Positions 1 through 64,000 of a DNA stretch of 64,000 nt are shown here, in pieces; within the stretch, counting starts at the first letter, position 1, and every line of letters starts with the position of its first letter. The notes beneath the pieces were generated by a model. The model was not told the DNA's origin. It saw nothing but the letters and a program-made list of their open reading frames with translations, and did not search any database. The position numbers were made by a program, and so were the translations under genes. The stretch is from Gammaproteobacteria bacterium (lineage in GTDB: Bacteria > Pseudomonadota > Gammaproteobacteria > SZUA-229): contig JAPHRO010000042.1 of NCBI GenBank assembly GCA_026195895.1, forward strand, positions 19,086 to 83,085, given 5' to 3'.

Positions 1-143
1 GCAACACCATAAGTTATCAGCGCACGTTTTAAACCCTGCTCGGTATAACGTTCACCGATTTCATCCACATACCCCGTGTGCATTAAAACGACTAAGGTCA
101 TCACTAATACGGTGATTAAACTGTTGAGATAAATTCGTTTCAT
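1..143 (-). CDS. 5' end of a hypothetical membrane/secreted protein; partial, continues beyond the window start
   Basis: Reverse complement of 1..143 reads ATG (141..143) MKRIYLNSLITVLVMTLVVLMHTGYVDEIGERYTEQGLKRALITYGV. It has a hydrophobic N-terminal segment and is open to the window edge. No family recognised. Confidence 0.3.
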   Translation of the reverse strand, partial: MKRIYLNSLITVLVMTLVVLMHTGYVDEIGERYTEQGLKRALITYGV

Positions 144-163
144 AAGCCCTGGTAAAATATACC

Positions 164-1363
164 CTAATAAAATGCCGCAAGGTCTATTTGATAGACCTGG
201 GGTGAGACCGCCTGCTTGATAAAATCAGCGGTTTTAGTTAAATCGACTTCCTTAATTTTCACATAGTCTCTTTTACGGATACTATAAATAATCCGTACCG
301 TGGGTTTTAACAGATCAGTTTCGCCCTGCTTCAACACAATACCAACCAGACCCGAATCCAGTTCGACCAATGTCCCCACTGGATATATCCCCAGGCAACG
401 AATAAACTGTTTCACCTGGGCAGGATTAAAATGGCTGCTACTCCATTCCAGTAATTTTTTTAGCGCCACACTGGGTTCCCAGGCGCTTTTATATACGCGC
501 ACCGAGGTCAGTGCGTCATACACATCGACAATGGTCGACATCTGCCCGATGGTCGATATTTCATCACCTTTCAAACCCAGTGGATAGCCGCTGCCGTCAA
601 TACGTTCATGATGCTGCACCGCTACATCCAGTGCAGCCTGAGTAATACCTGATTTACCCTCAAGCATTTCTCGGCTATGTACAACATGGTGGCGCATTAT
701 TTTAAATTCGCCATCATCCAGTTTGCCGGGTTTATTCAGAATTTCATTCGGCGTTTTCATTTTACCAATATCGTGCAACAAACCACCGATGGATACCTGC
801 CGGATGGTATCCATTTCGAAACCCATGGCTCGCGAAAACGTGATCATCAGACCGGCAACGCTAACCGAATGCATAAAGGTATATTCATCTTTGGTCTTGA
901 TGCGACTCAAACTGACAAATGCATCCTTGTTGCGGAAAGCCGACTCGATCATCTGTTCAGAAATCGGTTCTATCTGTTCCACTTCCACCTGCTTGCCCAG
1001 GCGCGCATCTTCCATCAGGCGGTGCATGATGCTACTGGCTTCCTTATAAATACCCCGGGCTTTCTCGATTTCAGATTCCAGCGGCACGTCATTGTCGAGG
1101 CTGTCCAGCTCCTCGGCAATCTGCTCGGTTTGCTGACTAGTTACCTGCTTCACCTCGGGCTGGGTGGCGGCATCCTGAACATCTAATCCCTTGCTGGTAT
1201 CGATATACACATGCTTAAGGCCAGACTTGCGGAGTTTGTTGACGGTATTGTCGGTATTAATGGCAAAATGATTCTGCACGAAATTGTGCTCGAACCAGCT
1301 AGCATCCAGATCGGCGATGTACATACCCACCTGTAATTGATTAACTGAAACTTTCTTCTTCAT
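164..1363 (-). CDS. HD-GYP domain c-di-GMP phosphodiesterase with an N-terminal DUF3391-like domain
   Basis: The translation contains HDIGK, the HHERIDGSGYP (HD-GYP) motif and the N-terminal MKKKVSVNQLQVGMYIADLD typical of DUF3391-HD-GYP proteins. The ORF track extends to 1462, but the MKKK start at 1363 fits the family N-terminus. Confidence 0.8.
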   Translation of the reverse strand: MKKKVSVNQLQVGMYIADLDASWFEHNFVQNHFAINTDNTVNKLRKSGLKHVYIDTSKGLDVQDAATQPEVKQVTSQQTEQIAEELDSLDNDVPLESEIEKARGIYKEASSIMHRLMEDARLGKQVEVEQIEPISEQMIESAFRNKDAFVSLSRIKTKDEYTFMHSVSVAGLMITFSRAMGFEMDTIRQVSIGGLLHDIGKMKTPNEILNKPGKLDDGEFKIMRHHVVHSREMLEGKSGITQAALDVAVQHHERIDGSGYPLGLKGDEISTIGQMSTIVDVYDALTSVRVYKSAWEPSVALKKLLEWSSSHFNPAQVKQFIRCLGIYPVGTLVELDSGLVGIVLKQGETDLLKPTVRIIYSIRKRDYVKIKEVDLTKTADFIKQAVSPQVYQIDLAAFY

Positions 1364-1482
1364 ATTACGGGGAGAGCTTCTAAGTCCTGTTGACACATTC
1401 CTCTGTAAGATATAGCTGGAATCAGCCGCAATATCAATCAAAATACTTCGAGCAGGCCGCAACTCAAACTAAAGTAGTAGGC

Positions 1483-2100
1483 CTAGCCAGGGCACTGATT
1501 TAATACTTCATAGGCCTGGCGAATATCAATAAAAGCCAGCGGATCCCCACCGCGGTCCGGATGATGCTGCGCCGCCAGTCGACGATAACAGTCCCGAATT
1601 TCAGCGGCCGACACATCCCCGGCCAGCCCCAGGGTATCCAGCGCTGCCTGCTTCTTATCCAGCGAATAGTAGCGGGTCCAGAACTGCGCCAGCATATCTG
1701 CCAGCTCCTGTTCGGATGTCTGACTCAGATTATCCCAGTCCAGGTAATAGGCCTGTAATTTCAACTCCCCTTCATTCAGCAAGGCCTGTCCGCAAGCCTC
1801 CACCGACCGAGGCTTCAGGCGGATCTCCAGTGCGCCGATCAACAGATGATACCCGTCATCAAACACATCCCGCTGGATCTGGTACAGGGCATTCATCACC
1901 ATAAAATGCCGCCGGAACAAACCCAGCTCCGACGCCCGTGCATCAGGCAGCTCAACACCATCCGCCTCCAGCAACTGCATCAACTGATACTCGCTGATCG
2001 CCTCGTTCTGAATTTTTAAAATAGCCAGCACCGCGGCTTTGATGGGATTCAATGAAATAACCTGCTCAGGAAAAACATATACAGAGTATAGCGCCCACAT
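1483..2100 (-). CDS. J-domain (DnaJ-like) protein
   Basis: The C-terminal segment YRRLAAQHHPDRGGD...IRQAYEVL is a J-domain with the HPD tripeptide. The N-terminal region has no recognised domain. Confidence 0.65.
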   Translation of the reverse strand: MWALYSVYVFPEQVISLNPIKAAVLAILKIQNEAISEYQLMQLLEADGVELPDARASELGLFRRHFMVMNALYQIQRDVFDDGYHLLIGALEIRLKPRSVEACGQALLNEGELKLQAYYLDWDNLSQTSEQELADMLAQFWTRYYSLDKKQAALDTLGLAGDVSAAEIRDCYRRLAAQHHPDRGGDPLAFIDIRQAYEVLNQCPG

Positions 2101-2197
2101 TAATCTTTAGCAGGCTCATCTCATTTGATATCTAGATAAAACAGCGTTATGTTATTCCATGAAATATCAATAACAGGGAAATACTTTCTTATAACAG

Positions 2198-2593
2198 ATG
2201 CCATGTAATTGTAGAGAAGCGCCAATGCCAATATCATTAAATTATAATAGCGATGAAAATGTTATTTATACAAAAGCCGAGGGAGTGGTTAAGCTTAATG
2301 ATGTTCTTTCATACTTCTCTTCTGTTGCCGCCTTAAACTTACAAAAATCATATCGTGTACTGGCTGATTACTCTGATGTTATTCTCAAGTTAAGTAGCGA
2401 AGACATACATACAATGTCAATTCAAAGAAACATTGATTCAAGTAAAGTTGAATCAGTTAAAATTGCTGTTTATTGTTCTGAAGATTTAACGTTTGGATTA
2501 GGCAGAATATATGAGGCTCTCATTGATTACAATAAATATAATGTCATGATTTTTCGTAGTGAAAAAAAAGCTCGAGAGTGGCTAGGCATTTAA
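2198..2593 (+). CDS. hypothetical small protein, possibly an STAS/SpoIIAA-like fold
   Basis: 131-aa ORF with no recognisable motif. It ends ...KKAREWLGI, reminiscent of anti-sigma-antagonist-like folds. An alternative start is the ATG at 2225 (MPISLNY). Confidence 0.35.
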   Translation: MPCNCREAPMPISLNYNSDENVIYTKAEGVVKLNDVLSYFSSVAALNLQKSYRVLADYSDVILKLSSEDIHTMSIQRNIDSSKVESVKIAVYCSEDLTFGLGRIYEALIDYNKYNVMIFRSEKKAREWLGI

Positions 2594-2800
2594 AACAATA
2601 TTTGAGGCTCAGAGAGAAAACTATTTCATATAGCCAGGTTATTTACAGGTAAACAGAAAGGTTTTTAACCAGCCCTTTTAATACCTGCCCTGTTTTTCCC
2701 GAAAAATAAAAAACACTTACAATCTCTGCGGCATCCTCACAGAATTCACTTTAAAATCAAAAAACACAAATAAATGAACGCTAATGTTTGTTGATATTGG

Positions 2801-2909
2801 AGGAGATGGCTTTAGCTAACGACATGGCTACACAATAGGACAGGCACCAGGTTAATATCACTGCTCGCTATGCATCGCGTCTAGAGATCGGCGGCTAAAG
2901 CCATCTCCT
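2801..2909. repeat. 16-bp perfect inverted repeat (aggagatggctttagc ... gctaaagccatctcct) separated by 77 nt, between convergent genes
   Basis: Read directly from the sequence: 2801..2816 is the exact reverse complement of 2894..2909. Each arm carries GGAG + ATG + GCT TTA GC. This may be a long stem-loop terminator, an sRNA or a MITE-like element. Confidence 0.5.
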
Positions 2910-3019
2910 ACAAAAATTAACTCAGCCCCCCTTTGAACTTAAACACCACCGTTATTGCCTTTACATAATGAGATAAAAATATTCCCAGCCATTAATAATT
3001 ACTCCCGTCAAACCTGAGC

Positions 3020-4837
3020 TCAATGCACATCCGGCACCACACCAACCTGCGGCATTTCCGCCAGACCAGATTCACGCGCATGCTCTTCAAAACCCTTGTT
3101 CTTCCAGAAAAATGCGCCAGGCATGGTTGTTGATACTACCAGCACATAAAATAATGCCCTGCTAACAATAGCCGATACCAATACACTGATTGCTATCAGG
3201 CCCCAGATTGTCAATGCCAGCGCACTTTCGGATGACATTAAGCCGAGTAACAGCAAAGCAATGATATTAACGGCCAGTAGCACATTGCGGGTAAAATAGG
3301 TTTTCCCAAACGTTGTGATTTGCTCATAATAAGATACCGAACCTTCACGACCACTGCGGTTTAGATCCCGCGCATGAAAAACGTGACCGATAGCCTCGAT
3401 GACCAGGCCAGTCAACATCACTGTCGCTACCATGTTCAGCAAGGCAATAACCGGCATGTCCATGGACATAAATACCGGTACAAATATCAGCCCCACCAGC
3501 AATCCCCCCATGGTCAGCATGTTGCCGTAAAAAGCGGTCAACACTTGCCAGTGATCCCAGTAGGGGCGCGCTTTGATGCGATAGATTTTATGCATAAAAT
3601 ACAATGCAATCGGACCGGAAATGAGCGCCGCGTAACCAAATATTTCTGCGGCGATTTTCAGTATTTCGACATCGAACATTGAAAATAGAAAATGGCCACC
3701 CAGGCTGTTAATAAACACGGCAATACCCGCCACTTCCCGGCTCACCGGTGAATACCTTAAATTATTAAAGGCTCGATAAAAACGGTGCGGCTTACCCAGG
3801 TGCATGGTTGACAGGAATAAAGCCACCGCTTCAATGCCAAGCATTATGAACAACATGGGCATATAGGCGCCGGAGTTCACCGCCTGTTGCATGGGTAACA
3901 GTCCTGCTTTAGCGCCCAGAAACATTAATAGAAAGGCACCGACCACCGCCTGTGAAACCAGCGTAAACACTACCAGGGGATCTTCACGGGAACGTAATTT
4001 TCGCAAATTCCATTGGCGCGTCAGTCGTTTTTTCCTGTCGACGACCGGTTTAAAAATACCCTTGTTATTATCCTGATGATATTTCACCGCCATGCTATCC
4101 GTGCGTGTCATTTCTTTCGGCAAGGTTTTAGTTTGCTGAAAACGAATATTGGGATTGGTAATATCCGTGGTCGGAAAACCGGGGATTTCAGTTTTCACCT
4201 GTTCGCGATTTTCCGGCGTGTTTTCAATCACACCAAAATTCAGCGCATTACCCAGGCATGCAGAAACACAGGCCGGTTTCAATCCTACTTCAAGACGATC
4301 AACACACATATTACATTTACTGACCTGCCCTTTAACCGGGTCGAGTTGCGGTGCGTTGTAGGGACAGACCCAGGTGCAATAACCACAGCCAAAGCAGATA
4401 TCAGGATCCTGCAACACGGCACCGTATTCAGCAAATTTGGTATAGGCGCGTGTCGGACATCCCTTTAAACAAACCGGATTATCACAGTGGTTACAGGCCA
4501 TGGAAATATTCAGTCGTTTAAATGCCGGATACGTTCCGCCTTCCACATAACCCACGGAACGAAATGCAATATGCGCTGGATTATCATTCTTCTCACTACA
4601 GGCCGCTTCACAGGCATGACAGCCAATACAGTTATCCGCGGTAAAATGAAAGCCGTGCTGCTTGTAACGATTGGGATTGTCACCTATACTCGCGTCGCCA
4701 TTAATATTCAGGCTCTTACCTTTTAATGGATTATTTTCATCAACCAGTTGAATGTCTTTTCCGTAGCGATTTTGTTGCTGGTTGGTTTTATCATTAAGAA
4801 ATGCATATTCTCGTTCACCGTTTCTTATTTCAAACAT
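3020..4837 (-). CDS. fused 4x[4Fe-4S] ferredoxin subunit (DmsB/PsrB/NrfC-like) plus polytopic membrane anchor (DmsC/NrfD-like), encoded immediately after nasA
   Basis: The N-terminal half has four Cys clusters (CIGCHACEAAC; CNHCDNPVCLKGCP; CFGCGYCTWVCP; CNMCVDRL...CVSAC). The C-terminal half (about 330 aa) is multi-pass hydrophobic, with HLGKPHRFYRAF typical of DMSO-reductase-type anchor subunits. Its start lies 2 nt after the nasA stop. Confidence 0.7.
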   Translation of the reverse strand: MFEIRNGEREYAFLNDKTNQQQNRYGKDIQLVDENNPLKGKSLNINGDASIGDNPNRYKQHGFHFTADNCIGCHACEAACSEKNDNPAHIAFRSVGYVEGGTYPAFKRLNISMACNHCDNPVCLKGCPTRAYTKFAEYGAVLQDPDICFGCGYCTWVCPYNAPQLDPVKGQVSKCNMCVDRLEVGLKPACVSACLGNALNFGVIENTPENREQVKTEIPGFPTTDITNPNIRFQQTKTLPKEMTRTDSMAVKYHQDNNKGIFKPVVDRKKRLTRQWNLRKLRSREDPLVVFTLVSQAVVGAFLLMFLGAKAGLLPMQQAVNSGAYMPMLFIMLGIEAVALFLSTMHLGKPHRFYRAFNNLRYSPVSREVAGIAVFINSLGGHFLFSMFDVEILKIAAEIFGYAALISGPIALYFMHKIYRIKARPYWDHWQVLTAFYGNMLTMGGLLVGLIFVPVFMSMDMPVIALLNMVATVMLTGLVIEAIGHVFHARDLNRSGREGSVSYYEQITTFGKTYFTRNVLLAVNIIALLLLGLMSSESALALTIWGLIAISVLVSAIVSRALFYVLVVSTTMPGAFFWKNKGFEEHARESGLAEMPQVGVVPDVH

Positions 4838-4839
4838 GT

Positions 4840-7023
4840 TTAAAACGCCCTCGCTTCTACATTTCTTTGTGCGGCTTCTTTCTGATCGATTTTTTCGATG
4901 CGGACTGCGTTCTGTTTAAATGCGGGCTGCCTGGAATAAGGATCCAGCAGGCCCAGGGTTAACCGATTGGCGCAGTCATGAAAATGAAAAGGTATAAACA
5001 CCATGTTGTATGGGATACGCTGGGTTAACTGCACCATGACCACCGCGTCCGATCGTCTGGACACCACGCGCACATAACTCATGTGCTCTATACCCTGGTC
5101 ATCTGCCGCATCCGGATTCATTTCCATATACGGTGTTGGGCTGTACTTGTTACAGTTGCCCATTTTTCCGGTACGGGTGCGGGTATGAAAATGTTCGACG
5201 ACACGCCCGGTATTTAACCAGAAAGGAAATTCATTGTCGGGACGTTCGTTGTTATCAGCAAACAGCAATGGAATCAGTTTGGCCTTGCCGTCGGCATAGG
5301 GAAATTTACCATCTACGTATAAACGTTGCGCGCCCTGCTCTTCGCCTTCTCTGCATGGCCATTGCAGGCCGCCATTTTTTTCAATTTTTTCATAACTCAT
5401 ACCGGAGATATCAAGATTACGCTCTTTGCCTTTTGACAACTGTTTCATTTCTTCAAAAACTTCTTCCGAGGTTTCCGGAAAATTCATTTGCTGGTAATGA
5501 TTGAAACGTTTAGCTAACTGGTTAAAAATCCACAGGTCAGGTTTTGAATTAGCATAGGGCGGCTGGACATTGGTAATACGATTAACGCGGCGTTCGGTAT
5601 TGGTGAAACAGCCATTCTTCTCTGCCCAGATGGATGCCGGTAAATACATATTGGCGTAGTGCACGCTCTCCACATCACTGTAGGCATCCTGCACGACAAA
5701 GAACTCGAGTTTTTCCAGTGTTTTACGAATCCGCTCGGTATTGGGTAATGAACTCATGGGATTCGAGGCGACCAGCCACAGCGCCTTGATCTGTCCGGTT
5801 TCAATAGCAGGAAAAATATCGGTCTGAAACAGGCCGCGCTTTTTGGGGAAAAATTCTTTATCGATACCCCAGAACTCGGCAATTTCTGCGCGGTCTTCCG
5901 GATTTTCCAGATAACGATAACCGGGCAGGCCCGAACAGGAAGACCACTCTCGGGTACCCATGGCATTACACTGGCCAGTGATGGATAAACTGGTACCACC
6001 GGGCTTACCAATATTGCCGGTGATTAAATTCAGATTATTCACACCGACCACACCGTCGGAACCGTGGGTACTTTGATTAATGCCCATGGTCCAGATCGAC
6101 ATCGCCGCACCGGCTTTGGCATAAAGGCGGGCGACATTACGAATCGTATCCTCGTCGATGCCACATATTTTTGCAGCAGTGATCGGATCATAGTCAGCAA
6201 CTAAAGCTTTAAACTCTTCATAGCCATTGGTATGTGCATTGATGTATTCAGCATCTTCCAGGCCTTCATCTAAAATCACATGCGCCAGCGAATTCAATAA
6301 CACTACATCGGTACCCGGCGTAATGGGTAAATGCATGTCGGCGAACTGAGCCAGCATGGTGACGCGAGGATCCACCACGATGAGTGGAAACTTGCGTTTT
6401 TCCATCGCCTCTTTAAGCCGCCAGTAAATAATCGGATGCTGCTCGGGGAGATTGGAGCCAAAGGCTATTAAACAATCCGTGTGTTCAAAATCTTCATAAC
6501 AACCGGGCGGGCCATCAGCACCGAATGAACGCTTGTAACCCGACACCGCTGATGCCATACACAGCGTGGTATTGCCATCGTAGTTATTAGTACCGATGGC
6601 GCCCCGGGTGAGTTTACCCAGGGTATAAAATTCTTCTGTTAAAATTTGTCCGGTTGAAATAACCGCAACTGAATCACGGCCGTATTTTTCCTGAATGGCT
6701 TTGAATTTTTCAGCCATGGTATCGAAGGCATCATCCCAGCTGATTTCCCTGAAATCCTCGATGTATTTATCGCGGTAGAGTGGCGTTTCGCCCCGCCCTG
6801 CCGTATCAAACAATTCGTGTTCAAAAATTCCTTTCACACAAAGTTTGCCACGATTCACATCGGCACTGGCAACACCGCGGCTCGATACCGCTTTACCCTG
6901 TTTATTAATACCCACTTCGATTGAGCAACCGGTTGAGCAATAACCACAGGTGGTGTATTTCCAGTCAACAATTTCCTTGTCGGCGATCTTGATGGGATTT
7001 TTTTTCTTGCGACCAAACAGCAT
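4840..7023 (-). CDS. nasA: molybdopterin (bis-MGD) nitrate reductase catalytic subunit, assimilatory NasA/NarB type, cytoplasmic (no Tat signal)
   Basis: N-terminal CGYCSTGCSIEV...VNRGKLCVKG is the 4Fe-4S ligation motif of Nap/Nas/Fdh-family Mo enzymes. The 727-aa protein has no NifU/2Fe-2S extension and no RR leader. It lies in an operon with nirBD. Confidence 0.75.
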   Translation of the reverse strand: MLFGRKKKNPIKIADKEIVDWKYTTCGYCSTGCSIEVGINKQGKAVSSRGVASADVNRGKLCVKGIFEHELFDTAGRGETPLYRDKYIEDFREISWDDAFDTMAEKFKAIQEKYGRDSVAVISTGQILTEEFYTLGKLTRGAIGTNNYDGNTTLCMASAVSGYKRSFGADGPPGCYEDFEHTDCLIAFGSNLPEQHPIIYWRLKEAMEKRKFPLIVVDPRVTMLAQFADMHLPITPGTDVVLLNSLAHVILDEGLEDAEYINAHTNGYEEFKALVADYDPITAAKICGIDEDTIRNVARLYAKAGAAMSIWTMGINQSTHGSDGVVGVNNLNLITGNIGKPGGTSLSITGQCNAMGTREWSSCSGLPGYRYLENPEDRAEIAEFWGIDKEFFPKKRGLFQTDIFPAIETGQIKALWLVASNPMSSLPNTERIRKTLEKLEFFVVQDAYSDVESVHYANMYLPASIWAEKNGCFTNTERRVNRITNVQPPYANSKPDLWIFNQLAKRFNHYQQMNFPETSEEVFEEMKQLSKGKERNLDISGMSYEKIEKNGGLQWPCREGEEQGAQRLYVDGKFPYADGKAKLIPLLFADNNERPDNEFPFWLNTGRVVEHFHTRTRTGKMGNCNKYSPTPYMEMNPDAADDQGIEHMSYVRVVSRRSDAVVMVQLTQRIPYNMVFIPFHFHDCANRLTLGLLDPYSRQPAFKQNAVRIEKIDQKEAAQRNVEARAF

Positions 7024-7063
7024 TTAGGGGGAACTCCACTATGTCTTCGTTGTTATTATTTTT

Positions 7064-7375
7064 CTATTTCAATTCCAGAAAAACTTTTCCATCTTCTACT
7101 CTGGTTTTATAGTGGCCGGTACAGCCTTCATCTGGCCCCATGGCTTCACCGGTGGTTAAATCAATTTTCCAGTTGTGCAATGGACAGGTTACTGATTTGT
7201 CGTGAACTATGCCCTGTGACAACTGACCCTGACGATGGGGACAGGCATCATTCACCGCGAACACTTCGTTTTTGGTATTTCTAAATACCGCGATATCGGT
7301 ATCGCCATTCTTAACCACACGCGCACCCAATGGTGGAATTTCTTCCAGGCTACCGACTTCTACCCAGTTTGACAT
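7064..7375 (-). CDS. nirD: nitrite reductase [NAD(P)H] small subunit (Rieske-like)
   Basis: 103-aa protein with CPHRQGQL...CPLHNWKIDL Rieske-type motifs, directly downstream of nirB. Confidence 0.85.
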   Translation of the reverse strand: MSNWVEVGSLEEIPPLGARVVKNGDTDIAVFRNTKNEVFAVNDACPHRQGQLSQGIVHDKSVTCPLHNWKIDLTTGEAMGPDEGCTGHYKTRVEDGKVFLELK

Positions 7376-7450
7376 GTTGTATAACCTCTAATAATTCTTT
7401 CTTGGCAGGTACAGTAAACGCTGCACCTGTGTTTACTAAAATCTGAGCGC

Positions 7451-9889
7451 TTAACCAGCGACGACTTTTAATGGCACGAATTCGTGCGCATCGACACCAC
7501 CAGTTGCACGCTGCGCCCATGGATCATGCTGGGATTGAGTCACTTCCTGAGATTCGTAGAAACGTACTGCCAGTTCTTTACGTTGTGCATCATCTTCCAG
7601 ACTGCTCTGAACATAGGAAAAACCAACGCGTTCAATCCACGGTGCAGTACGTTCCAGATAGCGCGCCTGTTCGCGATATAACTGAATAAAAGCTGCCGAG
7701 TACTCAAGTACTTCCTCTTCGGTATCGACGCGTTTTAATAAATCAGTGGCGCGAACTTTTATGCCGCCGTTACCACCAATATGTAATTCGTAACCGGAAT
7801 CGACGCAGACCACACCGAAATCTTTAATGGTGGCTTCGGCACAGTTGCGCGGACATCCGGAAGCGGCCATCTTGAATTTATGCGGCATCCATGACCCCCA
7901 GGACATCTGCTCCAGCCTGATACCTAAACCGGTTGAATCCTGAGTACCAAATCGACACCATGCTTTACCGACACAGGTTTTAACAGTCCGTAATGCTTTG
8001 CCGTAGGCATGGCCAGACACCAGACCCTGTGCATTCAAATCTTTCCAGATTAATGGCAACTCATGTTTTTTAACCCCGTATAAACCAATGCGTTGTCCAC
8101 CGGTAACATGTACCGTATCCAGCTCAAATTTTTCAGCTACATCAGCAATGGCACGTAATTCTTTGGGTGTGGTCATGCCCCCCCACATACGTGGAATAAC
8201 GGAATAGGTACCGTCTTTCTGAATATTGGCGTGAGCACGTTCGTTGATAAAACGTGACTGCGGATCATCGTAGGCTTCTTTGGGCCAGCTGCTGATCAGA
8301 TAGTAATTCAACGACGTGCGACAGGCGGCACAGCCGTCTTCGGTTTTCCAGTTCAGTTTTTCGAATACATCAGTAATTCTGGTGAGCTTCTGATCTTTAA
8401 TGGCTTGGCGAACATAGTCATGATTATGCTCGGTACAGGCACACATAGGTTTCGCTACCGGTGATTCATAATCACTACCTAAAGTGCTTTCCAGAATCTG
8501 TTCGACCAGACCGGTACAGGAGCCACAGGAAGACGAGGCTTTGGTATGGGCGCGTACTTCATCCAGCGTGAACAAACCGTGCGTGGTAATGGCATTGACC
8601 ACATCGCCTTTGCAGACACCGTTACAGCCACAGATTTCTGTATCGTCAGACATCTCGGCAACCACGTTGCCGCCATGGCCTGAATTACCCAGATGCGCCT
8701 GACCAAACATCAGTTGATCACGAATGTCGGCAATGCTGGTGCCTTCACGCATTAACTGGAAGTACCAGGCACCATCAATGGTGTCACCGTATAAAACGGC
8801 GCCTAAAATTTTATCGTCTTTAACAACTACTTTTTTGTAAATGCCTCGGGTTGCATCACGCACGATGATGTCGTCGGTGGTTTCATCGCCCATGAAATCA
8901 CCCGCGGAAAATAAATCGATGCCGGTGACTTTTAACTTGGTTGAAGTCACTGAACCCTGGTAAATACCGATACCATATTTTGCCAGGTGATTGGCGCAGA
9001 CTTTGGCCATTTCAAATAAAGGTGCAACTAATCCATAACACTGACCGCGGTGCTGTACACATTCACCGATGGCATAAATTTTTGGATCGAAGGTTTGCAG
9101 CGTATCGTTAACAACAATGCCGCGTTCACAATGTAAACCGATCTGTTTGGCCAGCTCGATGTTCGGACGAATACCCACCGCCATCACCACCATATCGGTT
9201 TCGATTTCAGAGCCATCGGCGAACTTAACTTTTTCAACTTTGCCATCACCCAGAATTTCCTGGGTGGAGGCTTTCATCAGGAACTTCATGCCCTGCGCTT
9301 CCAGTGAATTTTTCAACATCTCACCGGATACCTCATCCATCTGGCGTTCCATTAACCAGTCCATCAAATGCACAACAGTAACGTCCATACCCTGTTTAAT
9401 TAAACCATTAGCGGCTTCCAGACCTAACAGTCCGCCACCGATAACCACCGCGCGTTTTCTGGTTCTGGCTGTCGTCAGCATGCTATCAACATTTTTGATA
9501 TCGCGAAAACCAACAACGCCGGGTAACTCATGACCCGGTACAGGAATAATGAAAGAATCAGAACCGGTGGCCAGCAACAGGCGATCATATTCAGCACACG
9601 TGCCATCCTCACCCGTCACCTTACAGGTTTTACGATCAATGGCAGTAACTTTCACGCCTTTATGCAAAGTAATATTATTGTCTGCATACCATTGCAGATC
9701 ATTGAGCATAATTTCATCAATAGTTTTATCACCACAGAGCACTGGAGATAACAGGATTCGGTTATAGTTACCGTAAGGCTCGGCACCGAAAACAGTAATC
9801 TCATATTTTTCAGGCGCGATCTTGAGCAGTTCCTCAACAGTACGCATCCCTGCCATACCATTACCAATAACAACCAGCTTTTCTTTCAT
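7451..9889 (-). CDS. nirB: nitrite reductase [NAD(P)H] large subunit (FAD/NAD, sirohaem, Fe-S)
   Basis: MKEKLVVIGNGMAG Rossmann start and BFD-like Cys motifs. The ORF track extends to a TTG at 9913. The ATG at 9889 with a GGAG 8 nt upstream fits the NirB family N-terminus. Confidence 0.85.
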   Translation of the reverse strand: MKEKLVVIGNGMAGMRTVEELLKIAPEKYEITVFGAEPYGNYNRILLSPVLCGDKTIDEIMLNDLQWYADNNITLHKGVKVTAIDRKTCKVTGEDGTCAEYDRLLLATGSDSFIIPVPGHELPGVVGFRDIKNVDSMLTTARTRKRAVVIGGGLLGLEAANGLIKQGMDVTVVHLMDWLMERQMDEVSGEMLKNSLEAQGMKFLMKASTQEILGDGKVEKVKFADGSEIETDMVVMAVGIRPNIELAKQIGLHCERGIVVNDTLQTFDPKIYAIGECVQHRGQCYGLVAPLFEMAKVCANHLAKYGIGIYQGSVTSTKLKVTGIDLFSAGDFMGDETTDDIIVRDATRGIYKKVVVKDDKILGAVLYGDTIDGAWYFQLMREGTSIADIRDQLMFGQAHLGNSGHGGNVVAEMSDDTEICGCNGVCKGDVVNAITTHGLFTLDEVRAHTKASSSCGSCTGLVEQILESTLGSDYESPVAKPMCACTEHNHDYVRQAIKDQKLTRITDVFEKLNWKTEDGCAACRTSLNYYLISSWPKEAYDDPQSRFINERAHANIQKDGTYSVIPRMWGGMTTPKELRAIADVAEKFELDTVHVTGGQRIGLYGVKKHELPLIWKDLNAQGLVSGHAYGKALRTVKTCVGKAWCRFGTQDSTGLGIRLEQMSWGSWMPHKFKMAASGCPRNCAEATIKDFGVVCVDSGYELHIGGNGGIKVRATDLLKRVDTEEEVLEYSAAFIQLYREQARYLERTAPWIERVGFSYVQSSLEDDAQRKELAVRFYESQEVTQSQHDPWAQRATGGVDAHEFVPLKVVAG

Positions 9890-9935
9890 GCAACAAACTC
9901 CAAAATGGGGCAAATAATTTATTTAGGAGCGTAAT

Positions 9936-9951
9936 CGCAATATGTATGCCA
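9936..9951 (-). promoter_or_regulatory. sigma-54 (-24/-12) promoter for nirB-nirD-nasA operon
   Basis: Reverse complement reads TGGCAT-acata-TTGCG (GG and GC 12 nt apart), about 47 nt upstream of the nirB ATG. Nitrate-assimilation operons are classically NtrC/sigma-54 controlled. Confidence 0.55.
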
Positions 9952-10040
9952 GATGGCAAATAATTATTTAAGTTATTGTTTTAGAAAATTTATATTGTTT
10001 TTTATTTATCTAAAAAAATAATAAGTAGCAGACAAAAACC

Positions 10041-10061
10041 GCACTATGCTGGTGCGCCGCA
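10041..10061. promoter_or_regulatory. GCAC-N7-GTGC-N2-GCAC palindromic element, candidate NtrC-type enhancer site in the nirB/narK divergent region
   Basis: gcactatgctggtgcgccgcac approximates the NtrC half-sites TGCACC/GGTGCA and lies between the two sigma-54 promoters. Confidence 0.3.
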
Positions 10062-10284
10062 CTACAATAAAGCATTTAATAACATTCTTTTAACAAAGCT
10101 AATCAGGATCGATGAAATACCTGCCAATAACATATTAATCGAGCTTGCACCATGTTGAACCATTCAGTAATTTTTTAATGCAGCGCAAAACAAATTACGC
10201 ACCCTTATCGCTCAATCAGCCCCGCATAAATTTATAAAAAAAGTTCAAACCTTTGTTTTAATTCGTTTATTTTCTATTGGCATT

Positions 10285-10300
10285 GTTACTGCTTTAGCCA
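10285..10300 (+). promoter_or_regulatory. sigma-54 (-24/-12) promoter for the nitrate transporter gene
   Basis: TGGCAT-tgtta-CTGCT has the correct GG/GC spacing and sits immediately upstream of the transporter ORF. The likely start is GTG at 10335 with GGAG at 10322..10325. Confidence 0.5.
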
Positions 10301-10319
10301 GGGCACATACAATTTAAAT

Positions 10320-11804
10320 TTGGAGATTCACGCTGTGTCCAGCTCACAACTCAATCTGTTTTCCTTTAGCGGCAATACACGAATACTGCATTTCACCTGG
10401 TTTGCTTTCTTCTTAAGTTTTGTCATGTGGTTCAACCTGGCACCTTTTAAAGAATCGGTAATGGCCGCCTTTGACCTCACTGACCAGCAATGGAAAACTC
10501 TGCTGATTCTGAATATTGCGCTGACCATTCCGGCGCGCATTATCATCGGTATGCTGGTCGATAAATTTGGCCCCAGGATTATGTACAGCGCTCTGCTGTT
10601 CTCCTCGAGTCTGCTCTGTTTTGCTTTTGCCATGGCCGACAGTTTTGAGATGATGGCTATCATGCGTTTCCTGATGGGTTTCGTCGGGGCCGGTTTTGTT
10701 ATCGGCATTCGTATGATCGGCGAATGGTTCCCGGCTAAAACCGTTGGCGTTGCTGAAGGCGTTTACGGTGGCTGGGGTAATTTTGGTTCAGCGGCGGCAG
10801 CGATGTCACTGCCGACCCTGGCACTCATGTTCGGCGGTGACGATGGCTGGCGCTATGCAATTGCCTCTACCGGCGTGATTGCCCTGATCTATTCCGCGAT
10901 CTATTACTTTAACGTGCATAACACGCCAAAAGGCTCGACTTACTTCAAACCAAAAAAAACCGGCGCCATGGAAGTCACCAGCAAAAATGATTTTTATCTG
11001 TATGTGGTGATGAATATTCCCATGTACATCGCCCTGGCGGTGCTGAACTGGAAACTCGGCCCTGCTAATCTTGGCATGCTCACCGATACGGCCAGCACGG
11101 CGATTTACCTGATACTGTTTGCCATGTTCGTTTATCAATTTGCACAGATCTGGAAAATCAATAAACATATCTTTACCGAAGAAGTAGCTGAAATTCATCG
11201 CTATAAATTCAAACAGGTCGCGGTGCTGAACCTGGCCTACCTGGTGACCTTCGGTTCTGAACTTGCTGTGGTTTCTATGCTGCCTGGCTTCTTTATGGAT
11301 ACCTTTGAACTGACCCAGGTACTGGCGGGTACGCTGGCAGCCGGTTTTGCCTTTATGAATCTGGTAGCACGCCCCGGCGGCGGCCTGTTCAGCGACAGGT
11401 TTGGCCGCAAGAAAACCCTGATGTTCCTCCTCGGTGGCCTGACGATTGGTTATCTGATGATGAGTCAGATCACCTCCGGCTGGATAATCGCAGCAGCGGT
11501 TATGACTACGATGGCCTGTTCATTCTTTGTGCAGGCCGGTGAAGGTGCAGTATTCGCCATGGTGCCGCTGGTTAAACGTCGCATGACTGGACAGATTGCC
11601 GGCATGGCTGGCGCTTACGGTAACGTTGGTGGCGTGACCTTCCTGACCGTTTACTCCTTCGTCGAGCCGGCAACTTTCTTCATGGTGATTGCCGCAGCGG
11701 CCGTTGTAACCTTTGCGATCATTGCTATTTTTATGGAAGAACCTGAAGGCCATATAGCTGAAGTCATGCCTGACGGCACGGTAGAAATGATTGAGGTTTC
11801 ATAA
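10320..11804 (+). CDS. narK: MFS nitrate/nitrite transporter (NNP family, NarK/NasA type)
   Basis: 12-TM MFS with the NNP-family N-terminus and a GGWGNFG glycine-rich motif. It is divergent from the nir/nas operon. The true start is possibly GTG at 10335. Confidence 0.8.
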
Positions 11805-11837
11805 GCTTTACAAACTGATATTATCCAGTCTAATCGT

Positions 11838-11865
11838 CGCCCCATTTCAGGGGCGGCCTTCTTTT
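11838..11865 (+). terminator. rho-independent terminator after the nitrate transporter
   Basis: cgcccc-atttca-ggggcg stem-loop followed by a T-rich tract. Confidence 0.5.
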
Positions 11866-11879
11866 AAAAAGATTTTTTT

Positions 11880-13589
11880 ATGACCGGCAAGTTAACAGTA
11901 TCCATCGGACAAAGTTCCGATAAAGGCATCAAGCCGCAAAATGAAGATTCCTATGGCGTACTGAGCCCCGACGACAAGTTACTGGATAGCAAGGGTATCG
12001 CCGCTATTGTGGCCGACGGCATGGGTAGTTGCGCCTATCCCAGGGAAGCCAGCGAATACTGTGTAAAAGGTTTTTTTAGCGACTACTACAGCACGGCTGA
12101 TTCCTGGACGGTAAAAACCTCCGCCGCCAAAGTGCTCACGGCACTAAATAGCTGGCTCTATGGTAAAAGCTCGAACGATCAGGTCAGGGCCTACGTATCA
12201 ACCTTTAGCGCGCTGATCATTAAATCAACCACGGCCCATATTTTTCAGATTGGTGATTCACGCATTTATCGATTTCGTGACGGCATGCTGGAACAACTCA
12301 CCCAGGATCATCGGGTCTGGTTTTCCCAGGAAAAAAATTATCTGAGTCGCGCCATTGGCATCGACCTGCATCTGGATATCGATTACAAAACCCTGGAAGC
12401 TGAAGTGGACGACCTGTTTATCATGACCACCGACGGCGTGCATGATTATGTCAGCGATCAACAGCTTAAAAATCTGCTGACCGGTACAGGCGATCTGGAT
12501 GTGATCGCCGATAAAATTGTCATGATGGCGCTGGAGCAGCAAAGCCATGACAATGTCACCTGCCAGATTATTCGGGTCGATAAACTTCCCAGTCAGACGG
12601 CCAGTGAAGTCTACCGTGAACTGGCGAAACTGCCCTTTCCCCCCGAGCTGGAACCGGGCATGGAACTGGATGGCTACCGGATACTCAGGGAAATAAGTGC
12701 CAGCCCCACCAGCCAGCTATATCTGGTTGAAGACAGGGCATCCGGCCAGCACATGGTGATGAAAACACCCTCGGTTAATTACGATGACGATCCGTCTTAT
12801 ATCGAACGCTTTCACCTGGAAGAATGGGCCGGCAAACGGCTCAGACACAAAAATATACTGGCAACCTACGAACAAACCCGCCCGCGAAACTTTCTGTATT
12901 TCCTGATGGAATACATCGACGGCCAGACGCTGGCGCAATGGATTCAGCAAAACCCGACACCGGATATTAAAATCGTCACGGGCATCATTGAACAACTCAT
13001 CCAGGGTATACGCGCTATCCATCGCATGGAAATGCTGCACCGGGATTTGAAGCCGGATAACATCATCCTTACTCCCGATGGCATCGTAAAAATCATCGAT
13101 TTTGGCTCGATTAAAATCGCCGGTATTCAGGAAATCAGTACGCCGGTAGAACGACTGGAGCTGCTGGGCACCAGGAACTATACTGCACCCGAGTATCTGA
13201 TCGGCATGGCCGGCAGCAACAAATCCGACCTGTTTTCACTCGGCATTATCTGTTACCAGATGCTCACTGGAAAACTACCCTATGGCGATCGCCTCAACCG
13301 CAATAGCAACTGGCGTTCCATTAGTAAAATCCGCTACATTTCAGCGCTCAATTACAATCCAATGATTCCATTGTGGCTGGATGGTGCAATTGAAAAGGCC
13401 GTGCGCTGCGACGCACGCATGCGTTATGAGACTTTTTCCGAGTTTTTCCACGACCTCACCCACCCCAATAATTCTTTCATGAAACAGAATTTGCCCCTGA
13501 TCGAAAAGAATCCGCTTGTTGTCTGGCAATTGATCGCGGCAATTCTGGCCATCGGCAATGTTATCCTGGCCTATCTTTTATTAAATTAA
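11880..13589 (+). CDS. fusion protein: N-terminal PP2C-type Ser/Thr phosphatase, Hanks-type Ser/Thr kinase, C-terminal transmembrane anchor
   Basis: The N-terminus (about 250 aa) has PP2C metal-binding motifs (GKPQNEDS; VADGMGS; TDGV). The kinase domain has HRDLKPDNIIL, DFG and APE-like motifs. The C-terminal LVVWQLIAAILAIGNVILAYLLL is hydrophobic. It sits beside the nitrate transporter, as in Pseudomonas nas loci, which carry a Ser/Thr kinase. Confidence 0.75.
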   Translation: MTGKLTVSIGQSSDKGIKPQNEDSYGVLSPDDKLLDSKGIAAIVADGMGSCAYPREASEYCVKGFFSDYYSTADSWTVKTSAAKVLTALNSWLYGKSSNDQVRAYVSTFSALIIKSTTAHIFQIGDSRIYRFRDGMLEQLTQDHRVWFSQEKNYLSRAIGIDLHLDIDYKTLEAEVDDLFIMTTDGVHDYVSDQQLKNLLTGTGDLDVIADKIVMMALEQQSHDNVTCQIIRVDKLPSQTASEVYRELAKLPFPPELEPGMELDGYRILREISASPTSQLYLVEDRASGQHMVMKTPSVNYDDDPSYIERFHLEEWAGKRLRHKNILATYEQTRPRNFLYFLMEYIDGQTLAQWIQQNPTPDIKIVTGIIEQLIQGIRAIHRMEMLHRDLKPDNIILTPDGIVKIIDFGSIKIAGIQEISTPVERLELLGTRNYTAPEYLIGMAGSNKSDLFSLGIICYQMLTGKLPYGDRLNRNSNWRSISKIRYISALNYNPMIPLWLDGAIEKAVRCDARMRYETFSEFFHDLTHPNNSFMKQNLPLIEKNPLVVWQLIAAILAIGNVILAYLLLN

Positions 13590-13696
13590 ACTCTCCGACA
13601 AATACGCTTTAAGCAAAATCAATGACGAATCAGTGAATATTCGCCGGACTGTACTACAATGTATTAATCTATTGTTTTTACACCGGTTTTGAGTCT

Positions 13697-15625
13697 ATGC
13701 CTGCCAATCAACAAACCTCTGCCGAAGTCATCGACCTGAGGAAAAGCCTGCGCAACCGAGAGGCTGAAATTGAGTTATTGCAGGAAACTTTTGAGCAGGT
13801 GGGCAGCGAACTGGAGCTGGAAAAAGTCTTCCAGATTGTGGCTGAACGCGCCCATCAACTGGTACAGGCTGAAACCATACTTATTCCGATACTGGACGAC
13901 GACTGCGAAACTTACACCTATCGCGGCGGTTCGGGTAAAAATGCCAGCGAAATCGTGGGTGAATCACTTCCCATCAACTTCGGGGTCTGCGGCTGGGTAT
14001 GGCGACATAAAAAAGCCTGGTGGCGTGGCATACTCGATGAACTCAACGAAGAAGAGCGCAATCTCTGGGAACAGGAAGCCGGCACGGTCATACTGGTTCC
14101 CCTGCAAGGAAAAAAACACTTTCTTGGTGGCATCGCCGGCATTAATAAAATTGGCGGCGGCGAGTTTGATCGTCGCGATATGGTATTACTTTCACTGTTT
14201 GCCAGCATTGTTGCCATAGCGATTGAAAACGCCATGGCAGTGCAAAGAATTGAATATGCCAACCAGACCAACGAAAAAAATCAACACCGATTAGAACGAC
14301 TGAATCGCCAGCTCATGGAAAGCAGTCGAGAACTGGAACAGTTGTCGCTTTATGATCCGGTAACCTCCCTGCCAAATCGGTCGCTGTTTCATGATCGCCT
14401 CAATCAGAACATCTCGGTTGCTCAGAAAAACAATCAGCATATTGGTGTACTGCTGGTGGATCTGAATAACTTCAAGGGCATTAATGAAACGCTGGGTCAC
14501 GAACAGGGTGATCAGTTACTCAAGGAATTTGCTCAACGATTACTCAGCATTCTTAATCCCGACGAAACCATCAGCCGACTGGGGGGTGACGAATTCGGTC
14601 TAATACTGCCCAAGTCCGATGCCAAAAAAACGCTGGCCCGCGGCAGGAAACTGCTTCAGCTACTGGATGATTACTTTGTGATAGATCATGCAGAAATCAC
14701 CATCGGCGCCTGTATAGGCGCCTGCATCTATCCAGATCATGGCGATGATATTGCCAATTTATTACGTCGTGCTGATAACGCCATGCATAACGCAAAAAGA
14801 CAAAAGCGCGATATATTTCTCTATGATCCCGAAGAAGATCATTCGTCCATGCGTCAGCTCACCATGGCTACGGATTTACGCAAGGCCTTCGATGAAAACC
14901 AGTTTGAACTGTTTTACCAGCCCAAAATAAACATGGCAGACGATAGCCTGATTGGTGTTGAAGCACTGGGCCGCTGGAAACACCCTTTACGCGGCTATAT
15001 TCCGCCCGCTATTTTTATTCCTAATCTTGAGCAATTAGGCATGATCGACAGGTTCACCTATAAAGCCATTGAATTAGCACTGGATCAGATTAGCCAGTGG
15101 GAACAACAGGGATACAACATTAAAGTTGCGATCAACTTATCTACTCAGACATTAATGAATCCAGAATTCATTCTTCATCTAAAAGATATTATTAAAAATC
15201 CTGCTACCGGCGAAAAATTACTCTTTGAAATTACCGAAAATTTATTCCTGTCAGAATATGATCGACTATCCGAGACTTTAGCTTTTATCAGAGACCTGGG
15301 TATTCATCTTTCCATTGACGACTTTGGTACCGGCTATTCATCACTCAGTCGATTAAAAAAATTGCCGGTTAGCGAATTAAAAATTGATCAGTCATTTGTT
15401 ACCGACATGATTGATGATGCTGATGATAAAGTTATCGTGAAGTCGACCATAGAGCTGGCGCATAATCTCGGCCTGAACGTGGTTGCCGAAGGCATAGAAA
15501 CCGAAGATGTATATAAAAAACTTAAACTAATGGGTTGTGATATCGCCCAGGGTTATTTTATTAGCAAACCCATACCCAGTAATGAATTCGATCAGTTTTT
15601 ACAACAGCAAAACATCTCCAGTTAA
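13697..15625 (+). CDS. GAF-GGDEF-EAL c-di-GMP turnover protein
   Basis: Coiled-coil N-terminus, GAF-like region, RLGGDEFGL (GGDEF) and EALGRW (EAL) motifs with the C-terminal EAL signature DDFGTGYSS. Confidence 0.8.
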   Translation: MPANQQTSAEVIDLRKSLRNREAEIELLQETFEQVGSELELEKVFQIVAERAHQLVQAETILIPILDDDCETYTYRGGSGKNASEIVGESLPINFGVCGWVWRHKKAWWRGILDELNEEERNLWEQEAGTVILVPLQGKKHFLGGIAGINKIGGGEFDRRDMVLLSLFASIVAIAIENAMAVQRIEYANQTNEKNQHRLERLNRQLMESSRELEQLSLYDPVTSLPNRSLFHDRLNQNISVAQKNNQHIGVLLVDLNNFKGINETLGHEQGDQLLKEFAQRLLSILNPDETISRLGGDEFGLILPKSDAKKTLARGRKLLQLLDDYFVIDHAEITIGACIGACIYPDHGDDIANLLRRADNAMHNAKRQKRDIFLYDPEEDHSSMRQLTMATDLRKAFDENQFELFYQPKINMADDSLIGVEALGRWKHPLRGYIPPAIFIPNLEQLGMIDRFTYKAIELALDQISQWEQQGYNIKVAINLSTQTLMNPEFILHLKDIIKNPATGEKLLFEITENLFLSEYDRLSETLAFIRDLGIHLSIDDFGTGYSSLSRLKKLPVSELKIDQSFVTDMIDDADDKVIVKSTIELAHNLGLNVVAEGIETEDVYKKLKLMGCDIAQGYFISKPIPSNEFDQFLQQQNISS

Positions 15626-15636
15626 AATTCTAACGC

Positions 15637-17811
15637 TTAAACTTTGCTGCGACTAACACTTACTATATTCGGTAACTGGCCTACTTTATCCATCACTCTG
15701 CCAAGTTGTTGCAGGTCGCTAATTTCAGCACTAATCGTCATATCAGCAGTCTGATCATCTTTATTTGACAGGGTATTCACACCAATAACATCGACTTTTT
15801 CATCCGCCAGCACCTTGCTTACATCACGTAACAAACCCTGGCGATCAATCGCCTCAACGTGAATAGATACCTGATAAGTTTTAGCCAGATCACCGCCCCA
15901 TTCGGCTTCGATTAAGCGCCCTCTTTTATCTGCTTCCAGGTTAATAATATTGACACAATCCTGACGATGAATGCTTATTCCCTGGCCGCGGGTAATAAAG
16001 CCAATAATTTGATCACCGGGAACCGGTTTACAGCAATTTGCGATCGAGGTTAATAAATTCCCTACACCTCTAACACGAACCTCATCACCTTTGGCCTGAA
16101 CCTTTTTAGTCGGATATTTTTTTGTTTCCAGCGGAATAACATTTTCATCTTTCGGCATGTATGCCTGATGCAGAGCATTGGCAATCTGCCCGAAAGTTAT
16201 ATCGCCTCGACCAATGGCGGCATACATTTCCTCGACTGTTTGCCATTTAAAGTGAACAGAAATTTGCTGCGCATCAACTTTGCCTAAACCGAGTCGATTA
16301 ACTTCTCGGTCAAAGACAACTTTTCCATCAATCTGGTTTTGTGCATAATCCTGATGTTTGAACCAACTACGTACTTTCGCCCGTGCACGATTGGTTTTTA
16401 AATAGCCGAGGTTGGGATTCATCCAGTCGCGACTGGGGGCCGCTGTTTTTGAAGTTAATACCTCTACCCGCTCACCATTCTGCAACTCGTAAGTTAACTG
16501 CACGATGTGGCCATTGACTTTGGCACCACGACAGCGATGACCTATTTCCGAATGCACGATATAGGCAAAATCCAGCGGCGTTGAACCCTGGGGTAAATCA
16601 ATTACCTTACCCTTGGGGGTCAGAATAAATACACGATCGGGAAATAACTCGGTATGAAAACTGTCGATCAGTTCTTCATCTTTGGTTTCATTGGGATCGA
16701 GTAATTTGCGCAACGAAACAATACCTTTTTCCAGATTGGCATCACTGTTCGTACCTTCTTTATAACGCCAGTGAGCGGCAACACCATATTCTGAAAATTC
16801 GTGCATTTCACGGGTGCGAATCTGAATTTCCAGCGGTTTGCCTTCCGGCCCCAGCACTGCAGTGTGCAAGGACTGGTAACCGTTTTCTTTTGAATTCGCT
16901 ATGTAATCATCAAACTCTTTGGCAATATGTCGCCATTTGCCATGCACCAGGCCGAGGGCGGTATAACATTCGGCAATGGTATCGACAGTAATGCGAATCG
17001 CACGCACATCAAACAGCTCGGTAAAATCCTTTTGCTTGGCGACCATTTTTTTCCAGATACTGTAAATATGTTTGGGGCGGCCATAAACTTCTGCATGGAC
17101 GCCCGAAGCATCTAGCATCGACCTGATTTCAGAGACCACATTACAGATATATTCTTCACGCGCTTCCCGCCGTTCTTCCAGCATTTTTGCAATGCGTCGG
17201 TAAGTCATCGGTTCCAGATAACGAAAGGACAAATCTTCCAGTTCCCACTTTAGCTGCCCTATGCCCAGACGATTGGCGAGTGGGGCAAAAATCTCCAGTG
17301 TTTCCCGTGCAATATTAGAGCGCAGTTCTTCGTTAGCAGTGCTTGCCAACTGGCGTAACCGCTGAACTCGATAGGCCAGTTTAATGAGTATGACCCGTAC
17401 ATCTTCCACCATGGATAACAGCATGCGGCGTAATCGTTCCGCCTGGTCAGGCGCATCGGACTGGTGGCTGTCAAGCTGAAAATCATGCAACCAGCGAACC
17501 TTTTCAACCATGTGGATTATGTCGGCGCTAAAATTTTTTCCCAGACGTTCGACGAGTTCTTCTTTCTGTAAACGAGAATCGCCCAGCAGCGCAACAATCA
17601 ATGTGGTTTCATCAACACCCAGGTCTGCCAGAATAAGCGCCACATCCAGACCACTGGGAAGATCTGACGGCTTGTCCTGTACTGACCAGCTTATTTCACA
17701 GGCTTTTCTCAGTGGACTATTTTCATCGAGACGCTTGTCGGTAAGCTTCTGTAAAAATTCATCCACTGTATATTGATGAACGATACCGGGCTGAGGCTTT
17801 GTTTTTTGCAT
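15637..17811 (-). CDS. relA: GTP pyrophosphokinase, (p)ppGpp synthetase I
   Basis: Long identity runs to RelA (ANRLGIGQLKWELEDLSFRYL, YGRPKHIYSIWKKM, GYQSLHTAVLGPEGK). The HD hydrolase motif is degenerate, which favours RelA over SpoT. Confidence 0.8.
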   Translation of the reverse strand: MQKTKPQPGIVHQYTVDEFLQKLTDKRLDENSPLRKACEISWSVQDKPSDLPSGLDVALILADLGVDETTLIVALLGDSRLQKEELVERLGKNFSADIIHMVEKVRWLHDFQLDSHQSDAPDQAERLRRMLLSMVEDVRVILIKLAYRVQRLRQLASTANEELRSNIARETLEIFAPLANRLGIGQLKWELEDLSFRYLEPMTYRRIAKMLEERREAREEYICNVVSEIRSMLDASGVHAEVYGRPKHIYSIWKKMVAKQKDFTELFDVRAIRITVDTIAECYTALGLVHGKWRHIAKEFDDYIANSKENGYQSLHTAVLGPEGKPLEIQIRTREMHEFSEYGVAAHWRYKEGTNSDANLEKGIVSLRKLLDPNETKDEELIDSFHTELFPDRVFILTPKGKVIDLPQGSTPLDFAYIVHSEIGHRCRGAKVNGHIVQLTYELQNGERVEVLTSKTAAPSRDWMNPNLGYLKTNRARAKVRSWFKHQDYAQNQIDGKVVFDREVNRLGLGKVDAQQISVHFKWQTVEEMYAAIGRGDITFGQIANALHQAYMPKDENVIPLETKKYPTKKVQAKGDEVRVRGVGNLLTSIANCCKPVPGDQIIGFITRGQGISIHRQDCVNIINLEADKRGRLIEAEWGGDLAKTYQVSIHVEAIDRQGLLRDVSKVLADEKVDVIGVNTLSNKDDQTADMTISAEISDLQQLGRVMDKVGQLPNIVSVSRSKV

Positions 17812-17920
17812 TGCAGGCTTTTTTAGTTGAGGTCGACTGGACCCCAGAGATTTTAGGCTAAATTATCAGCGAATGTGGGAAATTGCATTTATTAACGGGT
17901 AGCAAGCACAAACATGTAAA

Positions 17921-18340
17921 TCAGTGATTCTGGCACTCAGGATCAGTGCAGTGTCCGTACAGGATCATGCTGTGCTCAGTGATGACAAAGTTATGCTCGG
18001 CCGCAATTTTATTCTGCCGATCCTCTATGATTTCATCCATAAATTCGGTTACCTTGCCGCATTTCAGGCATACCATGTGATCGTGGTGGCCACCCTGATT
18101 AAGTTCAAATACCGCCTGGCCACCTTCAAAATGATGTCGATTTACCAGGCCGGCACCTTCAAATTGCGTCAGCACACGGTATACCGTTGCCAGACCAATT
18201 TCTTCACCGGCTTCCAGCAGGGCTTTATAGATATCCTCGGCACTCTGGTGGCGTTCCTGAGTCGCTTCCAGCAGTTCCAGAATCTTCATTCTGGGCAGCG
18301 TAACTTTCAGGCCGGCCTTTTTTAAATCAGCGGTTTCCAT
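17921..18340 (-). CDS. fur: ferric uptake regulator
   Basis: 139-aa protein with HHDHMVCLKCGKVTEF and a C-terminal CTDPEC metal-binding motif. Confidence 0.85.
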   Translation of the reverse strand: METADLKKAGLKVTLPRMKILELLEATQERHQSAEDIYKALLEAGEEIGLATVYRVLTQFEGAGLVNRHHFEGGQAVFELNQGGHHDHMVCLKCGKVTEFMDEIIEDRQNKIAAEHNFVITEHSMILYGHCTDPECQNH

Positions 18341-18423
18341 GTAAACTCCTGCTGGTTTTTATGTTCTTATGCTAATATTCAGCACCCTATTATACGCACA
18401 AACGACCCTGAACATTAATCTAT

Positions 18424-18780
18424 ATGCGAAAGAATCTCATTTTTATTGCAATTTTATCCTCTGTAAACCTTGCTTCCTGCACCAGTATTTTGCCCGAACC
18501 GCATAAAATCGATATCCAGCAGGGCAATCGCGTCAAGCAGGAAGATTTTGAAAAACTCAAACTCGGCATGAACCGCAAACAGGTGATATTTATTCTCGGC
18601 ACCCCCCTGTTGCAGGATGGTTTTCACCAAAATCGCTGGGATTATCTTTTTTATCTGATACCGGGCAATGCAGAACCACGCCAGTCACGACTTAGTTTGT
18701 TTTTTGAAAATGATATACTGGTCCGTATTGATGACAGCCAGTACACACCCGAAGTGCAGGAAATAGAACCCGCTAAATAG
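18424..18780 (+). CDS. bamE: outer membrane protein assembly factor BamE (SmpA/OmlA lipoprotein)
   Basis: Lipobox LASC, then DIQQGNRVKQEDFEKLKLGMNRKQVIFILGTPLL typical of BamE. The ratAB/bamE/smpB synteny supports the call. Confidence 0.8.
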   Translation: MRKNLIFIAILSSVNLASCTSILPEPHKIDIQQGNRVKQEDFEKLKLGMNRKQVIFILGTPLLQDGFHQNRWDYLFYLIPGNAEPRQSRLSLFFENDILVRIDDSQYTPEVQEIEPAK

Positions 18781-18832
18781 CGGTGACTGTTGGCTAGAAA
18801 ATAGAGATATCGGTCACAGGCAAGCCAGGAAA

Positions 18833-19192
18833 TTACGCCGACTCGCTAGCGCCGCCCCCTTTCTTCATCCGCTTGCCTTCCGCTTCACGTTTACGCCGAA
18901 CTTCCTTGGGATCCGCAATCAGGGGCCGGTAGATCTCTACCCGGTCACCCGGATTCAATTCAACCGTTTTTTTTGACAGCTTGCCAAAAATACCCAGCTT
19001 GTTTTTATCCAGATCAATTTCAGGAAACTGCTCCAGAATGCCGGACTCCTGTATCGCCTGCTCAGCCGTGGCGCCAACTGGCATATCCACATTGATTATG
19101 ACCTGCTGATCAGCGCGGGCATAGGCGACTTCAACATCTATGGATTCAGATTCGCTCACCGTAAACCTCAATTGCTCGTTTTGTAAAGGCAT
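18833..19192 (-). CDS. ratB: RnfH-family small protein (RatB/YfjF homologue)
   Basis: ...VEVAYA...IDLDKNKLGIFGK...GDRVEIYRPLIADPKE is near-identical in pattern to E. coli YfjF. The likely true start is GTG at 19159 (MSESESIDVEV). Confidence 0.7.
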   Translation of the reverse strand: MPLQNEQLRFTVSESESIDVEVAYARADQQVIINVDMPVGATAEQAIQESGILEQFPEIDLDKNKLGIFGKLSKKTVELNPGDRVEIYRPLIADPKEVRRKREAEGKRMKKGGGASESA

Positions 19193-19637
19193 CCACCATG
19201 GAATTCGCTATCTGGTTAAACACGGAACCCATCGCCAGCGCGATGAGTTTGCTTTCAAACTCAAAGTCCAGGTCAAAGGAGATTTTGCAGGCCTCGCTGC
19301 TTTTCAACGTGTCGAATCGCCAGTATCCCTGCAAATGTTTAAAGGGGCCTTTTAACAGACGCATTTCAATCATTTTATTTTTTTGCATACGATTGATGGT
19401 GGTAAAGGATTTGTTCAATGCACCCCTGGCTATTTCGATACTGGCCTTCACTTCATCCTCGGTTTTGGCAAGGACCTCGGTTGATCGACACCAGGGCAAA
19501 AATGCTGGATAGGTTTCTATGTCTTCCACCAACTGGTACATCTCCTCCACGGAGTATGGCACCAGGGCGCTACGGGAAATTAACGGCACAATACTTTTCT
19601 TTATTCGCTTTGCTTTATTCGAATTTAAGGACACCAA
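19146..19637 (-). CDS. ratA: SRPBCC/polyketide-cyclase-fold protein (RatA/YfjG, ribosome-association toxin-like)
   Basis: 163 aa. Its position is directly upstream of ratB and divergent from the bamE side, matching the enterobacterial arrangement. The protein has an SRPBCC-like size and pattern. Confidence 0.6.
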   Translation of the reverse strand: MVSLNSNKAKRIKKSIVPLISRSALVPYSVEEMYQLVEDIETYPAFLPWCRSTEVLAKTEDEVKASIEIARGALNKSFTTINRMQKNKMIEMRLLKGPFKHLQGYWRFDTLKSSEACKISFDLDFEFESKLIALAMGSVFNQIANSMVDAFTKRAIEVYGERI

Positions 19638-21000
19638 TCACATTCAGGAATACGATCATTACCGCAAATGGGGTAATAAACCGCACCAGGAACAGCCAGA
19701 GATTATACCCGGATTCGGTCATGTTTAGCTCGTCTTTCGAAGATTGCTGATACATCAACCAGCCCGCAAAAATCGCGATCATCAATCCACCCAGTGGCAA
19801 CATAATATTGGCGGTGGCGATATCTAATACATCAAACATGCCGGCGGTTTTTTTCTCACCTGCAAACTCGAATTCGAATGCCCAGACATTGAAAGACAGT
19901 GCGGTAACTATCCCCATCAGCCAGGTAACGATACCAACCCATACTGAGGCATAAATTCGGTTCATACCTCTGTTTTCTACTAGCCAGGCCACGGCGGGTT
20001 CTATCAATGATATGGCCGAGCTCCAGGCAGCAAACACCAGTAACGCAAAAAACATGGTGCCAATTAAAATACCCGCTTCCATCTGACCAAATGCAATCGG
20101 CAGGGTTTTGAAAATCAGGCCAGGACCGGAGCCAGGCTCCAGGCCATTGGCAAAAACGATTGGGAAAATGACCATGCCTGCCAGCAAGGCGACAACTGTA
20201 TCCGCTGCGGCAATGATAATTGACGTTTTAGCAATCGAAGTGTCTTTCGGAAGATAAGAACCATAAACCATGATCGCTCCCATCCCAAGACTCAAGGTAA
20301 AAAATGCATGCCCCATTGCTGTCAGAATGGAACCCCGGGTAATTTTGCTGAAATCAGGCGAGAATAAAAAAGATAATCCTTCCAGGAAGGCACCGGTGGT
20401 GGCCGCATAAAACACCAGGATAAGTAATAGTAAAAATAACAGTGGCATTAAAAAACGCACAGTTTTTTCCAGGCCGTGTTGCACGCCTCGTGCCACAACA
20501 ACCATTGTCGCCACCATAAATATCGTATGCCATGCAAGTAGCTTTTCAGGATCACTGACCAGTTGCCCAAATATACTACTCACACCATCTGACGTTACCC
20601 CCTCGAACATACCGGAAGCGGCACGGAACACATAGGACAACGCCCAGCCCGCAATGACACTGTAATAGGAAAGAATCAGGAATCCAGCAATAACCCCCAT
20701 CCAGCCTAAACCTGCCCAGATTGCAGGCCGACCATTTTCTGCCGCCAGCGTGGCCATGGTATTGATGGGGCTCTGGCGACCACGACGCCCCAGCATAACT
20801 TCCGCCATCATGATGGGAATACCAATAACAGCAATACATAAAAGATAAATCAGCACAAACGCGCCACCGCCATTTTCACCGGCTATATAGGGAAACTTCC
20901 AGATATTGCCCAGCCCCACCGCCGATCCAGTCGCCGCCAGAATAAACGCCATGCGCCCTGACCACTGGCCATGAATAGATGTACGTTGTTCATCTACCAT
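19615..21000 (-). CDS. sodium-dependent transporter, neurotransmitter:sodium symporter (NSS/SNF) family
   Basis: GLGNIWKFPY NSS signature near the N-terminus; about 12 TM segments. Confidence 0.8.
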   Translation of the reverse strand: MVDEQRTSIHGQWSGRMAFILAATGSAVGLGNIWKFPYIAGENGGGAFVLIYLLCIAVIGIPIMMAEVMLGRRGRQSPINTMATLAAENGRPAIWAGLGWMGVIAGFLILSYYSVIAGWALSYVFRAASGMFEGVTSDGVSSIFGQLVSDPEKLLAWHTIFMVATMVVVARGVQHGLEKTVRFLMPLLFLLLLILVFYAATTGAFLEGLSFLFSPDFSKITRGSILTAMGHAFFTLSLGMGAIMVYGSYLPKDTSIAKTSIIIAAADTVVALLAGMVIFPIVFANGLEPGSGPGLIFKTLPIAFGQMEAGILIGTMFFALLVFAAWSSAISLIEPAVAWLVENRGMNRIYASVWVGIVTWLMGIVTALSFNVWAFEFEFAGEKKTAGMFDVLDIATANIMLPLGGLMIAIFAGWLMYQQSSKDELNMTESGYNLWLFLVRFITPFAVMIVFLNVIGVLKFE

Positions 21001-21273
21001 TTATGTCTCCGATTTATGTTTTTTGTATTTGGCCTGCATTTTGGGCAAAAACGCGCTATTACTCAAGGGCAGCCCTGATTATTCTGGATGCGTCAGATTC
21101 TGTTGCAAAATTTGATGATTTACGGCGGCAAGCGCAGGTATTAGCACGTTTGGGAAACCGGATTCGCGAATTTTTAACTCAAGCAGCAGCTTCATCAATG
21201 ATTAGAGCTGCCCTCTACACTTTAACGACGGTATAATCCGCACTCCTTCAATCTTCAAGTTATTTAAAGAGTC

Positions 21274-21756
21274 ATGGGCAAGCAGAAAAAAACGAAAAAG
21301 GCGACTGGCAACACTATTGCACTGAATAAAAAAGCGCGTCATGACTATAGCATCGAGGATAAATTTGAAGCCGGCCTGGTGTTACAGGGCTGGGAAGTCA
21401 AAAGCTTACGGGAAGGCCGGGTGCAGATGACAGATACCTATGTCATGGTCAAAGATGGCGAGATCTACTGGCTGGGTGGACAGATCACTCCGTTGTTATC
21501 CGCCTCCACCCACGTCAACCCAGAGCCAGGCCGGGCGCGTAAATTACTGCTGCACCGCAGGGAAATCGATAAACTGATTGGCGCCGTCGACCGCAAGGGC
21601 TACACCCTGGTGCCGCTGGCCATGTACTGGAAAAAAGGTCGTGCAAAACTGGAAATTGGCCTGGCCAAAGGCAAGAAAGATCACGATAAACGCGCCGATA
21701 GCAAAGAACGTGACTGGAACCGGGAAAAACAGCGGATTTTAAAACATAATCGTTGA
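21274..21756 (+). CDS. smpB: SsrA-binding protein
   Basis: ...[36 protein letters not shown]... is a canonical SmpB sequence. Confidence 0.9.
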
Positions 21757-21796
21757 CAGGATCTGGTCCGCAAATGCGGACGTAATATACTAAAAC

Positions 21797-22504
21797 TCAC
21801 TCACCCGATTGCCTCCAGACACAGGCATCACCTAGCCGTCCCAGACTTTCCTCGTGCGCCGCCAGCTCATCGACACTGGCGCGGATGACGCGAATGGCAG
21901 GGCGACTGGAGTCCACTCGGCGAATCGGACTGGCCGTCATCGAACCATGGCCACCCTCACTATGACCACCCAGTGCCAGGGCCTCCTGACCGCCGGTCAT
22001 GCGTAAAAAAACTTCCGCCAGTAATTCAGCATCAAGCAATGCGCCGTGCAGTTCACGTTTTGAATTATTGACTTCGTAACGTTTACACAGGGCGTCCAGA
22101 TTATTTTTCTGACCGGGATGCTTCTTGCGAGCCATCACCAGTGAATCGGTAATCCGGCAATGATCCTTCACTTCACCCCATACCGGGCCCAGCATTTTCA
22201 GTTCATGGTTGATGAAGCCAACGTCGAAAGGCGCATTGTGAATAACCAGCTCGGCGCCATTTACAAACGCCATGAAATCTTCAACGATATCGCTGAACCG
22301 GGGCTTATCGGCAAGAAATTCGGTGCTGATACCATGCACTTCAAAAGCGCCCTCATCGATTTCTCGATCGGGTTGAATATATTGGTGGTAGGTATTTTCG
22401 GTTAACCGTCGGTTGATAACTTCAACACAGCCGATTTCAATTATCCGGTGCCCCTGACTGGGTTCCAGGCCGGTGGTTTCTGTATCGAGAACGATTTGTC
22501 GCAT
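21797..22504 (-). CDS. dnaQ: DNA polymerase III epsilon subunit (3'-5' exonuclease)
   Basis: Exo I motif MRQIVLDTETTGL, Exo III HGALLDAELLAEV, about 235 aa, adjacent to rnhA. Confidence 0.85.
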   Translation of the reverse strand: MRQIVLDTETTGLEPSQGHRIIEIGCVEVINRRLTENTYHQYIQPDREIDEGAFEVHGISTEFLADKPRFSDIVEDFMAFVNGAELVIHNAPFDVGFINHELKMLGPVWGEVKDHCRITDSLVMARKKHPGQKNNLDALCKRYEVNNSKRELHGALLDAELLAEVFLRMTGGQEALALGGHSEGGHGSMTASPIRRVDSSRPAIRVIRASVDELAAHEESLGRLGDACVWRQSGE

Positions 22505-22566
22505 ATTGGCTCAGGTGGATTTTATTAATTGAAGACTAGCGCCGAGTTTACCTTCCGGCAGAATAT

Positions 22567-23010
22567 TTACAACTCATCAACGCCCCGATTCGCCAGTTCA
22601 TCGGCTCGCTCATTGCCTTCATGCCCCGCATGCCCTTTCACCCAGTGCCAGTCAACCTGATGCCTTTCGCGGGCCTGATCCAGCCGTTTCCATAAATCGG
22701 CATTTTTCACCGGTTTTTTAGCTGCATTCTTCCAGCCTTTCTTTTTCCAGCCATTGATCCAGTCGGTAATACCCTGCATGACATATTTTGAGTCGGTATA
22801 CAGCTCTACCCGGCAGGACCGCTTCAGAGACTCCAGCCCCTGGATAGCGGCCATCAGTTCCATACGATTATTGGTGGTCTCCAGCTCACCGCCATACAGT
22901 TCTTTTTCATGCCCCTGGTAACGCATGACGGCGCCCCAGCCTCCTGGGCCGGGATTACCTCGGCACGCACCATCGGTGTATAAAACTACAGTTTGATTCT
23001 GGTCAGTCAT
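22567..23010 (-). CDS. rnhA: ribonuclease HI
   Basis: [19 protein letters not shown]...NNRMEL and a C-terminal [14 protein letters not shown], classic RNase H. Confidence 0.9.
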
Positions 23011-23152
23011 AATTAATCAGGGGCTACCTTAAATAATATTTTTTAAAAATATGCTGCTATGTGATAATTATCCAGCAAAATGCGCTTACATGGATTACAC
23101 TCAAGGATTGTACACTTAACTAATAATAATTTTAGAAAAAGTTGTTAACACA

Positions 23153-24820
23153 TTGATATCATTAAAAATACTACGCAGTAAAACAGCATTTGTCAGATTT
23201 GTTCCCGGGCTCGCCATGATTGCATTTGGCAGTGGCTGCGCCCAGTTGCAAACTTCTCTGGATAATGCCGAGTCCCCCACCAGCATCGCCGACATTGCGG
23301 TGCCGAGCATCAGCCAATTTTCAGATCTCAACACCGATCTGGCGGATATTATAGATGAACACAGTTTCGGCATTAATGCTGACGACTATGTTGAAGAGAA
23401 CATTGAAAATATCTGGGATCGTATTCGCAACGGCTTTGAGCTGAAAGACAGCCCTGATCATCCCCGGCTGATGGCTGAACTTAAATGGTACAAAAAACAC
23501 GATAAGTACCTGGACAGAGTTGTTGAACGGGCAGAACCCTTCCTGCATTACATAGTTAATGAAGCGGAATCCCGTGGCATTCCCACCGAACTGGCACTCT
23601 TGCCCATTGTTGAAAGTGCCTTTCAGCCGTTTGCCTATTCCCATGGCCGCGCTGCCGGTATCTGGCAGTTTATCCCCTCCACTGGAAAAATATATGGACT
23701 GAAACAGAACTGGTGGTATGACGGCCGTCGTGATGTGCATGCCTCAACCAAAGCTGCACTTAAGTATTTAGAAAACCTGCACAGGGAATTTAAAGGCGAC
23801 TGGCTGCTGGCACTGGCAGCCTATAATTCTGGCTCGGGCACGGTGCGTCGTGCGATCAGAAAAAACAAGCGCCTCCACAAACCTACCGATTTCTGGAATC
23901 TAAAACTGCCCAAAGAAACTCAGGCCTATGTGCCAAAACTGCTGGCACTTAAACGCCTGGTAGCAGATCCTGCCGCGCACAATATTAGTTTACGCTGCGT
24001 CGCTGACATCCCCTATTTCGCAGTCGTCGACACCGATAGCCAGATTGATCTGGCCATGGCCGCCGAACTGGCCGAGCTCGACCTGGAAACAATATATCGC
24101 CTCAATCCTGGCTACAATCGCTGGGCGACTGATCCCTATGGCCCGCATAAACTACTGGTGCCGGTGGACAATGCGGAAGCCCTTAAACAGGGCCTGAGCC
24201 AATTACCTAAATCTGAGCGAATTAAATGGAAGCGCCATAAAATTAAAAATGGCGAAACCCTGAGCCATATCGCTGATCGATATTCGGTTTCTGTATCCAA
24301 CCTGAAGCGTCTTAATAATTTACGTTCAAACAATATTCGTGTTGGCAAACACCTGGTCATTCCAGTCTCCAGTCGCAAACTGTCTGATTACAACCTGACC
24401 GCCTATCAACGCAAAAAAACCCTGCAAAATATCCGTCGTAAAGGCAATAAGGTCGTGCATATCGTACAGCCTGGCGATACTTTCTGGGATTTATCCCGAC
24501 ATTACAAAGTCAATAGCCGTGATCTGGCTCGCTGGAATGGCATGGCAACACGAGACCCACTACGTGCTGGCCAGAAGCTGGTGGTATGGTCGCGCAAATC
24601 AGCCTCCGGCAATCGCGCCAGTGCGCGTATGGGCGGCAATACCATTCGACCTATTTCATATAAGGTAAGAAATGGTGATTCACTGTATCGAATTTCCCAA
24701 CGCTTCAATGTTGCGGTGAGAGACCTGCATCGCTGGAACGTTATTAAAGGCAAATACCTCAAGCCGGGACAAACCATAAAACTTTATGTCGACATCACCA
24801 ATCAATCTGGCGAAAGTTAA
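23153..24820 (+). CDS. mltD: membrane-bound lytic murein transglycosylase D (SLT domain plus LysM repeats), lipoprotein
   Basis: Lipobox FGSGCA, an SLT catalytic region (ESAFQP...AAGIWQF), and at least two C-terminal LysM repeats (YKVRNGDSLYRISQRFNV...). The rnhA-dnaQ neighbourhood matches E. coli. Confidence 0.8.
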   Translation: MISLKILRSKTAFVRFVPGLAMIAFGSGCAQLQTSLDNAESPTSIADIAVPSISQFSDLNTDLADIIDEHSFGINADDYVEENIENIWDRIRNGFELKDSPDHPRLMAELKWYKKHDKYLDRVVERAEPFLHYIVNEAESRGIPTELALLPIVESAFQPFAYSHGRAAGIWQFIPSTGKIYGLKQNWWYDGRRDVHASTKAALKYLENLHREFKGDWLLALAAYNSGSGTVRRAIRKNKRLHKPTDFWNLKLPKETQAYVPKLLALKRLVADPAAHNISLRCVADIPYFAVVDTDSQIDLAMAAELAELDLETIYRLNPGYNRWATDPYGPHKLLVPVDNAEALKQGLSQLPKSERIKWKRHKIKNGETLSHIADRYSVSVSNLKRLNNLRSNNIRVGKHLVIPVSSRKLSDYNLTAYQRKKTLQNIRRKGNKVVHIVQPGDTFWDLSRHYKVNSRDLARWNGMATRDPLRAGQKLVVWSRKSASGNRASARMGGNTIRPISYKVRNGDSLYRISQRFNVAVRDLHRWNVIKGKYLKPGQTIKLYVDITNQSGES

Positions 24821-24915
24821 AATCTAAATGAATGGGCTGTAGCTGAACAAAATTTACAACAACTCTATTTCAGAGTTGATTGTAAAAGGCAGATAAATTT
24901 TTTGAGTGAAATTAA

Positions 24916-25977
24916 ATGAGTCAAGAATTAGACGTAGCGCTACTGGCGCGATTTCAGCCACTAAATGCATTGAATCCTGACAATCTTCAGGAAATTGTAA
25001 AACAGATCAAATTAGAAAAAGTTGCTGCCGGAAAAACACTGTTTAAAAAAGGCGACACCCAGAATTCCCAGTTTTATATCGTTAAGGGCGAGATCGATTT
25101 ACTCGGTAATTCGGGCGTTTTAAAAACCATCAAAGGCGGCTCTGCCGATGGCTTTAACGCCATAGCACATATTCTGCCCCGCACCGTAACAGCAACAGCC
25201 AGAACCGATGCCATTATTTTTAAGGTAGATGGCAATCTGATTGACGTGATGTTGACGTGGGATCAGACAGGTAGTTATCAGGTCACAGAATTTGGTGTTG
25301 GCAGTGGCAACGGTGATGATGACTGGATGACACGCATACTACAGACCGAAGCCTTCCACCGAATCCCACCCGCTAATATCCAGGCCATATTTATGCGTAT
25401 GGAATCGATTCCGGTGAAAGCTGGCGAGACTATAATCAAACAGGGTGAAGACGGCGATTATTTTTATATTGTAAAAAAAGGTCGCTGTCTGGTGACTCGC
25501 TCCATGCCAGATCAGCCCAAAGGCATCAAGTTAGCCGAGTTAAAAGACGGTGACACCTTTGGTGAAGAAGCTTTAATATCCAGCGCAAACCGCAATGCAT
25601 CGGTCACCATGCTAACCGACGGTTTGTTAAGTCGCCTGGCCAAAACAGACTTTCTGGAATTACTTAACGAACCTTTGCTCAACTGGGTCAATTATGCAGA
25701 AGCACAAAAACTTATTGATGAACAGGGCGCACAATGGCTGGACGTTCGTCTACCCGCCGAGCATCAGGCGGATGCTATAAAAAACGACATTCACATCCCG
25801 CTTATTTTCCTCAGAATGAAAGCAGACTCCCTAAATAACGATCATCCCTATATCATATATTGTGATACCGGACGTCGCAGCTCGGCCGCTTCCTTCCTGC
25901 TAAACGAACGGGGATTAACAACTTATATCTTAACCGATGGTGTAGGCTCTGTTCCCGCTGAAGCCAGAACAGAATAA
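24916..25977 (+). CDS. tandem cyclic-nucleotide-binding (cNMP) domains fused to a C-terminal rhodanese domain
   Basis: Two repeats of the beta-roll cNMP pattern (FKKGD...FYIVKGE; IKQGEDGDYFYIVKKG...GEEAL), then a rhodanese-like C-terminus (YIIYCDTGRRS). Confidence 0.7.
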   Translation: MSQELDVALLARFQPLNALNPDNLQEIVKQIKLEKVAAGKTLFKKGDTQNSQFYIVKGEIDLLGNSGVLKTIKGGSADGFNAIAHILPRTVTATARTDAIIFKVDGNLIDVMLTWDQTGSYQVTEFGVGSGNGDDDWMTRILQTEAFHRIPPANIQAIFMRMESIPVKAGETIIKQGEDGDYFYIVKKGRCLVTRSMPDQPKGIKLAELKDGDTFGEEALISSANRNASVTMLTDGLLSRLAKTDFLELLNEPLLNWVNYAEAQKLIDEQGAQWLDVRLPAEHQADAIKNDIHIPLIFLRMKADSLNNDHPYIIYCDTGRRSSAASFLLNERGLTTYILTDGVGSVPAEARTE

Positions 25978-26000
25978 ACAATTCGTCACCTGCAGATTTT

Positions 26001-27614
26001 TTAGCTCCCGCTATAACCTGGGATTTTTGAATGATCCACCTCATCAATCTGATCCGGTGTTAAAAATTCATTGGCATACTGCAAATAAACTTTTTCTTCT
26101 ACGAAGACTTTGAAAATATCCGGATCAATATGATTATCCAGTTTCATCTTACCCAGAATATCCAGGCATTGCGTTAAGGTTTTTCCTTCCTTGTAGGGAC
26201 GATCGCGGGCACTCAGCGCTTCAAATATATCCGCTATACCCATCATCCGCGCCGGCCAGGACATCTGTTCTCGGGTTAATCCACGGGGATAGCCTTTACC
26301 ATCCATCCGTTCATGATGACCACCGGCATATTCCGGTACATGTTCCAGATGTTTTGGGAAAGGTAATTGACCAAGCATTTTGATGGTCACAGAAATATGA
26401 TTATTTATGATCTCGCGTTCTTCGTCAGTCAGCGTGCCTTTGGCGATATTCAGATTATTAACTTCATCTTCTGATAACAAATTGACCTCATCACCATCCG
26501 GATTGATCAGACGATATTGCGCAATTTGCCGAACCCGCTGCTGTTTTTCTTCAGACATATATTCACCACCCACATTAAAATGGTTAATAAATGCCCTGTC
26601 TTCGTCTAATTGTCTGATCGTTTGCTCATAGTCCGTTTTTATTTTCGTTAAAGCCGACTCATCATTCTGCTTCTGCGCCAGCATACTCTGTTCAAGCATT
26701 TTTATTTTTGCATCACGCTTCAATACTTCAAACCGTGTATTTACCGTGTGTATGCGATCGTAAATTGTTTCCAGCTTGGTTGATTTATCAATTACATATT
26801 CAGGTGTTGTGACTTTGCCACAATCATGCAACCAGCCAGCAATCATCAGTTCATAACGATCTTTGTCTTCCATGCTGAAATCTTTTAGCGGGCCGGTTTG
26901 ATTTTTGTTACAGGCATCAGCAATCATCAGGGTTAATTCTGGCAATCGTCTACAGTGGCCGCCGGTATAGGGTGATTTTTCATCAATAGCGGTCGCGATT
27001 AATTTTATGAACGCTTCGAATAATGCTTTCTGCTCATCAATCAGGCGTTTATTGGTGAGCGCCACTGCCGCCTGCGAGGCCAGAGACTCAGCCAGCTTCT
27101 GATCTTCTCTGCTAAATACTTTTACATTACCTTCATCATCGAGGGAATTAATTAACTGCAGGACACCAATAATGTCGCCCTTATGATTTTTCATCGGCAC
27201 CGTTAATAATGACTGGGTTCTATAACCGGTTTTTTCGTCAAATTTGCGCGTGCCGGAAAAATCATACCCTTCGGTATCATAAGCATCCGCTATATTAATA
27301 GTTTTCTGATTTACAACTGCACTGGTTACCACCATGGAAAGATTGTCATGGCCATCGACATGCAAAGGCAGGACAGGAAACTCTATCTCATGGCCGGTAG
27401 TGCCACCCATTTCGATGTCTAAAGAATCAGTTGATACAATTTCAAATTTTAATTCATCGTTATCAGTGACCGTATAGAGCGATCCACCATCCGCATTGGT
27501 TAATTTTTTTGCGCCATTTAAAATCAGCTCAAGCACACGTTGATTATTTTTCTCAGAAGATAGAACAATGCCAATTTCATTCAGCATATCTATTTTTGAT
27601 AACATTTTGTCCAT
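26001..27614 (-). CDS. GAF domain - HD-GYP phosphodiesterase
   Basis: N-terminal GAF region; C-terminal HDCGKV ... HHERMDGKGYP motifs. Confidence 0.8.
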   Translation of the reverse strand: MDKMLSKIDMLNEIGIVLSSEKNNQRVLELILNGAKKLTNADGGSLYTVTDNDELKFEIVSTDSLDIEMGGTTGHEIEFPVLPLHVDGHDNLSMVVTSAVVNQKTINIADAYDTEGYDFSGTRKFDEKTGYRTQSLLTVPMKNHKGDIIGVLQLINSLDDEGNVKVFSREDQKLAESLASQAAVALTNKRLIDEQKALFEAFIKLIATAIDEKSPYTGGHCRRLPELTLMIADACNKNQTGPLKDFSMEDKDRYELMIAGWLHDCGKVTTPEYVIDKSTKLETIYDRIHTVNTRFEVLKRDAKIKMLEQSMLAQKQNDESALTKIKTDYEQTIRQLDEDRAFINHFNVGGEYMSEEKQQRVRQIAQYRLINPDGDEVNLLSEDEVNNLNIAKGTLTDEEREIINNHISVTIKMLGQLPFPKHLEHVPEYAGGHHERMDGKGYPRGLTREQMSWPARMMGIADIFEALSARDRPYKEGKTLTQCLDILGKMKLDNHIDPDIFKVFVEEKVYLQYANEFLTPDQIDEVDHSKIPGYSGS

Positions 27615-27718
27615 TCTTAGGACCTCGGGTTAAGTGGACGCCGGTAAATTATCCGGAAAAATATTCAGGAAAATATTTAGTAGTGTATTAATGCTGATTC
27701 AGCCTTCAGGCAGTAACT

Positions 27719-28306
27719 TTAAAAGTCGCCTTTGGCAGCACGTTCCATGATGGCTTTAATTGTATCCTGCACCTTAACTGCTTCGACTTTTAATGCAGGA
27801 GGTAAAGACCGGCCCCCATGAATCATGATGTCCATATTTACTGCATACAACCAGAGCTTGCCTGCTTTATCTTCAACCACAGAAATTCTGCAGGGTAAAA
27901 AACTGGAAAAGGCATCATCATAATTCAGCATCGTTGCTGCCGTCATTGGATTACACAACAGGTAAATTTTTATATGTCTGAATGGGGCGCCAGAAATATT
28001 TTCAACTTCTTTCGATAGTGGTAACTGCCCCACCTGCTTTATATTTAATTCGTTGGCTATGTAGCGTATTGATTCATCAACATCATCAGCCGTAAGCCCT
28101 TCCTGCACCGGTACACGATTAACCATGGCGCTCACACCGGAACGATTTTCCAGAATCCGCTGGCCCAGATCCAGATAAACTGCTTTAGCTTTCGGGTCAA
28201 ATTCATCCATCATATCCAGAATGGGGGATATTTTTGAAACCGCAATAAATAATCCTATAACGCTGAACAGGCCAATCAGGGCCAAAATATTTTTTAACAT
28301 ATTCAT
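27719..28306 (-). CDS. DUF302-family protein with N-terminal TM segment
   Basis: Pattern ...IKIYLLCNPMTAATML...LPCRISVVEDKAGKLWLY matches the DUF302 core. The start overlaps the upstream fumC stop. Confidence 0.55.
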   Translation of the reverse strand: MNMLKNILALIGLFSVIGLFIAVSKISPILDMMDEFDPKAKAVYLDLGQRILENRSGVSAMVNRVPVQEGLTADDVDESIRYIANELNIKQVGQLPLSKEVENISGAPFRHIKIYLLCNPMTAATMLNYDDAFSSFLPCRISVVEDKAGKLWLYAVNMDIMIHGGRSLPPALKVEAVKVQDTIKAIMERAAKGDF

Positions 28307-29688
28307 TATTTCTGTATCCCACCTAAGGTAAGCCCATAAGGAGCAAGCAGGCGCTGCAGTTCTGCGCGCGGCAGATCGGTCATTTCTTCCGCCACATCAA
28401 TTACCGCACGCCCTTCCGCATAAGCGGTTTTGGCTATTTTTGCCCCCAGCTCATAACCGATAACAGGATTCAGTGCAGTCACCAGAATGGGGTTGCGATC
28501 CAGCGCCGCATTAATATTGTCACGATTGACAGTAAATCCAGCCATGGCTTTATCTGCCAGCATACGCGAACCGTTTGCCAGTATCTCAATGCTTTGTAAC
28601 AGATTATAGGCAATTACCGGTAACATCACATTGAGCTGAAAATTACCCGACTGCCCCCCAATGGTAATGGCGGCATCATTACCAATAACCTGAGCGCAGA
28701 CCATCGCCATGGATTCAGGTATCACCGGATTGACCTTGCCGGGCATTATGCTGCTTCCCGGCTGCAATGCAGGTAAGGCAATTTCGCCTAGCCCGGCCAG
28801 TGGGCCACTGTTCATCCAGCGCAGGTCATTGGAGATTTTCATTAAACTTGTGGCGATGGTTTTAAGCTGTCCACTCAGTTCAACCGCTGCATCCTGCGCG
28901 CTTAAGCCTTCGAATTTGTCATTATTGGATGAAAAGGCTTCGCCGGTTTTATGACTCAGGCAACGGGCTACCCGCTCACCAAAGTCCGCATGCGCATTGA
29001 TGCCGGTACCTACTGCGGTACCTCCCTGTACCAGCGAGCTGATTCTGGGCAGTACCGCCTTCAGGCGCTCAATACCCCGCTCTATCTGCGCGGCCCAGCC
29101 ACCCAGCTCCTGTGACATGCGTACTGGCATGGCATCCATTAAGTGGGTGCGCCCGGTTTTCACCACTTCATCAAGTTCGTTGGCGCGTTTTTCAATGACC
29201 TGTTTCAGATGCTCCAGTGCTGGCAATAAGGATCCCGCTGTTTCCAGAGTAGCACTGACATGAATCGCCGTCGGGATCACATCATTGGAGCTTTGCCCCA
29301 TATTAACGTGATCATTGGGATGAATTTTTTGCCCGGATGAGCGACTGGCAACATAGGCAATCACCTCATTGGCATTCATATTGGTGCTGGTACCCGAACC
29401 GGTCTGAAAAATATCGATGGGGAAATGTTCGTCATAAGCACCGGCTGAAACCTCGTCTGCCGCACCGATAATAGCCTCGGCGGTTTTTGCATCCATATCA
29501 CCCAGATCCCGATTCACCTCAGCACAGGCGGCCTTGATCAGACCCAGGGCACGAATAAACGACCGGGGAACACGCAGCCCACTAACCGGAAAATTATCTA
29601 CGGCACGTTGCGTCTGGGCGCCATAGAAAGCACCCGCCGGTACCTTCAGTTCGCCCATGCTGTCTTTTTCAGTACGGAATTCGGTCAT
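28306..29688 (-). CDS. fumC: class II fumarate hydratase (fumarate-lyase superfamily; FumC favoured over AspA)
   Basis: Carries the GSSIMPGKVNP signature. The N-terminus EKDSMGELKVPA..GAQTQRA and GRTHLMDAMP...GW resemble FumC. Some AspA-like positions (VNPVIPE) remain. Confidence 0.65.
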   Translation of the reverse strand: MTEFRTEKDSMGELKVPAGAFYGAQTQRAVDNFPVSGLRVPRSFIRALGLIKAACAEVNRDLGDMDAKTAEAIIGAADEVSAGAYDEHFPIDIFQTGSGTSTNMNANEVIAYVASRSSGQKIHPNDHVNMGQSSNDVIPTAIHVSATLETAGSLLPALEHLKQVIEKRANELDEVVKTGRTHLMDAMPVRMSQELGGWAAQIERGIERLKAVLPRISSLVQGGTAVGTGINAHADFGERVARCLSHKTGEAFSSNNDKFEGLSAQDAAVELSGQLKTIATSLMKISNDLRWMNSGPLAGLGEIALPALQPGSSIMPGKVNPVIPESMAMVCAQVIGNDAAITIGGQSGNFQLNVMLPVIAYNLLQSIEILANGSRMLADKAMAGFTVNRDNINAALDRNPILVTALNPVIGYELGAKIAKTAYAEGRAVIDVAEEMTDLPRAELQRLLAPYGLTLGGIQK

Positions 29689-29719
29689 TTTGACTCCTTA
29701 TATATCTTTGCCCATGCCT

Positions 29720-29727
29720 GTATAATT
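29720..29727 (+). promoter_or_regulatory. extended -10 element TGTATAAT, candidate sigma-70 promoter for purB
   Basis: Perfect TGnTATAAT about 180 nt upstream of purB. No strong -35 was identified. Confidence 0.3.
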
Positions 29728-29746
29728 CATCGCATTGTTTTTAAAG

Positions 29747-29790
29747 GCGGCTGAGTTGAACACATTCAACATGACTAGACATTCAGCCGC
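29747..29790. promoter_or_regulatory. nested palindrome gcggctga-gttgaa-cacat-ttcaac-N12-tcagccgc in the fumC/purB divergent region
   Basis: The 8-bp outer arms and 6-bp inner arms are exact reverse complements. The element lies downstream of the candidate purB promoter. It may be an operator or leader stem-loop. Confidence 0.35.
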
Positions 29791-29894
29791 AAGCTTTAAA
29801 GATCTAGATTTTAGCCTGATTTCATATTGAATGAAGGTATCTATCAATCAAAACATGGTAACTGTTCAGATTGCCCCTGTACGGTTAAAAATAA

Positions 29895-31274
<1,380 letters not shown>

Positions 31275-31284
31275 TTAGACCATA

Positions 31285-31317
31285 CGGGGTGGGCATTGCT
31301 CACCCCGGCTATTTTTT
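31285..31317 (+). terminator. rho-independent terminator after purB
   Basis: cggggtg-(9 nt)-caccccg stem followed by TATTTTTT. It lies inside the ORF-track N-extension of the next gene, which argues for the shorter start of that gene. Confidence 0.6.
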
Positions 31318-31351
31318 AAATAGCGAAGTCCAATTCAAGAGAACCAGCAGC

Positions 31352-32506
31352 ATGCATGCATCTCCAAATCCACTTGGTGATCTCTCCCCGGAAAATTTCT
31401 TAACAGAATACTGGCAAAAAAAAGTGCTGGTGGTCCGCCAGGCCTTGCCAGATTTTAAATCGCCGTTGACCGCAGAAGAACTGGCGGGCCTGTCCTGTGA
31501 GGAAGAAGTCAATTCCAGAATTGTCATGGAAAAAGACGGCGAGCATCCCTGGTATCCGATCTTCGGCCCCATGGATGATGAAGTTTTTTCCAGGCTGCCA
31601 GAAACTCACTGGACATTAATTGTTAATGATCTGGAAAAATATGTCCCCGAACTTGCCTGGATTGTTGATCGATTTCGCTTTATACCTGAATGGCGCTTTG
31701 ATGATTTAATGACCAGTTATGCAGCCGACCAGGGCTCCGTAGGCCCGCATCTGGATCTGTATGATGTGTTCATTATCCAGGGCCAGGGGAAACGCCGCTG
31801 GCAAATCAATACCCAGCCTGTTGCCACAGACAATCAGGTTGATAACACACCGCTACGCATTCAAAAAACATTTGCAGCCGAACAGGAATGGATACTGGAA
31901 CCCGGTGATATGATTTATATCCCACCCAATGTATCCCATTATGGCGTATCACTGGGCGAAAGCATTAGTTATTCTGTTGGCTATCGCGCTACCAGTCATG
32001 CTGATCTGGTCAATGATTTTGTCGGCTATATTACCCAAAATCTGGCACCGCAACTTACTTATCAGGATCCAGATTTAAAGCTCCAGAAACATCCGAACGA
32101 AATAACACCGGATGCCATCAAACGCATAGCTGACATATTCAAAAATTATCTGAATCCTGAACACCCGGAACTGCTCAAATGGTTTGGCCAATATACCAGC
32201 GACACCAGAACAGATCTCATCACTGAACCTGAACAGCCGATCCATACCATTTACGACTTACCCCTGTTGCCGGGCAGCAATAAAGCATTGATAAGACACC
32301 CCGCCAGTCGTTTTGCCTTTTCACGAAACCATGACACTGCATTACTTTTTATTGATGGCGCCAGCTACACCACCTCAATTAGTTTTGCTGAAAATATTTG
32401 TCACAACCGAAAAATCAATCTGGAAACCCTGTTGAGCCAGTCCCGGCAGGATGATGAAAAATTAATCATAGAACTCTATAACCGGGGCAAGATTTATATT
32501 GCTTAA
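31352..32506 (+). CDS. roxA: JmjC/cupin-4 ribosomal protein L16 arginine hydroxylase (RoxA/YcfD homologue)
   Basis: Collinear similarity to E. coli YcfD (EELAGL, WYPIFGPMDD, FIPEWRFDDLM, GPHLDLYDVFIIQGQGKRRW, GDMIYIPP). The position next to purB is as in E. coli. The start is set at MHAS (31352) rather than the track start at 31289. Confidence 0.8.
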   Translation: MHASPNPLGDLSPENFLTEYWQKKVLVVRQALPDFKSPLTAEELAGLSCEEEVNSRIVMEKDGEHPWYPIFGPMDDEVFSRLPETHWTLIVNDLEKYVPELAWIVDRFRFIPEWRFDDLMTSYAADQGSVGPHLDLYDVFIIQGQGKRRWQINTQPVATDNQVDNTPLRIQKTFAAEQEWILEPGDMIYIPPNVSHYGVSLGESISYSVGYRATSHADLVNDFVGYITQNLAPQLTYQDPDLKLQKHPNEITPDAIKRIADIFKNYLNPEHPELLKWFGQYTSDTRTDLITEPEQPIHTIYDLPLLPGSNKALIRHPASRFAFSRNHDTALLFIDGASYTTSISFAENICHNRKINLETLLSQSRQDDEKLIIELYNRGKIYIA

Positions 32507-32509
32507 CCC

Positions 32510-32938
32510 ATGGACTTTAAACTTCTTCAAACCAGCTGGAACGATAAGCAACAAGCGCTTTCATATATAAGAAGTGAAGTTTTTATCAGGGAACAGCAGG
32601 TTCCTGCAGAACTGGAATGGGACGACGAAGATCAAAACTGCATCCATATACTGGCAACAGATATTGATGACCAGCCTGTCGCTACCGCAAGAATGAAGCC
32701 CGATGGCCACATAGGTAGAATGGCCGTGCTCAGGGCATTCAGAAACCAGGGCATAGGCTCTGCCATACTAAATAAACTAACTGATATAGCTAAACAACAA
32801 AAAATTAATAAACTATATCTGCACGCGCAAACTTCGGCCATAAACTTTTATGCACAACACGGCTTTGCTATCTGCAGTAACGAATTCATGGATGCCGGCA
32901 TCCCCCATAGAACTATGGAGAAAATTCTGCCATATTAG
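32510..32938 (+). CDS. GNAT-family N-acetyltransferase
   Basis: 142 aa with the RMAVLRAFRNQGIGSAIL acetyl-CoA binding motif. Confidence 0.7.
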   Translation: MDFKLLQTSWNDKQQALSYIRSEVFIREQQVPAELEWDDEDQNCIHILATDIDDQPVATARMKPDGHIGRMAVLRAFRNQGIGSAILNKLTDIAKQQKINKLYLHAQTSAINFYAQHGFAICSNEFMDAGIPHRTMEKILPY

Positions 32939-32943
32939 TAATA

Positions 32944-33492
32944 TTGAAGTGGAATAGAGAGAACCGGATCATGAGCCTTTTTGATATCACAAACTTCGAG
33001 CGACAGGGAAACACCGTCAATGACATCCATCTCGATAATATTGATGATATTCGTAAATTTGTTATTCAGCTTTCTGCCACTGCGCTGCGCACAGTAAAAA
33101 TATTTACACCGAATTTGGAACGTGAAATTTATGACAATGAATACTTTCGTAATAATTTACTCAAATTCGCACGCGGCAATCGGCACGCACAGATTCAAAT
33201 ACTGGTAAACGACTTATCTTCAGCCATACACAATGGCCACCAGCTCATCCGGTTAGCGCAACAACTCCCATCGGCCATGCAAATAAAAACCACACCGGAA
33301 GATTATCAGGACACCAGCATGGCCTTTATTCTGGTTGATCAGTCTGGTTTTGTATTCAAACCTGACAGGAACGTTCAAAATGCAATATACAACACAGACT
33401 GCAAACACAGAGCAAACAAACTGCTGGAATTCTTTACCCCCGCCTGGGAACAGGCAGAACAGGATCCGCATAGCAGACAATTTAGAATATAA
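32944..33492 (+). CDS. hypothetical protein
   Basis: 182-aa ORF tightly packed after the GNAT gene. No recognisable domain. Confidence 0.4.
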   Translation: MKWNRENRIMSLFDITNFERQGNTVNDIHLDNIDDIRKFVIQLSATALRTVKIFTPNLEREIYDNEYFRNNLLKFARGNRHAQIQILVNDLSSAIHNGHQLIRLAQQLPSAMQIKTTPEDYQDTSMAFILVDQSGFVFKPDRNVQNAIYNTDCKHRANKLLEFFTPAWEQAEQDPHSRQFRI

Positions 33493-33706
33493 CTGTATAG
33501 TATTTTGTTGTTCTTTACAGGCAATACCCGCTATTAATACTGACAAAACATATCAGAAAAACCTTACAATAACTGATGAAAAACACCATATACGGTTCTT
33601 AAAAGAAAAGACATACTAACAGCCAGATTGGTACAGGACGTACCGATATGAGCAATCAACTGCTCTAGTTTAGGGAAACTTCAATCACCTTGTCAGGGAA
33701 GATAGT

Positions 33707-33737
33707 AAAACCGGCCAATGGATGGCCGGTTTTTTTA
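33707..33737. terminator. bidirectional rho-independent terminator at the core/accessory boundary
   Basis: AAAA-ccggcca-atgga-tggccgg-TTTTTTT. It serves the minus-strand subtilase-like gene (stop 33741) and possibly the plus-strand upstream genes. Confidence 0.65.
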
Positions 33738-33740
33738 TGC

Positions 33741-35765
33741 TTAGAAATCAATCATTCCAGTGGCTTTTCTCATGATAACAACCAGATCGCCTACATTAAA
33801 TTGACCATCAGGCGTGGGTACGCCGCTTATGAGTGGTGCGACATCTCCGTGAGCTAACTGTTCTGATGTGGGCGTCAGTTGACCACCAAGTATTTGCTGG
33901 GCAATAAGAATATCAACTACATTAACAATACCATCATTGTTAATGTCACCATCTGGCGAAACAGGAACAGAATTTAAATCTAGAGGATCACTGCCCGCAG
34001 CCACCTCTTCTCCATCATTGTAGCCATCACCATCTGTATCATAATTAAGTGAATCTGTTTCGCCTGCATCTACCACTCCATTCGCATTGATATCTTCTGC
34101 AATATCCAGCAGGCCATCATTGTCATCATCAGTATCGGCATTATTACCTGTACCGTCGTTATCAGTATCAGTGGTTTCTGTTGCATCTAATGGAAATGCA
34201 TCAGCAGCATTGGCTACGCCATCGCCATCTATATCATTATCACAAACATCACCTATTGCATCACCATCCAGATCTGCCTGATTAGCATTGAAAATGCTCG
34301 GGCAGTTATCCTGTACATCTGAAATAACATCACCATCAATATCTGATGCAATATGCCATGCTAAGGCATAATCCCACAGAAAATCACTCTGACCTGTTTT
34401 AGGTAGCACCTGGAGCAGATAATCCCTTCCAGCCGGTAATGATGTCCAGATATTTTCAGTATTATCAACGCTGCTTGTTGAGCTTATTAATAATGTTTGA
34501 CTGCCTGTTATGTCATACAGCATAAGATCAAGATCATAAATGGAAGAAGTACCATTAAAATTAAATTTATTTCCACCCGCAATATCAATATTCCAGGCCA
34601 GTGATGCTTTTAATATTTGTGGATTAGTACCCGTTGAGAAATAGTAGGAAGCAACATTATTGCTACCACTCGAACCACCAAATGAAGGATCATAGTCAAA
34701 TCCAAAGGTTCCAATGCTACCTGCACTAGAACCATCATCCTCGGCACTGTTTTGTTCACCGGCCGCTATGATGTGATAGCTATTATAAACATTAACCTGT
34801 CCCGCACCAAAACGCGCATCTAACCCGTTAGCAGTTTGATTTAGCTCTACTCGGTAATCAGTAATATTTGCCGTAGTACTGGTATTTTTTGTTAAACGAT
34901 CAGCCCCTGCAAGTAACGCAGCTTTTATAGTTTCTGACCTTTCTGCGTTGTAAATAGTATCGCCATTACGATTTGAAGTTGAACCATTTGAAAGACCAGG
35001 ATTAGAATGCCCTGTTTCTATTAATATTGCAGCTGTTGCAGCAACCACAGGTGTTGCATTACTTGTCCAGGCGAAAGGTGCAACGATCTCGGTACGTGTT
35101 CTGCCCGCAACATAAGTTGAATCGATCTGTGCAGAACCCGTGCTGTGTAAGCCATCAGTTTTTCCAACTGTCACCACATTATATGCAGCGCTTAGTAGAT
35201 TAGAATTTATTCCAGTACTATTTTTTGTACCCACAAACTGTAAAAATTCATCCGTTTCAATAACCCAGTCAAGTCTTCTTAAAATATCTGAGTCATAGCT
35301 CAAATTACCGGTAGCACCTACCCAGCTATGATTCCCAATACGACTTGTGGAAGATATTGGCTGCCAGGAAGACCCAAATCTCAAATAATCTGCCTGTAAC
35401 CAGTTATTTACTTCATAAACATAAATGTTGATAACTCCATTTGCCATGGCATAATTGCCATAAAAAGTCCCTCCTACACCAGTTGCATGTGCAGATGGCG
35501 CATCATTTAAATTGCTGACATTTGTGATTATTTTCCCAGTAAAACGTGTGTCAGTGATATCAGGAAAATATAAATATGGAGAACCGACAACACCATCGGT
35601 ATCTGCCTCAGCCTGACTAACAGTGACACTGTTACCATTGGGTAAATTTATACCTAATTCTGTTGCCAGTTTTGTGTGACCGATATCATCCTTATAGGCA
35701 TAGGAAAGACCGCTGTGGAGTAGCAATAAACAGCTAATGACAATGATACAAGCTCGATCAAACAT
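33741..35765 (-). CDS. secreted subtilase-like (S8) protein with thrombospondin-type-3 Ca-binding repeats and two C-terminal dockerin-like repeats
   Basis: It has a signal peptide. Subtilase-like motifs are SAHATGVGG (His), NHSWVG (Asn) and WTSNATPVVAATAAIL (Ser). A long D-x-D-x-D run (DGDAIGDVCDNDIDGDGVANAAD...) gives the TSP3 repeats. DINNDGIVNVVDILIAQQIL and GDLVVIMRKATG are dockerin-like. Confidence 0.55.
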   Translation of the reverse strand: MFDRACIIVISCLLLLHSGLSYAYKDDIGHTKLATELGINLPNGNSVTVSQAEADTDGVVGSPYLYFPDITDTRFTGKIITNVSNLNDAPSAHATGVGGTFYGNYAMANGVINIYVYEVNNWLQADYLRFGSSWQPISSTSRIGNHSWVGATGNLSYDSDILRRLDWVIETDEFLQFVGTKNSTGINSNLLSAAYNVVTVGKTDGLHSTGSAQIDSTYVAGRTRTEIVAPFAWTSNATPVVAATAAILIETGHSNPGLSNGSTSNRNGDTIYNAERSETIKAALLAGADRLTKNTSTTANITDYRVELNQTANGLDARFGAGQVNVYNSYHIIAAGEQNSAEDDGSSAGSIGTFGFDYDPSFGGSSGSNNVASYYFSTGTNPQILKASLAWNIDIAGGNKFNFNGTSSIYDLDLMLYDITGSQTLLISSTSSVDNTENIWTSLPAGRDYLLQVLPKTGQSDFLWDYALAWHIASDIDGDVISDVQDNCPSIFNANQADLDGDAIGDVCDNDIDGDGVANAADAFPLDATETTDTDNDGTGNNADTDDDNDGLLDIAEDINANGVVDAGETDSLNYDTDGDGYNDGEEVAAGSDPLDLNSVPVSPDGDINNDGIVNVVDILIAQQILGGQLTPTSEQLAHGDVAPLISGVPTPDGQFNVGDLVVIMRKATGMIDF

Positions 35766-35821
35766 ATTAAAATAACTTTTTATAATTTAGATTGTCTATA
35801 CGACTAAAATCATTCAATGCA

Positions 35822-36445
35822 TTAATATCTTACTTTTAATCTACGTCGGCTCATTGAAAATAACCCCAGCAATCCAGAACCGAATAACCACACAGAAGCT
35901 GGCACAGGTACCGCACTAACCTGCATAGTCATCTCTACAGTCATTCCCTGATATGGACCTGCAGTTTGCATCGAATCCCAAACAAGCTCATAACTCCATT
36001 CATCCAGGCTTGTTACCGTGGCATTGCCGCCAATACTATACTCACCTATATAATCATCTCTTGAATTCCAGTTGGCAAACATTGATGTCATATCTGCTGT
36101 CATGGTATTCAAATCAATACCTGGTGCACTTAATCCTGTTAAACGATCTATCTCACCATCTTTTCCCGATGGCGCAAAATACGTATAAAGATCAATATCT
36201 AAATATTGAAATAATTCAATACCAGCATTAGTAGCCAAACTGTCCGTGCCTATTGCACTGGCACTCCCATCAAACACACCATCAGTAAAAGTACCATTAC
36301 CACCAAACACAACGGGCACACCATCATTTGGACTACCTCCAGTAGGTTCAACTACATTCATTGTCCCCCCAAGCACGCTCCATGTCGCAGCATTAGAGAT
36401 AGGAGTAATTATTATTAATACAAACATAAATATTATTTTTATCAT
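35822..36445 (-). CDS. secreted protein with VPxPA-type PEP-CTERM (VPLPA-CTERM-like) sorting tag
   Basis: Has a signal peptide. C-terminus AVPVPASVWLFGSGLLGLFSMSRRRLKVRY = motif + TM helix + Arg cluster, the exosortase-substrate architecture. Confidence 0.75.
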   Translation of the reverse strand: MIKIIFMFVLIIITPISNAATWSVLGGTMNVVEPTGGSPNDGVPVVFGGNGTFTDGVFDGSASAIGTDSLATNAGIELFQYLDIDLYTYFAPSGKDGEIDRLTGLSAPGIDLNTMTADMTSMFANWNSRDDYIGEYSIGGNATVTSLDEWSYELVWDSMQTAGPYQGMTVEMTMQVSAVPVPASVWLFGSGLLGLFSMSRRRLKVRY

Positions 36446-36518
36446 TTTTTATTCCTTTTTTGTTCGCGGTTTATTTTAAATTAATTTATTATTTGCTTTC
36501 TTCTGCTGCCTAATCAAA

Positions 36519-37421
36519 TTACTGAAAATACTCCATGATTGGTGTTAATACTATTTCACTGCCATTGACATCATAGATAGTCGAACTAAGCAATGTAAGA
36601 TTAGGCGAGGAACTCAAGCCTCGTGGATGGAGCACATAAATTTTTAAATAAGTATGATCAACCCCCTGTGGCGCAACAACATCAATAAACAGTTGATCCC
36701 CATTCTGGCGCCAGTAAACCATACGCTGTGTTTTACCAAATGCTCCTGTATTTGAGACTGAACCTCGTACTGTTGATTCTGGAACATAAATATTAATATC
36801 GTCTGGATTTAAAACAGTCTGATCAAAATCAATAACAAGCGAAGCGGCTCCAATCTCAATTCCATCATCAATGCCAAAGCTGATTTTAGCATGGGGTGCC
36901 GGTTCTAATTTTGTAAAATCTAATGCCAAATCAAGTGTTAGTGATTTACGCCAAAAGCTATCGTCAACACCAACACCAGGAATTATTTCCAGATTAATTT
37001 TATATGGTGCAGCAATACCTGAACTATCGTCATTCTTAGCGGGATCAACCGTCAAGTATGCACTTCCTGCAGGAACATTAGCGGGTATATCGACAACCAA
37101 AACAGTCTGCACAGGCTCATGCCCATTAAACCATGAAAAATAACTATCTATATAACGTGAATAATGTGTACCTTCAGCACGACCGTCAGCGCGTAGATTA
37201 AATACAGAACGCACCAAACCCAATGCCTGTAAATCCCATTCCGTTTCGTTAATATCTGTTAGAGTAACAAGCGTCGTTTCTTTACGAGCATTCTCAGACC
37301 CCCCAATCATTGCTGAAACCGTATCACCAGCACGCGCTACGGTTGGGAAAGTATTAACACCCGCACAGCCCTGTAATATCATTATGAGCATCACACCCAA
37401 AGCTGAAATAAACTTTATCAT
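36519..37421 (-). CDS. lipoprotein of unknown function (no C-terminal sorting tag)
   Basis: Lipobox ILQGCAG. A 300-aa beta-rich protein located between two sorting-tag genes. Confidence 0.5.
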   Translation of the reverse strand: MIKFISALGVMLIMILQGCAGVNTFPTVARAGDTVSAMIGGSENARKETTLVTLTDINETEWDLQALGLVRSVFNLRADGRAEGTHYSRYIDSYFSWFNGHEPVQTVLVVDIPANVPAGSAYLTVDPAKNDDSSGIAAPYKINLEIIPGVGVDDSFWRKSLTLDLALDFTKLEPAPHAKISFGIDDGIEIGAASLVIDFDQTVLNPDDINIYVPESTVRGSVSNTGAFGKTQRMVYWRQNGDQLFIDVVAPQGVDHTYLKIYVLHPRGLSSSPNLTLLSSTIYDVNGSEIVLTPIMEYFQ

Positions 37422-37670
37422 TATAAATCCTCGACTTTACCTGGCGCAGCAATCGCTAAATATGTGACAAATGAAAAACATATCATTAGGAAGTATTTAA
37501 ATGCATTTTGGTACACGTGCTGATTCTTGAACAAAAAAAGCTTCATAAATTCAATCTAATTACAATTGCAAAATTCATACCCATATGAGGTTATCTATAG
37601 TTATCAATCAGTTGGATAATAAGCTATTAATACCCATGCCATAAAAGTAAATAGTTTCGACAACAATAAG

Positions 37671-37700
37671 GTATTGCATAAAAAAGGACAGCATATAGCT
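37671..37700. terminator. rho-independent terminator downstream of the 471-aa sorting-tag gene
   Basis: AAAAAA-ggacagc-atata-gctgtcc-TTTTTT, a perfect 7-bp stem. Confidence 0.6.
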
Positions 37701-37732
37701 GTCCTTTTTTATACTTATTAATCAAATATTAT

Positions 37733-39148
37733 TTAATTAAGCTTTTTTCTTCTTGCTGCTCCAATTAAGCCTATCAATCCAGATCCGAACAACCAAACTG
37801 CCGCAGGTACAGGCACTGCACTAAGATCCTGAACAACTACACCTTCAAGGTTGACAAAATCACCATCAGTATTAAATGCGGATGCAGGAATACCCGACAT
37901 ATCACCATATTCAGTAAAATCAATTGCGTCAATTATGCGTAACCCATCGGCACGTAATATAAACCCATAACCTGAAAAAGCATTATTATGCAGCACAACA
38001 TTCTCCATCACCTCACCCGTTCTCGTATCGATTGCTTCAACAAAATCACCATTAGCATCATAAATCGCTTCTATATAGATTTCGTCAGCTGCATTAAATA
38101 CTTCGTCAATATTTTCCTGATGAGAAACAGTCAATGTAGAAGCATCGTATGTAGATGTATCTAAAAGACGAACAAAGACTCTACCTGGCACTGAACCGCC
38201 CCCCATAAAGGAGACCTGGTTATAGAAATCCTCATCAACCCCTGCTCCACCGACTTCATTCAGGCCCGTCGCAGGATTTACTGCGCCCGCTGTAGGATTG
38301 GTATTATTTACAACTGCATCAGCAGTGTAAGTATAGGTGGAACCATCTGGAAACTCAGTTTCAATAGTTAAGGAACCATAACTGCGCATCTGAAAATCAG
38401 GAACAATCTGCAGCGCCCCTTCACCTGGGGTGCCATCGCCTTCAAGACCCACCCTGCCCATATATGATTCAAAAGCAAAATCAAACTGAACCTGCCCGGC
38501 CATTGCCTCCAGCGCACCTGGATTGCTTGCAGTTACTGAACCACACCAGCCAGTCGCATCTGATAAGGCATACGGTTTAAATTGAATCGCCGTATCATAA
38601 GTACCATCGTCAACAAAGCGAGGATAACCAGCGGTTTCTGGGTCTGGGTCGGGATTGTTTAGATCCATCGTATATTCAAACGTACGATAGTATTCAAATG
38701 ACATGTCTTCTCGCCTAACCAGATAATCACCATCATAATCAATTTGCATATTATTGAACGTGGAGCCAGCAACAGTTGTATAAGCCTTATCATAAAAATT
38801 AACCTGTGAGTCCATACTCGCATCAGTATAAATTTCAGGATAACCATTACTAAATGTATAACCTGCATCAGGCGTTAAGCCATCTGGCCCGGTAGTTACA
38901 ACATGCTGAATTTGGCCTACACCACCGGTAGGATCAAGAGTATTTCCTTCAGCCAGACCACCAAAACCATTAACTGAACCGAAGTCCATTGCGGTACGAC
39001 CATCTGGACCAGCATAACCCCAGTCATCAAAAGTTGCGGTACCATTAGTGATAGACGTCACCCATACTTCGGCATTTGCTGCACCATTTGCTGATAACGC
39101 CAATAAAATAGCAAATTGAATTTTTTTTATCTTATTTAATTTCATCAT
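37733..39148 (-). CDS. secreted 471-aa protein with VPxPA-type PEP-CTERM sorting tag
   Basis: Has a signal peptide. C-terminus LSAVPVPAAVWLFGSGLIGLIGAARRKKLN. Confidence 0.75.
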   Translation of the reverse strand: MMKLNKIKKIQFAILLALSANGAANAEVWVTSITNGTATFDDWGYAGPDGRTAMDFGSVNGFGGLAEGNTLDPTGGVGQIQHVVTTGPDGLTPDAGYTFSNGYPEIYTDASMDSQVNFYDKAYTTVAGSTFNNMQIDYDGDYLVRREDMSFEYYRTFEYTMDLNNPDPDPETAGYPRFVDDGTYDTAIQFKPYALSDATGWCGSVTASNPGALEAMAGQVQFDFAFESYMGRVGLEGDGTPGEGALQIVPDFQMRSYGSLTIETEFPDGSTYTYTADAVVNNTNPTAGAVNPATGLNEVGGAGVDEDFYNQVSFMGGGSVPGRVFVRLLDTSTYDASTLTVSHQENIDEVFNAADEIYIEAIYDANGDFVEAIDTRTGEVMENVVLHNNAFSGYGFILRADGLRIIDAIDFTEYGDMSGIPASAFNTDGDFVNLEGVVVQDLSAVPVPAAVWLFGSGLIGLIGAARRKKLN

Positions 39149-39335
39149 TTTATATCTCTAATTAAGGCGGCCTGATATAACAACAAACTACTAAAAATTA
39201 TTCTGATTAACAATCTAGCTTAAACTAACAAATAAATATGTATCTAATATCACTTTAATATAAGCAATTTTTATAAAATATATTAAACACCTGCGCGTTA
39301 ATAAATTTATTTGGTTTACGAATACCAACTACTTA

Positions 39336-39367
39336 AAAAAGAAAAAGAAAAAGAAAAAGAAAAAGAA
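39336..39367. repeat. hexanucleotide simple sequence repeat (AAAAAG)5-6
   Basis: Read directly: aaaaagaaaaagaaaaagaaaaagaaaaagaaa. It lies about 190 bp upstream of the start of gene 37733..39148 (minus strand), in an AT-rich promoter region. Confidence 0.8.
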
Positions 39368-39462
39368 ATAAATTTTAAATTAAGTTTCACTAAGTATTAA
39401 TATATTTGTTTAAATAAGAAATCTTCCTTAATTAAAAAATATTTTTCTCTATTAAGTTTGCC

Positions 39463-39499
39463 TAAAAAAAAATGGGGACCAATGGCCCCCATTTTTTCT
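39463..39499. terminator. bidirectional rho-independent terminator downstream of gene 39523..40212
   Basis: AAAAAAAA-atggggacc-aat-ggcccccat-TTTTTT. Confidence 0.6.
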
Positions 39500-39522
39500 G
39501 GATTTTCTAACGAATTTCCAAA

Positions 39523-40212
39523 TTAAGCAGCTTTACGACGACGCGCAACACCTGCCAGGCCAATCAGGCCAGAACCGAACAACCATACTGCTGCTGGAAC
39601 AGGAACTGCAGCTACTACACCTTCAAGATGCAGACCATAGCCAAAGCCTGAGAAACCACCTGATGGTACGATCGCCTGGTAATCAAGAGTAAAAGTATCA
39701 CCTACAGCACAATCTACCGCACAAGTCAGAGTCGCGTTAGCGCCGGCACCCATATCGATAGGACCGTCTTCTCCAGCGGCTACGTCACCCCACCATACAG
39801 TCCAGCCAGACATGTCGATTGAAGCAGTGGCACCAGAAGCTGAAGCAATAGTCAGTCCATCAGCATCAGAAGTGTAGTGCTCACCTGGGTTACCACCAAA
39901 AGACCAAACCAGATCAACTTCACCGCGAGCTTGAGCTGAACCCAAAGTAATACCATTAGCAGCATTTGCGATAATTACACGCTCTTCTTGAGCTAAAGTG
40001 CCATCGCCATTTGTATCCATTACAAAGTAACTGCCACCTGCTGTAGTAGTCGCACCAAAAGTACAGGTAGGATAAGTACCACCAGCCTGACATGCGCCAA
40101 TACCGTCATCAAAGTTAAGAACTGCATCAGATGCCAGTGTTGCGTTTGCGTTGCTGCTTACACCAGCAGTTAAAGCCAGAGCCACAGCTGAGCCAAGAAA
40201 TTTTTTATTCAT
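39523..40212 (-). CDS. secreted 229-aa protein with VPxPA-type PEP-CTERM sorting tag; its N-domain is paralogous to gene 42382..44232
   Basis: C-terminus VVAAVPVPAAVWLFGSGLIGLAGVARRRKAA. The N-domain DAVLNFDDGIGACQAGGTYPTC...MGAGANATLTCAVDCAVGDTFTLDYQAIVPSGGFSG aligns with the N-terminus of the 616-aa protein. Confidence 0.75.
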   Translation of the reverse strand: MNKKFLGSAVALALTAGVSSNANATLASDAVLNFDDGIGACQAGGTYPTCTFGATTTAGGSYFVMDTNGDGTLAQEERVIIANAANGITLGSAQARGEVDLVWSFGGNPGEHYTSDADGLTIASASGATASIDMSGWTVWWGDVAAGEDGPIDMGAGANATLTCAVDCAVGDTFTLDYQAIVPSGGFSGFGYGLHLEGVVAAVPVPAAVWLFGSGLIGLAGVARRRKAA

Positions 40213-40283
40213 ATTTAAAGCACTCCAAAATATTCATTTTTAGTTTTGTAACAGAAACTGAATCTCTGTTAGTGCCAGAACAA

Positions 40284-40300
40284 AAGCAACGCCCGTGCCA
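40284..40300 (-). promoter_or_regulatory. sigma-54 (-24/-12) promoter for sorting-tag gene 39523..40212
   Basis: Reverse complement reads TGGCACG-ggcg-TTGCTT, a perfect match to the TGGCACG-N4-TTGCW consensus, about 70 nt upstream of the start codon. This is consistent with control by the sigma-54 activator PrsR. Confidence 0.6.
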
Positions 40301-40745
40301 TTTCTATTTTTATTTGTATTTTCAATGACTTATAAAATCGATCACATTTCCAGCCTGGTAAACACCATAAAAATGTAAATCTTCCCGACAAATACAGCAA
40401 TTAATCATTTTATATAGCATTTCCGATTAAAAACAATCACTTGGAAAGCTCTCTGAGGGTAATATATAAAATATTGAACAGCTGTTTTGTATATTACTGC
40501 ATACGATCTGGTCAATTTTTGGCCATTTTTATGAAAAACTTACACCAGGAAAAAGAAAATAGTGTAAATAATACTGACAAGCCATAATTAAATCGCATTC
40601 TACTGAGCCCACACCTTAATAATCGGGTACCAAGGCACCCCTTAATCACTGTCATTAGCTCACCCTGTGCAGAAAATTTACCTCCGGTGCATGATGATAA
40701 GATGGTAATCTGTCGGAAAATAAGCAGTGCTCTACGAAACTTGTA

Positions 40746-40779
40746 TTCAGCTGAACAGGTAGACTAAATAGTTAGTCTA
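40746..40779. promoter_or_regulatory. two adjacent perfect palindromes (ttcagctgaa; tagactaa-atag-ttagtcta) in the 800-bp intergenic region
   Basis: Read directly. They lie about 240 bp upstream of the FadL-like gene. Candidate transcription-factor operator. Confidence 0.3.
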
Positions 40780-41016
40780 GATTAAATAACAAATTTACAA
40801 ATACACTCAATGAAACAATATTAGAACATTGTAATATCCGTTTGTTTTTTACATATTCCAAAATTTCCCTCTTAATTTATAAAGTTCCATTCTTGACAAT
40901 TAAAAATACTCTGCTCATGATATCCGCGAAATTATATGTATAAATTAGAAGCGCTCCATTTCTTCATTTAACAATAATTAAAAATACATAATAAAATTCT
41001 CATGGGAGAAAAATAG

Positions 41017-42339
41017 ATGATAAACAAAAATTTAAAGCTGGTAACCGCCCTTGGGTGCGCACTTGGAATAGCCACGCCAGCATCAGTGTTTGCTACCAAC
41101 GGAATGTTCATGATCGGGTATGGAAATAAATCCCGGGGCATGGGTGGCGTTGGTATTACCATGACTCATGACACACTTGCCAGTGCCGCCAATCCAGCAA
41201 CCATGGCGTTTATTAAAGGGAATCAATTCGATATTGGCGGCGATATATTCAAGGCAAACGCAGAAGCTTCCCTGGGTGAAGATGGTGTTTATCTAGGACG
41301 CGTGACCGTTGAAAGCAAACCTGATCACATGGCGCTTGCTGATGGTCTCTATATGATGCCAAGTCTGGGAGCAAGCTGGAATAAAGGTGATTTAAGCTAT
41401 GGCTTTACCATGGTACCCGTGGGCGGCGGTGGCAGTCGCTATGAACCTAATATTTATAACTCTGTAATTACAGGTGCGCCTACCGATGAAAAAATGGGTG
41501 TCTCACTTATGGTAATGAACATTAATCCCACCATTGCCTATAAACTGGATGAGAATAACAGCGTTGGTGCCACACTAATCATCGGCGCACAAGTTTTTAA
41601 ATCCTATGGCCTTTCATATTTCCAGACATTTACCGAATCAGATTCGCCCGACCATCTAACCGACCAGGGTGCGGATATCGCCTACGGTGCGGGTATCCGT
41701 TTAGGCTGGATGGGCAAATTTATGGAAAATAAACTAAGCCTGGGTGCTGAATTCACCTCACAAACCTATATGAGTAAATTTGACGACTATAGTGAACTGT
41801 TTGCCGGTCAAGGTGAACTCAATACTCCCGGCAATATTGGCCTGGGTGCATCCTATCAATTTATGGACGATTTAACTGTGGCTTTAGATATCAACTACAT
41901 CATGTATGAAGATATTCCAGCTATTGCAAACCTTGGTCCCGGCCAGGGCACGGATGGTGCATTGTATATTACAGGACCAGAAACTAATCAGCTTGGTCTG
42001 GATGAAGGGCTCGGCTTTGGCTGGGGAAACCAGACTGTAATCAAACTGGGCGTTGTCTACGCATACGATACACGCTGGACATTACGTGGTGGCTGGAACT
42101 ATGCCAAAAGCCCGATTCATGAAGAACGGGACATCCTGTTCAGTATGGTTGCACCTGCCACTACCGAACATCACCTGACACTGGGCGCAACTTACCAATA
42201 TGACAAAGATATTGAGCTCAACTTCTCATATGGCCATGCTTTCGAAAATACACAATGGGGGCCCACTTATATTGGTGGCAGCGGTGAAATCTCCATGTCT
42301 ACAGATGCGCTCGGAGCAAGCTTGTCAATGAAATTTTGA
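41017..42339 (+). CDS. outer-membrane beta-barrel transporter of the FadL/TodX/OMPP1 family
   Basis: Signal peptide, then ATNGMFMIGYGNKSRGMGGVGI, typical of the FadL-family N-terminus. The protein ends in an aromatic residue (...MKF). Confidence 0.65.
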   Translation: MINKNLKLVTALGCALGIATPASVFATNGMFMIGYGNKSRGMGGVGITMTHDTLASAANPATMAFIKGNQFDIGGDIFKANAEASLGEDGVYLGRVTVESKPDHMALADGLYMMPSLGASWNKGDLSYGFTMVPVGGGGSRYEPNIYNSVITGAPTDEKMGVSLMVMNINPTIAYKLDENNSVGATLIIGAQVFKSYGLSYFQTFTESDSPDHLTDQGADIAYGAGIRLGWMGKFMENKLSLGAEFTSQTYMSKFDDYSELFAGQGELNTPGNIGLGASYQFMDDLTVALDINYIMYEDIPAIANLGPGQGTDGALYITGPETNQLGLDEGLGFGWGNQTVIKLGVVYAYDTRWTLRGGWNYAKSPIHEERDILFSMVAPATTEHHLTLGATYQYDKDIELNFSYGHAFENTQWGPTYIGGSGEISMSTDALGASLSMKF

Positions 42340-42381
42340 TTAGGTATTTAATCTAAAAGAATGAATTAAAGGTACATAGCG

Positions 42382-44232
42382 ATGCAAAACAAACAAAAAT
42401 TAATTAAACCAATCAGCGCCATGCTGTTACTGGCGTGTGGTACGCTGTCTCAACAGGCACAGGCAGCATTACCCGCCAATGCAGTTTTAAACTTCACCTC
42501 TGGCGTTGGCTCCTGCCAGGCGGGCGGAACCTATCCTGCCTGTAATTATGGTGCCACTACTGTTCTAACTGGCAGTTATTTTGCCATGGATCTAAACACG
42601 CCTATTGGTGTTTTTGCCGAAGAAGAACGAACACTCATTGAAACAGCCGGTACTGGCGTTACTTTGGATACAGCCCAGGTAGCAGGCGCCATTGATCTTG
42701 ACTGGTCCTTCGGCGGTAATTTGGGACGACACCTTACCCTAAACGCATTGGCATACACTTCAACAGGATCTAACACCTATAACATTAATATGGCCGGCTG
42801 GACTGTTAACTGGGGAACTGAAGGCAACATCGATATGGGTGCGGGTGCTGCTGCAGTATTAACTTGTGCGGTTGACTGTACTATAGGTGATACGTTTACT
42901 CTTGATTACACTGCAGTTGTGCCGACTGGCAGCTTCAGTGGCATCAATTACCAGTTATATCTTGAAGGCACCATAGGTGTAGACAATACTGCTCCCGTAT
43001 CAAACAATGTAAATATTTCAAGGTTACCTGCAGCAAGTCATACCTGGACACCTGATGTAAGTGATGCTGACATGAATACTTTAACTTGCAACATCGAAAC
43101 TCAAGGATCAAGTGGTACTGCTGCTGTACTATCTGACTGTAGCTCGGGTACATATACACCAGCATCAGGCGCAGGTTTCACAGGCGCAGATTCCTTTACA
43201 TATAGTTCCAATGATGGCTTCGTTGATTCAAATCCACATGGAATTGTTTCTGTTACAGTGTTAGCCGATCCGCCACCATCATGCCAAAATTTACCCGCTT
43301 TGCCTGGTTCAACAACGGCTGCGGGCGTAGCAACCAATGTTACTATTGATGTCACAACTGTTTGTACTGATGCAGCTGGCAGCATAGTCGCCTCAACCCT
43401 GGCCGTATCCAGTACCAGCACGAACAATGGAAATGTTTCTGTTGACCCGGGCACAGGCATTGTTACTTATACGCCAGCATTTGGTTTTGCCGGCACAGAC
43501 ACATTCACCTATACAGTACAGGATGACAATGCTGGCACCTCAACACCTGCCACAGTCACCATGACTGTAGAAACAAACAGCGCTGGTTCACCAACTTCTC
43601 CTGATGGCACACTCGCTTGTGGTACAACTGCAAACTCAGCAGGTAGCACATCATGTGTTGTAACGATGGAAAATATTGGAGTTAATGACAACGGCTTTAG
43701 TAGAGCCCAGGGAATAGCTCAATCTTGTGTAGGCGGCTGTTTTGATTTCACTGTCAGCGGACTAACAGCTGGTAGTGAAGCACGAATCATATTACCTCTA
43801 AGCACTGCAATTCCTGCAGCCGTTGCGGACGATGCCGGTCACAAAATTGTATATAGAAAACTAATGCCTTCAGGATGGCAAGACTTCGATACATCAGACA
43901 ATAATGCAATTGCATCAGCAGCAGGCAGTCCTTCAGGAGCTGATATTATTTGCCCACCCGCTGGAAATGCAAGTTATATATCTGGTCTAACTACAGGTGA
44001 CCGCTGCATACAACTGACGATAACTGATGGCGGCCCTAATGATGCAGATGGCACAGCAAATGGCACCGTGGTTGATCCTGGTGGTGTTAGTGAAACATTT
44101 TTCACCAGTGGAACAGACGGTTGCAGCATGTCTAAAACATCCGTAAATGCACGTGAGCGAGCTGACTGGTGGTTGGTTGCCGGCTTCTTAGGTCTATTGG
44201 GATTATTTAGACTTACACGCAACAAGGCATAA
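42382..44232 (+). CDS. 616-aa secreted surface protein. N-domain paralogous to the VPxPA-tagged 229-aa protein. Central Ig-like Thr/Ser-rich repeats. Distinct C-terminal tag GCSMS-(12 aa)-TM-RLTRNKA
   Basis: Signal peptide. AVLNFTSGVGSCQAGGTYPACNYGATT...MGAGAAAVLTCAVDCTIGDTFTLDYTAVVPTGSFSG matches gene 39523..40212. The tail ...TDGCSMSKTSVNARERADWWLVAGFLGLLGLFRLTRNKA replaces the VPVPA motif with a Cys-containing motif. A CPBP protease gene follows 6 nt downstream. Confidence 0.7.
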   Translation: MQNKQKLIKPISAMLLLACGTLSQQAQAALPANAVLNFTSGVGSCQAGGTYPACNYGATTVLTGSYFAMDLNTPIGVFAEEERTLIETAGTGVTLDTAQVAGAIDLDWSFGGNLGRHLTLNALAYTSTGSNTYNINMAGWTVNWGTEGNIDMGAGAAAVLTCAVDCTIGDTFTLDYTAVVPTGSFSGINYQLYLEGTIGVDNTAPVSNNVNISRLPAASHTWTPDVSDADMNTLTCNIETQGSSGTAAVLSDCSSGTYTPASGAGFTGADSFTYSSNDGFVDSNPHGIVSVTVLADPPPSCQNLPALPGSTTAAGVATNVTIDVTTVCTDAAGSIVASTLAVSSTSTNNGNVSVDPGTGIVTYTPAFGFAGTDTFTYTVQDDNAGTSTPATVTMTVETNSAGSPTSPDGTLACGTTANSAGSTSCVVTMENIGVNDNGFSRAQGIAQSCVGGCFDFTVSGLTAGSEARIILPLSTAIPAAVADDAGHKIVYRKLMPSGWQDFDTSDNNAIASAAGSPSGADIICPPAGNASYISGLTTGDRCIQLTITDGGPNDADGTANGTVVDPGGVSETFFTSGTDGCSMSKTSVNARERADWWLVAGFLGLLGLFRLTRNKA

Positions 44233-44237
44233 AAGCC

Positions 44238-44768
44238 TTGAGCAGAAACACTCTGCTCATCATCAACGGCGCTGCCCTCACCGGCTGCGCCGTTTTTGAT
44301 TATGCCTGGCGTACAACATTAGTGACCAGTTTGATGTTGCTGCTGCCCTTTATTGACCGAACATGGTCATTACCTGAATTTCATATCAATAAAATAAAAT
44401 TGATATTCTGGTCAATAAGCATTGTATCAGGAATATTACTCGTTACATTCAAACCGGATTATGCAACCGCAGCACTTGCTACACTGGTATTAACGGCATT
44501 ACCGGAAGAATGGTTTTTTCGTAGCTATTTTATGATGCGTATTGAAAGAGCAGGATTGCAGCCATACCAAGCCAACATTATTACTTCTCTGTTCTTTGCT
44601 TTGCTTCACCTGCCCGCGCAAGGCTGGTTTGGTTTAAGTGTATTTATTCCATCTTTGATATACGGGTGGATATTTCAGAGGACTAAAGATATTGTGTTAG
44701 TAATTTTGTTACATGCGCTGTCTAATATAGTGTTTTTTATTTATATACGGGACTATCTAAACCTGTAG
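44238..44768 (+). CDS. CPBP-family intramembrane metalloprotease (CAAX-protease/Abi-like), PEP-CTERM-locus type
   Basis: The motifs EEWFFRSYF (EExxxR), LLHLP and HALSNIVFF are the three CPBP signature motifs; 176 aa polytopic. A CAAX-protease-related family is known to occur in PEP-CTERM/exosortase loci. Confidence 0.75.
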   Translation: MSRNTLLIINGAALTGCAVFDYAWRTTLVTSLMLLLPFIDRTWSLPEFHINKIKLIFWSISIVSGILLVTFKPDYATAALATLVLTALPEEWFFRSYFMMRIERAGLQPYQANIITSLFFALLHLPAQGWFGLSVFIPSLIYGWIFQRTKDIVLVILLHALSNIVFFIYIRDYLNL

Positions 44769-44884
44769 CTTATCTTTAAGAGAATGGTATATATGTTAAA
44801 TGCCTTGAAAAACATACGACACCACCTTGAAAACCTAACGACATTCGATCTACCATCAGAGCTACTCAGGGCTTAACATTAAAT

Positions 44885-45985
44885 CTATACCAGTTTCTTT
44901 GTTTTGATTTTACAATAAAGAATTTCGTATGTTGTAGTTGGGCCACAGCCAAATAACGGCGAGTTTCTCTGCTCTTCTATGTTACCACTACCGTGCAATA
45001 TTATTCTCACTGGTTCCAGCCCCTGTTTTGTTAAATACTCAAACAAAGCGGCCATCAAATTTATACGCCCTTCAAATTCTTTTAACGAATGCCCTGCACC
45101 AATTGAGATAACAAAATCAGATACAGTGTCCAATACTGGCGCGAGTTGAGTAAAATATTTTACTACATCCGGTATAATTTCATGATCAATACGAATTCCC
45201 GCGACCAAATTACATGGCCTCCAGTTTTTTTTATTCATCAGGCCGGGTATTTTTTTCATGGCACTATCTGCATTTTCATTAAGCGCCAATATCCACTCCG
45301 AATAATTACGATTAAATGACGTATAAAGCTCATCAAAGGCCGGATCATTATCAATTAAAACCACATTTTCTGGTCGGTTTATAGATTTTCCAAAAACAAT
45401 CATGTTATTGCTATTATCTAATATATTAACCTTCCGCCTTATTACAGGGTTCATGTGTATTCCATCAAGTTCACGATTGGCATTCCCAGCTGCAAACGAT
45501 AACTGCCTCTGGGTACTGCTATTAGATGATAACAGCCCCATCATACGCAGTATTTGCATTGACCTGACCACATCTGTTCTATGCACACGCGCTTGTAATT
45601 CATTAAGTTTATCTGCAGGCGCATCACTAAATTGAGATAAACCCTGACTTATCAGGGCATGCATACCTTGACGATTAATGGCATGTACTGGCAACTCCCA
45701 TCCATCAAATAATTCACAACAAGCGGCCAAATGCGAATAAAGAAATATTTTCTTTAATTCCGGTACCTGATTACTTCCATAAATAACATTTGTCCCATTG
45801 GACAATTTTTTTACAAACTTTTTACTATTAAGTCTTTTAGCCCTGTCTCGAATGAATAATTCATAATTTTCAAAATCTTCAAGAATTTTCGCCAACATGC
45901 CTGATTCGGCAATTGCTGCGAGGCCTTCACCATCGACATTAAAAGATTTTTTGAGATCTTCAAACATTTCCTTGCCTGTATTCAT
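44885..45985 (-). CDS. hypothetical 366-aa protein, AT-rich, no recognisable domain
   Basis: ORF with coding-like amino-acid composition. It is flanked by the CPBP protease and the LanM-like gene on the same strand. Confidence 0.45.
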   Translation of the reverse strand: MNTGKEMFEDLKKSFNVDGEGLAAIAESGMLAKILEDFENYELFIRDRAKRLNSKKFVKKLSNGTNVIYGSNQVPELKKIFLYSHLAACCELFDGWELPVHAINRQGMHALISQGLSQFSDAPADKLNELQARVHRTDVVRSMQILRMMGLLSSNSSTQRQLSFAAGNANRELDGIHMNPVIRRKVNILDNSNNMIVFGKSINRPENVVLIDNDPAFDELYTSFNRNYSEWILALNENADSAMKKIPGLMNKKNWRPCNLVAGIRIDHEIIPDVVKYFTQLAPVLDTVSDFVISIGAGHSLKEFEGRINLMAALFEYLTKQGLEPVRIILHGSGNIEEQRNSPLFGCGPTTTYEILYCKIKTKKLV

Positions 45986-46054
45986 TTTGTTGCCTAATTA
46001 TTTGACCCTGAGAGGAGTATCTATCTTTGATGCGCCTTTATTATTTATAAAAAA

Positions 46055-47773
46055 CTAATCTGCCTTACCTATTTCATTCAATGATTGCAGAAGATATTTT
46101 TTCTGTTCTTTAAGTTTAGAATTGTCCATCGTTTTTACACGATGCAAAACCAATTCATAACCGGATAATTCAAAAATATCATCAAATTTAGTTTTATCTT
46201 CCTTATTCAATCCCCTGGCTGTACTTTTCACAGTAAACCTGGGCACATCTAGACGCGCTAGTATTGCTAATTCTTTTTTGGCAATATCTTGAGGAAGACC
46301 TTTTGAGAAGACAGATGGAAATTTATTACATAATTGATATATATAATCCACATATACCGCGCCATTTTTTAGTGCTGCTGGTACAACAGCAGAATGAATT
46401 ATATGCAAATAGGAACCTGTCCTGCGCATATTAAAACGCACATCAAGCTCTTTAAATTCATTTAATGGACTATCATCCGAAAGCAGATTTTCTTTTTTTT
46501 CCTGAATAAGCTTATAGGCATACTCAAAACCATCAATAACGAAGTCTCTATATTTATGTACACGTTGATATTTTTCATTTATAAAGGGCAGGGCCATGTT
46601 TTCATTTTCCGGATCAAAAAATCCAACCGCACTGATATCCCCTGTTTTTCCTGTACGCCTTTCCTCTATGATCGGAAACAATCTAGTACCAATAACTGAT
46701 TCATAATAATTATTCTGAATATCATAAATGGATTGATCTTTAAATTCGGCGTTATTTCTATCGACATATAGTGGATAAAATAACATTTCATGATCAATAA
46801 AAAAGGGGGCATTAGCATGAGCTATTAGATTGTCGTGGTGATAGTCTGATCCTCTAATAATATACAAAATAGCTCCGAACATGCCTATTCTTTGATAAAA
46901 TTGTTCTATGTCTTTTTCAGATTCGCAGGGTTTATTACTAATAAATTTGGACCAACCATAGGTAAGTTTATTAATTACAGGAACTGAACTCAATTTTAAT
47001 TCAGCTTTATTATCTTGCTCGTTAAACCAATCAACAAATTTCTTGAACGCATGCTCGGCAAGCATGTTCTTGGGTTTGTATACTATTTTGTTTTTATGAT
47101 CGAAACTGACAATTACCACAGTTTGACCGTATTCATGCGGATCAGACAAATCAAGTTGAAGTTCAGAAATAGTTTTAATAACTTCTTCACCAGTAATATT
47201 ACTATGCCTATCAAAAAACACCTGATCTAGTTGCGCATAATCAGCTATTAGTCGCTTGAACAATATTGATGTTGCCTGAATCCAGTAATTTGTATGCATT
47301 GCCAATAATCTTGCCAGCACATTATATTCTTTAAATAATCGTAATGGATTAGCATATATCTGTTTAATATACCCCTCAATATCCATACCAGAAAATTGAG
47401 AACTGTCTTGTTTTTCTTTATAGCTAATTGATATGGTATATGAACAAATATAAACCAGTTTTTTCGCTAGTTGATTTTCCAGATCCAGTTTGCATTTATC
47501 ATCAAGAGCCCCATAAAAGACACCAGACAATGATAATAACTCTATTGTGGCGACTTTTATAAAGGGCGTGATTAGTGCAATATAAAAATCATCATCATTG
47601 CCTTGCTTATATTTATTAGGACCGTTATAAGGGATTCTTTTATACTGCTCAATAGCCGACGATAATAATATCATCCATCGCGCAGTATTGTTACCATCTG
47701 GCACAGTTTCAAAAGGAAACCTTGAATTATTAATAATACCAAGATATTTTTTATTAAGTTTAATTTTTTTCAT
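46055..47773 (-). CDS. stand-alone LanM-N-terminal-like (DUF4135, lipid-kinase-fold) dehydratase-domain protein with no LanC cyclase domain
   Basis: Motif GSDYHHDNLIAHANAPFFIDHEMLF fits the D-x-H-x-x-N ... D-x-E catalytic pattern of class II lanthipeptide synthetase dehydratase domains. The 572-aa length corresponds to the dehydratase half only. Confidence 0.5.
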   Translation of the reverse strand: MKKIKLNKKYLGIINNSRFPFETVPDGNNTARWMILLSSAIEQYKRIPYNGPNKYKQGNDDDFYIALITPFIKVATIELLSLSGVFYGALDDKCKLDLENQLAKKLVYICSYTISISYKEKQDSSQFSGMDIEGYIKQIYANPLRLFKEYNVLARLLAMHTNYWIQATSILFKRLIADYAQLDQVFFDRHSNITGEEVIKTISELQLDLSDPHEYGQTVVIVSFDHKNKIVYKPKNMLAEHAFKKFVDWFNEQDNKAELKLSSVPVINKLTYGWSKFISNKPCESEKDIEQFYQRIGMFGAILYIIRGSDYHHDNLIAHANAPFFIDHEMLFYPLYVDRNNAEFKDQSIYDIQNNYYESVIGTRLFPIIEERRTGKTGDISAVGFFDPENENMALPFINEKYQRVHKYRDFVIDGFEYAYKLIQEKKENLLSDDSPLNEFKELDVRFNMRRTGSYLHIIHSAVVPAALKNGAVYVDYIYQLCNKFPSVFSKGLPQDIAKKELAILARLDVPRFTVKSTARGLNKEDKTKFDDIFELSGYELVLHRVKTMDNSKLKEQKKYLLQSLNEIGKAD

Positions 47774-47931
47774 GCCAAATAACTAATTTTATATAGACCA
47801 TATTTAATCACGAAATTTAAATAGCGGGGTGTATCTTTTTATTATTCAGTGCTCGGCCAAATTATACTTCTGAAGGAGTGGCTACATTCGTCACACATTT
47901 GTGTAAATTAACTTTCACGCTCACATACTTT

Positions 47932-50307
47932 CTACAATTTTTTTATAATCAGTTCTGCTTCTTCATGCCCCTGAAACTTTCTGCCACTTTCAAGCGCTTT
48001 CCCCAAAAAAACTCTAGCGGCATCCTGATTTCCAATTTTGTAATATGCCATACCAAGGTGATATTGAAATATAGGAATATCACTCGCTTTTTCCACTACT
48101 TTCTCAAGAATTGGTACCGCTTTGTCAATCTCACCGGTTTTATAATAAATCCAGCCTATCACATCTAGAAACCCAGGATTTGTTGAATCTTCAAAGGGCA
48201 TAGCAAGTTCTTTTGCTCTTTTCAGACTTTCTGCATCACCTTTTCTGTCTGCCAAAAGAAGCGCAAGATTATTTACAGCCAAAGTATTACTGGAATCAAT
48301 AATCAGAATTTTATCATAGATATTTATCGCCTTTTCATGATCATCCTGACGCTCATAAATTTTCGCTAACTTTGCCATAATCTGAGTATCTTTCGGCAAA
48401 ATTCCGAGAGCCTGTTGATAAATACGAATAGCACCACTTTCATTTCCTTGTTTAAGATAAAGATTCGCAAGACTTATATAAGGTAATGACCATTTGCTGT
48501 TTAATTCAATGGCTTTATGTATTGCTTTTTCTGCCTCCGAATTCTTCTTCTGCGCCAGATAGACTTCACCCAATAACTCATAAGGTATTGCATTTTCTGC
48601 ATGCTCCTTAATCAGCGCATTCAATCTATTAATTGCATTATCGTACTGCTTTAGTTGTAAATGAAGTTTAATAATGGTTGCCATCAATGGCAATAATTTA
48701 TTTGATCTTTTTAGCGCAGCATCATACTCTGTGAAAGCCTTCGGAAATTGCTTTGTAGCGGCATAATAATCCCCCTTCAATTGGTAGCCGTCGGGTCTTG
48801 CTGGATGTGTGGACTTGATTGTATCAATCATTTCACTTACTTCATCCATATCATGCCTGGCTATTGCATATTTTACCTTCATCTTTAATGCATCAATATG
48901 TTTGGGCGAAACTGTCAGTAATTTATTGATTTCTTTTTCAGCTACATCAAGCCTCCCTGCTTTTTGCAAATAATTTGCATAGTTTATATACATCTCTGGA
49001 TTACCAGGCGAATCAGTAATCCCTCTTCTCAGTACTTCCTCAGCCAATTCCGGTTCATTGTTTTTCATGTGTGCAACTGATAATAATGATACAGCTTTGA
49101 CTAAACCCGGCTGATGCTTAATAACAGTTCTAAATGAGCTAATAGCAACGTTGTAGTCCTTCTGGTCAAAAGCGACTCTCCCCTTCATAAATAACGCATC
49201 ATTATCACCCGGATTAGTATCCAGAACTTCCTTAATAAGCTGGCTTGCAACATCAGGATCTTTTTGTTTTAAAGCTATTTTAGCCAGTTTATTTCTTGCC
49301 TTAAGACCATTGGGCTTATAGCCATCAAGTTTGATAATTTCCTGATAGACGTCCACTTCTTTTCCAGGTCTCATTGTTTTATACAGCTCAGCCAATACAA
49401 AGCGCAATTTGAACAATTCAGGATTTTTTTCGATGGCCGATAGCAACGTTTTTTCTGCTCCTTTTACATCTTTGCGCTTAGCCTGGAATTCAGCTAAATA
49501 CAAATACCCTTTCTCATCATATGGATTTATAGATATAATATTCCGAACAGCCTGCTCCGCCTTGTCAAGCTCATCACGTCGTGTATAAAATGAGGCCAGA
49601 TTGATATGAGAAGAAATATTTTCAGGGTCAAGAGAGATAATATCTTTTAATACTATTTCTGCATTTTTATAATCTTTTATCCTGGCATAAACCTCTGCCA
49701 GCTGAACTCTCAGGCTTTGCTCATGCGGCAAAGAATTTATGCCTTTTTTTAGAACTTCGATCGCCTTATCATTTTCTCTGGCTTTTGTATAAAGCACCGC
49801 AAGGGTACGAATTGCATCAATTTGAGCGGGATCTTCTGTAAGAAGATTTTTTGCATAAGGTATTGCTTCTTTATCATTTGTCTGGAACATTACAAACAGT
49901 TTTAGCAGCTTTCCATCCATACTTTCTGGATCAATCGAAACAATCACATCTAAAATTTCTTTTGCCTTGTCAACATCCCTGCTTCTTAGGTAAATCCGTG
50001 CCAGTTTTGCCTGTGCTTTCGTATGAGTTAAATCAAGCTCTACCGCCTGCTTATAATTGGCAAAAGCCTGACGTAAATTTTGGCGTTGTTCTTCAAGCAA
50101 TCCCATCATGTAATAAGCTTCAGAATATTTTGGATCTATCTGTAATGTATTTTTAAACTCTATCCTGGCTTTGTCATAATTGCCTTCCTTAAAGTAAGCC
50201 CTGCCCTTCTCCAGATAAGACTCTTTACGCGCATCTTCACCACTGCAACCTAATAGCATAATAGCCAAACAAACAATTGAGATTAATCTAAGTTTAAGAA
50301 ATCTCAC
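47932..50307 (-). CDS. prsT: PEP-CTERM system TPR-repeat lipoprotein (PrsT family), copy 1
   Basis: Lipobox MLLGCSG, then about 20 TPR units over 791 aa. The N-terminus is collinear with copy 2 (YLEKGRAYFKEGNYDKARIEFKN...). Confidence 0.7.
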   Translation of the reverse strand: MRFLKLRLISIVCLAIMLLGCSGEDARKESYLEKGRAYFKEGNYDKARIEFKNTLQIDPKYSEAYYMMGLLEEQRQNLRQAFANYKQAVELDLTHTKAQAKLARIYLRSRDVDKAKEILDVIVSIDPESMDGKLLKLFVMFQTNDKEAIPYAKNLLTEDPAQIDAIRTLAVLYTKARENDKAIEVLKKGINSLPHEQSLRVQLAEVYARIKDYKNAEIVLKDIISLDPENISSHINLASFYTRRDELDKAEQAVRNIISINPYDEKGYLYLAEFQAKRKDVKGAEKTLLSAIEKNPELFKLRFVLAELYKTMRPGKEVDVYQEIIKLDGYKPNGLKARNKLAKIALKQKDPDVASQLIKEVLDTNPGDNDALFMKGRVAFDQKDYNVAISSFRTVIKHQPGLVKAVSLLSVAHMKNNEPELAEEVLRRGITDSPGNPEMYINYANYLQKAGRLDVAEKEINKLLTVSPKHIDALKMKVKYAIARHDMDEVSEMIDTIKSTHPARPDGYQLKGDYYAATKQFPKAFTEYDAALKRSNKLLPLMATIIKLHLQLKQYDNAINRLNALIKEHAENAIPYELLGEVYLAQKKNSEAEKAIHKAIELNSKWSLPYISLANLYLKQGNESGAIRIYQQALGILPKDTQIMAKLAKIYERQDDHEKAINIYDKILIIDSSNTLAVNNLALLLADRKGDAESLKRAKELAMPFEDSTNPGFLDVIGWIYYKTGEIDKAVPILEKVVEKASDIPIFQYHLGMAYYKIGNQDAARVFLGKALESGRKFQGHEEAELIIKKL

Positions 50308-50782
50308 TTTTATCCTCCAGGTGTTACTAGAAAAACATTTTTGTATTATAAATATCTCAGCGGAATTTTAGGCGGGAAAAATAAACGCAATAAAGAGATA
50401 ACATCAGGGTTAAAATGAATAAAAATCGCCGTATTTTCCACACTACCTAATTAATAATTTCCTTATTTAAATCAGGTACTAGTGATATTTTTTATTCACT
50501 TTTATGAACATAACTTTTTATATAAATTTTCAAAGCCCACTATAATATTTTAGCGACGACTAAATACCTATTTTTCCAGCCCTTCATCACAGGCATGCAT
50601 TGTTGGATTCTGGACTTTAAATATTCCAATCCAATATTTTCTATCCTGCCCAGCTTAAATAACTCTTATAGACACATTCTTAGAGATGCGTATTCTAATG
50701 CTAATTTACCAGGGTCTTTTGTATTTCTTTCCATGCTAATACCGTATTGCAGCACCTCTGGAACTCCCAGCTTCCGTATAAC

Positions 50783-52186
50783 CTAAACACTAATATTTAA
50801 TTTTTGAATTAAATCATAAAGTGTTGGACGACTCACCCCCAACAATTCAGCTGCTGGTGCGACTTTACCATTAGTATTATTCAAAGCTCGCTGAATTACT
50901 TCCCGCTCAGCAGCTTCACGAACTTCTCGTAAGTCAAAAGAGTGGCTACCCGATTCTTTTTCTGCTACATCAAGCTCAAGATCTTCAGCAGTTATGTGTT
51001 TTCCATCAGCCATAATAACTGCACGCTTAATCCTGTTTTTTAATTCACGCACATTACCCGGCCATTCATGGGCATCAATTGCAACTAGCGCATCTTTAGT
51101 AAAACCTTTTAATCTTTTGCCCTGCTCTTCATTCATTTGGTCAAGAAATGCACGGGCTAGCAGCAATACATCCCCATCTCTATCTTTAAGCGGCGGAATA
51201 TTTATTGGGATTTCGTTAATACGATAATAAAGATCTTCCCTGAACTCTCCTTTTTCGATTTTATCTTCCAGATTCTGGTGGGTGGCACAAATAACACGCA
51301 CATTGACCGGTATTTCTTCACGACCACCGATACGTTCTACTACACGCTCCTGTAAAAAACGTAATAATTTGGCCTGCAACGGTAAGGGCAACTCACCCAT
51401 TTCATCTAAAAATAAAGTGCCACCTTCTGCGTATTCAATTTTTCCTGGTGTGGTTTTTGCGGCACCGGTAAACGCACCTTTTTCATAACCAAACAGTTCA
51501 CTTTCCAGCAGATTTTCAGGTATGGCTGCACAGTTAATAGCTACAAAACGCCCGCTTATGGAAGGGTTTTTCCCATGCAATGCACGGGCACATAATTCTT
51601 TACCTGTCCCGCTATCACCTAACAATAAAACGGTGGCATCTGATGGAGCGACTTTTTCTACCCTTTGACATACCGTCTGCATCTGCGGACTACTGGACAC
51701 CAGACCTTCCATCGGCATATCGACTTTATGCATGCTAAGTTTGCGATTTTCTTCTTCTAACTCATACACATGATAAGCACGATTAACTATCTGGTTTAAT
51801 ACATCTGAATCAATAGGTTTCTGATAAAAATCATAAGCGCCAGAGGCTACTGCAGCGACAGCATTCTCACGCTCATCATTACCACTAACAATAATGACCT
51901 TTGTATTAGGCGCAACAGATAAAATTTGTTCCAGGGTAGCTAATCCTTCTGTACTTCCATCCGGGTCTGGAGGTAAGCCAAGATCAACCGTTGCCACGGG
52001 AGGATGATGTTTTTTGATTTGTTTAATTGCTGATTCCCGGTCACCGGTAACAATAACTTCGAAATCTTCGAAGCTCCATTTCATTTGCTTTTGTAGACCG
52101 GGATCGTCTTCTACCACGAGTACTTTTTTGTTGTTTTCCATATTAAATATTTTGTAATAAATTTCGACAAGTTGATGAGTGTGCAC
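50783..52186 (-). CDS. prsR: sigma-54-dependent response regulator (PrsR-type, NtrC family): receiver + AAA+ sigma-54 activation domain + HTH
   Basis: Receiver domain (VLVVEDDPGL...D), Walker A GDSGTGKE, a GAFTGA-type loop (GAFTGAAKT), ESELFGYEKGAFTGA and a C-terminal Fis-type HTH. Confidence 0.8.
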   Translation of the reverse strand: MHTHQLVEIYYKIFNMENNKKVLVVEDDPGLQKQMKWSFEDFEVIVTGDRESAIKQIKKHHPPVATVDLGLPPDPDGSTEGLATLEQILSVAPNTKVIIVSGNDERENAVAAVASGAYDFYQKPIDSDVLNQIVNRAYHVYELEEENRKLSMHKVDMPMEGLVSSSPQMQTVCQRVEKVAPSDATVLLLGDSGTGKELCARALHGKNPSISGRFVAINCAAIPENLLESELFGYEKGAFTGAAKTTPGKIEYAEGGTLFLDEMGELPLPLQAKLLRFLQERVVERIGGREEIPVNVRVICATHQNLEDKIEKGEFREDLYYRINEIPINIPPLKDRDGDVLLLARAFLDQMNEEQGKRLKGFTKDALVAIDAHEWPGNVRELKNRIKRAVIMADGKHITAEDLELDVAEKESGSHSFDLREVREAAEREVIQRALNNTNGKVAPAAELLGVSRPTLYDLIQKLNISV

Positions 52187-52364
52187 TAGAAATAGCGCTA
52201 TCGCAAGGTTATATAGAAAAATTAATTTTTAGTTAAAAAACAGATAGTTAGATTATGAATATTTTAATTTTTTCATTTAATTGGACGACTAAAGATCCAC
52301 TTACATTCAATTAAATAACTAGATGATATTCTTTATATAAGATTATTTTATAAGCAAATACTAA

Positions 52365-52781
52365 TTAAATAGTTTCTTTGTAAGCTTTATATGCACGTTC
52401 GATAATCATATTTAATTTCACCAAATCCACCGGCTTGGCAAAAAACTCAAATGCCCCAGAATCAACAGCACGTTTTGCATTCGTTTTCTCATCAGAGCCT
52501 GAAACGATAACTACTTTGGTGCCTGGTGCCTCTTCCAGAATTTGCTTTAATATTGCGAAACCTTCATTGCTGCCTTCAGCATCAGGCGGCAGTCCTAAAT
52601 CCAGTGTCACTACCGCTGGATGGTATTTACTAAACTGCTCCAGTGCATCCGCCCTGTTTTCTGCAGTCACTACATCAAAGCCCTCGAATCCCCACTTTAA
52701 CTGGCTACGGATGCCTGGATCATCATCAACAATAAGTATTTTTGGATTTTCAGCCATCTTGTTTTCTCTTTTCACGCTCAT
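52365..52781 (-). CDS. single-domain response-regulator receiver, paralogous to the PrsR receiver domain
   Basis: KILIVDDDPGIRSQLKWGFEGFDVVTAENRADALEQFSKYHPAVVTLDLGLPPD is collinear with the PrsR N-terminus (VLVVEDDPGLQKQMKWSFEDFEVIV...VATVDLGLPPD). Its start overlaps the prsK stop by 32 nt. Confidence 0.75.
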   Translation of the reverse strand: MSVKRENKMAENPKILIVDDDPGIRSQLKWGFEGFDVVTAENRADALEQFSKYHPAVVTLDLGLPPDAEGSNEGFAILKQILEEAPGTKVVIVSGSDEKTNAKRAVDSGAFEFFAKPVDLVKLNMIIERAYKAYKETI

Positions 52782-54891
52782 TTAGCTGAACAACCTGGGG
52801 GTGCTGATCAACACTTTCGTTTTGACTAATCGGTATTTTTAGCCTGAATAAAGACCCCTTGTCGAGCTGGCTTTCTACATCCAGCTCACCACCCAGTTTA
52901 TGCACATATTCTCTTACCTGAAAGACGCCTATTCCCATGGTTCCCTTGGTAGATTCAAATGGCTGGAACAGGCGCTCATGAATAAATGCTTCGTCCATGC
53001 CGCAACCCGTATCCTCCACTTCGATTATTGCATGATTACCCTGCCGCTTCAGGCGTACCGTGATGCGGTCATCTTCATTGGTTGCATCCTGTGCATTCTG
53101 GATAAGATGCGCCAGATTAGCAGCCATACGATCCCGATCAGCCGTAATCATTAATTCCTGCGTCTGACAGTTCAATACTGGAATCGGTAAAGTACCTGCT
53201 CTGCTACAGTTCCCTACTGTCTCCTCCATTAGCTGGCACAGACTAAACGCGGCCACGCCCTCTTCTGATTCTCCTTTTAAACGAGACAGAAGCTTATTCA
53301 TCTTATTTACCGAATTCTCCACCGTGCTAATAGCATCATCTATAAACATAGGATTGTTTTTGTGCCTGGCCGCATTAGACACAACCATCGATAGCTGCCC
53401 GACCATATTCTTGATATCGTGAACAATAAAGGCAGATAGCCGATTCACTTCTTCAAAACGTCTGGAACCTGCAAGTGCCAGAGCAGCTTCCTGCTGCGCC
53501 AGATGACTGGCCGCCTGGCGACCTGCGGTTTTCAACAAATCACTATCTTCCCAATTGAAAAAGTTCTGATGCGCGGGTGAACGGCTTAATATAATAAATC
53601 CAAGCATTGAATCCTGTAGCATTAAAGGTACGACCAACCAGGCGTCTTTCATTGACTCCAGCCATTCTGGAATTTCCAGTGGCGCCAGACGAGTATAAAC
53701 CTCAGGATTATTCCTGAATTCATCAAGCCTGATTACAAATTGCTGATCTTCCAGAAAACGAATGAGGGCATGATCAACTGACTCTCTTGCATTGATCAAT
53801 TCGGTATTCCAGCGTTCCTCTGGCTCAAAACAACCGTTTTCACGGCGCATCCATAACATACCGCCAGGGCTGTCAATAATTTGCGCCAGAGAACGAATAG
53901 CACGCTCGTGCAGCCTGACCGCTTCATTTCCTGTAGAGAGAGTACGAATAATCCGCAGCCACTCTTCGCGATAATCATATTTATAATGAAAGAAATGCTT
54001 ATCTATTAGCACCTTAAGCCGGGCGCGTACACGCCTTGAAAACATTAATACGGCCAGCATTAGTACTGCGCCAAAAATAAATGTAGCTTGCGCAACCAGG
54101 CCCCAGGTACCGCCTAAGTCACGCACATAGAAACCACCAACACCAATAACAATCATATAAATGCCGGCAGCTAGTAGTGTGGTGGTATGAAATACAATTC
54201 TCCGTGACAGGAAAATATCGATTGTGTCCTTGCCTATTGACCATTGCATCTCACGCTTGATAGCCACGCCTATCAAGGGAACCACCATCGCATGAATAAA
54301 GCCACGAGCATTCCAGAGCTCATTATCAATGCGCTGGAACAGGAAGGCATCTGAGTAGAGATAAAAATCATAGGCAAACATACTGCCTATACCCAGCCAT
54401 AAAAACTTAAGAGCTACGCGATGCTCTTCAGCTGTATTACGATAGAGTTGCTCAATAATAACAAGGCCACCGATAGAAATAAGCAAATGACCGATAAGAA
54501 TGTCGTTACCGGCAATAAACTCAAAAACCGAACCGCCGGAAATACGATATTGAGCCAGTAACATCAGCCCAATAATAAAAACCGATAATCCTGCAAATGT
54601 CAGTCTGAAACGACTGGAAACCTGTTCAGTAGATTTATACGCAGTCCGCAACATGACCAACAGAAAAGCGAACCAGGCGAGAGAACGTAATAATTCAAGA
54701 ATTAATGTTGCGCTCAACAGGCCACCATAAGCAGCCTGGTAGGTAACCGCAGCTGACCACAAGGCACTTGCGATTGCCGCAATAGCCAACATGCGCTTGG
54801 GAAGATTTTCTCGCTGACCGGTTAGCATAACCAGCCCTAATATGAGAAATAAGGCTGTTGCCAGACCAAAGCTAATGACTTCAATTAGCAT
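52750..54891 (-). CDS. prsK: PEP-CTERM system histidine kinase (PrsK-type): polytopic N-terminal membrane domain, GAF-like region, HisKA/HATPase
   Basis: About 10 N-terminal TM helices, H-box AFIVHDIKN, and G-boxes (DTGCGMD; GTMGIGV). 713 aa. It sits immediately upstream of the receiver and prsR. Confidence 0.75.
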   Translation of the reverse strand: MLIEVISFGLATALFLILGLVMLTGQRENLPKRMLAIAAIASALWSAAVTYQAAYGGLLSATLILELLRSLAWFAFLLVMLRTAYKSTEQVSSRFRLTFAGLSVFIIGLMLLAQYRISGGSVFEFIAGNDILIGHLLISIGGLVIIEQLYRNTAEEHRVALKFLWLGIGSMFAYDFYLYSDAFLFQRIDNELWNARGFIHAMVVPLIGVAIKREMQWSIGKDTIDIFLSRRIVFHTTTLLAAGIYMIVIGVGGFYVRDLGGTWGLVAQATFIFGAVLMLAVLMFSRRVRARLKVLIDKHFFHYKYDYREEWLRIIRTLSTGNEAVRLHERAIRSLAQIIDSPGGMLWMRRENGCFEPEERWNTELINARESVDHALIRFLEDQQFVIRLDEFRNNPEVYTRLAPLEIPEWLESMKDAWLVVPLMLQDSMLGFIILSRSPAHQNFFNWEDSDLLKTAGRQAASHLAQQEAALALAGSRRFEEVNRLSAFIVHDIKNMVGQLSMVVSNAARHKNNPMFIDDAISTVENSVNKMNKLLSRLKGESEEGVAAFSLCQLMEETVGNCSRAGTLPIPVLNCQTQELMITADRDRMAANLAHLIQNAQDATNEDDRITVRLKRQGNHAIIEVEDTGCGMDEAFIHERLFQPFESTKGTMGIGVFQVREYVHKLGGELDVESQLDKGSLFRLKIPISQNESVDQHPQVVQLNEREKRKQDG

Positions 54892-55145
54892 TAATTGATT
54901 GTTTCCGTTAGAAATTTCTTATTTAGCAATGACTAATACTCGATATATTAATAATATTTTTTCAGTCGAGGATAATTTAAACGTCAAATATCTATGGCAC
55001 TATAGACTATCATACATACGACTCGAATAATTCTATATATAGATTAGTAATCAAGTACTTACTATTATTTTTGTGTTTTATTGCGATGAAATATTGATGC
55101 TACCAGGTGAAGAACAAATGGCAACTGGTTTTAAATCTCATCCAA

Positions 55146-55168
55146 CCTTCTCCCATAGTGGGAGAAGG
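55146..55168. terminator. perfect 9-bp stem-loop (ccttctccc-atagt-gggagaagg) between prsT copy 2 and prsK; no clear U-tract
   Basis: Read directly. It may be an attenuator, RNA processing site or weak terminator. Confidence 0.35.
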
Positions 55169-55216
55169 TATATAAGGAAGATATTTAAGATTAAAAAGAA
55201 TATTACATAGCTACAG

Positions 55217-57625
55217 TTAAATAGTATCTAACAGTTTTTTAGCTTCGTCTTTTCCTATGAAATTTTGATCACTATTTACAGCCATTTCCAGGTGTTTTTT
55301 CGCATTGTTCTTTTCATTATTTTGATACAGGGCGTAACCCAGGTGATATTGAAACACAGCGACTTTAGGCGCTTTTTTTACTACTTCTTTTAATATCTGA
55401 GATGCCTTCTGATTATCACCTGACTTGGCATAAGCCCATCCTAAGGTATCTTGTAATGCTGGTTGTTTTATATTTTCAAAACCCATCGCCAGATCCAGGG
55501 CTTTTTTAACATCACTCTGCGATCCGTAATCTAATAATAGCGCAGCTAAATTATTCTCGGCCAGTTTATTATTTGGGGTTTCTACCAATAATTTATTATA
55601 TGTATTTATTGCATCCTTATAATTTCCATTTCTTTCATACAAGGCTGCTATTTTCATATAAAAAGGCGATTTATTTGAAACTTCAGCAATTGCCTGATTG
55701 TAGACATCAATAGCTTTTGCAACATCATTATCTGCCAGGTATGTAGCCGCTAAATTATTATATGGTATCGCCCAGGTTTTTGAATTACTGATAGCCTTGT
55801 TAAAATAGTTTCTAGCTGTAGGAATATCTTCTAGAAGCATATAAATTTGACCCAACAACAGTTGAGAAACTGCATCAGAAGAATTATTTTCCAATCGTTT
55901 ATTCAAACGAGTAATAGCCTGTTCTGGCTTTTTCTGTATTAAATATACTTTAACTATTTGATCCAATACAGAGTACTTATTATTCGTTTTGTTCAATGCC
56001 TCATCAAACTCTACAATTGCTGAATCAAACTGCCGTTTGGCCAGATGATATTGGCCTTTCTTCATATAAACTTCATATTTTTCTGGTGAGCTACGTTTCA
56101 TAGCATCAATAATTGATAGTATTTGAACTTCATCATTTTTTGCAGCTACCAGCTTAAGCTTAAGATCCAGCAAATCGTAGTTATCTTTGAAATAGGCCAG
56201 TGCTTTTTCTACAACATTAAGCGCGTCATCCTGCCTCTTCTTCTGCACAAGATAATTTGCATAATTAAAATGAGTTTCATGATTAATGGGATTCGACTCT
56301 ATAGCTTTTTTCAACTCATTTTCTGCCAGCGAACTCTCATTATTCATTTCGTGAGCTCGTGCTAATAACAAAGCCGCCTCAGCATTTTTTGGTTCATTTT
56401 TGACAACTGTGCGTAACCCATTGATTGCCGGAACTGCATCAAAATTTCTTAGATGCAATTTCCCCGCAGTTAACAGGGCATCATTATTATTGGGATATTC
56501 ACCAAGCACCTGATCAACATATTTTTTTGCTCCAAAATAATCATTCTCCTCCAGCAAAATAACTGCAAGTTTATTTCTTGCCTTTACTCCTTCAGGATCA
56601 AAAGATTTCTCATTAATTATTTTTTTATAAATATCTTTAGCATCATTTCTTTGCCCAATTCCCTTATGAAATTTCGCCATTGCAAATTTTAACTCATATA
56701 AATCCGGCTTTTGCTGGATAGCCGACTTTAGCTCATTAATCGCTTCTTCAACAGTTACTCTTGACGATAAGAATTCGACAAGAATAAGATAGCGTCGCGC
56801 ATCTTCGTCATCATCTTTTATTCCCTGCCTTAAAACCTGCTCCGCTTTATCTAGCTGACCAGATGTTGCATAGAATGATCCTAATGCCACCTGTAAGCCA
56901 TACTTGTCAGGATCAATATTTATTGCTTCTTTCAGATATTTCTCTGCCAGATCATATTTCCTGTTTTTGGCGTGTAATTTTGCAAGACTAATTCGCAGTG
57001 AAATATTATTTTTGTTATTTTCCACACCACTAGTTAATAATCTTTCAGCTTTCGCGTCTTCTTTATTTGCCAAATATATGCCAGCAAGCAGGCTAATGCC
57101 TTCAACAAGTTTAATATCTTTTCTAACTACAGCCTCAATATCTGCAATTGCTCTTGATTTATTACCTGTTTTATATTCAATAGTTGCTAAAATTAGATCC
57201 GCCTCTGAATTCGCTGGATCCTCTTGTTTTACTTCCTGCAATATTTTATTTGCTTCTGAAATAAATTTTTCAGTGCCGGCAATAACATATATTCTTGCAA
57301 GTTTAATCTTGGCCAATGTATGTTTTTTATCTAATTCAATGACTTTCCTATAATTCCCTAAGGCCTTGCCTAATTCCTGATTCTTTTCCTCCATCTGCCC
57401 CATGTAAAAATAAGCTTCCGCAAATTTTGGATCTATTTGAATCACATTCTTGAATTCAATTTTTGCCTTTTCTAAATTATTTTCTTCCAGATAAGCTTTT
57501 CCTTTTTCCAGGTACTTAACCTTACGTTCTTCCGCTCCACCACATGAAGCCAATACCACCATAATTGATAATATTGAAATTAATTTCGTAATACCCATAA
57601 ATGACTTCATGTATTTCATCTCCAC
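55217..57625 (-). CDS. prsT: PEP-CTERM system TPR-repeat lipoprotein (PrsT family), copy 2
   Basis: Lipobox VLASCGG, TPR repeats throughout the 802-aa protein, paralogous to copy 1. Confidence 0.7.
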   Translation of the reverse strand: MEMKYMKSFMGITKLISILSIMVVLASCGGAEERKVKYLEKGKAYLEENNLEKAKIEFKNVIQIDPKFAEAYFYMGQMEEKNQELGKALGNYRKVIELDKKHTLAKIKLARIYVIAGTEKFISEANKILQEVKQEDPANSEADLILATIEYKTGNKSRAIADIEAVVRKDIKLVEGISLLAGIYLANKEDAKAERLLTSGVENNKNNISLRISLAKLHAKNRKYDLAEKYLKEAINIDPDKYGLQVALGSFYATSGQLDKAEQVLRQGIKDDDEDARRYLILVEFLSSRVTVEEAINELKSAIQQKPDLYELKFAMAKFHKGIGQRNDAKDIYKKIINEKSFDPEGVKARNKLAVILLEENDYFGAKKYVDQVLGEYPNNNDALLTAGKLHLRNFDAVPAINGLRTVVKNEPKNAEAALLLARAHEMNNESSLAENELKKAIESNPINHETHFNYANYLVQKKRQDDALNVVEKALAYFKDNYDLLDLKLKLVAAKNDEVQILSIIDAMKRSSPEKYEVYMKKGQYHLAKRQFDSAIVEFDEALNKTNNKYSVLDQIVKVYLIQKKPEQAITRLNKRLENNSSDAVSQLLLGQIYMLLEDIPTARNYFNKAISNSKTWAIPYNNLAATYLADNDVAKAIDVYNQAIAEVSNKSPFYMKIAALYERNGNYKDAINTYNKLLVETPNNKLAENNLAALLLDYGSQSDVKKALDLAMGFENIKQPALQDTLGWAYAKSGDNQKASQILKEVVKKAPKVAVFQYHLGYALYQNNEKNNAKKHLEMAVNSDQNFIGKDEAKKLLDTI

Positions 57626-57756
57626 CTTTTAAATAGTCCTTTAAGGAACTAGATATAAATTATTGTAATGTTGTAATTCTTAAAATTTAGTATTGATATA
57701 TAACTTCTTCTTTCAACTTATTTTCTTAATTCGACTTTAAAGCGCTAGATCCCTCC

Positions 57757-57859
57757 GCTTTGGTCGGGATGACAACTACCTTAGTCGGGACAACTGCTTT
57801 AGTCACTATGACAACTGCCTTAGTCGCGATGACGCTGCTTTGGCCGGGATGATAGCTGC
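57757..57859. repeat. five tandem degenerate 21-nt repeats (consensus yTTaGtCgggATGAcaaCTGC) upstream of prsT copy 2
   Basis: Units: gctttggtcgggatgacaactac / cttagtcgggacaactgc / tttagtcactatgacaactgc / cttagtcgcgatgacgctgc / tttggccgggatgatagctgc. The 21-nt period is in-frame and creates a 28-codon plus-strand ORF (57769..57855) encoding MTTTLVGTTALVTMTTALVAMTLLWPG. Confidence 0.7.
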
Positions 57860-58022
57860 TTAAAGCCAGATATCAATTGCGTATTTTTAACGTTTAGTGA
57901 TTTTAAAATCAAGGTAAATTGTAATTATTGAGAGCCTGACTGCACTTTACTAGGTATATCCTCATTTACAAACCCCAACAAATAATCATCTCTCCCGAAT
58001 TTTAATATATACTAATTTTCGA

Positions 58023-59783
58023 TTAACAGGAATATTCCCTCTCCTCATCACCAATAAATCCTTCACGCAATAAATAAAGCATAATTTCCTGCGCGGCCTC
58101 CATTGGGGCTATATCAGTAGTATCAATTCGAAGCTCAGGAATTTCCGGTGCTTCATAAGGATCACTAATACCGGTAAACTGTTTTATCTCTCCCTTTCGA
58201 GCCCTGGCATACAATCCTTTACGATCACGTTTTTCACATTCTTCTAATGGAGTCGCCACATGAATCTCTATAAACGCGCCATATTTTGCATTTTGTTCAC
58301 GTACATATTTTCTTATTGCAGTATAGGGTGCTATTGGGGCACAAATTGCTATACCACCGTTTTTGTTAATAACACTGGCAACATAACCGATTCTTTTAAT
58401 ATTAATGTCTCGGTGTTCTTTACTGAACCCCAGTTCACTTGATAGATAATGACGCACAACATCACCATCGAGCAGTGTTACCGGTCTCTTGCCCTCTTCT
58501 ATGAATTTTGAATAGATTATTTTGGCCAGGGTTGATTTTCCGGAACCCGATAGCCCGGTAAAAAATAGCGTTATGCCGGTTTTAGATCGTGGTTTACAGA
58601 TTTTCTTAAGTTCTGAAATAACTTCAGGATAACTAAACCAGCCAGGTATTTCCTGACCCAACTGAAGACTTTCATGGAGCTGTTTATCTTTAAACAGTTG
58701 ACCTTCCAGATTCTGTTCAGTTATTTCTTCAACAGGTATAAATTTATCCAGTTCACTCACATAACGCCTTTCCCTGATCGTCACCATTTCTATTTCCAGC
58801 TCATTCTGATATTGCTGCATTAATTCCTGCGATGCATACTGCTTATAAAATCGTTCCTCGCCCTGCCTTACATTAGGGGGTGCTGCATGCTCGGAACCGA
58901 TAATAATATGTGAACAACCATAATTCTGCCGGATGATGGCGTTATGAATAGCCTCTCTGGGTCCTGCCATACGCATAGCCTGGGGCAGCAGGGACAACAT
59001 CACCATATGTCTGGGATAATGTTTCTGTATCGCCTGATAACACTGTACTCGGGTGTGATATTGCAAATCCCCCGGCTTACTCAAACCGACGACCGGGTGT
59101 AATAATATATGCGCGCCTACTTCCTTCGCCGCCTCAAGTGTAATATCCCGATGCACCCTGTGCATTGGCTTACTGGTACCAAACGCGACTACACGCCGCC
59201 AGCCATGTTTTTTAAACAAATGACGTAGTTCTTCAGGCGTATCTCTGAGAGTTTCAAAATCATAATGTACTGGTAACTGGATGCCTTCGACAGTACCGCC
59301 GATATAGTATTCCTTAACCTGGTTCAGCAAATAATCAACACCGGGATGATGTTCTGATGTGGTTCCATACACCGCCTCAGCTTCAGCACGTTTATCCGCC
59401 TTCCAGATATCTTCTACATGCAGTACCGCTAGCATAAAACCCTCAGGGTCCTGCAAGGCGATACTGTCACCAGGACTCAATTGCTGTACCTGCTTTGCAT
59501 CCACATCAAGGGTGATGGGTATAGTCCACAACAATCCACTAGAGAGACGCATAGACGATAGAACAGAGTCATAATCTTTTTGCGTCATAAAACCTGTTAA
59601 CGGACTTAACGCACCGTTTAACAGCATTTCAAGATCGCAAAACTGGCGTTGGCTCAGAGTGATGGAATAATAGTGCTCAGACTCGTGCTTAAGAACTTCT
59701 GCTCGCTCAGGACTACAGATTAGATTTACCAGCTCACCGCCATAAGGTTTTACTAAAGTTGTCATAAATAAGTTACCAAACAA
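58023..59783 (-). CDS. bifunctional sulfate adenylyltransferase (ATP sulfurylase) / adenylylsulfate kinase (PAPS synthesis)
   Basis: N-terminal ATP-sulfurylase domain (QTRNxxH-like HRDITLEAAKE...GPREAIHNAII). C-terminal APS kinase with P-loop GLSGSGKST and LDGDVVRH. Confidence 0.8.
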   Translation of the reverse strand: MFGNLFMTTLVKPYGGELVNLICSPERAEVLKHESEHYYSITLSQRQFCDLEMLLNGALSPLTGFMTQKDYDSVLSSMRLSSGLLWTIPITLDVDAKQVQQLSPGDSIALQDPEGFMLAVLHVEDIWKADKRAEAEAVYGTTSEHHPGVDYLLNQVKEYYIGGTVEGIQLPVHYDFETLRDTPEELRHLFKKHGWRRVVAFGTSKPMHRVHRDITLEAAKEVGAHILLHPVVGLSKPGDLQYHTRVQCYQAIQKHYPRHMVMLSLLPQAMRMAGPREAIHNAIIRQNYGCSHIIIGSEHAAPPNVRQGEERFYKQYASQELMQQYQNELEIEMVTIRERRYVSELDKFIPVEEITEQNLEGQLFKDKQLHESLQLGQEIPGWFSYPEVISELKKICKPRSKTGITLFFTGLSGSGKSTLAKIIYSKFIEEGKRPVTLLDGDVVRHYLSSELGFSKEHRDINIKRIGYVASVINKNGGIAICAPIAPYTAIRKYVREQNAKYGAFIEIHVATPLEECEKRDRKGLYARARKGEIKQFTGISDPYEAPEIPELRIDTTDIAPMEAAQEIMLYLLREGFIGDEEREYSC

Positions 59784-59826
59784 TACTTCTTAAATTCCCT
59801 CTTAAAAAAAGAGGGACCGGAGTAGA

Positions 59827-61446
59827 TTAAAACCCTCTAACAGCCACAATAGCCAAAACACTCAAGATACTTAGCCTGATCAAAGCCCATCGACCCGATA
59901 TTATATTTAACAGGGTTTCAGACGCATAAAATAAAACAATTAATCTAAGCGCCATTTCACCAATATGGCCTTCTTCAAATCCCATATCAGGTATATTGGG
60001 CACCACTATAACCAGCGACACCACGAGATAGTCTAACGGCGTGACCTGGAATGACTTATCCACCGAAAACCTGACTCGAAGCGCAAAGGCAATCGCTAGA
60101 AGCACAAACACATAATTAAGCATTTGACTATATTGCGGCTTGACAACATCAGTATCCAGCAAAAGATAAACAGCCATAACACAAACAATATAAACAATCG
60201 CCTTTTCGATAACTGTCACCTTGCCTCGGGCCAATAAAATATTAATGATAAACACTGCAAGTAAAATGGCTGATAATACTGCGAGGTCAGAATGAACTAT
60301 CTCAGAAAGCAAAACAGTAGCTAGCAACACCAGTGGCACACCGACTTTTAATAACCATGTCGGCCCTGCAGTAAGCCAGCCGGAATCACGCATTCTCCTG
60401 ACCAAATTCCTGAGTGCGGATCCCTTCTCTACATCCGATTTATGAAACTTCCATTTCTGCCTGTCGGCAATGTAGAAAAATGACAGCACGAGCAAACTAA
60501 ATGACAAATAACTTAGCAATAGCAATAAGTCCGATTCATACCGCAGCACATAAGCTGATACAATCAGTACAGACTGGACAATATAAATCAACATGACCGC
60601 TTCGTAATGGTCAAAGCCAAGAGCGAGTAATTTATGATGTATATGATTTTTATCGGGTGAAAAAGGTGACCGCTTTTCATAAATTCGTTGCGACATTACG
60701 GCTACCGTATCGAGTATTGGCAAGCCCAGAATTATCAGGGGCAGAACCGGGCTCATTGCAGTATTAACATTCTGGGTTAAAATAATTGCTAATACACCTG
60801 CGCTAAATCCCAGGAATTGACTTCCGGTATCGCCCATAAATAGTCTTGCTGGATAAGTATTATGCCGCAGGAAACCAAATATCGAACCCGCTACGGCCAT
60901 ACAAACCAGTACAACATTGACACCTTCCGCCTGCAATGCCAGCAGGCCTATAGCACATAAAGAAAGCAATGTCGTGCCACCCGCAAGACCATCGAGTCCA
61001 TCGGATAAATTTATTGCATTGGTAATACCAACAAGTGCAAATACAGTAAATGGAATCGCTAGTGCATCTGGTAAATCACCTACAAATGGCACTATTCTCA
61101 GAACGACATCACCATAAATCACAACGATAAGAACCGCTATAATCTGACCCAGAAATTTTATTTTATAATCCAGATCGCTACGATCATCCCATATACCAAA
61201 GAAAAGTAAGACAAGAAAACCCGCCAGCAAACTGATGATTTGATTGTCAAATTCAGCCCATAACACAATTGATAAAACAGAGCCAATAAGCATGGCAATG
61301 CCACCTACCCGAGGTATGGCACTGGTATGCACTTTGCGCGCATCAGGTAAATCTATTGCACCGATTTTATCCGCCCATTTCATAATAGGCGGTATTAAAA
61401 TCATAGTGACAACTAAAGCCACGAAAAAGCCAAACAGAAACAGCAT
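59827..61446 (-). CDS. MraY/WecA-family (GT4) polyprenyl-phosphate sugar-1-phosphate transferase with a long C-terminal membrane extension
   Basis: DLPDARKVHTSAIPRVGGIAM and the DDxxD-like IWDDRSDLD motif. 539 aa with about 11 or more TM helices. Confidence 0.7.
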   Translation of the reverse strand: MLFLFGFFVALVVTMILIPPIMKWADKIGAIDLPDARKVHTSAIPRVGGIAMLIGSVLSIVLWAEFDNQIISLLAGFLVLLFFGIWDDRSDLDYKIKFLGQIIAVLIVVIYGDVVLRIVPFVGDLPDALAIPFTVFALVGITNAINLSDGLDGLAGGTTLLSLCAIGLLALQAEGVNVVLVCMAVAGSIFGFLRHNTYPARLFMGDTGSQFLGFSAGVLAIILTQNVNTAMSPVLPLIILGLPILDTVAVMSQRIYEKRSPFSPDKNHIHHKLLALGFDHYEAVMLIYIVQSVLIVSAYVLRYESDLLLLLSYLSFSLLVLSFFYIADRQKWKFHKSDVEKGSALRNLVRRMRDSGWLTAGPTWLLKVGVPLVLLATVLLSEIVHSDLAVLSAILLAVFIINILLARGKVTVIEKAIVYIVCVMAVYLLLDTDVVKPQYSQMLNYVFVLLAIAFALRVRFSVDKSFQVTPLDYLVVSLVIVVPNIPDMGFEEGHIGEMALRLIVLFYASETLLNIISGRWALIRLSILSVLAIVAVRGF

Positions 61447-61459
61447 GAGTTACGGCCTA

Positions 61460-63049
61460 TTAGTTGGCTACATATTCGGGAATTACAGGGGCGATTTCCC
61501 TGCAAAAACTTTCCAGGCGTTTATCCGCAATAGAAATATCCTGCCCCGGTCTTAGCATCGTAGTTAAGCGCATCAATGCACCATCTGTTCGGCTTTTGGT
61601 CATTGCATCCCAGAATAAATACCACTTCATCATGTACTCATTGGTAACAATACGTCCACGCTGCTGGAACCAGTAGTAAACTAACTGTTTTATCTCACCT
61701 TTTTCTATCACCAGGCGATTAACCGTCATCGGAATATTGCCAATATTCAGACCCTGAATAGTATGATTTTCAAGACTGGTTATACGCCAGCCACCACCGG
61801 GAATACAGGAACGGGGGGAATGCGCAGATGCGCCTTTTTTCTGTGAAGCATAATAAGCCGAATAAAAATTAACACTTCCGCCATCCTCACCAACATAGTC
61901 AATCATTGCGTAATCAGAAAACTTCAGAGCATCAATATAAATTTGCTCCAGATAGCCAGTTTTACCAACCCAACCATCAAACTCTAGCGGGAATTCTACA
62001 TATTGTTTCCTGTCAGGGGTTATTTCTTCGCGATCTGGTAACGCAAACACACTGGCCGCCACTAGAACTATTATTGCTAAAGACGCATAGAACGGTTTCG
62101 GAATTTTACGGTAAATAATTTCAGAATCACTGGGTGTCGGCTCAGGAAAATCCAGTCCGAATGCTTCCCGCAACGGGAGTTTGTCCTTACCCAAACTCGC
62201 CAGAATCCACATTTCCAGAATCAATATAGCAATACAGCTCATAAACACGGCCCAGCCTTCAAAATCATGCAGAAAGCCTTCTGCCATTTCTGGCCCCCAA
62301 TATTCTACTGTTACACCAATAGCGCCAATTCTGAAGCTATTCATTAAAATAGTAATGGGGATGGAGGACAAAAAGATAATGGTTTTTTTCCAGAGTGCGC
62401 CGGTAAAGAAATACGCAGATATAAACGCAAGTGTCATTAGCGGAAACAAATAATTCAGGCCACTACATGCCTCAACAACCTGAAGCTTATATACGCCTAA
62501 ATCTATGACATTACCTTCGAGAAAAACACTAATATCAAACAGGCGGATAACAGCTACGCCAATTTGAGATGAGATAAGCTGGAGCTGTGACGATAAATTA
62601 TAGAAGAGGAAATTGGGTAATGGAATCATAAATAAAAGTATGACAAGTGGCACAAAAATAATCTTAAATGCCTTGTAACCCATCATTGAAAGGATCACAC
62701 CAAACAATGCTACTAAAAATGCATACTGTATTATTGTATAAATAGAGCTTAGTTCACCGGCGTAAAATAGGAACACCCCCAAAGCAACAACCAATACACC
62801 AATCCACGACCCATGAAATTCGGTGCTTTCAAGTTGATTTTTTTTCTGCCAGATTAAAAATGCAGTGATAACAGGTATTAGATAACCATGCCCATATTCT
62901 TCCCGTTCATTCCACCATTTCACCATCAGAGATAAACCGTCAAGGTAGACGTAGCAGGCCAGTAAAAAAACACCACCTACTAACATCCAGAATATTGCTG
63001 ACTCTCTCCAAATCCTTAACAATTCATTACCTTGTTGTTTAACTACCAT
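61460..63049 (-). CDS. exosortase (EpsH/XrtA-like) with fused C-terminal EpsI-like domain
   Basis: EEYGHGYLIPVITAFLIW (exosortase EEYSHG-type motif) and a catalytic-type Cys in VVEACSGLNYLF. The C-terminal roughly 230 aa after the last TM resembles EpsI-family proteins. Confidence 0.75.
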   Translation of the reverse strand: MVVKQQGNELLRIWRESAIFWMLVGGVFLLACYVYLDGLSLMVKWWNEREEYGHGYLIPVITAFLIWQKKNQLESTEFHGSWIGVLVVALGVFLFYAGELSSIYTIIQYAFLVALFGVILSMMGYKAFKIIFVPLVILLFMIPLPNFLFYNLSSQLQLISSQIGVAVIRLFDISVFLEGNVIDLGVYKLQVVEACSGLNYLFPLMTLAFISAYFFTGALWKKTIIFLSSIPITILMNSFRIGAIGVTVEYWGPEMAEGFLHDFEGWAVFMSCIAILILEMWILASLGKDKLPLREAFGLDFPEPTPSDSEIIYRKIPKPFYASLAIIVLVAASVFALPDREEITPDRKQYVEFPLEFDGWVGKTGYLEQIYIDALKFSDYAMIDYVGEDGGSVNFYSAYYASQKKGASAHSPRSCIPGGGWRITSLENHTIQGLNIGNIPMTVNRLVIEKGEIKQLVYYWFQQRGRIVTNEYMMKWYLFWDAMTKSRTDGALMRLTTMLRPGQDISIADKRLESFCREIAPVIPEYVAN

Positions 63050-63253
63050 AATAACTAATTAACCCCAAATGTACTGATTGAACCATAAAAAAAATGCAAT
63101 AGTATCAAATTCTTGCGATAATGAATGCATGTAGAGAAAAAAATAATTGAGAATCAATAGATTATCACACTATATTAACATATAAGACCTTTATAATAAT
63201 CTAATAGAACCTGCATATAACTTTAATCCATTTCTAGTAGTTGACATTTCACT

Positions 63254-64000
63254 GTGCACACGATTGACCTTTTCAGGAAATTATTTGTATTACTTCTAAC
63301 GAGAGGTTCCGGCCTTATCCTAACATTTGCAATTAGTCTCTTTCTGGCTCGCATATTTGGTGCAGATATCACTGGTAAATATTACCTGTTTATCTCAATC
63401 CTAACGGGTATGTCCATTATTACCAAGCTCGGCTTTAACAGCACATTAATTAAGTATTGCGCGCACCATTCCATAGTTCAGGAAAAAGAAAACATACGCG
63501 GATACTGGTATACCGCCAACAAAATATCATTCTTCCTCTCTGCCCTTATAATAACTCTGATCATATGTTTAAACGAGCTCGGTGTATTTAGCAGTTTTGT
63601 GAAAGACACCTACCAATTATTTGTCTACGCATGTATTGGCCTGATACCTTTTACAATACTAGGTCATAACATCGCTGTTCTTATTGGACTTAATCGTCAG
63701 GCCACTGCCAGTGTCACCGATACAATTGCACTACCTTCACTTTTCCTGTGCCTGATCGGAATTGTTTACTTCCATGATCCTATTCAGGAGGAAATTCTCG
63801 CACTATACACAGCTGCTTTAATAATAGTATTCATGATCAGCACACTTATATTATTCAAACAGCTGCACTCAAATAAAAAAACCGAACATGCTAACACAAA
63901 GATTATGTTAACCAGGTCCATGCCTGTTCTTGGAATCAACTTAACCAACTTTCTCACAGACTGGAGTGCAACCTACATACTGGCAATATTTGGCACGCTG
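63254..64000 (+). CDS. polysaccharide biosynthesis/export protein (Wzx-like PST-family flippase); 5' part only, runs off the window
   Basis: An open frame from GTG 63254 (in-frame TGA at 63242) to the window end. It reads MHTIDLFRKLFVLLLTRGSGLILTFAISLFLARIFGADITGKYYLF..., the typical N-terminus of PST-family flippases. It is not in the supplied ORF list because it lacks a stop. Confidence 0.6.
   Translation, partial: MHTIDLFRKLFVLLLTRGSGLILTFAISLFLARIFGADITGKYYLFISILTGMSIITKLGFNSTLIKYCAHHSIVQEKENIRGYWYTANKISFFLSALIITLIICLNELGVFSSFVKDTYQLFVYACIGLIPFTILGHNIAVLIGLNRQATASVTDTIALPSLFLCLIGIVYFHDPIQEEILALYTAALIIVFMISTLILFKQLHSNKKTEHANTKIMLTRSMPVLGINLTNFLTDWSATYILAIFGTL

Follow-up and report, generated by a model that had tools for sequence, protein, structure and literature searches.

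Gene content of the nitrate assimilation locus

Within the window (the whole 64,000-nt stretch of gammaproteobacterial DNA analysed here), the span 3020-7023 consists of exactly two co-directional ORFs on the minus strand: nasA (4840..7023), which by its Pfam architecture encodes the catalytic subunit of a Nap/Nas-type Mo-bisPGD nitrate reductase (727 aa), and, with 2 nt between the nasA stop codon and its ATG, the gene of a fused FeS/membrane-anchor protein (3020..4837; 605 aa; Pfam DmsC and Fer4_11). Directly upstream of nasA, on the same strand and in the same operon, lie nirD (7064..7375; TIGR02378, 103 bits vs cut-off 74.65), coding for a NasG-like nitrite reductase small subunit that retains the Rieske [2Fe-2S] ligands C45, H47, C64 and H67, and nirB (7451..9889; TIGR02374, 934.7 bits vs 578), coding for the large subunit of an NAD(P)H-dependent sirohaem nitrite reductase (FAD/NAD(P)H, BFD [2Fe-2S] and sirohaem domains). 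Judging from start-codon context, nirB likely starts at the ATG at 9889, the mechanically called ORF beginning at TTG 9913. Divergently oriented on the plus strand are the genes for a NarK-family nitrate/nitrite transporter (10320..11804; TIGR00886, 318.9 bits vs cut-off 311.7) and for a fused PP2C phosphatase/Ser-Thr kinase (11880..13589; Pfam), a probable regulator whose gene is syntenic with narK and the nas genes in many loci, Leptospirillia included.

NasA was found to comprise the Molybdop_Fe4S4, Molybdopterin and Molydop_binding domains only (Pfam), with no C-terminal extension of the NifU/BFD or flavin type, and a search for a twin-arginine (Tat) motif returned none; the absence of both a Tat leader and a NifU/NADH-reductase extension, asserted in the first-pass annotation, was thus confirmed. 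Its closest solved structure is NapA of D. desulfuricans (2NAP, E=4e-130). The N-terminal Molybdop_Fe4S4 domain supplies the ligands of a [4Fe-4S] cluster (FS0; Cys26, Cys29, Cys33 and Cys62; 6838..6948, minus strand), and the predicted Mo ligand, Cys155 (codon 6559..6561, minus strand), aligns with Cys140 of D. desulfuricans NapA in the context NTTLCMASAV, a Cys-Met pair like that of NapA and unlike the (Se)Cys-His of formate dehydrogenases. The NasA partners from Nitrospirota and Leptospirillia share, where checked, the CM(A/S)S motif and have no Tat leader.

Architecture and predicted orientation of the fused protein

The second product combines Fer4_11 (residues 112-203) with DmsC (PF04976; residues 285-566, 84.6 bits vs cut-off 22.3) and aligns with E. 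coli DmsB at 37% and DmsC at 25% identity; its AlphaFold2 model (pLDDT 88.8, pTM 0.87) matched PsrB, PsrC and ActC in Foldseek. The earlier description of one polypeptide joining a four-cluster ferredoxin to a DmsC-type domain therefore holds at the level of ORFs, Pfam domains and cysteine content. We rejected an assembly artefact as the source of the fusion, since thousands of proteins share the same ~600-aa architecture.

From its N-terminus, the protein (all coordinates on the minus strand) begins with an extension (residues 1-59; 4661..4837) whose columns are conserved in the Gamma/Betaproteobacterial family and which is missing in Nitrospirota-type relatives (distant fusions begin at about residue 60); it possibly contacts NasA. 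The four-cluster ferredoxin domain that follows (residues 60-235; 4133..4660), for which PsrB (2vpw_B) was the top structural match (TM-score 0.73 normalised to target), holds the Cys groups 70/73/76/80, 115/118/123/127, 148/151/154/158 and 175/178/190/194; these account for every one of the exactly 16 cysteines of the protein, all of them invariant in homologue alignments. A linker (residues 236-285; 3983..4132) with a strongly basic end (KKRLTRQWNLRKLRSRED; its last 25 residues carry on average 7.5 K+R in 63 homologues) directly precedes the first helix of the DmsC/NrfD-fold membrane domain (3140..3982). The latter comprises eight transmembrane helices (286-310, 325-347, 364-386, 391-419, 431-458, 464-492/495, 511-533 and 539-565; pLDDT >90 in both AlphaFold2 runs, also supported by hydropathy), and matched PsrC (2vpw_C) and ActC (8k9e_C, 6lod_C, 6f0k_C) in Foldseek. 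The family-specific C-terminal tail (residues 567-605, TTMPGAFFWKNKGFEEHARESGLA...; 3023..3139), predicted to be cytoplasmic, is conserved from Gammaproteobacteria to Nitrospirota and has no counterpart in aligned E. coli DmsC.

Like NasA, the fused protein bears no signal or Tat motif. Across 63 homologues the loops on the FeS side carry a mean of 17.1 K+R (minimum 14), and those on the opposite side a mean of 0.29 (maximum 2), so that by the positive-inside rule both the FeS domain (as the first-pass annotation had supposed) and the loop between TM2 and TM3 are predicted to face the cytoplasm. This loop (residues 344-368, TMHLGKPHRFYRAFNNLRYSPVSRE; 3734..3808; on average 4.9 K+R in homologues) is the presumed quinol site: its His346 and Glu368 align with His65 and Glu87 of E. 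coli DmsC, and all 66 diverse homologues compared, from Gammaproteobacteria to Nitrospirota, retain the two residues. Moreover, the membrane domain has 23 invariant positions, every one of which falls in a cytoplasmic loop or a cytoplasm-proximal helix part (AlphaFold2 model and alignment).

Distribution and gene context among relatives

The notion that such a fusion is uncommon did not survive a count in GTDB species-representative genomes, at least 583 of which encode a relative; a library of representatives at 50% identity gave 550 matching proteins at E<=1e-30, fragments and more distant FeS/DmsC proteins included. Where the flanks are long enough to tell, nasA lies directly upstream of the fusion on the same strand in 141 of 142 related loci, and the pair recurs in Nitrospirota (loci L162 and L168) and Leptospirillia (L164); the two genes are thus a near-obligate unit across phyla. 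In most loci nirBD adjoins the pair, typically in a nirBD/narK/kinase cluster, to which PII genes are added in L162. Of the 70 loci flanked by 5 kb or more in each direction, 19 have no nirB-like gene near the pair (nirBD may sit elsewhere in those genomes), stand-alone pairs amid unrelated genes occur in Hahellaceae, Oleispira and others, and in L166 genes for Moco biosynthesis and for a NirA-type nitrite reductase accompany the pair, with no nirB within its 11-kb stretch. Compared with the window's proteins, NirB falls into two groups (34-40% or >=50% identity) and NasA spans 67-89%; NasA identity covaries with that of the fusion at r=0.77 and with that of NirB at r=0.46. We found no published description of the fused protein, and a 2020 survey reported the Nas/Nap clade as never associated with DmsB/DmsC- or PsrB/PsrC-type subunits (PMC7331816).

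Candidate electron route to NasA

Taken together, the pairing of NasA with a fusion of FeS wire and quinol anchor suggests a quinol-fed nitrate reduction, and we propose the 605-aa protein as a candidate quinol-oxidising electron-donor subunit for NasA. We regard it as reasonably probable that the two polypeptides constitute a membrane-bound, quinol-fed nitrate reductase with its catalytic side facing the cytoplasm, and a quinol:nitrate oxidoreductase of this orientation is plausible from the sequences compared. What the sequences show directly is gene structure, domain content, cofactor ligands, predicted topology, conservation and synteny; from these we infer an association of both proteins in one complex, quinol as the donor, electron flow from quinol to nitrate and a lack of proton-motive coupling. 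In favour of quinol we count the lack in NasA of a Pfam domain for another donor and the fold match to PsrB/PsrC, that is, to a quinol-dependent polysulfide reductase; against it counts that E. coli DmsC pairs with menaquinol, while the present lineages are expected to run on ubiquinone.

In such a route, quinol (presumably ubiquinol in these aerobes) would dock at the His346/Glu368 loop, on the cytoplasmic face of the DmsC/NrfD-like domain. The four [4Fe-4S] clusters in the N-terminal domain of the fused protein would relay its electrons to FS0 of NasA, and from there they would reach Mo-bisPGD (ligand Cys155), where nitrate brought in by NarK would be reduced to nitrite, which NirBD would in turn convert to ammonium using NAD(P)H. 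The quinol protons would be set free on the side where nitrate reduction uses protons up, and the reaction is most likely electroneutral, because the anchor is haem-free and all its conserved residues lie on the predicted cytoplasmic side. On this route, the quinol pool would supply 2 of the 8 electrons that each nitrate requires, in place of ferredoxin or NAD(P)H, the latter being expensive for bacteria that oxidise sulfur, iron or methane. The data suggest membrane quinol, and not NADH or ferredoxin, as the electron source for nitrate reduction in many methane-, sulfur- and iron-oxidising bacteria.

Were the model right, the enzyme would resemble NarGHI in being a membrane-bound quinol:nitrate oxidoreductase with a cytoplasmic active site, in which a four-cluster FeS subunit (remotely homologous to NarH) links anchor to Mo subunit. 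It differs in its Nap/Nas-type, Cys-ligated catalytic subunit (as opposed to NarG-type), in the single polypeptide of FeS module and anchor, in its assimilatory gene context and in its haem-less DmsC/NrfD fold, as against the dihaem NarI, for which reason neither a redox loop nor electron transfer across the membrane is expected. With DmsABC and PsrABC it shares the same three modules (DmsB/DmsC identity, PsrB/PsrC folds), whereas here the B and C parts are fused, the catalytic subunit belongs to the Nas/Nap clade and the predicted orientation is inverted, since there is no Tat signal and the positive-inside bias is reversed. A precedent for this inversion is PadBCD, the phenylacetyl-CoA:acceptor oxidoreductase of Thauera aromatica, an enzyme of DmsABC type that is presumed to be cytoplasm-facing because it acts on a CoA thioester, in which the substrate is oxidised and quinone reduced, the catalytic subunit is of another clade, and B and C are separate. 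In Nap systems, the nearest by catalytic subunit structure, the polyferredoxin NapG and the membrane protein NapH connect quinol to the reductase; Nap is, however, exported to the periplasm by the Tat pathway, NapH has no relationship to DmsC/NrfD, and the cytochromes NapB and NapC are absent here. The soluble assimilatory enzymes (NasC-NasB-NasG of Paracoccus, NasA-NasC of Klebsiella, NasC-NasB of Bacillus, cyanobacterial NarB and NasB of Azotobacter) likewise have a cytoplasmic, Cys-ligated Mo-bisPGD, an N-terminal [4Fe-4S] cluster and a cluster with nitrite reductase and nitrate transporter genes, but take electrons from NADH via flavoproteins or from ferredoxin/flavodoxin (PMC6618116, PMC7331816), whereas the present NasA lacks an extension domain and is encoded with a dedicated candidate FeS partner that is integral to the membrane.

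The first-pass annotation had seen in the operon no candidate redox partner other than the fused protein, which proved incorrect, as nirB and nirD adjoin upstream on the same strand. For the same reason, the neighbouring NADH-dependent reductase that it had named as speaking against its reading is formally present. A Paracoccus-type route, from NADH via the FAD of NirB and the Rieske protein NirD/NasG to NasA (as published for P. denitrificans, NADH to NasB to NasG to NasC; PMC6618116), is available in principle, because nirBD is co-operonic (and adjacent in most loci) and the Rieske ligands of NirD are intact; the fusion would then be accessory, a tether or an outlet for quinone-pool overflow. 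We consider this unlikely, given the fully flanked loci in which the pair stands without nirBD nearby, the NirA-type enzyme of L166 and the combination of one NasA-fusion lineage with two very divergent NirB lineages; moreover, an accessory role leaves unexplained the near-obligate adjacency, the 16 invariant cysteines and the invariant residues of the DmsC quinol site. The quinol-fed part of the earlier proposal hence retains its standing through topology, His346/Glu368 and gene pairing, and the comparative evidence favours it despite nirBD in the operon.

It is highly improbable, in our view, that a soluble donor (ferredoxin, flavodoxin or NirB) reduces the ferredoxin domain and that the membrane part merely anchors the enzyme near NarK without quinol chemistry: other short NasA/NarB-type enzymes do run on ferredoxin or flavodoxin (PMC7331816), but the loop resembling the DmsC quinol site, with its invariant His346 and Glu368, is the best conserved part of the membrane domain, and a passive anchor has no need for eight NrfD-fold helices with conserved polar residues. 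Equally doubtful is a mainly dissimilatory or redox-balancing enzyme (a cytoplasm-facing functional analogue of Nar/Nap, with assimilation secondary), which would suit the respiratory complex iron-sulfur molybdoenzyme architecture and the stand-alone pairs lying away from nitrite reductase and transporter genes; the window and most loci, however, present an assimilation cluster (with PII genes in some), a haem that could separate charge across the membrane is missing, and the periplasmic side is without a conserved feature. Scarcely credible is a formate dehydrogenase, or a reductase of another oxyanion, linked to the quinone pool by the fusion. It is true that Fdh-alpha gave the top NCBIfam score for NasA (584 bits) and that all nitrate reductase equivalog models scored below their cut-offs; Fdh-alpha is nevertheless below its own cut-off as well, the Cys-Met motif and the relationship to NapA speak against this assignment, and a neighbourhood of nirBD, narK and Moco genes recurs in three phyla.

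A nasA operon ending in a fused iron-sulfur/membrane-anchor gene

Four closely spaced open reading frames on the minus strand (window 3020-9913) correspond to nirB, nirD, nasA and, as the last gene of the operon, a gene whose 605-aa product joins an iron-sulfur (FeS) domain to a DmsC/NrfD-type membrane anchor (hereafter the fusion). The first-pass annotation had singled out the segment 3020-7023, coordinates that proved exact for the two genes found there (nasA, 4840-7023, minus strand; the fusion gene, 3020-4837, minus strand) and that cover only the distal half of the operon. The nasA stop codon and the ATG of the fusion gene are separated by 2 bases. Upstream of these, nirB (7451-9889, minus strand; TIGR02374, 934.7 bits) carries an FAD/NAD(P)H module and most likely begins at the ATG at 9889, as opposed to the mechanically assigned TTG at 9913, while nirD (7064-7375, minus strand) retains all Rieske [2Fe-2S] ligands (C45, H47, C64 and H67). 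With this full ligand set, NirD resembles the NasG ferredoxin of Paracoccus; the NirD of E. coli is presumably cluster-less. A NarK-family nitrate/nitrite transporter gene (narK, 10320-11804, plus strand), which passes the TIGR00886 cut-off, is divergent from nirB, and nasA is clustered with nirBD and narK in the window and in most of the related loci.

The 727-aa NasA is composed of Molybdop_Fe4S4, Molybdopterin and Molydop_binding domains only, and the Pfam domain search recovered in it neither a NifU/BFD nor a flavin extension. Its N-terminus (MLFGRKKKNPIKIADKEIVDWKYTTCGYC...) is devoid of a twin-arginine motif, and the short Tat-less leader is kept across 104 orthologues (the 2 apparent RR matches among them fall upstream of the true start codon); domain content and N-termini thus agree with the initial description of an enzyme without a Tat leader or a NifU/NADH-reductase extension. 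The N-terminal [4Fe-4S] cluster (FS0) has Cys26, Cys29, Cys33 and Cys62 as ligands. The closest solved relative is the monomeric NapA of D. desulfuricans (E=4e-130), whose Mo-ligand Cys aligns with Cys155 of NasA (in NTTLCMASAV) and whose active-site Arg is also kept. Since the Mo-ligand Cys is followed by Met (the Nap and Nas pattern) and not by His (as in formate dehydrogenases), and given the gene context, we rejected a formate dehydrogenase identity. The protein satisfies the Nas architecture (Mo-bisPGD, a four-Cys [4Fe-4S] motif, Cys as Mo ligand, no export signal) and belongs to the Nas/Nap clade. It stays below the cut-offs of the NCBIfam models for NasC (NF047855: 526.9 bits, cut-off 1100), NasA_Halo (NF041323: 468.5 bits, cut-off 1000) and Fdh-alpha (584 bits, cut-off 666), as well as that of narG (TIGR01580: 30.7 bits, cut-off 1084). 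As no NCBIfam equivalog cut-off is reached, we consider NasA to represent a distinct subfamily without a curated model, and its probable function as a nitrate reductase is assigned from the Mo-ligand motif and the gene context instead of a curated match.

Fold, topology and quinol site of the fusion

Residues 60-235 of the fusion constitute a DmsB/PsrB-type ferredoxin (37% identity to E. coli DmsB; Pfam Fer4_11, 80.9 bits), in which 16 Cys (the only ones of the protein, and invariant in the homologue alignments) fall within four canonical ferredoxin groups. The score against the DmsB equivalog TIGR02951 (156.7 bits, cut-off 214.1) lies below the cut-off, and on these comparisons the domain is a relative of DmsB and not a DmsB. 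Residues 285-566 match Pfam DmsC (PF04976: 84.6 bits, cut-off 22.3; profile positions 7-275 of 275) and align along their whole length with E. coli DmsC (25% identity). With 63 close homologues as input, AlphaFold2 modelled the membrane domain confidently but not the FeS domain, which stayed below pLDDT 50 and could not be used. Rebuilt from a more diverse set of 66 homologues, the model reached pLDDT 88.8 and pTM 0.87; eight transmembrane helices (TM1-TM8) are placed at pLDDT above 90, in agreement with the hydropathy profile. Foldseek retrieved PsrB, FdnH and ArrB for the N-terminal domain (TM-score to PsrB 2vpw_B of 0.73, normalised to the target), and PsrC (2vpw_C, E=6e-4) together with ActC of alternative complex III (8k9e_C, 6lod_C and 6f0k_C) for the membrane domain. 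The fusion corresponds to subunits B and C of a complex iron-sulfur molybdoenzyme, joined in a single chain.

Neither NasA nor the fusion bears a signal peptide or a Tat motif. When the loops of 63 fusion family members were grouped by side, those on the FeS side were found to average 17.1 Lys+Arg (minimum 14), as compared to 0.29 (maximum 2) on the opposite side, with a mean of 7.5 basic residues at the end of the linker. Because of this bias, the positive-inside rule predicts that the FeS domain is cytoplasmic, together with the loops TM2-3, TM4-5 and TM6-7 and with the C-terminal tail; a periplasmic FeS module, which the first-pass annotation had named as a finding that would speak against its reading, is not supported by the charge distribution or the Tat-less N-termini. 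In E. coli DmsC, by contrast, a hand count places slightly more basic residues on the side that does not face DmsB (8 vs 5), and the fusion topology is its mirror image. While DmsC proper is a separate polypeptide, turns its FeS-binding face to the periplasm and has Tat-exported partners, the fusion differs in each of these respects; its electron-transfer modules are, by descent, of the same kind as DmsBC/PsrBC, here fused and inverted.

Mutant studies of E. coli DmsC implicate His65 and Glu87 in menaquinol binding. These two residues align with His346 and Glu368 of the fusion (loop TMHLGKPHRFYRAFNNLRYSPVSRE), both of which are invariant in a 66-sequence alignment that spans Gammaproteobacteria to Nitrospirota. 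The membrane domain has 23 invariant positions, every one of them in a cytoplasmic loop or a cytoplasm-proximal part of a helix and none in a periplasmic loop. This arrangement fits a predicted quinol site that adjoins the FeS domain on the cytoplasmic face. Furthermore, as the invariant positions do not support a conserved proton path across the membrane, an electroneutral quinol:nitrate reaction would be favoured.

Distribution of the NasA-fusion pair and the source of its electrons

A scan of GTDB species representatives recovered relatives of the fusion in at least 583 genomes (including Methylobacter, Methyloglobulus, Methylophaga, Cycloclasticus, Thiotrichaceae, Oleispira, Hahellaceae, Gilvimarinus, Litoribacillus, Thiobacillaceae and Rhodocyclaceae), so that a B-C fusion initially regarded as uncommon turns out to be common. 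We fetched 160 loci from genomes and metagenomes, 142 of them with usable upstream sequence, and in 141 of the 142 nasA was situated directly upstream of the fusion gene on the same strand (median gap 93 nt, at most 20 nt in 35 loci), the sole exception being a 2.3-kb contig. Of 70 loci flanked by 5 kb or more on each side, 19 lacked a nirB-like gene (one of the 19, L033, is a frameshifted assembly), and in Hahellaceae, Oleispira and others the nasA-fusion pair stands alone between unrelated flanks (miaA, a hydrolase, an HDOD protein). Identity to the NirB of the window falls into two classes, 34-40% (18 loci) and at least 50% (53 loci); NasA identity ranges over 67-89% across loci with either NirB class, and NasA identity correlates with that of the fusion at r=0.77 vs r=0.46 for NirB.

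The same pairing with a Mo-enzyme extends to distant fusions (31-49% identical), whose Mo-enzyme partners, where checked, have the Cys-Met motif and no Tat leader. Two Nitrospirota-type contigs (L162 and L168) carry Mo-enzyme, fusion, nirB, nirD and Moco genes in that order (one of them also with PII and an MFS transporter upstream), a Leptospirillia contig (L164) encodes an MFS transporter, a kinase, NasA and the fusion without nirB, and a further contig (L166) combines a NirA-type nitrite reductase, the fusion, Moco genes and the Mo-enzyme. A metagenome scan seeded with the distant fusions returned mostly the Gammaproteobacterial family again. A 1,378-aa NasA-fusion reading frame in the betaproteobacterial long-read MAG of L033 (5718-9854), which had the appearance of a Rosetta-stone fusion, was discarded as a frameshift artefact, since its middle 400 residues are low-complexity and out-of-frame. 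The operon layout of the window is found unchanged in a Galathealinum tubeworm endosymbiont (L169), where the fusion gene is followed (10892-14225) by genes for a DsrC-like protein, a MoxR-type AAA ATPase and a VWA protein that are not in the window.

We argue that NasA is probably fed by quinol through the fusion. The first-pass annotation had arrived at the same cytoplasmic-face reading, which is now the best supported one (the whole of the case being drawn from sequence comparison and structural modelling), while overlooking nirBD: it had counted on there being no NADH-dependent reductase encoded nearby, and one is present in the very same operon. The FAD/NAD(P)H module of NirB and the Rieske ligands of NirD would suit a Paracoccus-type route, in which NasA draws its electrons from NirB/NirD and hence from NADH, the NasB, NasG and NasC proteins of Paracoccus being thought to form an NADH-dependent complex (PMC6618116). 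We regard this route as improbable, since it leaves unexplained why the fusion gene is essentially never found apart from nasA, why nirBD often is apart from the nasA-fusion pair, and why neither the cofactor ligands nor the quinol-site residues of the fusion vary.

If the quinol-fed model is right, the closest functional analogue is NarGHI, which likewise faces the cytoplasm and depends on quinol; NasA is nonetheless not of the NarG type, and the anchor is DmsC-type and not a dihaem-b NarI, so that the system may be Nar-like in its working without being a Nar. Textbook assimilatory nitrate reductases are soluble, with NADH, ferredoxin or flavodoxin as donors. A survey of the DMSO-reductase family stated that the Nas/Nap/Aio/Fdh clade is never paired with four-cluster FeS or membrane-anchor subunits (PMC7331816), and the NasA-fusion pairing, with its at least 583 species genomes, contradicts this statement. 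The fusion gene is not mentioned in a follow-up survey (PMC10100899) and was overlooked in descriptions of nas clusters (e.g. PMC8527097); no description of the system was found in the openly accessible full-text literature. As a tentative proposal, in which we place somewhat less than even confidence, Nar and Nap could be joined by a third architectural class of nitrate reductase that depends on quinol, made up of a Nas/Nap-clade subunit and an inverted, fused DmsB-DmsC/NrfD module on the cytoplasmic face. It would couple nitrate assimilation directly to the quinol pool of respiration; taken to its boldest form, the proposal has the NrfD-like domain expel the quinol protons, so that energy would be conserved as well. 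Such a class would be widespread among methanotrophs, methylotrophs, sulfur and iron oxidisers, chemosynthetic symbionts and Nitrospirota.

Were quinol the donor, the energetic cost of growth on nitrate would need a new estimate in organisms that pay a high price for NAD(P)H, among them chemosynthetic symbionts and the oxidisers of sulfur, iron and methane, and nitrate assimilation would compete directly with respiration for quinol. The pair would also provide researchers of molybdoenzymes and of the nitrogen cycle with a natural case of a complex iron-sulfur molybdoenzyme module turned to the cytoplasmic face, for which culturable carriers such as Gilvimarinus polysaccharolyticus YN3 (L069) and Litoribacillus peritrichatus JCM 17551 (L015) allow direct testing. 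Moreover, the database label of the fusion gene (DMSO reductase anchor / iron-sulfur subunit) would need correcting, as it can mislead the reading of metagenomes toward DMSO or polysulfide respiration.

Regulatory and flanking features

The divergent intergenic region of about 430 nt between nirB and narK (leader 9890-10319) harbors a terminator-like hairpin (CGCACCAGCATAGTGCG then GTTTTTGTCT; window 10040-10056, minus strand) approximately 150 nt upstream of the nirB start, which could represent a nitrate/nitrite-responsive antitermination leader of the kind described for nas operons elsewhere. Among the neighbour genes examined, neither an ANTAR/NasT nor a NasR gene was noticed, and an Rfam search of the window, the leader hairpin included, gave no match. 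At the other end of the operon, about 110 nt past the stop codon of the fusion gene, an AT-rich and apparently non-coding stretch contains a 20-nt inverted repeat (2797-2816 and 2894-2913; 95% complementary, 77-nt spacer), whose loop is too long for a simple terminator. It is followed by a 131-aa reading frame without a Pfam match (2198-2593, plus strand), located between the operon and a gene for a DnaJ-related protein that recurs downstream of the fusion in close relatives (L002-L004 and L169).

Past narK, a single fused PP2C phosphatase/Ser-Thr kinase protein (11880-13589, plus strand) accompanies narK and the nas genes in Gammaproteobacteria and Leptospirillia, which suggests phospho-regulation of nitrate uptake or assimilation; its gene is succeeded by one for a GAF-GGDEF-EAL protein (13697-15625). 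Farther along the window (46055-57625) lie regulators of an XrtA/PEP-CTERM exosortase system, namely PrsK (52750-54891), a PEP-CTERM-box response regulator (50783-52186) and two PrsT-like TPR proteins (47932-50307 and 55217-57625), beside which a 572-aa protein (46055-47773) matches LanM lanthipeptide synthetases over their N-terminal third only.

Follow-up and report, generated by a model that had tools for sequence, protein, structure and literature searches.

The question raised by this locus is which protein-sorting system lies at 33.7-64 kb of the window (the whole stretch of 64,000 nucleotides of gammaproteobacterial DNA that was analysed), and how much of that system is present. The sequence-only reading had proposed a PEP-CTERM-type exosortase locus with PrsK, PrsR and PrsT; all the components it listed were found in place, and family scores, tags and catalytic residues give the subtype as VPLPA-CTERM/exosortase D (XrtD). 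The region very probably represents one half of an exopolysaccharide-associated XrtD/VPLPA-CTERM locus, the half devoted to regulation and protein sorting, in an uncultured gammaproteobacterium of marine or sediment habitat, with a second dedicated sorting module inside it. The exosortase and polysaccharide genes are the following.

61460-63049, minus strand: XrtD, exosortase specific for VPLPA-CTERM, fused to an EpsI domain (TIGR04152 594.3 bits, cutoff 400)
59827-61446, minus strand: WecA/MraY-family polyprenyl-phosphate sugar-phosphate transferase, 539 aa (Glycos_transf_4 134.6 bits)
58023-59783, minus strand: bifunctional sulfate adenylyltransferase/APS kinase for PAPS synthesis (NF004040 816.9 bits, cutoff 669)
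63251-64000, plus strand: Wzx/MOP-type flippase, of which the window contains just the 5' part (Polysacc_synt 43.0 bits, cutoff 28.2)

The exosortase-EpsI fusion is borne out by the TIGR04152 score together with that of the EpsI domain (144.8 bits, cutoff 42.8), and Pfam Exosortase_EpsH and DUF3485 also match; XrtW at 296 (cutoff 425) and XrtA at 183 (cutoff 208) come next. All 21 homologues compared keep C194, R239 and H260, which correspond to the Cys, Arg and His reported for EpsH (PMC1569441); with all three kept, the loss of catalytic residues that the sequence-only reading had named as the finding to speak against it does not apply. Since a protein identical to this exosortase already bears the name XrtD at NCBI, the core finding is of a known kind. 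The locus as a whole is a typical representative of a known bacterial system by which tagged surface proteins become attached to a slime layer.

The WecA-like primer transferase and the PAPS-synthesis enzyme are likewise present, the former at 171 on the WecA model TIGR02380, under its cutoff of 326. Going by family membership, the WecA-like transferase would prime an undecaprenyl-linked glycan, the PAPS synthase would provide the sulfate donor, and Wzx would flip the unit. The predicted flippase is there as a Polysacc_synt/Wzx-type gene but is truncated, its frame being open to base 64000 with only the first ~249 codons in the window. The description of the locus as complete does not hold, because the window stops inside the flippase gene and contains no genes for glycosyltransferases or for polysaccharide polymerisation and export. 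In the related locus L001, which shares the gene order XrtD-WecA-PAPS synthase-TPR-PrsK-receiver, eight further EPS genes adjoin XrtD.

The candidate substrates and their neighbours occupy the left part of the locus.

35822-36445, minus strand: secreted protein of 207 aa bearing a VPVPA-type exosortase tag (about 35825-35911, ending AVPVPASVWLFGSGLLGLFSMSRRRLKVRY)
37733-39148, minus strand: secreted protein of 471 aa bearing a VPLPA-CTERM tag (about 37736-37816; TIGR03370 25.6 bits, cutoff 25.35)
39523-40212, minus strand: secreted protein of 229 aa bearing a VPLPA-CTERM tag (about 39526-39606; TIGR03370 34.5 bits, cutoff 25.35)
36519-37421, minus strand: 300-aa lipoprotein (lipobox LQGC)
33741-35765, minus strand: 674-aa secreted protein with thrombospondin type-3 Ca-binding repeats (TSP3_bac and TSP_3 matches) and a dockerin-like C-terminus

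A scan of all six frames returned exactly three ORFs with the tag (ends at 35825, 37736 and 39526), in agreement with the three secreted proteins of VPVPA-type ending reported from the letters; their C-terminal consensus is AVPVPA(A/S)VWLFGSGL…RR. The suggested kinship to the VPLPA-CTERM variant is upheld by TIGR03370, which two of the three tags pass; the 207-aa protein lies below it at 21.0 and passes the PEP-CTERM models TIGR02595 (18.2, cutoff 16) and PF07589 (21.8, cutoff 20.7). The VPVPA spelling is fixed across relatives. Orthologues of the 229-aa protein occur in L002, L003, L004, L006, L009 and L013, with the tag visible in all except the contig-truncated L006 copy, while the L004 orthologue of the 471-aa protein (71% identity over residues 1-438) has TSP3/dockerin-like repeats in place of the tag. 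The 674-aa protein carries no sorting tag, matches thrombospondin structures (1e-21) and scores 20.5 bits on Dockerin_1, below 22.9; its N-terminal ~470 aa have no family match. The 300-aa lipoprotein, which matches no family and has no assigned function, has orthologues in L002 (64% identity) and L013 (55%) and is a conserved part of the locus.

The three tagged proteins, whose signal peptides are visible in the sequences, would be exported by Sec, after which their C-terminal helix and Arg/Lys tail would keep them in the inner membrane. XrtD, through Cys194, Arg239 and His260, would probably cut them at the VPVPA motif and, by analogy with archaeosortases and sortases, probably hand the cleaved protein to an envelope or EPS acceptor.

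The expression of these substrates can be considered from the regulatory features below.

52750-54891, minus strand: PrsK, membrane histidine kinase (TIGR02916 750.3 bits, cutoff 300)
50783-52186, minus strand: PrsR, sigma-54-dependent response regulator (TIGR02915 712.7 bits, cutoff 502.6)
47932-50307, minus strand: PrsT, TPR-repeat lipoprotein (TIGR02917 337.2 bits, cutoff 312.2)
55217-57625, minus strand: second PrsT-like TPR lipoprotein (TIGR02917 309.2 bits, just below 312.2)
52365-52781, minus strand: response regulator made up of a receiver domain only, paralogous to that of PrsR; its gene and the end of prsK overlap
40285-40300, minus strand: sigma-54 (-24/-12) promoter of the 229-aa gene, TGGCACGGGCGTTGCT, 72 nt before the ATG
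40374-40390, minus strand: conserved upstream box TGTCG-N7-TKACA, an invariant block in the alignment of six upstream regions

The triad of histidine kinase, sigma-54 activator and TPR lipoprotein is present, each member over its cutoff. The TIGR02915 match begins at residue 22 of PrsR, the true start of which is probably Met16 at 52141, and a UAS-like site (52153-52169, minus strand) lies just 5' of the PrsR start. The second PrsT paralogue and the receiver-only regulator had gone unmentioned in the sequence-only reading; the former shares 51% identity with the TPR gene that L001 has in this position, and the latter matches positions 1-120 only of the PrsR profile, a separate receiver gene of 127-130 aa following PrsK in L001, L002 and L006.

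The sequence TGGCACGGGCGTTGCT is the sole perfect sigma-54 promoter match in the window and is kept 52-79 nt 5' of the 229-aa orthologues in six loci; the other two tagged genes lack a clear promoter of this kind. It has been reported that sigma-54 promoters of PEP-CTERM genes lie on average 71 nt upstream (PMC1569441, Haft 2006), which the 72-nt spacing fits, and that pepA expression is RpoN-dependent (PMC9850573); the promoter and upstream box agree with both. TGTCG-N7-TKACA occurs 3 times in the window, compared with 0.15 expected, and is a probable PrsR enhancer site. PrsK, then PrsR, then sigma-54 would switch on at least the 229-aa protein, the candidate major substrate, and the receiver-only paralogue would probably tune phosphate flow.

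The PrsK, PrsR and PrsT families are curated as XrtA-system proteins, and generic PEP-CTERM models also match the tags, as they should if the locus were a canonical XrtA/PEP-CTERM system in which VPVPA is a mere local spelling of PEP. That is extremely improbable, however, given that the exosortase scores 594 on XrtD and 183 on XrtA, carries the fused EpsI domain, and serves tags whose VPLPA-CTERM scores exceed their PEP-CTERM scores and whose spelling does not vary among relatives. With known XrtD/VPLPA-CTERM systems (TIGR04152, TIGR03370) the locus shares an exosortase score far over cutoff, the fused EpsI domain, the Cys/Arg/His residues and VPxPA tags nearby; it differs in the motif (VPVPA, not VPLPA), in having one of three tags just below cutoff, and in being joined to the XrtA-type regulators. 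With the XrtA/PEP-CTERM systems of floc formation in Zoogloea and Aquincola (PMC1569441, PMC9850573) it shares the triad with EPS genes alongside, a sigma-54 promoter ~71 nt before the start with an upstream box, and a small single-gene tagged substrate, whereas its exosortase is of subtype D, PrsT is present as two paralogues, a receiver-only regulator is added, and its PAPS synthase points to a sulfated polymer.

Within this XrtD/VPLPA-CTERM locus lies a three-gene cassette (41.0-44.8 kb) that recurs in about 27 related loci and was absent from the sequence-only reading.

41017-42339, plus strand: FadL/Toluene_X-family outer-membrane beta-barrel (Toluene_X 72.1 bits)
42382-44232, plus strand: secreted protein of 616 aa that ends in a tripartite tag containing a Cys (about 44119-44229, GCSMSKTSVNARERADWWLVAGFLGLLGLFRLTRNKA)
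44238-44768, plus strand: 176-aa CPBP/Rce1-like glutamic intramembrane protease, myxosortase-like (Rce1-like 72.7 bits)

The FadL-like barrel, which matches PorV_fam weakly (44.8 bits, cutoff 90), is encoded 5' of the tagged protein in 18 of the 20 related loci with enough sequence. The 616-aa protein has Big_9/cadherin-like and choice-of-anchor U domains, and its first 200 aa share 53% identity with the 229-aa VPLPA-CTERM protein (E=7e-64); this passenger is a paralogue of the XrtD substrate, so one domain would be displayed through two different anchors. The tag, of pattern GCSMS…ERADWWLVAGF…basic, is below the cutoff of every NCBIfam CTERM model searched; GCSMSKTSVNARERADWWLVAGFLGLLGLFRLTRNKA is conserved in about 27 loci, and an HMM of the tag picks out a single tagged ORF immediately 5' of the CPBP protease in 27 loci. 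Of 50 representative matches, 48 have the tag at their very C-terminus, on passengers of 51-1158 aa. The EExxxR, FxxxH and HxxxN motifs of the protease are invariant in 35 homologues, and about half of the related cassettes do not adjoin PrsK/PrsR. This small module of a membrane protease and its own cysteine-tagged target is undescribed in current family libraries.

Myxosortase cleavage of a Cys-containing tag has been shown by experiment (PMC11980579), and the CPBP protease would most likely remove the adjacent tag of the 616-aa protein after modification of the Cys, as myxosortases do; since protease and tag miss every Mrt and CTERM cutoff (Mrt_core 68.5 against 100, MrtJ 57.5 against 75), we infer this role by analogy. 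As in the JDVT-CTERM/MrtJ system (10.1101/2023.06.07.544157), also of Gammaproteobacteria, a single target gene lies directly beside a small CPBP protease, and the tag consists of one invariant Cys, a helix with conserved residues and a basic tail. However, besides the MrtJ score, the JDVT-CTERM score is at most 15.7 (cutoff 27), an Asp-Trp lies 14 residues past the Cys where JDVT-CTERM has Asp-Pro at 9, and the cassette opens with the FadL-like gene and is often embedded in an exosortase/PrsKR locus. The MYXO-CTERM/MrtX system of Myxococcus xanthus (PMC11980579) has the same catalytic motifs in a CPBP core and a Cys-dependent C-terminal tag, but MrtX has dozens of substrates and needs the type II secretion system, whereas the protease described here has one, rarely two, adjacent substrates; the sequences align over the core only, at 29-42% identity.

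Next to the cassette lies a gene pair that the sequence-only reading had also left out.

44885-45985, minus strand: 366-aa cytoplasmic protein of a rare family with a class I SAM-methyltransferase-like fold (AF2 model, pLDDT 93)
46055-47773, minus strand: 572-aa stand-alone LanM-type dehydratase domain (DUF4135 276.6 bits)

The 366-aa protein has only 23 homologues among 5.8 billion proteins and no Pfam or NCBIfam match; the top PDB matches of its model are all methyltransferases, though weak (E 6e-5 to 1e-3, TM 0.3-0.5), which suggests a methyltransferase-like protein. The 572-aa protein scores 345.9 on the LanM model TIGR03897, above cutoff, its best stretch covering profile positions 2-321 of 932, and matches LicM2 (6st5; 1.8e-33) over chain residues 143-571 of 979. 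The segment at 44.2-47.8 kb could accordingly be read as a lanthipeptide-like peptide-modification cluster unrelated to protein sorting, with the CPBP protein in immunity or processing: roles of CPBP proteins in the processing of bacteriocins and in immunity to them are known (family name; PMC11980579), and the CPBP, methyltransferase-like and dehydratase genes adjoin here and in L002, L003 and L006, where the pair is kept. This is nonetheless highly unlikely. Profile and structure-template searches found no LanC cyclase domain in the dehydratase, the short intergenic gaps are too small for a precursor-peptide gene, PADLOC gave zero matches, and the CPBP gene stands directly 3' of the Cys-tagged gene in about 27 loci, most of them without the pair.

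With the cassette taken as a sorting module, the remaining question concerns the origin of the locus, which the sequence-only reading had called a horizontally acquired island with a bidirectional terminator at its edge. Two features mark the left side; the right boundary falls outside the window.

32944-33492, plus strand: DUF7931 gene beside the left edge (Pfam DUF7931 119.6 bits); it may or may not be part of the locus
33707-33733, both strands: hairpin of a convergent (bidirectional) intrinsic terminator where the composition changes, 11-bp stem with 6 GC pairs

The terminator does coincide with the boundary: the hairpin folds at -19.4 kcal/mol on the plus strand (z -4.8) and -18.7 on the minus strand (z -6.4), 0 of 200 shuffles being as stable. 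The hairpin lies between an A-run and a T-run, and the plus strand has the stronger U-tract. The AT-richer DNA from there on is also real, GC falling from 46.2% left of 33740 to 39.5% on the right and mean gene GC3 from 0.490 (n=27) to 0.336 (n=18; Mann-Whitney p=6e-7). This sharp drop exactly at the terminator, beside a housekeeping flank of dnaQ, rnhA, mltD, fumC and purB, speaks for recent acquisition of the 30-kb region, but such acquisition is unlikely and, unlike the composition shift, unproven. No tRNA, integrase, transposase or flanking repeat was found at the left boundary, and GC is uneven inside the region, the outer-membrane protein and PrsK genes having a core-like GC3 of 0.44. 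Surface-polysaccharide loci are commonly AT-rich, and recent transfer is not needed to account for it. In relatives, too, these genes are AT-rich, and in L005 those for TPR and PrsK exceed the adjoining mfd and cheW in AT content; the gene-by-gene GC3 ranking of orthologues matches that of L002 (rho 0.92, p=5e-4); and a DUF7931 homologue (47% identity) directly adjoins the same locus in L002, where the genes further left differ. Any transfer would, on this evidence, be old.

The exosortase encoded in the window carries a fused EpsI domain, as the sequence-only reading had described, and its gene shares the locus with those of three secreted proteins that end in a VPVPA-type tag.

61460-63049, minus strand: XrtD with fused EpsI domain
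35822-36445, minus strand: tagged protein, 207 aa
37733-39148, minus strand: tagged protein, 471 aa
39523-40212, minus strand: tagged protein, 229 aa

By sequence comparison, the enzyme is XrtD: it scores 594.3 bits with TIGR04152 (cutoff 400), and the runner-up subtypes XrtW (295.6, cutoff 425) and XrtA (182.5, cutoff 208) stay under their own cutoffs, with XrtB at 92.9. The EpsI domain occupies residues 352-526 (TIGR02914, 144.8 bits, cutoff 42.8; PF11984, 206 bits). The exosortase signature TIGR04178 (76.2 bits, cutoff 23) spans residues 189-283 and includes Cys194, Arg239 and His260, which match the Cys/Arg/His set reported for the exosortase family (PMC1569441), and thus the catalytic Cys and Arg are present. 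These three residues do not vary across 21 aligned homologues with 67-100% identity, all of them close relatives, for which invariance by itself is weak evidence. A 100% identical NCBI protein from a Gammaproteobacteria MAG is already named "VPLPA-CTERM-specific exosortase XrtD", and hundreds of homologues at 68-80% identity occur in marine, vent and sediment metagenomes. The main locus is of a known kind that automatic annotation had already named, and it adds little, being a well-annotated exosortase type in one more uncultured bacterium. No solved structure has a sequence relationship to XrtD, and no paper devoted to the XrtD/VPLPA-CTERM system itself was found in the literature.

It was found in a six-frame scan of the window that exactly three ORFs carry the tag, the number given by the sequence-only reading, and all three proteins have an N-terminal signal peptide and a motif-helix-basic tail at the extreme end. 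With the VPLPA-CTERM model TIGR03370 (cutoff 25.35), two tags score above the cutoff (34.5 and 25.6) and the third below it (21.0), the latter being above the thresholds of generic PEP-CTERM models. Among related loci from other genomes, which carry L-numbers here, the VPVPA spelling is fixed in the tags of L002, L003, L004, L009, L013 and L029, and L028 has the close variant VPIPA; because of this fixation, the spelling is not peculiar to the window.

A second module, absent from the sequence-only reading, sits on the plus strand (41017-44768), with the tagged genes on one side and the regulators on the other; it matters more than the XrtD finding.

41017-42339, plus strand: FadL/Toluene_X-type outer-membrane barrel
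42382-44232, plus strand: 616-aa secreted protein with the tag GCSMS…ERADWWLVAGF…basic
44238-44768, plus strand: CPBP/Rce1-like protease, 176 aa, starting six bases past the preceding stop codon

In the protease, E90, E91, R95, F120, H124, H159 and N163, belonging to the EExxxR, FxxxH and HxxxN motifs, are invariant among 35 sequences. Its scores with the Mrt models are all below cutoff (Mrt_core 68.5 against 100, MrtJ 57.5 against 75, MrtC 62.1 against 195, MrtP 68.1 against 250). Gene-context look-ups, together with a scan across species genomes, recovered about 30 related loci from uncultured Gammaproteobacteria (including Thiohalophilus, Thioalkalispiraceae, Sulfuricaulis and Muproteobacteria) and one Desulfobulbia, and in 27 of these about 30 loci a tagged ORF ends upstream of the protease gene, 0-210 nt away from it. 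The passengers show no sequence relationship to one another and differ in length, and their conserved tail reads G-C-[ST]-x-[ST]…(E/D)-R-(A/G)-D-W-(W/L)…G-F… and then a basic cluster. When the 46-residue tail was used as a query, 50 representative proteins were matched among 1.84 billion, with the match at the extreme C-terminus in 48 of them. No NCBIfam CTERM model matched the Cys tail at cutoff, and the window tag gave no match to JDVT-CTERM (NF033191), whose best score, in one relative only, was 15.7 against a cutoff of 27. The FadL-like gene precedes the pair of tagged protein and protease in 18 of the 20 loci whose sequence extends far enough; PrsR or PrsK adjoins the cassette in eight loci, and exosortase-type tags lie close to it in nine sources. 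A lipobox in the signal peptide of the 616-aa protein was considered and set aside, as relatives do not keep the N-terminal Cys.

Residues 1-200 of the 616-aa protein share 53% identity with the 229-aa XrtD substrate encoded by the divergent neighbour gene (39523-40212, minus strand), so the same passenger domain exists in two forms, each with its own anchor; the shared N-terminal domain is also visible as the inverted repeat I1. By analogy with JDVT-CTERM and its dedicated myxosortase MrtJ, and with MrtX of Myxococcus xanthus, the CPBP protease would remove the tail of the 616-aa protein after modification of the Cys; MrtX is an experimentally tested myxosortase (PMC11980579), whereas the role of the window protease is assigned by analogy. 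The likeness to JDVT-CTERM/MrtJ lies in a tripartite tag with an invariant Cys on a protein encoded beside a CPBP protease. However, JDVT-CTERM has Asp-Pro nine residues past the Cys, whereas the window-type tag has Asp-Trp 14 residues past it. Unlike JDVT-CTERM/MrtJ, the window type of cassette is physically tied to exosortase/PrsKR loci, appears to display the same passenger domain that the neighbour gene sends through XrtD, and is proposed to use a FadL-type barrel as outer-membrane partner. The barrel might, speculatively, supply the outer-membrane step, a role resembling that of PorV in type IX secretion; this proposal is prompted only by how strictly its gene is linked to the pair and by a faint likeness to the PorV family. 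The cassette is probably a novel form of myxosortase-type system, and the chances appear evenly balanced that it constitutes an undescribed dedicated C-terminal protein-sorting system, sister of JDVT-CTERM/MrtJ. If the cassette is real, the still young myxosortase family gains a new tag, a single locus links two different sorting enzymes to one passenger domain, and the FadL-like barrel becomes a candidate for the missing outer-membrane step of exosortase and myxosortase substrates.

The regulators of the locus are the histidine kinase PrsK, the sigma-54 response regulator PrsR and the TPR lipoprotein PrsT, all curated as XrtA-system proteins, and the triad named in the sequence-only reading is borne out by scores above all three curated cutoffs.

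52750-54891, minus strand: PrsK (750 bits, cutoff 300)
52365-52781, minus strand: receiver-only response regulator, paralogue of the PrsR receiver domain, overlapping the prsK 3' end
50783-52186, minus strand: PrsR (713 bits, cutoff 503)
47932-50307, minus strand: PrsT (337 bits, cutoff 312)
55217-57625, minus strand: second PrsT-like TPR lipoprotein (309 bits, slightly below the PrsT cutoff of 312)
40285-40300, minus strand: sigma-54 -24/-12 site TGGCACGGGCGTTGCT, with the start codon of the 229-aa gene 72 nt downstream
40374-40390: conserved box TGTCG-N7-TKACA, about 90 nt above the sigma-54 site, from alignment of upstream regions

The site TGGCACGGGCGTTGCT is the sole perfect sigma-54 -24/-12 match within the window, and the element is kept 52-79 nt upstream of the 229-aa orthologue in six related loci; for the other two tagged genes, no convincing sigma-54 site was found. 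The window has three occurrences of the box pattern TGTCG-N7-TKACA, compared with an expectation of 0.15. It has been reported by Haft et al. that PEP-CTERM genes under PrsR control have the same architecture, the mean distance there being 71 nt (PMC1569441), and the RpoN-dependent expression of Aquincola pepA is consistent with the promoter of the 229-aa gene (PMC9850573). The locus is a clean case of XrtD, not XrtA, coupled to PrsK/PrsR/sigma-54 control, and its conserved promoter and enhancer box are directly testable. A second exact match to the box (52153-52169, minus strand) directly precedes the start that prsR probably uses (Met16) and may be an autoregulatory site. In the related locus L011, a sigma-54-type promoter with one mismatch (258-273, plus strand) lies 63 nt upstream of the gene for the Cys-tagged protein, a hint that PrsR/sigma-54 control may extend to the second module as well. 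L001, L002 and L006 also keep the receiver-only regulator as a gene of its own, and for this reason its reading as a PrsR pseudogene remnant was set aside; it probably acts as a phosphate sink or connector. The short DNA repeats D1-D3 reflect the shared origin of the two PrsT-like genes.

Meanwhile, ORF listing and family scans bear out the WecA-like transferase and the PAPS-synthesis enzyme of the sequence-only reading.

59827-61446, minus strand: WecA/MraY-family transferase, 539 aa
58023-59783, minus strand: bifunctional sulfate adenylyltransferase/APS kinase (817 bits, cutoff 669)
to the window end at 64000, plus strand: Polysacc_synt/Wzx-type flippase gene, first 249 codons, open past the end

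The flippase of that reading is a real Polysacc_synt/Wzx-type gene, but only its first 249 codons are inside the window, and the description of the locus as complete did not hold, since the window has no glycosyltransferase, polymerase or export genes. In L001, XrtD is adjoined by eight further EPS genes. An Rfam scan of the window matched no RNA family, and thus no riboswitch was found ahead of the EPS genes.

Next to the protease gene, a pair of genes on the minus strand (44885-47773) encodes two proteins, both with no signal peptide.

46055-47773, minus strand: stand-alone LanM-type dehydratase domain (DUF4135), no cyclase domain
adjoining gene of the pair, minus strand: 366-aa methyltransferase-like protein, from a family of 23 known members

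LicM2 matches the dehydratase-like protein at 1.8e-33 through residues 143-571 of 979, and the best stretch of TIGR03897 covers profile positions 2-321 of 932. The structural model of the 366-aa protein (pLDDT 93) has a weak resemblance to class I SAM methyltransferases. A lanthipeptide cluster is an unlikely reading of the pair: the dehydratase domain resembles that of a LanM synthetase, but there is no LanC-like cyclase domain and no precursor peptide nearby, and no small ORF for such a peptide was found in the gaps around the dehydratase-like gene. No other genes of the region are as AT-rich as these two (GC 33-37%), which are kept beside the protease in L002, L003 and L006 and are missing from most cassettes. 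A recent insertion of this low-GC pair was considered and set aside, as the pair is kept at the same place in relatives. In PADLOC, none of the dehydratase-like, methyltransferase-like, CPBP and TSP3 proteins matched a defence system.

At the left boundary of the locus, a bidirectional terminator proposed at about 33.7 kb was recovered as a hairpin at 33707-33733, stable on either strand at about -19 kcal/mol, far better than shuffles, and flanked by an A-run and a T-run. The DNA is AT-richer from this point on, as had been noticed, with GC falling from 46.2% to 39.5% and mean GC3 from 0.490 to 0.336 (p=6e-7), so composition is not uniform across the window. It had been proposed from this that the locus is a horizontally acquired island; the difference in composition stands, but mobility marks are missing at the left boundary and the AT-richness is also present in relatives, and the island reading, which rests on composition, is unproven. 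No tRNA was found in the window, nor were there flanking repeats, and the genes at the left boundary (purB, a JmjC protein, a GNAT protein and DUF7931) include no mobility gene; the right boundary lies beyond the window. GC3 is uneven inside the locus, and orthologues in relatives show the same pattern (Spearman 0.92 in the comparison with L002); in L005, mfd and cheW have a lower AT content than the TPR and PrsK genes beside them. The L002 locus is also flanked by a DUF7931 gene, with genes further left that are not the same as those of the window. Recent transfer is counter-indicated by the lack of left-boundary mobility marks, by the uneven GC3 mirrored in relatives and by DUF7931 beside the L002 locus, and any transfer of the locus, if it took place, predates the split of these lineages. 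In the half of the window regarded as core genome, a small ORF (2198-2593, plus strand) is an outlier against its neighbours, with GC of 32.6% and GC3 of 0.235.

The orthologue of the 471-aa protein in the related locus L004 (772-2382, minus strand) has 71% identity over 438 aa and ends in TSP3/dockerin-like repeats in place of the VPLPA-CTERM tag, which is a further anchor swap; the gene for a small cohesin-like lipoprotein adjoins it. A 674-aa secreted protein at the left edge of the window locus (33741-35765, minus strand) combines thrombospondin type-3 repeats with a dockerin-like end, and its 470-aa N-terminal part gave no family match. One gene in from the left end of the L002 locus, a protein with the same C-terminal part carries a Peptidase_S8 domain instead of this 470-aa part.

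Follow-up and report, generated by a model that had tools for sequence, protein, structure and literature searches.

Does the window analysed here (the whole 64-kb stretch of DNA) contain, inside an exosortase locus, a second sorting system of myxosortase-like type, formed by a surface protein with a Cys-containing C-terminal tag and the CPBP intramembrane protease encoded beside it? An earlier note on this DNA had suggested as much. We find it probable that these genes belong to a dedicated myxosortase-type C-terminal sorting cassette of three co-transcribed genes, in which cleavage, the cleavage site, the modification of the Cys, and surface exposure are all inferred.

Genomic Setting of the Cassette

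The surroundings are indeed those of an exosortase locus, as had been claimed, with XrtD (61460..63049, 594 bits against a cutoff of 400), PrsK (52750..54891), PrsR (50783..52186), PrsT (47932..50307), and three VPVPA-tagged proteins. PEP-CTERM/EPS loci with PrsK, PrsR, and PrsT are the constant setting of the cassette in the loci examined, and its hosts are dozens of uncultured sulfur-cycle bacteria. Inside these XrtD/PrsKRT PEP-CTERM loci the predicted unit is three genes, namely a FadL/TodX-family 14-stranded outer-membrane barrel as first gene (41017..42339, forward strand), the tagged client, and the CPBP protease; the barrel lies directly upstream of the client in 34 of 37 testable cases, and the unit is therefore a three-gene cassette. 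The barrel, absent from the earlier note, is a conserved third component. It fulfilled both the PF03349 profile match and the expectation of a 14-stranded barrel with an N-terminal hatch.

From the opposite strand, a LanM-like gene pair (44885..47773, reverse strand) converges on the cassette, and a protein with a LanM N-terminal domain (TIGR03897, 346 bits) is encoded 1.3 kb downstream of the CPBP gene. CPBP/Abi proteins are common in bacteriocin loci, and the protease could accordingly be read as an Abi-type bacteriocin-immunity or peptide-maturation protein of this pair. We regard that as extremely unlikely, given that the two gene sets are convergent on opposite strands and that more than 50 other loci keep client and CPBP without the LanM-like or 366-aa genes. 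The LanM-like gene is kept only in the closest relative (L001) and the neighbouring 366-aa gene only in L001 and L008; a link between protease and LanM was rejected because the LanM-like genes are conserved only in the closest relatives.

The Tagged Client and Its VPLPA-CTERM Paralogue

The client (42382..44232, forward strand) is an adhesin-like protein of 616 aa with Big_9/Cadherin_5 domains, a tandem-95 repeat, and a choice-of-anchor U domain (43987..44088, forward strand; NF041766, 52 bits against a cutoff of 32), whose best stretch, residues 536–569, sits immediately N-terminal to the tag. The same anchor domain was found in six of ten other clients tested. A Sec signal peptide (42382..42465, forward strand; MQNKQKLIKPISAMLLLACGTLSQQAQA, followed by A at the presumed cut) could be read from the sequence, and a comparable one precedes every client with a complete N-terminus. 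The motif LLLAC within it led us to consider the client as an N-terminal lipoprotein, a reading that was rejected because this Cys is not conserved among clients.

The N-terminal domain of approximately 195 aa (42385..42969, forward strand) is common to VPLPA-CTERM paralogues. As previously pointed out, it is shared with a 229-aa protein encoded on the reverse strand (39523..40212), to which the first 200 aa of the client are 54% identical (E = 5e-58). This 229-aa protein, which carries a VPLPA-CTERM tag (TIGR03370, 34.5 bits against a cutoff of 25.35), is a substrate of the exosortase XrtD; together with a further paralogue (37733..39148), it matches the TIGR02595 or TIGR03370 tag models. The domain occurs with either tag in L008 and L086–L092, and a VPLPA-tagged paralogue of about 240 aa occupies the equivalent position in L008, L086–L090, and L092. 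The swap of tags between paralogues is thus real and recurs in other genomes.

The only perfect sigma-54 −24/−12 element in the 64-kb window (TGGCACGGGCGTTGCT; 40285..40300, reverse strand) lies 73 nt upstream of the gene for the 229-aa protein. Perfect sites are found at the equivalent place before the divergent paralogue in L086, L087, L089, and L092, and a perfect match is also present in L001 and L066. No sigma-54 promoter was found before the cassette on the forward strand, the sole perfect site serving the divergent VPLPA gene.

A Cys-Containing C-Terminal Tag

The sorting tag itself comprises residues 580–616 (44119..44229, forward strand), begins with G580-C581-S-M-S (Cys codon at 44122..44124), and reads GCSMS-KTSVNARERAD-WWLVAGFLGLLGLF-RLTRNKA, where the hydrophobic part WWLVAGFLGLLGLF is 14 aa long and is followed by the basic end. 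The layout given earlier stands as regards GCSMS and the RLTRNKA end; the spacer had been put at 12 aa and counts 11, being polar and ending in R-A-D.

When the same tail was sought on other proteins, 68 distinct sequences were recovered on otherwise unrelated bodies, and these could be aligned on the Cys without gaps. The Cys is present in 68/68 and preceded by Gly in 67/68, with S/T at +1 (68/68), S/T at +3, P-V at +6/+7, R/H at +12 (65/68), D/E at +14 (66/68), W at +15 (64/68), F at +21 (64/68), and a basic cluster at +29 to +34. The polar spacer is conserved at 11–13 residues, and the short hydrophobic helix starts with Asp-Trp and is followed by the Arg/Lys cluster. Only one tagged ORF is present in the 64-kb window. 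The clients of L015 and L023 resemble that of the window solely over the last 36–40 aa, and on this comparative evidence the tag behaves as a portable module. The recurrence of the tail, with fixed spacing and almost always beside the same protease family, is far beyond chance.

The sampling has its own limits. A 40-aa tail profile run against a collection of 5.8 billion proteins returned two short fragments only, so that the ratio of clients to proteases could not be estimated in this way. The metagenome scan used a narrow tail alignment ([EQ]RADWWLV), the first one being too diverse, and this profile biases the metagenome sample towards one tail sub-type.

The suggestion that the tag is of no recognised type was borne out by the HMM checks, in which all curated cutoffs remained unreached. 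The window tail matched none of the sorting-signal models (MYXO-, JDVT-, GlyGly-, PEP-, and VPLPA-CTERM) at E ≤ 10, and the best tail scores over two scans were about 17–19 bits for JDVT-CTERM (cutoff 27) and 13.5 for MYXO-CTERM (TIGR03901, cutoff 20). For GlyGly-CTERM there was no match at E ≤ 10 to the window tail or to 25 tails, bearing in mind that HMMER filters may mask very weak ones.

Could the tail nevertheless be a PEP-CTERM-type signal that has diverged and is served by the XrtD encoded in this locus, with the CPBP unrelated to its processing? The cassette is always found in PEP-CTERM/EPS loci with PrsK, PrsR, and PrsT, and in its hydrophobic and basic parts the tail looks like the VPLPA tags. 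Even so, we give this reading almost no credence: neither a VPxPA nor a PEP motif is present in the tail, the models for the P-E-P or V-P-x-P-A signals (TIGR02595 and TIGR03370) leave it unmatched and clearly match the three neighbouring paralogues, and the linkage of the tail to the CPBP gene is near-obligate.

The CPBP Protease

The third gene (44238..44768, forward strand) encodes a 176-aa CPBP/Rce1-like glutamic intramembrane protease that is myxosortase-like. It lies directly downstream of the client, as stated previously, with a gap that we measured at 5 nt and not the 6 nt reported. Its TTG start is supported by the N-terminus "SRNxLLIINGAxLTGCAVF", conserved in the homologues. The expected Rce1 fold was confirmed. 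The protein scores 72.7 bits with Pfam PF02517 (Rce1-like; cutoff 22.4), and the catalytic motifs EExxxR (E90-E91-xxx-R95, 44505..44522), FxxxH (F120 and H124), and HxxxN (H159 and N163) do not vary among 37 sequences, a sign that proteolytic function has been under selection. Run as a sequence profile against the PDB, the protease alignment gave no match.

Among the NCBIfam models the best were Mrt_core, MrtP, MrtC, and MrtJ, all below their cutoffs. The top-ranked one, Mrt_core (NF040914), reached 68.5 bits with a cutoff of 100 and is matched by all 37 relatives (best E = 2e-24); since this score is under the cutoff, the predicted place of the protease in the myxosortase branch of the CPBP family rests on relative ranking. 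The CAAX-protease family known to accompany PEP-CTERM loci, which the earlier note had brought up, can be set aside: TIGR03008 gave 27.4 bits against a cutoff of 81.05, and the protease is therefore not of that family. It belongs instead to a discrete family of about 73 clusters (50% identity, E ≤ 1e-30, all full length), beyond which there is a drop to core-only matches, and to which three conserved N-terminal helices are peculiar. Counting of loop charges suggested that the N-terminus is inside, with EExxxR close to where helix 4 reaches the cytoplasm.

Two RNA hairpins (44224..44259, forward strand; MFE −19.1 kcal/mol, z = −4.0 against shuffles) cover the client stop, the putative SD, and the TTG of the protease, and the inverted repeat was also picked up in a separate analysis. 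They possibly serve translational coupling or attenuation.

Linkage of Tail, Protease, and Barrel

Genomes with this CPBP family carry the tail, and the association holds from either side: starting from the protease, the tail was directly upstream in 21 of 24 full-length CPBP genome loci, and starting from the tail, 26 of the 27 metagenome loci that extended 600 nt or more downstream had the CPBP family there. Of the testable tagged ORFs (n = 58), 47 had the CPBP gene no more than 300 nt away, seven had it farther off in the locus or in fragments, and four had none; a CPBP within 300 nt was what we expected of a dedicated, JDVT-like system, and this expectation was met. As negative control, the tail was absent from 18 other loci (L025–L040, L042, and L043), mostly core-only CPBP matches from Myxococcota or deltaproteobacteria.

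Adjacency to the protease is frequent, not universal. Four tagged clients, each followed by 700 nt or more of sequence, had no CPBP in the DNA covered, which was ±8 kb for L088, L092, and L086 (from the cultured Thiohalobacter sp. IOR34) and the 4 kb downstream for L064; for these four, the gene for the protease lies elsewhere unless the tag can work without it. The earlier note had named two outcomes that would refute its proposal, a tail belonging to an established tag type and genomes with the CPBP family that lack the tail, and neither check refuted it. That client and CPBP form a protease-substrate couple is strongly supported by the conservation of the tail, the unrelated bodies that carry it, and the gene linkage, with cleavage as such remaining an inference.

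The barrel shows its own linkage to the client. In the seven loci found by searching with the barrel, a tagged client was beside it in all seven, and three loci found in this way have the barrel and the tagged protein and no nearby protease. One may consider that the barrel and the tagged protein are the actual unit, the tail serving as a signal that docks or anchors the client at the FadL-type barrel, or as no more than a membrane anchor, and the CPBP being an optional accessory for quality control, release, or turnover instead of the sorting enzyme. We judge this unlikely, without dismissing it. The CPBP is kept in nearly all the tail-first loci, its invariant catalytic motifs speak for selected proteolysis, and an invariant Gly-Cys beside a CPBP is the signature of other Cys-type sorting systems; moreover, two clients and a CPBP are encoded in the Desulfobulbia locus L012, where the barrel is missing.

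Proposed Mechanism

In the sorting cassette that we favour, the client would be exported by Sec and lose its signal peptide, to remain fixed in the inner membrane through the tag helix, the basic end lying in the cytoplasm, as the sequence of the tag implies. The invariant Cys would then be modified, probably by lipidation, by analogy with CAAX/Rce1 substrates and with the published MYXO-CTERM model. The CPBP is presumed to recognise the tag within the membrane and remove the helix, an inference from family membership, intact motifs, and tight gene linkage. Finally, the processed client might be handed to the FadL-type barrel, or dock there, and be put on display in the exopolysaccharide matrix, two steps for which there is nothing but gene linkage. 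The whole would run parallel to the exosortase sorting of the VPVPA-tagged paralogues with the same N-terminal domain.

Two aspects of this scheme do not fit easily. The tag Cys is 13–14 residues away from the hydrophobic helix, a larger distance than MYXO-CTERM is described as having, and it is therefore not obvious how an active site inside the membrane could cut "just after the Cys". Besides, the suggested cytoplasmic-side position of EExxxR and a periplasmic Cys are not reconciled.

The role of the barrel in the cassette is pure inference. FadL relatives release hydrophobic molecules laterally into the outer membrane, and FadL-fold outer-membrane proteins take part in protein sorting, namely PorV of the type IX secretion system and BamG of the Bacteroidota BAM. 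By sequence, the cassette barrel is nearest to the small-molecule channels (TodX/FadL), not to PorV. A speculative and rather doubtful extension is that the three genes could provide a self-contained route of surface display without type II secretion, in which the protease would free a Cys-lipidated adhesin and the barrel would insert or thread its lipidated C-terminus, anchoring it on the outer face. If true, a FadL-fold channel would be an outer-membrane translocon or anchor for lipoprotein-like cargo, and the cassette would for the first time offer a genetic approach to the passage of Cys-type C-terminal tags across the outer membrane.

It was not until 2023–2025 that Cys-type C-terminal signals with CPBP processing proteases came to be recognised, and the cassette adds a further, uncatalogued pair of signal and protease. 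Being compact, with three genes including a candidate outer-membrane partner, it could be moved as a whole into E. coli. Exosortase and myxosortase-like systems would here stand side by side on paralogous surface proteins of one exopolysaccharide/floc locus, and two such parallel systems bear on how the host bacteria build their matrix. Annotation pipelines currently give all three cassette proteins generic labels (the client, MCW9014350.1, is named at NCBI only as "Ig-like domain-containing protein"), and new tag and protease models would re-annotate around a hundred protein clusters.

Comparison with Known Systems

With the PEP-CTERM/VPLPA-CTERM systems of XrtD, the cassette has in common the neighbourhood (XrtD, PrsK, PrsR, PrsT, and EPS export), a tripartite tag, and, for VPLPA-CTERM, the N-terminal domain that its clients share with VPLPA-tagged paralogues. 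It differs in having G-C-S where those tags have V-P-x-P-A, and a glutamic CPBP protease where they have a cysteine exosortase.

The MYXO-CTERM/MrtX system is the only member with experimental proof of cleavage, MrtX cleaving MYXO-CTERM in a Cys-dependent manner in M. xanthus and E. coli, and the order proposed for it is lipidation, cleavage, and surface display (Guo, Haft and Wall, mBio 2025, PMC11980579). A Cys-containing tripartite tag and a CPBP of the same branch are found in both. However, MrtX is a housekeeping enzyme with dozens of unlinked clients, whereas the cassette CPBP is gene-linked; the MYXO-CTERM Cys (often GCGC) abuts the helix, the N-terminal region of MrtX is different and longer, and neither MYXO model was met (NF040593 for MrtX, 49.5 against 180 bits; TIGR03901, no tail above the score given earlier).

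The JDVT-CTERM/MrtJ system (NF033191/NF033192) is a dedicated adjacent pair, and the defining mark of its tag is a near-invariant Asp-Pro nine residues after the Cys, inside the helix (Haft, 2023, bioRxiv 10.1101/2023.06.07.544157). The resemblance raises the question of whether the cassette is a plain member of this described system and nothing new. Both are adjacent pairs with a single Cys and an acidic helix start, both occur in Gammaproteobacteria, five of 25 tails weakly match JDVT-CTERM (best E = 8.6e-4, with 16.9 bits as the top score among those listed), and the window protease obtains 57.5 bits with the MrtJ model NF033192. Yet that model requires 75 bits, a cutoff reached neither by the window protease nor by its relatives (best of 37, E = 8e-18) nor by any of ten borderline CPBPs scanned. 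The JDVT-CTERM model, with no match to the window tail, stays short of its cutoff in the remaining ones, and the weak alignments require a five-residue insertion; in place of Asp-Pro nine residues after the Cys there is Pro at +6 and Asp-Trp at +14/+15. The NCBI pipeline, moreover, names the cassette proteins only generically, and no conserved outer-membrane partner was reported for JDVT-CTERM (bioRxiv 10.1101/2023.06.07.544157). All this makes simple membership in the JDVT-CTERM/MrtJ system very unlikely.

As a separate system, then, the cassette departs from JDVT-CTERM by a spacer five residues longer, Asp-Trp instead of Asp-Pro, and additional conserved positions (S/T at +1/+3, P-V at +6/+7, R/H at +12, and F at +21), and from MrtJ by three N-terminal helices of its own in the protease, the FadL-type gene, and the embedding in PEP-CTERM/EPS loci. 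The likenesses are nonetheless considerable: both are dedicated systems of Pseudomonadota with one or few clients and sporadic distribution, the client gene adjoins that of a small CPBP glutamic intramembrane protease, and in both the tripartite tag contains one invariant Cys and opens its helix with a conserved acidic residue. The myxosortase analogy drawn at the outset consequently holds for the branch of the protease and not for MYXO-CTERM as nearest relative of the tag; the closest precedent is JDVT-CTERM/MrtJ.

The client protein and its exosortase locus

The 616-aa protein at 42382..44232 (+) and the CPBP protease gene next downstream (44238..44768, +; 176 aa, TTG start) were both confirmed as ORFs. 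The protease does start close behind its neighbor, as the earlier note had it, but its ORF begins five bases past the stop codon and not after a 6 nt gap. The larger protein, here called the client, starts with a Sec signal peptide and an N-terminal domain of some 195 aa; repeats of the Big_9/Cadherin-like and tandem-95 types and a choice-of-anchor U domain (52 bits, cutoff 32) come next, before a tail composed of G-C-S-M-S, KTSVNARERAD, WWLVAGFLGLLGLF and RLTRNKA, the spacer being of 11 aa, one less than first counted. The proposed tag swap holds, since the client N-terminal domain is shared (54% identity, E=5e-58) with the 229-aa protein at 39523..40212 (-), which ends in a VPLPA-CTERM tag instead. 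Two adjacent RNA hairpins (44224..44259, +; -19.1 kcal/mol, z=-4.0) span the client stop codon, a putative Shine-Dalgarno and the protease TTG start; judging from the window sequence only, they could tie translation of the protease to that of the client, or hold it down relative to it.

Around this gene pair is a true exosortase locus, as had been claimed, with XrtD (61460..63049; 594 bits, cutoff 400), PrsK (52750..54891), PrsR (50783..52186), PrsT (47932..50307, -; 337 bits, above the curated cutoff of 312) and three VPVPA-tagged proteins. A second PrsT-like TPR protein (55217..57625, -) scores 309 bits, just under the cutoff of 312, and the two PrsT-like proteins flank PrsR and PrsK. In GenBank, the three proteins of the cassette (client, protease and the barrel described below; MCW9014349-51, from a Gammaproteobacteria MAG) carry generic names only.

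A separate branch of CPBP proteases

The protease matches Pfam Rce1-like with 72.7 bits, and its top NCBIfam matches are myxosortase models, every one under its cutoff: Mrt_core (68.5 bits, cutoff 100), MrtP (68.1, cutoff 250), MrtC (62.1, cutoff 195), MrtJ (57.5, cutoff 75), MrtX (49.5, cutoff 180) and MrtS (46.4, cutoff 130). The CAAX-related family known to co-occur with PEP-CTERM, which the earlier note mentioned, was ruled out because the protease reaches just 27.4 bits on the corresponding model, TIGR03008 (cutoff 81).

At least 160 homologues were found, nearly all supplied by metagenomes and MAGs. When 1.84 billion cluster representatives were scanned in full with HMMER, 73 protease clusters appeared at E<=1e-30 and about 100 matches were full-length, below which matches were core-only; those sampled there were MrtC-like myxosortases, and none of the sampled proteins reached the MrtJ cutoff. 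From this drop and the lack of any sampled match at the MrtJ cutoff we infer, on sequence comparison, that the family is a small, discrete and uncurated branch beside the myxosortases. By computation, the CPBP catalytic apparatus and fold are intact: in 37 aligned homologues the catalytic E90, E91, R95, F120, H124, H159 and N163 never vary, and conservation of the N-terminus extends back to the TTG start. This N-terminus, MSRNTLLIINGAALTGCAVF (44238..44300, residues 1-20), contains a lipobox-like L-T-G-C whose Cys (C17) most homologues keep and some exchange for S, I or G, next to an invariant A18; most likely this is merely the first transmembrane helix.

A distinct C-terminal tag

The impression of an unrecognized tag type stood up to HMM searches, in which the window tail matched no sorting-signal model even at E<=10. 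Among 25 homologous tails, five touched JDVT-CTERM (highest listed score 16.9 bits, best E-value 8.6e-4; cutoff 27), with alignments that required a 5-residue insertion, and six touched MYXO-CTERM (<=13.5 bits; cutoff 20), all under the cutoffs. When 68 distinct tails were anchored on the Cys (position 0, 68/68), the consensus was G at -1 (67/68), S/T at +1 (68/68), M/I/L at +2 (67/68), S/T at +3 (62/68), P at +6 (51/68), V at +7 (53/68), R/H at +12 (65/68), D/E at +14 (66/68), W at +15 (64/68), F at +21 (64/68) and an R/K cluster from +29 to +34. A conserved polar spacer of 13 residues separates the Cys from the helix. In its published definition (Haft, bioRxiv 10.1101/2023.06.07.544157), JDVT-CTERM has one Cys and, nine residues further on, an almost invariant Asp-Pro, whereas the window-type tag has its acidic residue at +14, followed by Trp. 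Judged by its consensus, the tail is a distinct tag laid out on the same plan as JDVT-CTERM.

Linkage of tail and protease

Starting from the protease, a search in which each GTDB species was represented by one genome yielded 24 full-length relatives, and the tail is borne by the ORF immediately upstream in 21; two exceptions lie at or near a contig edge (L003, L022) and the third is a pseudogene-like fragment (L025). No such tail was seen in the 18 other loci of this search (L025-L040, L042, L043), mostly core-only CPBP matches from Myxococcota or deltaproteobacteria. Starting from the tail, 39 loci were retrieved from metagenomes with the peptide pattern [EQ]RADWWLV, and the CPBP family is downstream in 26 of the 27 that had >=600 nt past the client stop. 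Overall, 58 of 70 non-duplicate tagged ORFs had >=700 nt of downstream sequence; 47 of these have the CPBP no more than 300 nt away, seven have it fragmented or at another place in the locus, and four have none. The proposed protease-substrate couple is thus supported, cleavage itself being inferred. In several tail-first loci, transposase or toxin-antitoxin insertions separate or split the CPBP gene. Inserted genes, among them an IS200-like transposase and PIN- or RelE-type toxin-antitoxin-like ORFs, displace or split it and leave the client intact in L069, L078, L080, L081, L083, L085 and L064, and an insertion hotspot apparently lies downstream of the client.

Conservation, portability and linkage of the tag are established computationally. 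The clients of L015 and L023 resemble that of the window over the last 36-40 residues only, and the rest of their sequence hits no curated family at E<=0.001; signal peptides are present in all clients whose N-terminus is complete; two clients share one protease in L004, L012 and L046; and a single MAG (JALSUJ01) has three separate client-protease pairs (L006, L009, L011). Because of these unrelated bodies, signal peptides, multiple clients and repeated cassettes, the tail has, as far as sequence can tell, the typical features of a portable sorting signal served by its own enzyme. The arrangements vary: a tandem pair of clients ahead of the protease (L004), clients on both sides of it and no barrel in a Desulfobulbia locus (L012), or a second client 5 kb off on the opposite strand (L046). 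In L090, a further large ORF past the protease, which may be another client, runs off the locus with its tail out of view.

An outer-membrane barrel as third component

Directly upstream of the client lies a gene missed by the earlier note, encoding a FadL/TodX-family outer-membrane barrel (41017..42339, +). It scores 72 bits against Pfam Toluene_X, matches TodX over its full length and has the FadL fold by computation (AF2 model, pLDDT 87.6). Where upstream DNA suffices, the barrel gene is found <=400 nt ahead of the tagged gene in 34 of 37 cases; it is missing there only for the second gene of the L004 tandem pair and in the Desulfobulbia locus. A barrel-first search returned 859 homologues; in all seven contexts inspected a tagged client adjoins the barrel, CPBP being in the locus in four (L087, L089, L090, L091) and not within 8 kb in three (L086, L088, L092), so the barrel-client link is at least as tight as that between client and protease. 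One of the latter, L086, is from the complete genome of the cultured Thiohalobacter sp. IOR34 (CP128988.1, 2592618-2609910). In this locus (coordinates 8001-11366), the barrel and client (tail SGCSIAKAPVDPLQHGEWWLLGGLLALLGLKRSKV) are followed by ~680 nt of REP-like repeats at the usual place of the protease gene. The locus may be naturally "protease-less", or the protease gene may have moved, the absence of a CPBP applying to the surrounding 8 kb.

Neighborhood, regulation, and taxonomic spread

In many loci the cassette is flanked by PrsK, PrsR, PrsT or EPS export genes (Poly_export, Wzz, ParA-like, AAA ATPase); it is therefore a regular part of PEP-CTERM/EPS loci in mostly uncultured, largely sulfur-oxidizing Gammaproteobacteria, its carriers including Sulfuricaulis, Thiohalophilus, Thioalkalispiraceae, Thiohalobacter and Ca. 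Muproteobacteria. In the window, L008, L086-L090 and L092, the cassette has a divergent neighbor, a ~240-aa paralogue of the client N-domain with a VPLPA tag. The sole perfect sigma-54 -24/-12 element of the window (TGGCAC-N5-TTGCW; 40285..40300, -) lies 73 nt upstream of this gene, and perfect sites at the equivalent position precede the paralogue in L086 (6841-6856), L087 (6815-6830), L089 (2322-2337) and L092 (7462-7477); L001 (518-533) and L066 (316-331) each have a perfect site as well. No perfect site lies ahead of the cassette itself in the window. Such a promoter fits, and suggests, PrsR/sigma-54 control of the paralogue.

Also in the window, a 366-aa and a 572-aa protein are encoded at 44885..45985 (-) and 46055..47773 (-), respectively. 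Of a LanM lanthipeptide synthetase, the 572-aa protein has the N-terminal portion only (DUF4135, dehydratase-type), without the LanC cyclase domain, and its neighbor has no family match; both genes are conserved in L001, and in L008 the 366-aa gene comes after the protease. A 674-aa protein (33741..35765, -) with thrombospondin-type-3-like repeats weakly matches the model of the MtsC cell-cohesion MYXO-CTERM protein (61 bits, cutoff 350), and near it is a 300-aa protein (36519..37421, -) without family match. The corresponding region of L086 (48-2962) has 669-aa and 300-aa genes beside VPLPA-tagged genes, a positional likeness only.

Proposed mechanism and comparison with known systems

The interpretation as protease and substrate is supported; that the tag is cut, that its Cys is modified and what the barrel does are inferred without experiments. 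The client would be exported by Sec and tethered by the tag helix, basic end inside, and its invariant Cys would be modified; the published MYXO-CTERM model proposes that a host enzyme, for instance Lgt, lipidates the Cys before cleavage, and MrtX cleaves in E. coli (PMC11980579). The CPBP protease would then remove the helix, and the processed client would be handed over to the outer membrane. The barrel could act as translocon or anchor, or it could merely work together with the mature adhesin.

No description of this system was found in the literature searched, nor in NCBIfam release 20. Like JDVT-CTERM/MrtJ, it pairs a CPBP protease with a dedicated tag that is encoded next to it and has a single Cys. 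Those defining tests of JDVT-CTERM/MrtJ that were applied here all failed: both HMM cutoffs (protease and tail) were missed, and the DP motif with its spacing is absent. Unlike JDVT-CTERM/MrtJ, moreover, the cassette adds a conserved outer-membrane partner and is constantly associated with exosortase loci.

Follow-up and report, generated by a model that had tools for sequence, protein, structure and literature searches.

A stand-alone LanM-type dehydratase domain and an orphan methyltransferase-fold partner in an exosortase locus of an uncultured marine gammaproteobacterium

What is the role of a LanM-type dehydratase domain encoded among protein-sorting genes? Characterised LanM-type dehydratases in the surveyed literature take short precursor peptides, not full-length proteins, as substrates, and yield small antimicrobial or signalling peptides. 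The DNA considered here (the window, a stretch of 64,000 nucleotides) comes from an uncultured marine gammaproteobacterium and carries a gene cluster of the protein-sorting/biofilm (exosortase) type. On its minus strand lie a gene for a 572-aa protein with a DUF4135 domain (46055..47773) and, 69 bp downstream on the same strand, a gene for a 366-aa protein of an orphan family (44885..45985). A preliminary description of the region had drawn attention to these two co-directional ORFs and to a mini-ORF on the plus strand (44793..44876, or 44784..44876 from a possible ATG start at 44784, i.e., 27–30 codons). All three are present as open frames, and the flanks are as described there, with a CPBP gene on one side and prs regulators on the other.

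The locus belongs to the XrtD/VPLPA-CTERM class with PrsK, PrsR, and PrsT, with XrtD (TIGR04152), PrsR, and PrsK all scoring above the respective cutoffs. The exosortase XrtD is fused to EpsI (61460..63049, minus strand; TIGR04152, 594 bits, cutoff 400) and is encoded in one minus-strand block (58023..63049) with a GT4 priming transferase (59827..61446; Pfam match) and a PAPS synthase (58023..59783; NF004040, 817 bits, and Pfam matches). Upstream of the DUF4135 gene and on its strand are an extra PrsT-like TPR lipoprotein paralogue (47932..50307; TIGR02917, 337 bits, cutoff 312), PrsR (50783..52186), a small response regulator (52365..52781), and PrsK (52750..54891), the PrsR/PrsK block (50783..54891) matching TIGR02915 with 713 bits and TIGR02916 with 750 bits. 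The window also encodes a PepA-like VPLPA-CTERM (PEP-CTERM-type) protein of 229 aa (39523..40212, minus strand; TIGR03370, 34.5 bits, cutoff 25.35; PF07589), whose gene has a perfect sigma-54 promoter (TGGCACGGGCGTTGC, 40286..40300, minus strand, 0 mismatches). XrtD–EpsI, PrsK, PrsR, PrsT, VPLPA-CTERM proteins, and a sigma-54 promoter at a PepA-like gene are common to this locus and to the PEP-CTERM/exosortase systems with PrsK–PrsR–PrsT regulation (Haft 2006, PMC1569441; for PepA floc proteins, PMC9850573). In contrast, DUF4135 and the 366-aa family lie outside the accessory families described for PEP-CTERM systems: in NCBIfam, DUF4135 is matched by the LanM model only, and the 366-aa family by no model.

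The product of the DUF4135 gene, 572 aa long, consists of a LanM-type dehydratase domain on its own: the fold is lipid-kinase-like, and the cyclase half is lacking. The LanM resemblance noticed earlier is far beyond chance in profile searches, with E 4.8e-82 for PF13575 (DUF4135) and 345.9 bits for the LanM model TIGR03897 (cutoff 304), the best stretch covering model positions 2–321 of 932. Its PDB sequence matches are LicM2 and CylM only. The AF2 model (pLDDT 79.6) is matched by Foldseek to LicM2 (E 1e-22, TM 0.70) and CylM (TM 0.66), and then to VPS34/PI3K, in agreement with the lipid-kinase-like fold anticipated in the preliminary description; the alignment to LicM2 has 589 columns, and therefore the 572 residues span the dehydratase domain. 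Compared with LanM enzymes (CylM, LicM2, LctM), the dehydratase domain is homologous over its full length and shares the fold and the residues of phosphorylation and elimination (Foldseek-aligned identity of about 21% for LicM2 and 18% for CylM), whereas the C-terminal LanC-like zinc cyclase is missing: Pfam finds no PF05147 in the protein, and the polypeptide stops at residue 572.

According to the data on CylM, residues K274, D347, H349, N352, and D364 are involved in phosphorylation, and D252, H254, R506, and T512 in elimination (PMC4550811). They correspond to K233, D310, H312, N315, D327 and to D211, H213, R446, T452 of the 572-aa protein, respectively, with motifs D310-Y-H312-H-D-N315 and I-D327-H-E329 aligned to CylM D347/H349/N352/D364. 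In the alignment of 15 members of the DUF4135 clade, which diverge down to 36–40% identity and retain 59 invariant columns, D211, H213, K233, D310, H312, N315, and D327 show no variation, and the conservation of R446 and T452 is at least 90%. Across loci, the DUF4135 proteins are 39–72% identical, and their neighbours evolve more slowly (PrsR, 77–84%; FadL, 64–85%); the retention of the catalytic residues in a diverging sequence, flanked by closer PrsR and FadL, thus points to purifying selection on the chemistry of a fast-evolving gene. Intact full-length ORFs of 553–579 aa are found in at least ten genomes, all but one of the 14 other aligned members are at most 579 aa long, and the C-terminus is uniform, with no ragged truncation. 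With its catalytic residues intact, the 572-aa protein is likely an active Ser/Thr kinase/dehydratase. By inspection, neither this protein nor the 366-aa one has an obvious N-terminal signal peptide.

The other components of a RiPP pathway are absent from the covered sequences. Among window ORFs of at least 150 aa, other than three likely shadow ORFs and one 160-aa ORF, Pfam shows no LanC, LanT/PCAT, RRE, or RiPP-type protease. The window and the clade loci contain no NHLP/Nif11-like leader or double-glycine motif, and no small ORF is conserved among 13 loci. The mini-ORF, previously counted as part of the system, is rejected in this role, as a precursor, and as a gene at all: it lacks conservation (tblastn against eight related loci, best E 1.9), and its strand is opposite to that of the pair. 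The convergent gap that holds it measures 12 bp at the matching position in one related locus (L001) and 85 bp, without an ORF, in another (L018).

The 366-aa protein, simply unknown to the preliminary description, adopts a class I SAM-methyltransferase-like fold, with about 150 helical N-terminal residues followed by about 200 C-terminal residues that form a seven-stranded Rossmann-like domain. A Gly-rich consensus QLS(F/L)(A/G)AGxGxRD after strand 160–164 and D212 at the end of strand 207–212, the latter invariant in 38 diverse members, were placed by inspection. Judging from the fold, it is fairly probable that the protein uses SAM. At the same time, it has no detectable sequence or profile similarity to class I SAM methyltransferases (e.g., BioC 8x8i, PEAMT 4krh, NodS 3ofj), and differs from them in an inserted beta-hairpin and in the additional helical domain at the N-terminus, which contains a conserved Cys–Cys pair. 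Profile searches yield no Pfam, NCBIfam, or PDB match, and the hhalign probability for a canonical TPR-methyltransferase is 1.8%. The family is a compact orphan one, with about 170 clusters and without a Pfam or NCBIfam model. Elsewhere, its genes are tightly coupled to TPR+Sulfotransfer_3 genes (in six loci the gap is 4–84 bp, and in one more it is 117 bp), so that the immediate neighbour alternates between DUF4135 and a TPR-sulfotransferase; in a small sample, the family also reaches more distant Gammaproteobacteria MAGs, where it is found beside PrsR, VPLPA-type proteins, and TPR-sulfotransferases. Whatever the substrate, a family whose neighbour alternates between a kinase/lyase and a TPR-sulfotransferase gives a concrete handle, open to testing, on a new tailoring pathway.

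The DUF4135 and 366-aa genes occupy a variable island of the XrtD/VPLPA-CTERM locus, bounded by prsR and the CPBP gene. The island is seen in about ten related uncultured genomes, and its contents (DUF4135, the 366-aa family, TPR-sulfotransferases, a TPR-methyltransferase) are swapped among relatives. The slot of DUF4135 is constant (prsR ... DUF4135 ... CPBP/tagged protein/FadL) in about ten distinct contigs, and the previously suggested association with CPBP and PEP-CTERM-type genes thus recurs among the homologues. DUF4135 directly follows prsR in six related loci, and the 366-aa gene is immediately downstream of it in seven out of 11 loci with the downstream gene known. DUF4135 occurs without the 366-aa gene in two loci (L007, L031), and the 366-aa gene without DUF4135 in L008/L013; the equivalent slot is occupied by TPR plus canonical SAM-methyltransferase in L020 and by a TPR-sulfotransferase in L003, and TPR-GT41 (OGT-like) genes are present elsewhere in some related loci. 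TPR-fused transferases typically use protein substrates. Since all DUF4135-clade loci come from a single fairly narrow lineage (PrsR 77–84% identical), part of this conservation of position may be due to synteny inherited from a common ancestor and not to function.

Convergent to the pair, on the plus strand, is the gene of a CPBP/Rce1-like intramembrane protease of 176 aa (44238..44768; PF02517, E 3e-20). The earlier proposal of a bacteriocin immunity or maturation factor does not hold for it: the best NCBIfam models are Mrt_core, MrtP, MrtC, and MrtJ (all below cutoff), and the gene adjoins a tagged-protein gene in every locus having CPBP (L031 is without it). Here, the tagged protein is a secreted Big_9/cadherin-like protein of 616 aa (42382..44232, plus strand; Pfam and NCBIfam matches) with 22% Ser+Thr and 16 Cys, and its C-terminal tail, DGCSMS-x9-ERADWWLVA followed by a hydrophobic and a basic stretch, is kept in eight orthologues. 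Because the best models are myxosortases and the adjacency to the protein with the DGCSMS...ERADWW tail is constant, CPBP is probably a myxosortase-like sorting protease for this upstream protein. The XrtD locus thereby contains a second sorting pair, of myxosortase-like type. A FadL/PorV-like outer-membrane beta-barrel protein is encoded at 41017..42339 (plus strand; PF03349, E 4e-20; PorV_fam, 1e-11), and wherever a related locus includes this gene, it is located upstream of the one for the tagged protein.

No precursor peptide is encoded nearby, and thus the 572-aa dehydratase may tailor surface proteins rather than produce an antibiotic. We see an even chance that the DUF4135 and 366-aa proteins form a cytoplasmic tailoring module acting on a sorting-linked polypeptide. 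In such a module, the DUF4135 protein would bind ATP, phosphorylate Ser/Thr side chains of the polypeptide, and then convert them into dehydroalanine or dehydrobutyrine by phosphate elimination; with no cyclase present, these dehydro residues would persist or react further, and the methyltransferase-fold protein would methylate the polypeptide. The pair would belong to a lineage-specific "modification island" of the XrtD/VPLPA-CTERM locus, and its substrate would be a polypeptide of the sorting system, the nearest being the Ser/Thr-rich secreted proteins next door, modified before Sec export. The candidate substrates are the 616-aa tagged protein and the 229-aa VPLPA-CTERM protein, although it is less likely than not that the substrate is a locus-encoded sorted protein. 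Candidate substrate proteins are equally present in those sister loci from which DUF4135 is missing. Co-regulation with the sorted proteins is not supported, since no -24/-12 (sigma-54) element is found upstream of DUF4135 in any of nine loci, unlike the perfect one of the 229-aa gene.

If matrix or surface proteins are indeed tailored in this way, dehydroamino-acid chemistry extends beyond RiPPs to bacterial cell-surface proteins, and the poorly understood PEP-CTERM systems gain their first defined protein-modifying accessory enzyme. A broader and more speculative scheme is that a LanM dehydratase has been recruited to full-length exosortase/myxosortase-sorted proteins, producing dehydro- or phospho-Ser/Thr before export, and that the 366-aa family acts downstream of either a hydroxyl-activating kinase/lyase or a TPR-sulfotransferase, so that biofilm matrix proteins would be tailored in two steps, activation of the hydroxyl followed by processing.

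The combination had been thought not to be a described system, which is true of the exosortase context and of the partner family, both new; stand-alone LanM dehydratases as such are already known. In contrast to the LanM synthetases (CylM, LicM2, LctM), the 572-aa protein is encoded in an exosortase locus, not in a biosynthetic gene cluster, with no LanA, LanT, or immunity genes nearby. A known stand-alone case is HomMD (LanMD), a DUF4135 protein without a cyclase from the hominicin daptide cluster of Staphylococcus hominis, whose product retains dehydro residues, not lanthionine rings (PMC12749797). By description, HomMD resembles the 572-aa protein in its single DUF4135 domain and in the adjacent SAM-dependent methyltransferase gene(s) (methyltransferase-fold here). 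However, HomMD is part of a full RiPP cluster that also encodes HomA (the precursor) together with an RRE protein, protease, and oxidoreductase, none of which is present here, whereas the 572-aa protein comes from a Gram-negative marine gammaproteobacterium and is partnered by an orphan methyltransferase-fold family. CcaM (LanMbC) of the dehydrazoles, a divergent DUF4135 enzyme, performs dehydration only, in a leader-independent manner and with no lanthionine product (PMC10676384), which demonstrates that the DUF4135 domain can be retargeted; in contrast to the 572-aa protein, CcaM needs a fused class III-type zinc-independent cyclase-like domain and acts on azole-containing peptides together with YcaO, and no such genes are found here.

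The preliminary description had put forward two functions, a Ser/Thr kinase/dehydratase of secreted proteins and a RiPP-like module, and both still lead. In the second case, possible but rather doubtful, the precursor(s) of a cryptic RiPP would be encoded elsewhere in the genome, in ProcM-type fashion, the product would be a linear, dehydrated, methylated peptide, and the exosortase location would be incidental, due to insertion into the island. All characterised relatives are RiPP enzymes, HomMD among them working with methyltransferases, and a distant stand-alone DUF4135 homologue (L024) is located beside five NHLP/Nif11-type precursors, the full-length LanMs of L025 and probably L023 being in comparable clusters. 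Insertion is consistent with the plasticity of the island, where genes are swapped and one relative (L030) carries an IS110 transposase, and with the GC content of the DUF4135 gene (32.8%, the lowest in the locus). However, the searches for small ORFs, leaders, and RiPP proteins were negative as given above, the slot beside prsR is kept down to 39% DUF4135 identity, unexpected for an unrelated hitch-hiker, and the 366-aa family otherwise accompanies TPR-sulfotransferases in PEP-CTERM-type loci, not RiPP clusters. If the precursor is unlinked, the pair would give these uncultured marine bacteria a minimal pathway, of just two enzymes, to peptides that are linear, dehydrated, and methylated.

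A non-peptide substrate is improbable. DUF4135 would then phosphorylate a sugar- or lipid-linked exopolysaccharide intermediate, and the 366-aa protein would methylate, and the relatives' sulfotransferases sulfate, the same polymer. Polysaccharides are commonly decorated by methylation and sulfation. The lipid-kinase-like fold with VPS34/PI3K as the next structural matches, the priming GT4 and PAPS synthase encoded in the locus, and the positional interchangeability of DUF4135 and TPR-sulfotransferases, each adding an anionic group to a hydroxyl, agree with such a role, but a simple sugar or lipid kinase needs none of D211, H213, R446, and T452, which serve elimination only and are retained under purifying selection. 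Moreover, the TPR domains of the relatives' sulfotransferases and GT41 suggest protein rather than glycan substrates, and the immediate island contains no polysaccharide polymerase or flippase genes. Finally, a functionless, drifting remnant of a LanM gene, which the lack of the cyclase half, precursor, and transporter, the faster evolution than that of the neighbours (39–72% vs. 64–85% identity), and the absence from some sister loci might suggest, is hardly credible given the intact ORFs in at least ten genomes, the 59 invariant columns with every catalytic residue included, the modelling of the whole domain with moderate to good confidence, and the uniform C-terminus.

The extra PrsT paralogue, which in this genome separates DUF4135 from prsR as an insertion, is 35–37% identical to the relatives' PrsT, and the 802-aa copy is 53–57% identical to their full-length PrsT.

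The three ORFs singled out in the preliminary description, encoding proteins of 572 aa and 366 aa and a mini-ORF, were all found in the window. The first of them (46055..47773, minus strand, according to the ORF table) had been described as a LanM-type dehydratase without the LanC half, and this assignment holds. The protein matches Pfam DUF4135 (PF13575) with E 4.8e-82 and the NCBIfam LanM model TIGR03897 with 345.9 bits at a cutoff of 304, both significant, the best stretch covering model positions 2-321 of 932, and no LanC-like domain was detected in it or in the Pfam-scanned window ORFs of at least 150 aa. Its PDB sequence matches are limited to LicM2 (E 2e-33, in two stretches that span residues 145-333 and 391-565 of the query) and CylM (E 3e-17). 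With 15 family sequences as input, AlphaFold2 gave a model (pLDDT 79.6) that matches LicM2 (E 1e-22, TM 0.70, 589 columns) and CylM (TM 0.66), and VPS34/PI3K lipid kinases rank next, so that the proposed check for a lipid-kinase fold gave a positive result. The 572 residues thus correspond to the LanM dehydratase domain, which is complete here and has no cyclase attached.

Distant DUF4135 homologues (about 25-28% identity) sit in classical RiPP clusters, namely, in loci L024 and L025, and hence a RiPP module with an unlinked precursor has to be weighed. In 13 loci, the intergenic ORFs of 18-110 aa (444 in all) were compared all against all, which yielded no conserved small ORF common to the DUF4135 loci, and the small genes called in the related loci L001, L005, and L007 are each unique to their locus. 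With nine L024 and L025 precursors as tblastn queries, no leader of the NHLP/Nif11 type was found in the window and clade loci, a regular expression for the double-glycine motif had no match there either, and no RiPP transporter, cyclase, or protease is encoded by the larger ORFs of the first 33 kb of the window, which comprise housekeeping genes. We therefore regard a RiPP module of this kind as unlikely, and, since a cyclase, a precursor, and a transporter were looked for and none was found, the window module is not a LanM synthetase. L024 (7638-12965) itself contains a stand-alone DUF4135 protein of 544 aa, 25% identical to the window protein, with five NHLP/Nif11-type precursor genes upstream and, downstream, genes for a DUF7005 protein and a small peptide with a GG motif; this arrangement resembles another kind of RiPP cluster, either split or devoid of a cyclase. 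L025, and probably L023, encode full-length LanM, the L025 gene lying among Nif11-type precursors.

The mini-ORF (27-30 codons, 44784/44793..44876, plus strand), proposed earlier as a part of the system, lies where the 366-aa gene and a CPBP protease gene converge, in a gap of 116 bp, and was rejected both as a precursor and as a gene: the best tblastn match in eight related loci has E 1.9, and the equivalent convergent gap is 12 bp long in L001 and 85 bp long, without a comparable ORF, in L018. A terminator search of the convergent gap gave no consensus site; its reverse strand folds to -23 kcal/mol.

The suggestion that the combination matches no described system stands in part. HomMD, the LanMD protein of the hominicin daptide cluster, is likewise stand-alone and is found alongside methyltransferases (PMC12749797), and CcaM is likewise a dehydration-only DUF4135 enzyme (PMC10676384); however, both sit in complete RiPP clusters, and no such cluster was found at the window module. 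The exosortase context and the 366-aa partner, on the other hand, are undescribed, and the DUF4135 literature, as represented by titles, abstracts, and a few full texts, mentions no link to exosortase systems; for sulfotransferases and PEP-CTERM, one paper names both, each a single time. What is new here is thus not the type of enzyme, which is known, but its context and its partner family, neither of which has been described.

The catalytic residues bear on a second alternative, a kinase that would act on polysaccharide or lipid instead, whose fold would be that of the lipid kinases ranking behind LicM2 and CylM. The CylM residues involved in phosphorylation (Lys274, Asp347, His349, Asn352, Asp364) and in phosphate elimination (Asp252, His254, Arg506, Thr512) (PMC4550811) correspond in the HMMER alignment to K233, D310, H312, N315, D327 and to D211, H213, R446, T452 (motif VRFNMRRT) of the 572-aa protein, respectively. 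D211, H213, K233, D310, H312, N315, and D327 are invariant in the 15-member family alignment, which includes members with identity to the window protein down to 36-40%, and R446 and T452 are kept in at least 90% of the members, the shortfall possibly being due to three truncated sequences among the 15. Retention of the residues needed for elimination only favors a dehydratase over a mere kinase, and the protein is probably a true Ser/Thr dehydratase; a retargeted kinase seems quite improbable. That the gene is a decaying remnant is hardly credible, as the residues listed are retained. As for horizontal transfer, the GC content of the gene is the lowest in the locus (32.8%), but its GC3 of 26% is inside the locus range of 26-44%, so that composition does not decide the matter.

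The 366-aa protein is encoded 69 bp downstream of the DUF4135 gene on the same strand (44885..45985, minus strand, according to the ORF table). The word-indexed search yielded 25 clusters, and an exhaustive profile search, which covered 1.84 billion representatives, yielded 170 representative clusters, 130 of them at E <1e-30, with full-length matches mostly of about 355-390 aa; judging by this conservation, the ORF is a real, conserved gene. It had been called unknown, and indeed neither the protein nor 24 homologues have a Pfam or NCBIfam match, but its very confident AlphaFold2 model (pLDDT 92.6, pTM 0.92) has a class I methyltransferase fold at residues ~155-366, preceded by a helical domain (residues 1-150) with a conserved Cys-Cys pair, in which C90 is invariant and C89 is kept in at least 90% of the 25-member alignment. 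By inspection, the first strand of the fold is followed by a Gly-rich loop with the consensus QLS[F/L][A/G]AGxGxRD, and D212 (motif LIDNDP), invariant in 38 diverse members, ends the presumed strand 2. Class I methyltransferases bind SAM at the Gly-rich loop and at strand-2 acidic positions. The PDB profile search with the family was empty, and hhalign against a canonical TPR-methyltransferase gave a probability of 1.8%; as no sequence-level tie to methyltransferases was seen and only the fold supports the assignment, we name it a methyltransferase-fold protein. It probably uses SAM.

Two distant members of the family, P0121 (652 aa) and P0160 (444 aa), carry C-terminal fusions, whose fused regions show, by eye, canonical class I SAM methyltransferase motifs, in P0121 the glycine-rich one among them; in both fusions, the 366-like domain has a degenerate Gly-rich loop (LGASMARRD).

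Searched by word index against 5.8 billion proteins, the DUF4135 protein gave 21 clusters, the clade being tiny; 14 of these, the window sequence included, share 38% identity or more with the window protein, and their sources are without exception metagenomes or MAGs. In the comparison of neighborhoods that had been suggested, the relatives keep the same slot near the CPBP and tagged-protein genes, upstream of the convergent CPBP/tagged-protein/FadL block, in about ten distinct contigs. The DUF4135 gene directly follows prsR in six loci, while a TPR-sulfotransferase gene in L020 and an extra PrsT paralogue in the window lie between them. Across related loci, the neighbors (PrsR, 77-84% identity; PrsK, 72-75%; FadL, 64-85%) are far more conserved than DUF4135 (39-72%) and the 366-aa protein (40-66%), and therefore the organisms form one lineage and both genes are fast-evolving.

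The downstream neighbor of DUF4135 is known in 11 loci. It is a 366-aa family gene in seven of them (the window, L001, L005, L018, L022, L030, and a 4389-bp contig that, judging by its matching length, is apparently common to proteins P0007 and P0026), a TPR-sulfotransferase gene in L003, and a convergent TPR plus canonical SAM-methyltransferase gene in L020, whose TPR-sulfotransferase gene is upstream; nothing occupies this slot in L007 and L031. Conversely, L008/L013 contains the 366-aa gene and lacks DUF4135. In more distant Gammaproteobacteria MAGs, the 366-aa gene is directly downstream of a gene encoding a TPR+Sulfotransfer_3 protein of 626-869 aa in six loci (L010, L011, L012, L014, L015, L016; gaps of 4-84 bp) and directly upstream of such a gene in L029 (117-bp gap), and PrsR and/or VPLPA-type proteins also adjoin these seven loci. 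Overall, a LanM-type kinase/lyase or a sulfotransferase adjoins the 366-aa family gene in 14 of the 15 loci with known neighbors, and TPR-GT41 (OGT-like) genes are also present in some loci. Thus, the slot between prsR and the CPBP gene is a variable island, in which DUF4135 interchanges with TPR-fused sulfotransferases and a TPR-fused methyltransferase. The island boundary is an insertion hotspot; in L030 the 366-aa and CPBP genes are separated by an inserted IS110-family transposase gene (1865-2848), and in L005 this gap holds two unrelated small genes.

We propose that the enzymes encoded by the island would tailor what the sorting system handles. In the cytoplasm, the 572-aa enzyme would phosphorylate Ser/Thr residues of a polypeptide and then eliminate the phosphate, and the 366-aa enzyme would run a SAM-dependent step on the same substrate; by inspection, both proteins lack an obvious N-terminal signal peptide. 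HMW1C-type glycosylation provides a precedent for cytoplasmic modification of Sec substrates. The evidence is genomic throughout and comes from one uncultured lineage, and we hold the chances to be about even that DUF4135 and the 366-aa protein form a cytoplasmic tailoring unit of the sorting locus. Ser/Thr-rich secreted proteins encoded next door would be the nearest candidate substrates, and the more specific claim that the substrates are sorting-system proteins of the locus is a tentative one, possible but somewhat doubtful.

One of these secreted proteins is a 616-aa Big_9/cadherin-like protein (42382-44232, plus strand; Ser+Thr content of 22%), and the CPBP gene (176 aa; 44238..44768, plus strand; PF02517, E 3e-20), convergent with the 366-aa gene, lies directly 3' of it. 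The CPBP protein had been linked to bacteriocin immunity or maturation, but its best NCBIfam models are the myxosortases Mrt_core, MrtP, MrtC, and MrtJ, each below cutoff, and the neighboring protein has a conserved tail. This C-terminus, [ST]DGC[SN]MS-x(7-9)-[ER][RH]ADW[WL]xVA followed by a hydrophobic and a basic stretch (44100-44232 in the window), is kept in all eight orthologues examined, seven of which have a myxosortase-like CPBP gene immediately downstream, and it was matched by none of the NCBIfam sorting-domain models. Such a combination marks a dedicated pair of sorting signal and sorting protease, not a protease of bacteriocin immunity or maturation, and it seems to represent a sorting-signal/myxosortase subfamily that has not been described and lies within an XrtD locus.

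The N-terminal domain of the 616-aa protein (~200 aa) is homologous to the 229-aa VPLPA-CTERM family (39523-40212, minus strand), its tblastn matches being the 229-aa orthologues in L001 and L010 (28-44% identity), and thus one domain type is routed, within a single locus, through two sorting systems. A "choice-of-anchor U" domain is present as well.

An exosortase system takes up the 3' half of the window (33.7-63 kb), with XrtD fused to EpsI (TIGR04152, 594 bits at a cutoff of 400), a GT4 priming transferase, a FadL/PorV-like barrel, VPLPA-CTERM proteins of 207, 229, and 471 aa, and, on the minus strand, PrsR (50783..52186) and PrsK (52750..54891), both far above cutoff, PrsT (802 aa, 55217-57625), and a PrsT-like TPR lipoprotein (791 aa, 47932..50307) upstream of DUF4135. 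A perfect sigma-54 -24/-12 element, TGGCACGGGCGTTGC (40286..40300, minus strand), the sole zero-mismatch site in the 64-kb window, is 88 nt 5' of the start codon of the 229-aa PepA-like gene; pepA genes are RpoN-dependent (PMC9850573), with which this promoter agrees, and its sequence is consistent with PrsR/RpoN control. No sigma-54 promoter that would mark DUF4135 as a PrsR target was found 5' of this gene in nine loci. A bifunctional ATP sulfurylase/APS kinase (PAPS synthase; 58023-59783, minus strand) is encoded between the PrsT and GT4/XrtD genes; related loci hold one to three TPR-sulfotransferases, whereas the search for a sulfotransferase domain in the window gave TPR matches only.

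The 802-aa PrsT is the orthologue of the full-length PrsT of relatives (53-57% identity), and the 791-aa protein is the extra paralogue (35-37%), not seen between prsR and DUF4135 in other loci. A 300-aa putative lipoprotein (36519-37421, minus strand) without Pfam or NCBIfam matches is 55-64% conserved in L001, L008, and L010, and its gene adjoins that of a subtilisin/TSP3-repeat protein in L001 and L008. A small response regulator, a stand-alone receiver-domain protein of ~130 aa, is encoded between prsK and prsR in the window (52365..52781, minus strand, overlapping the prsK stop by 32 bp), L001, L005, L006, and L018, and is absent in L003; it makes the Prs system a three-component one in this lineage.
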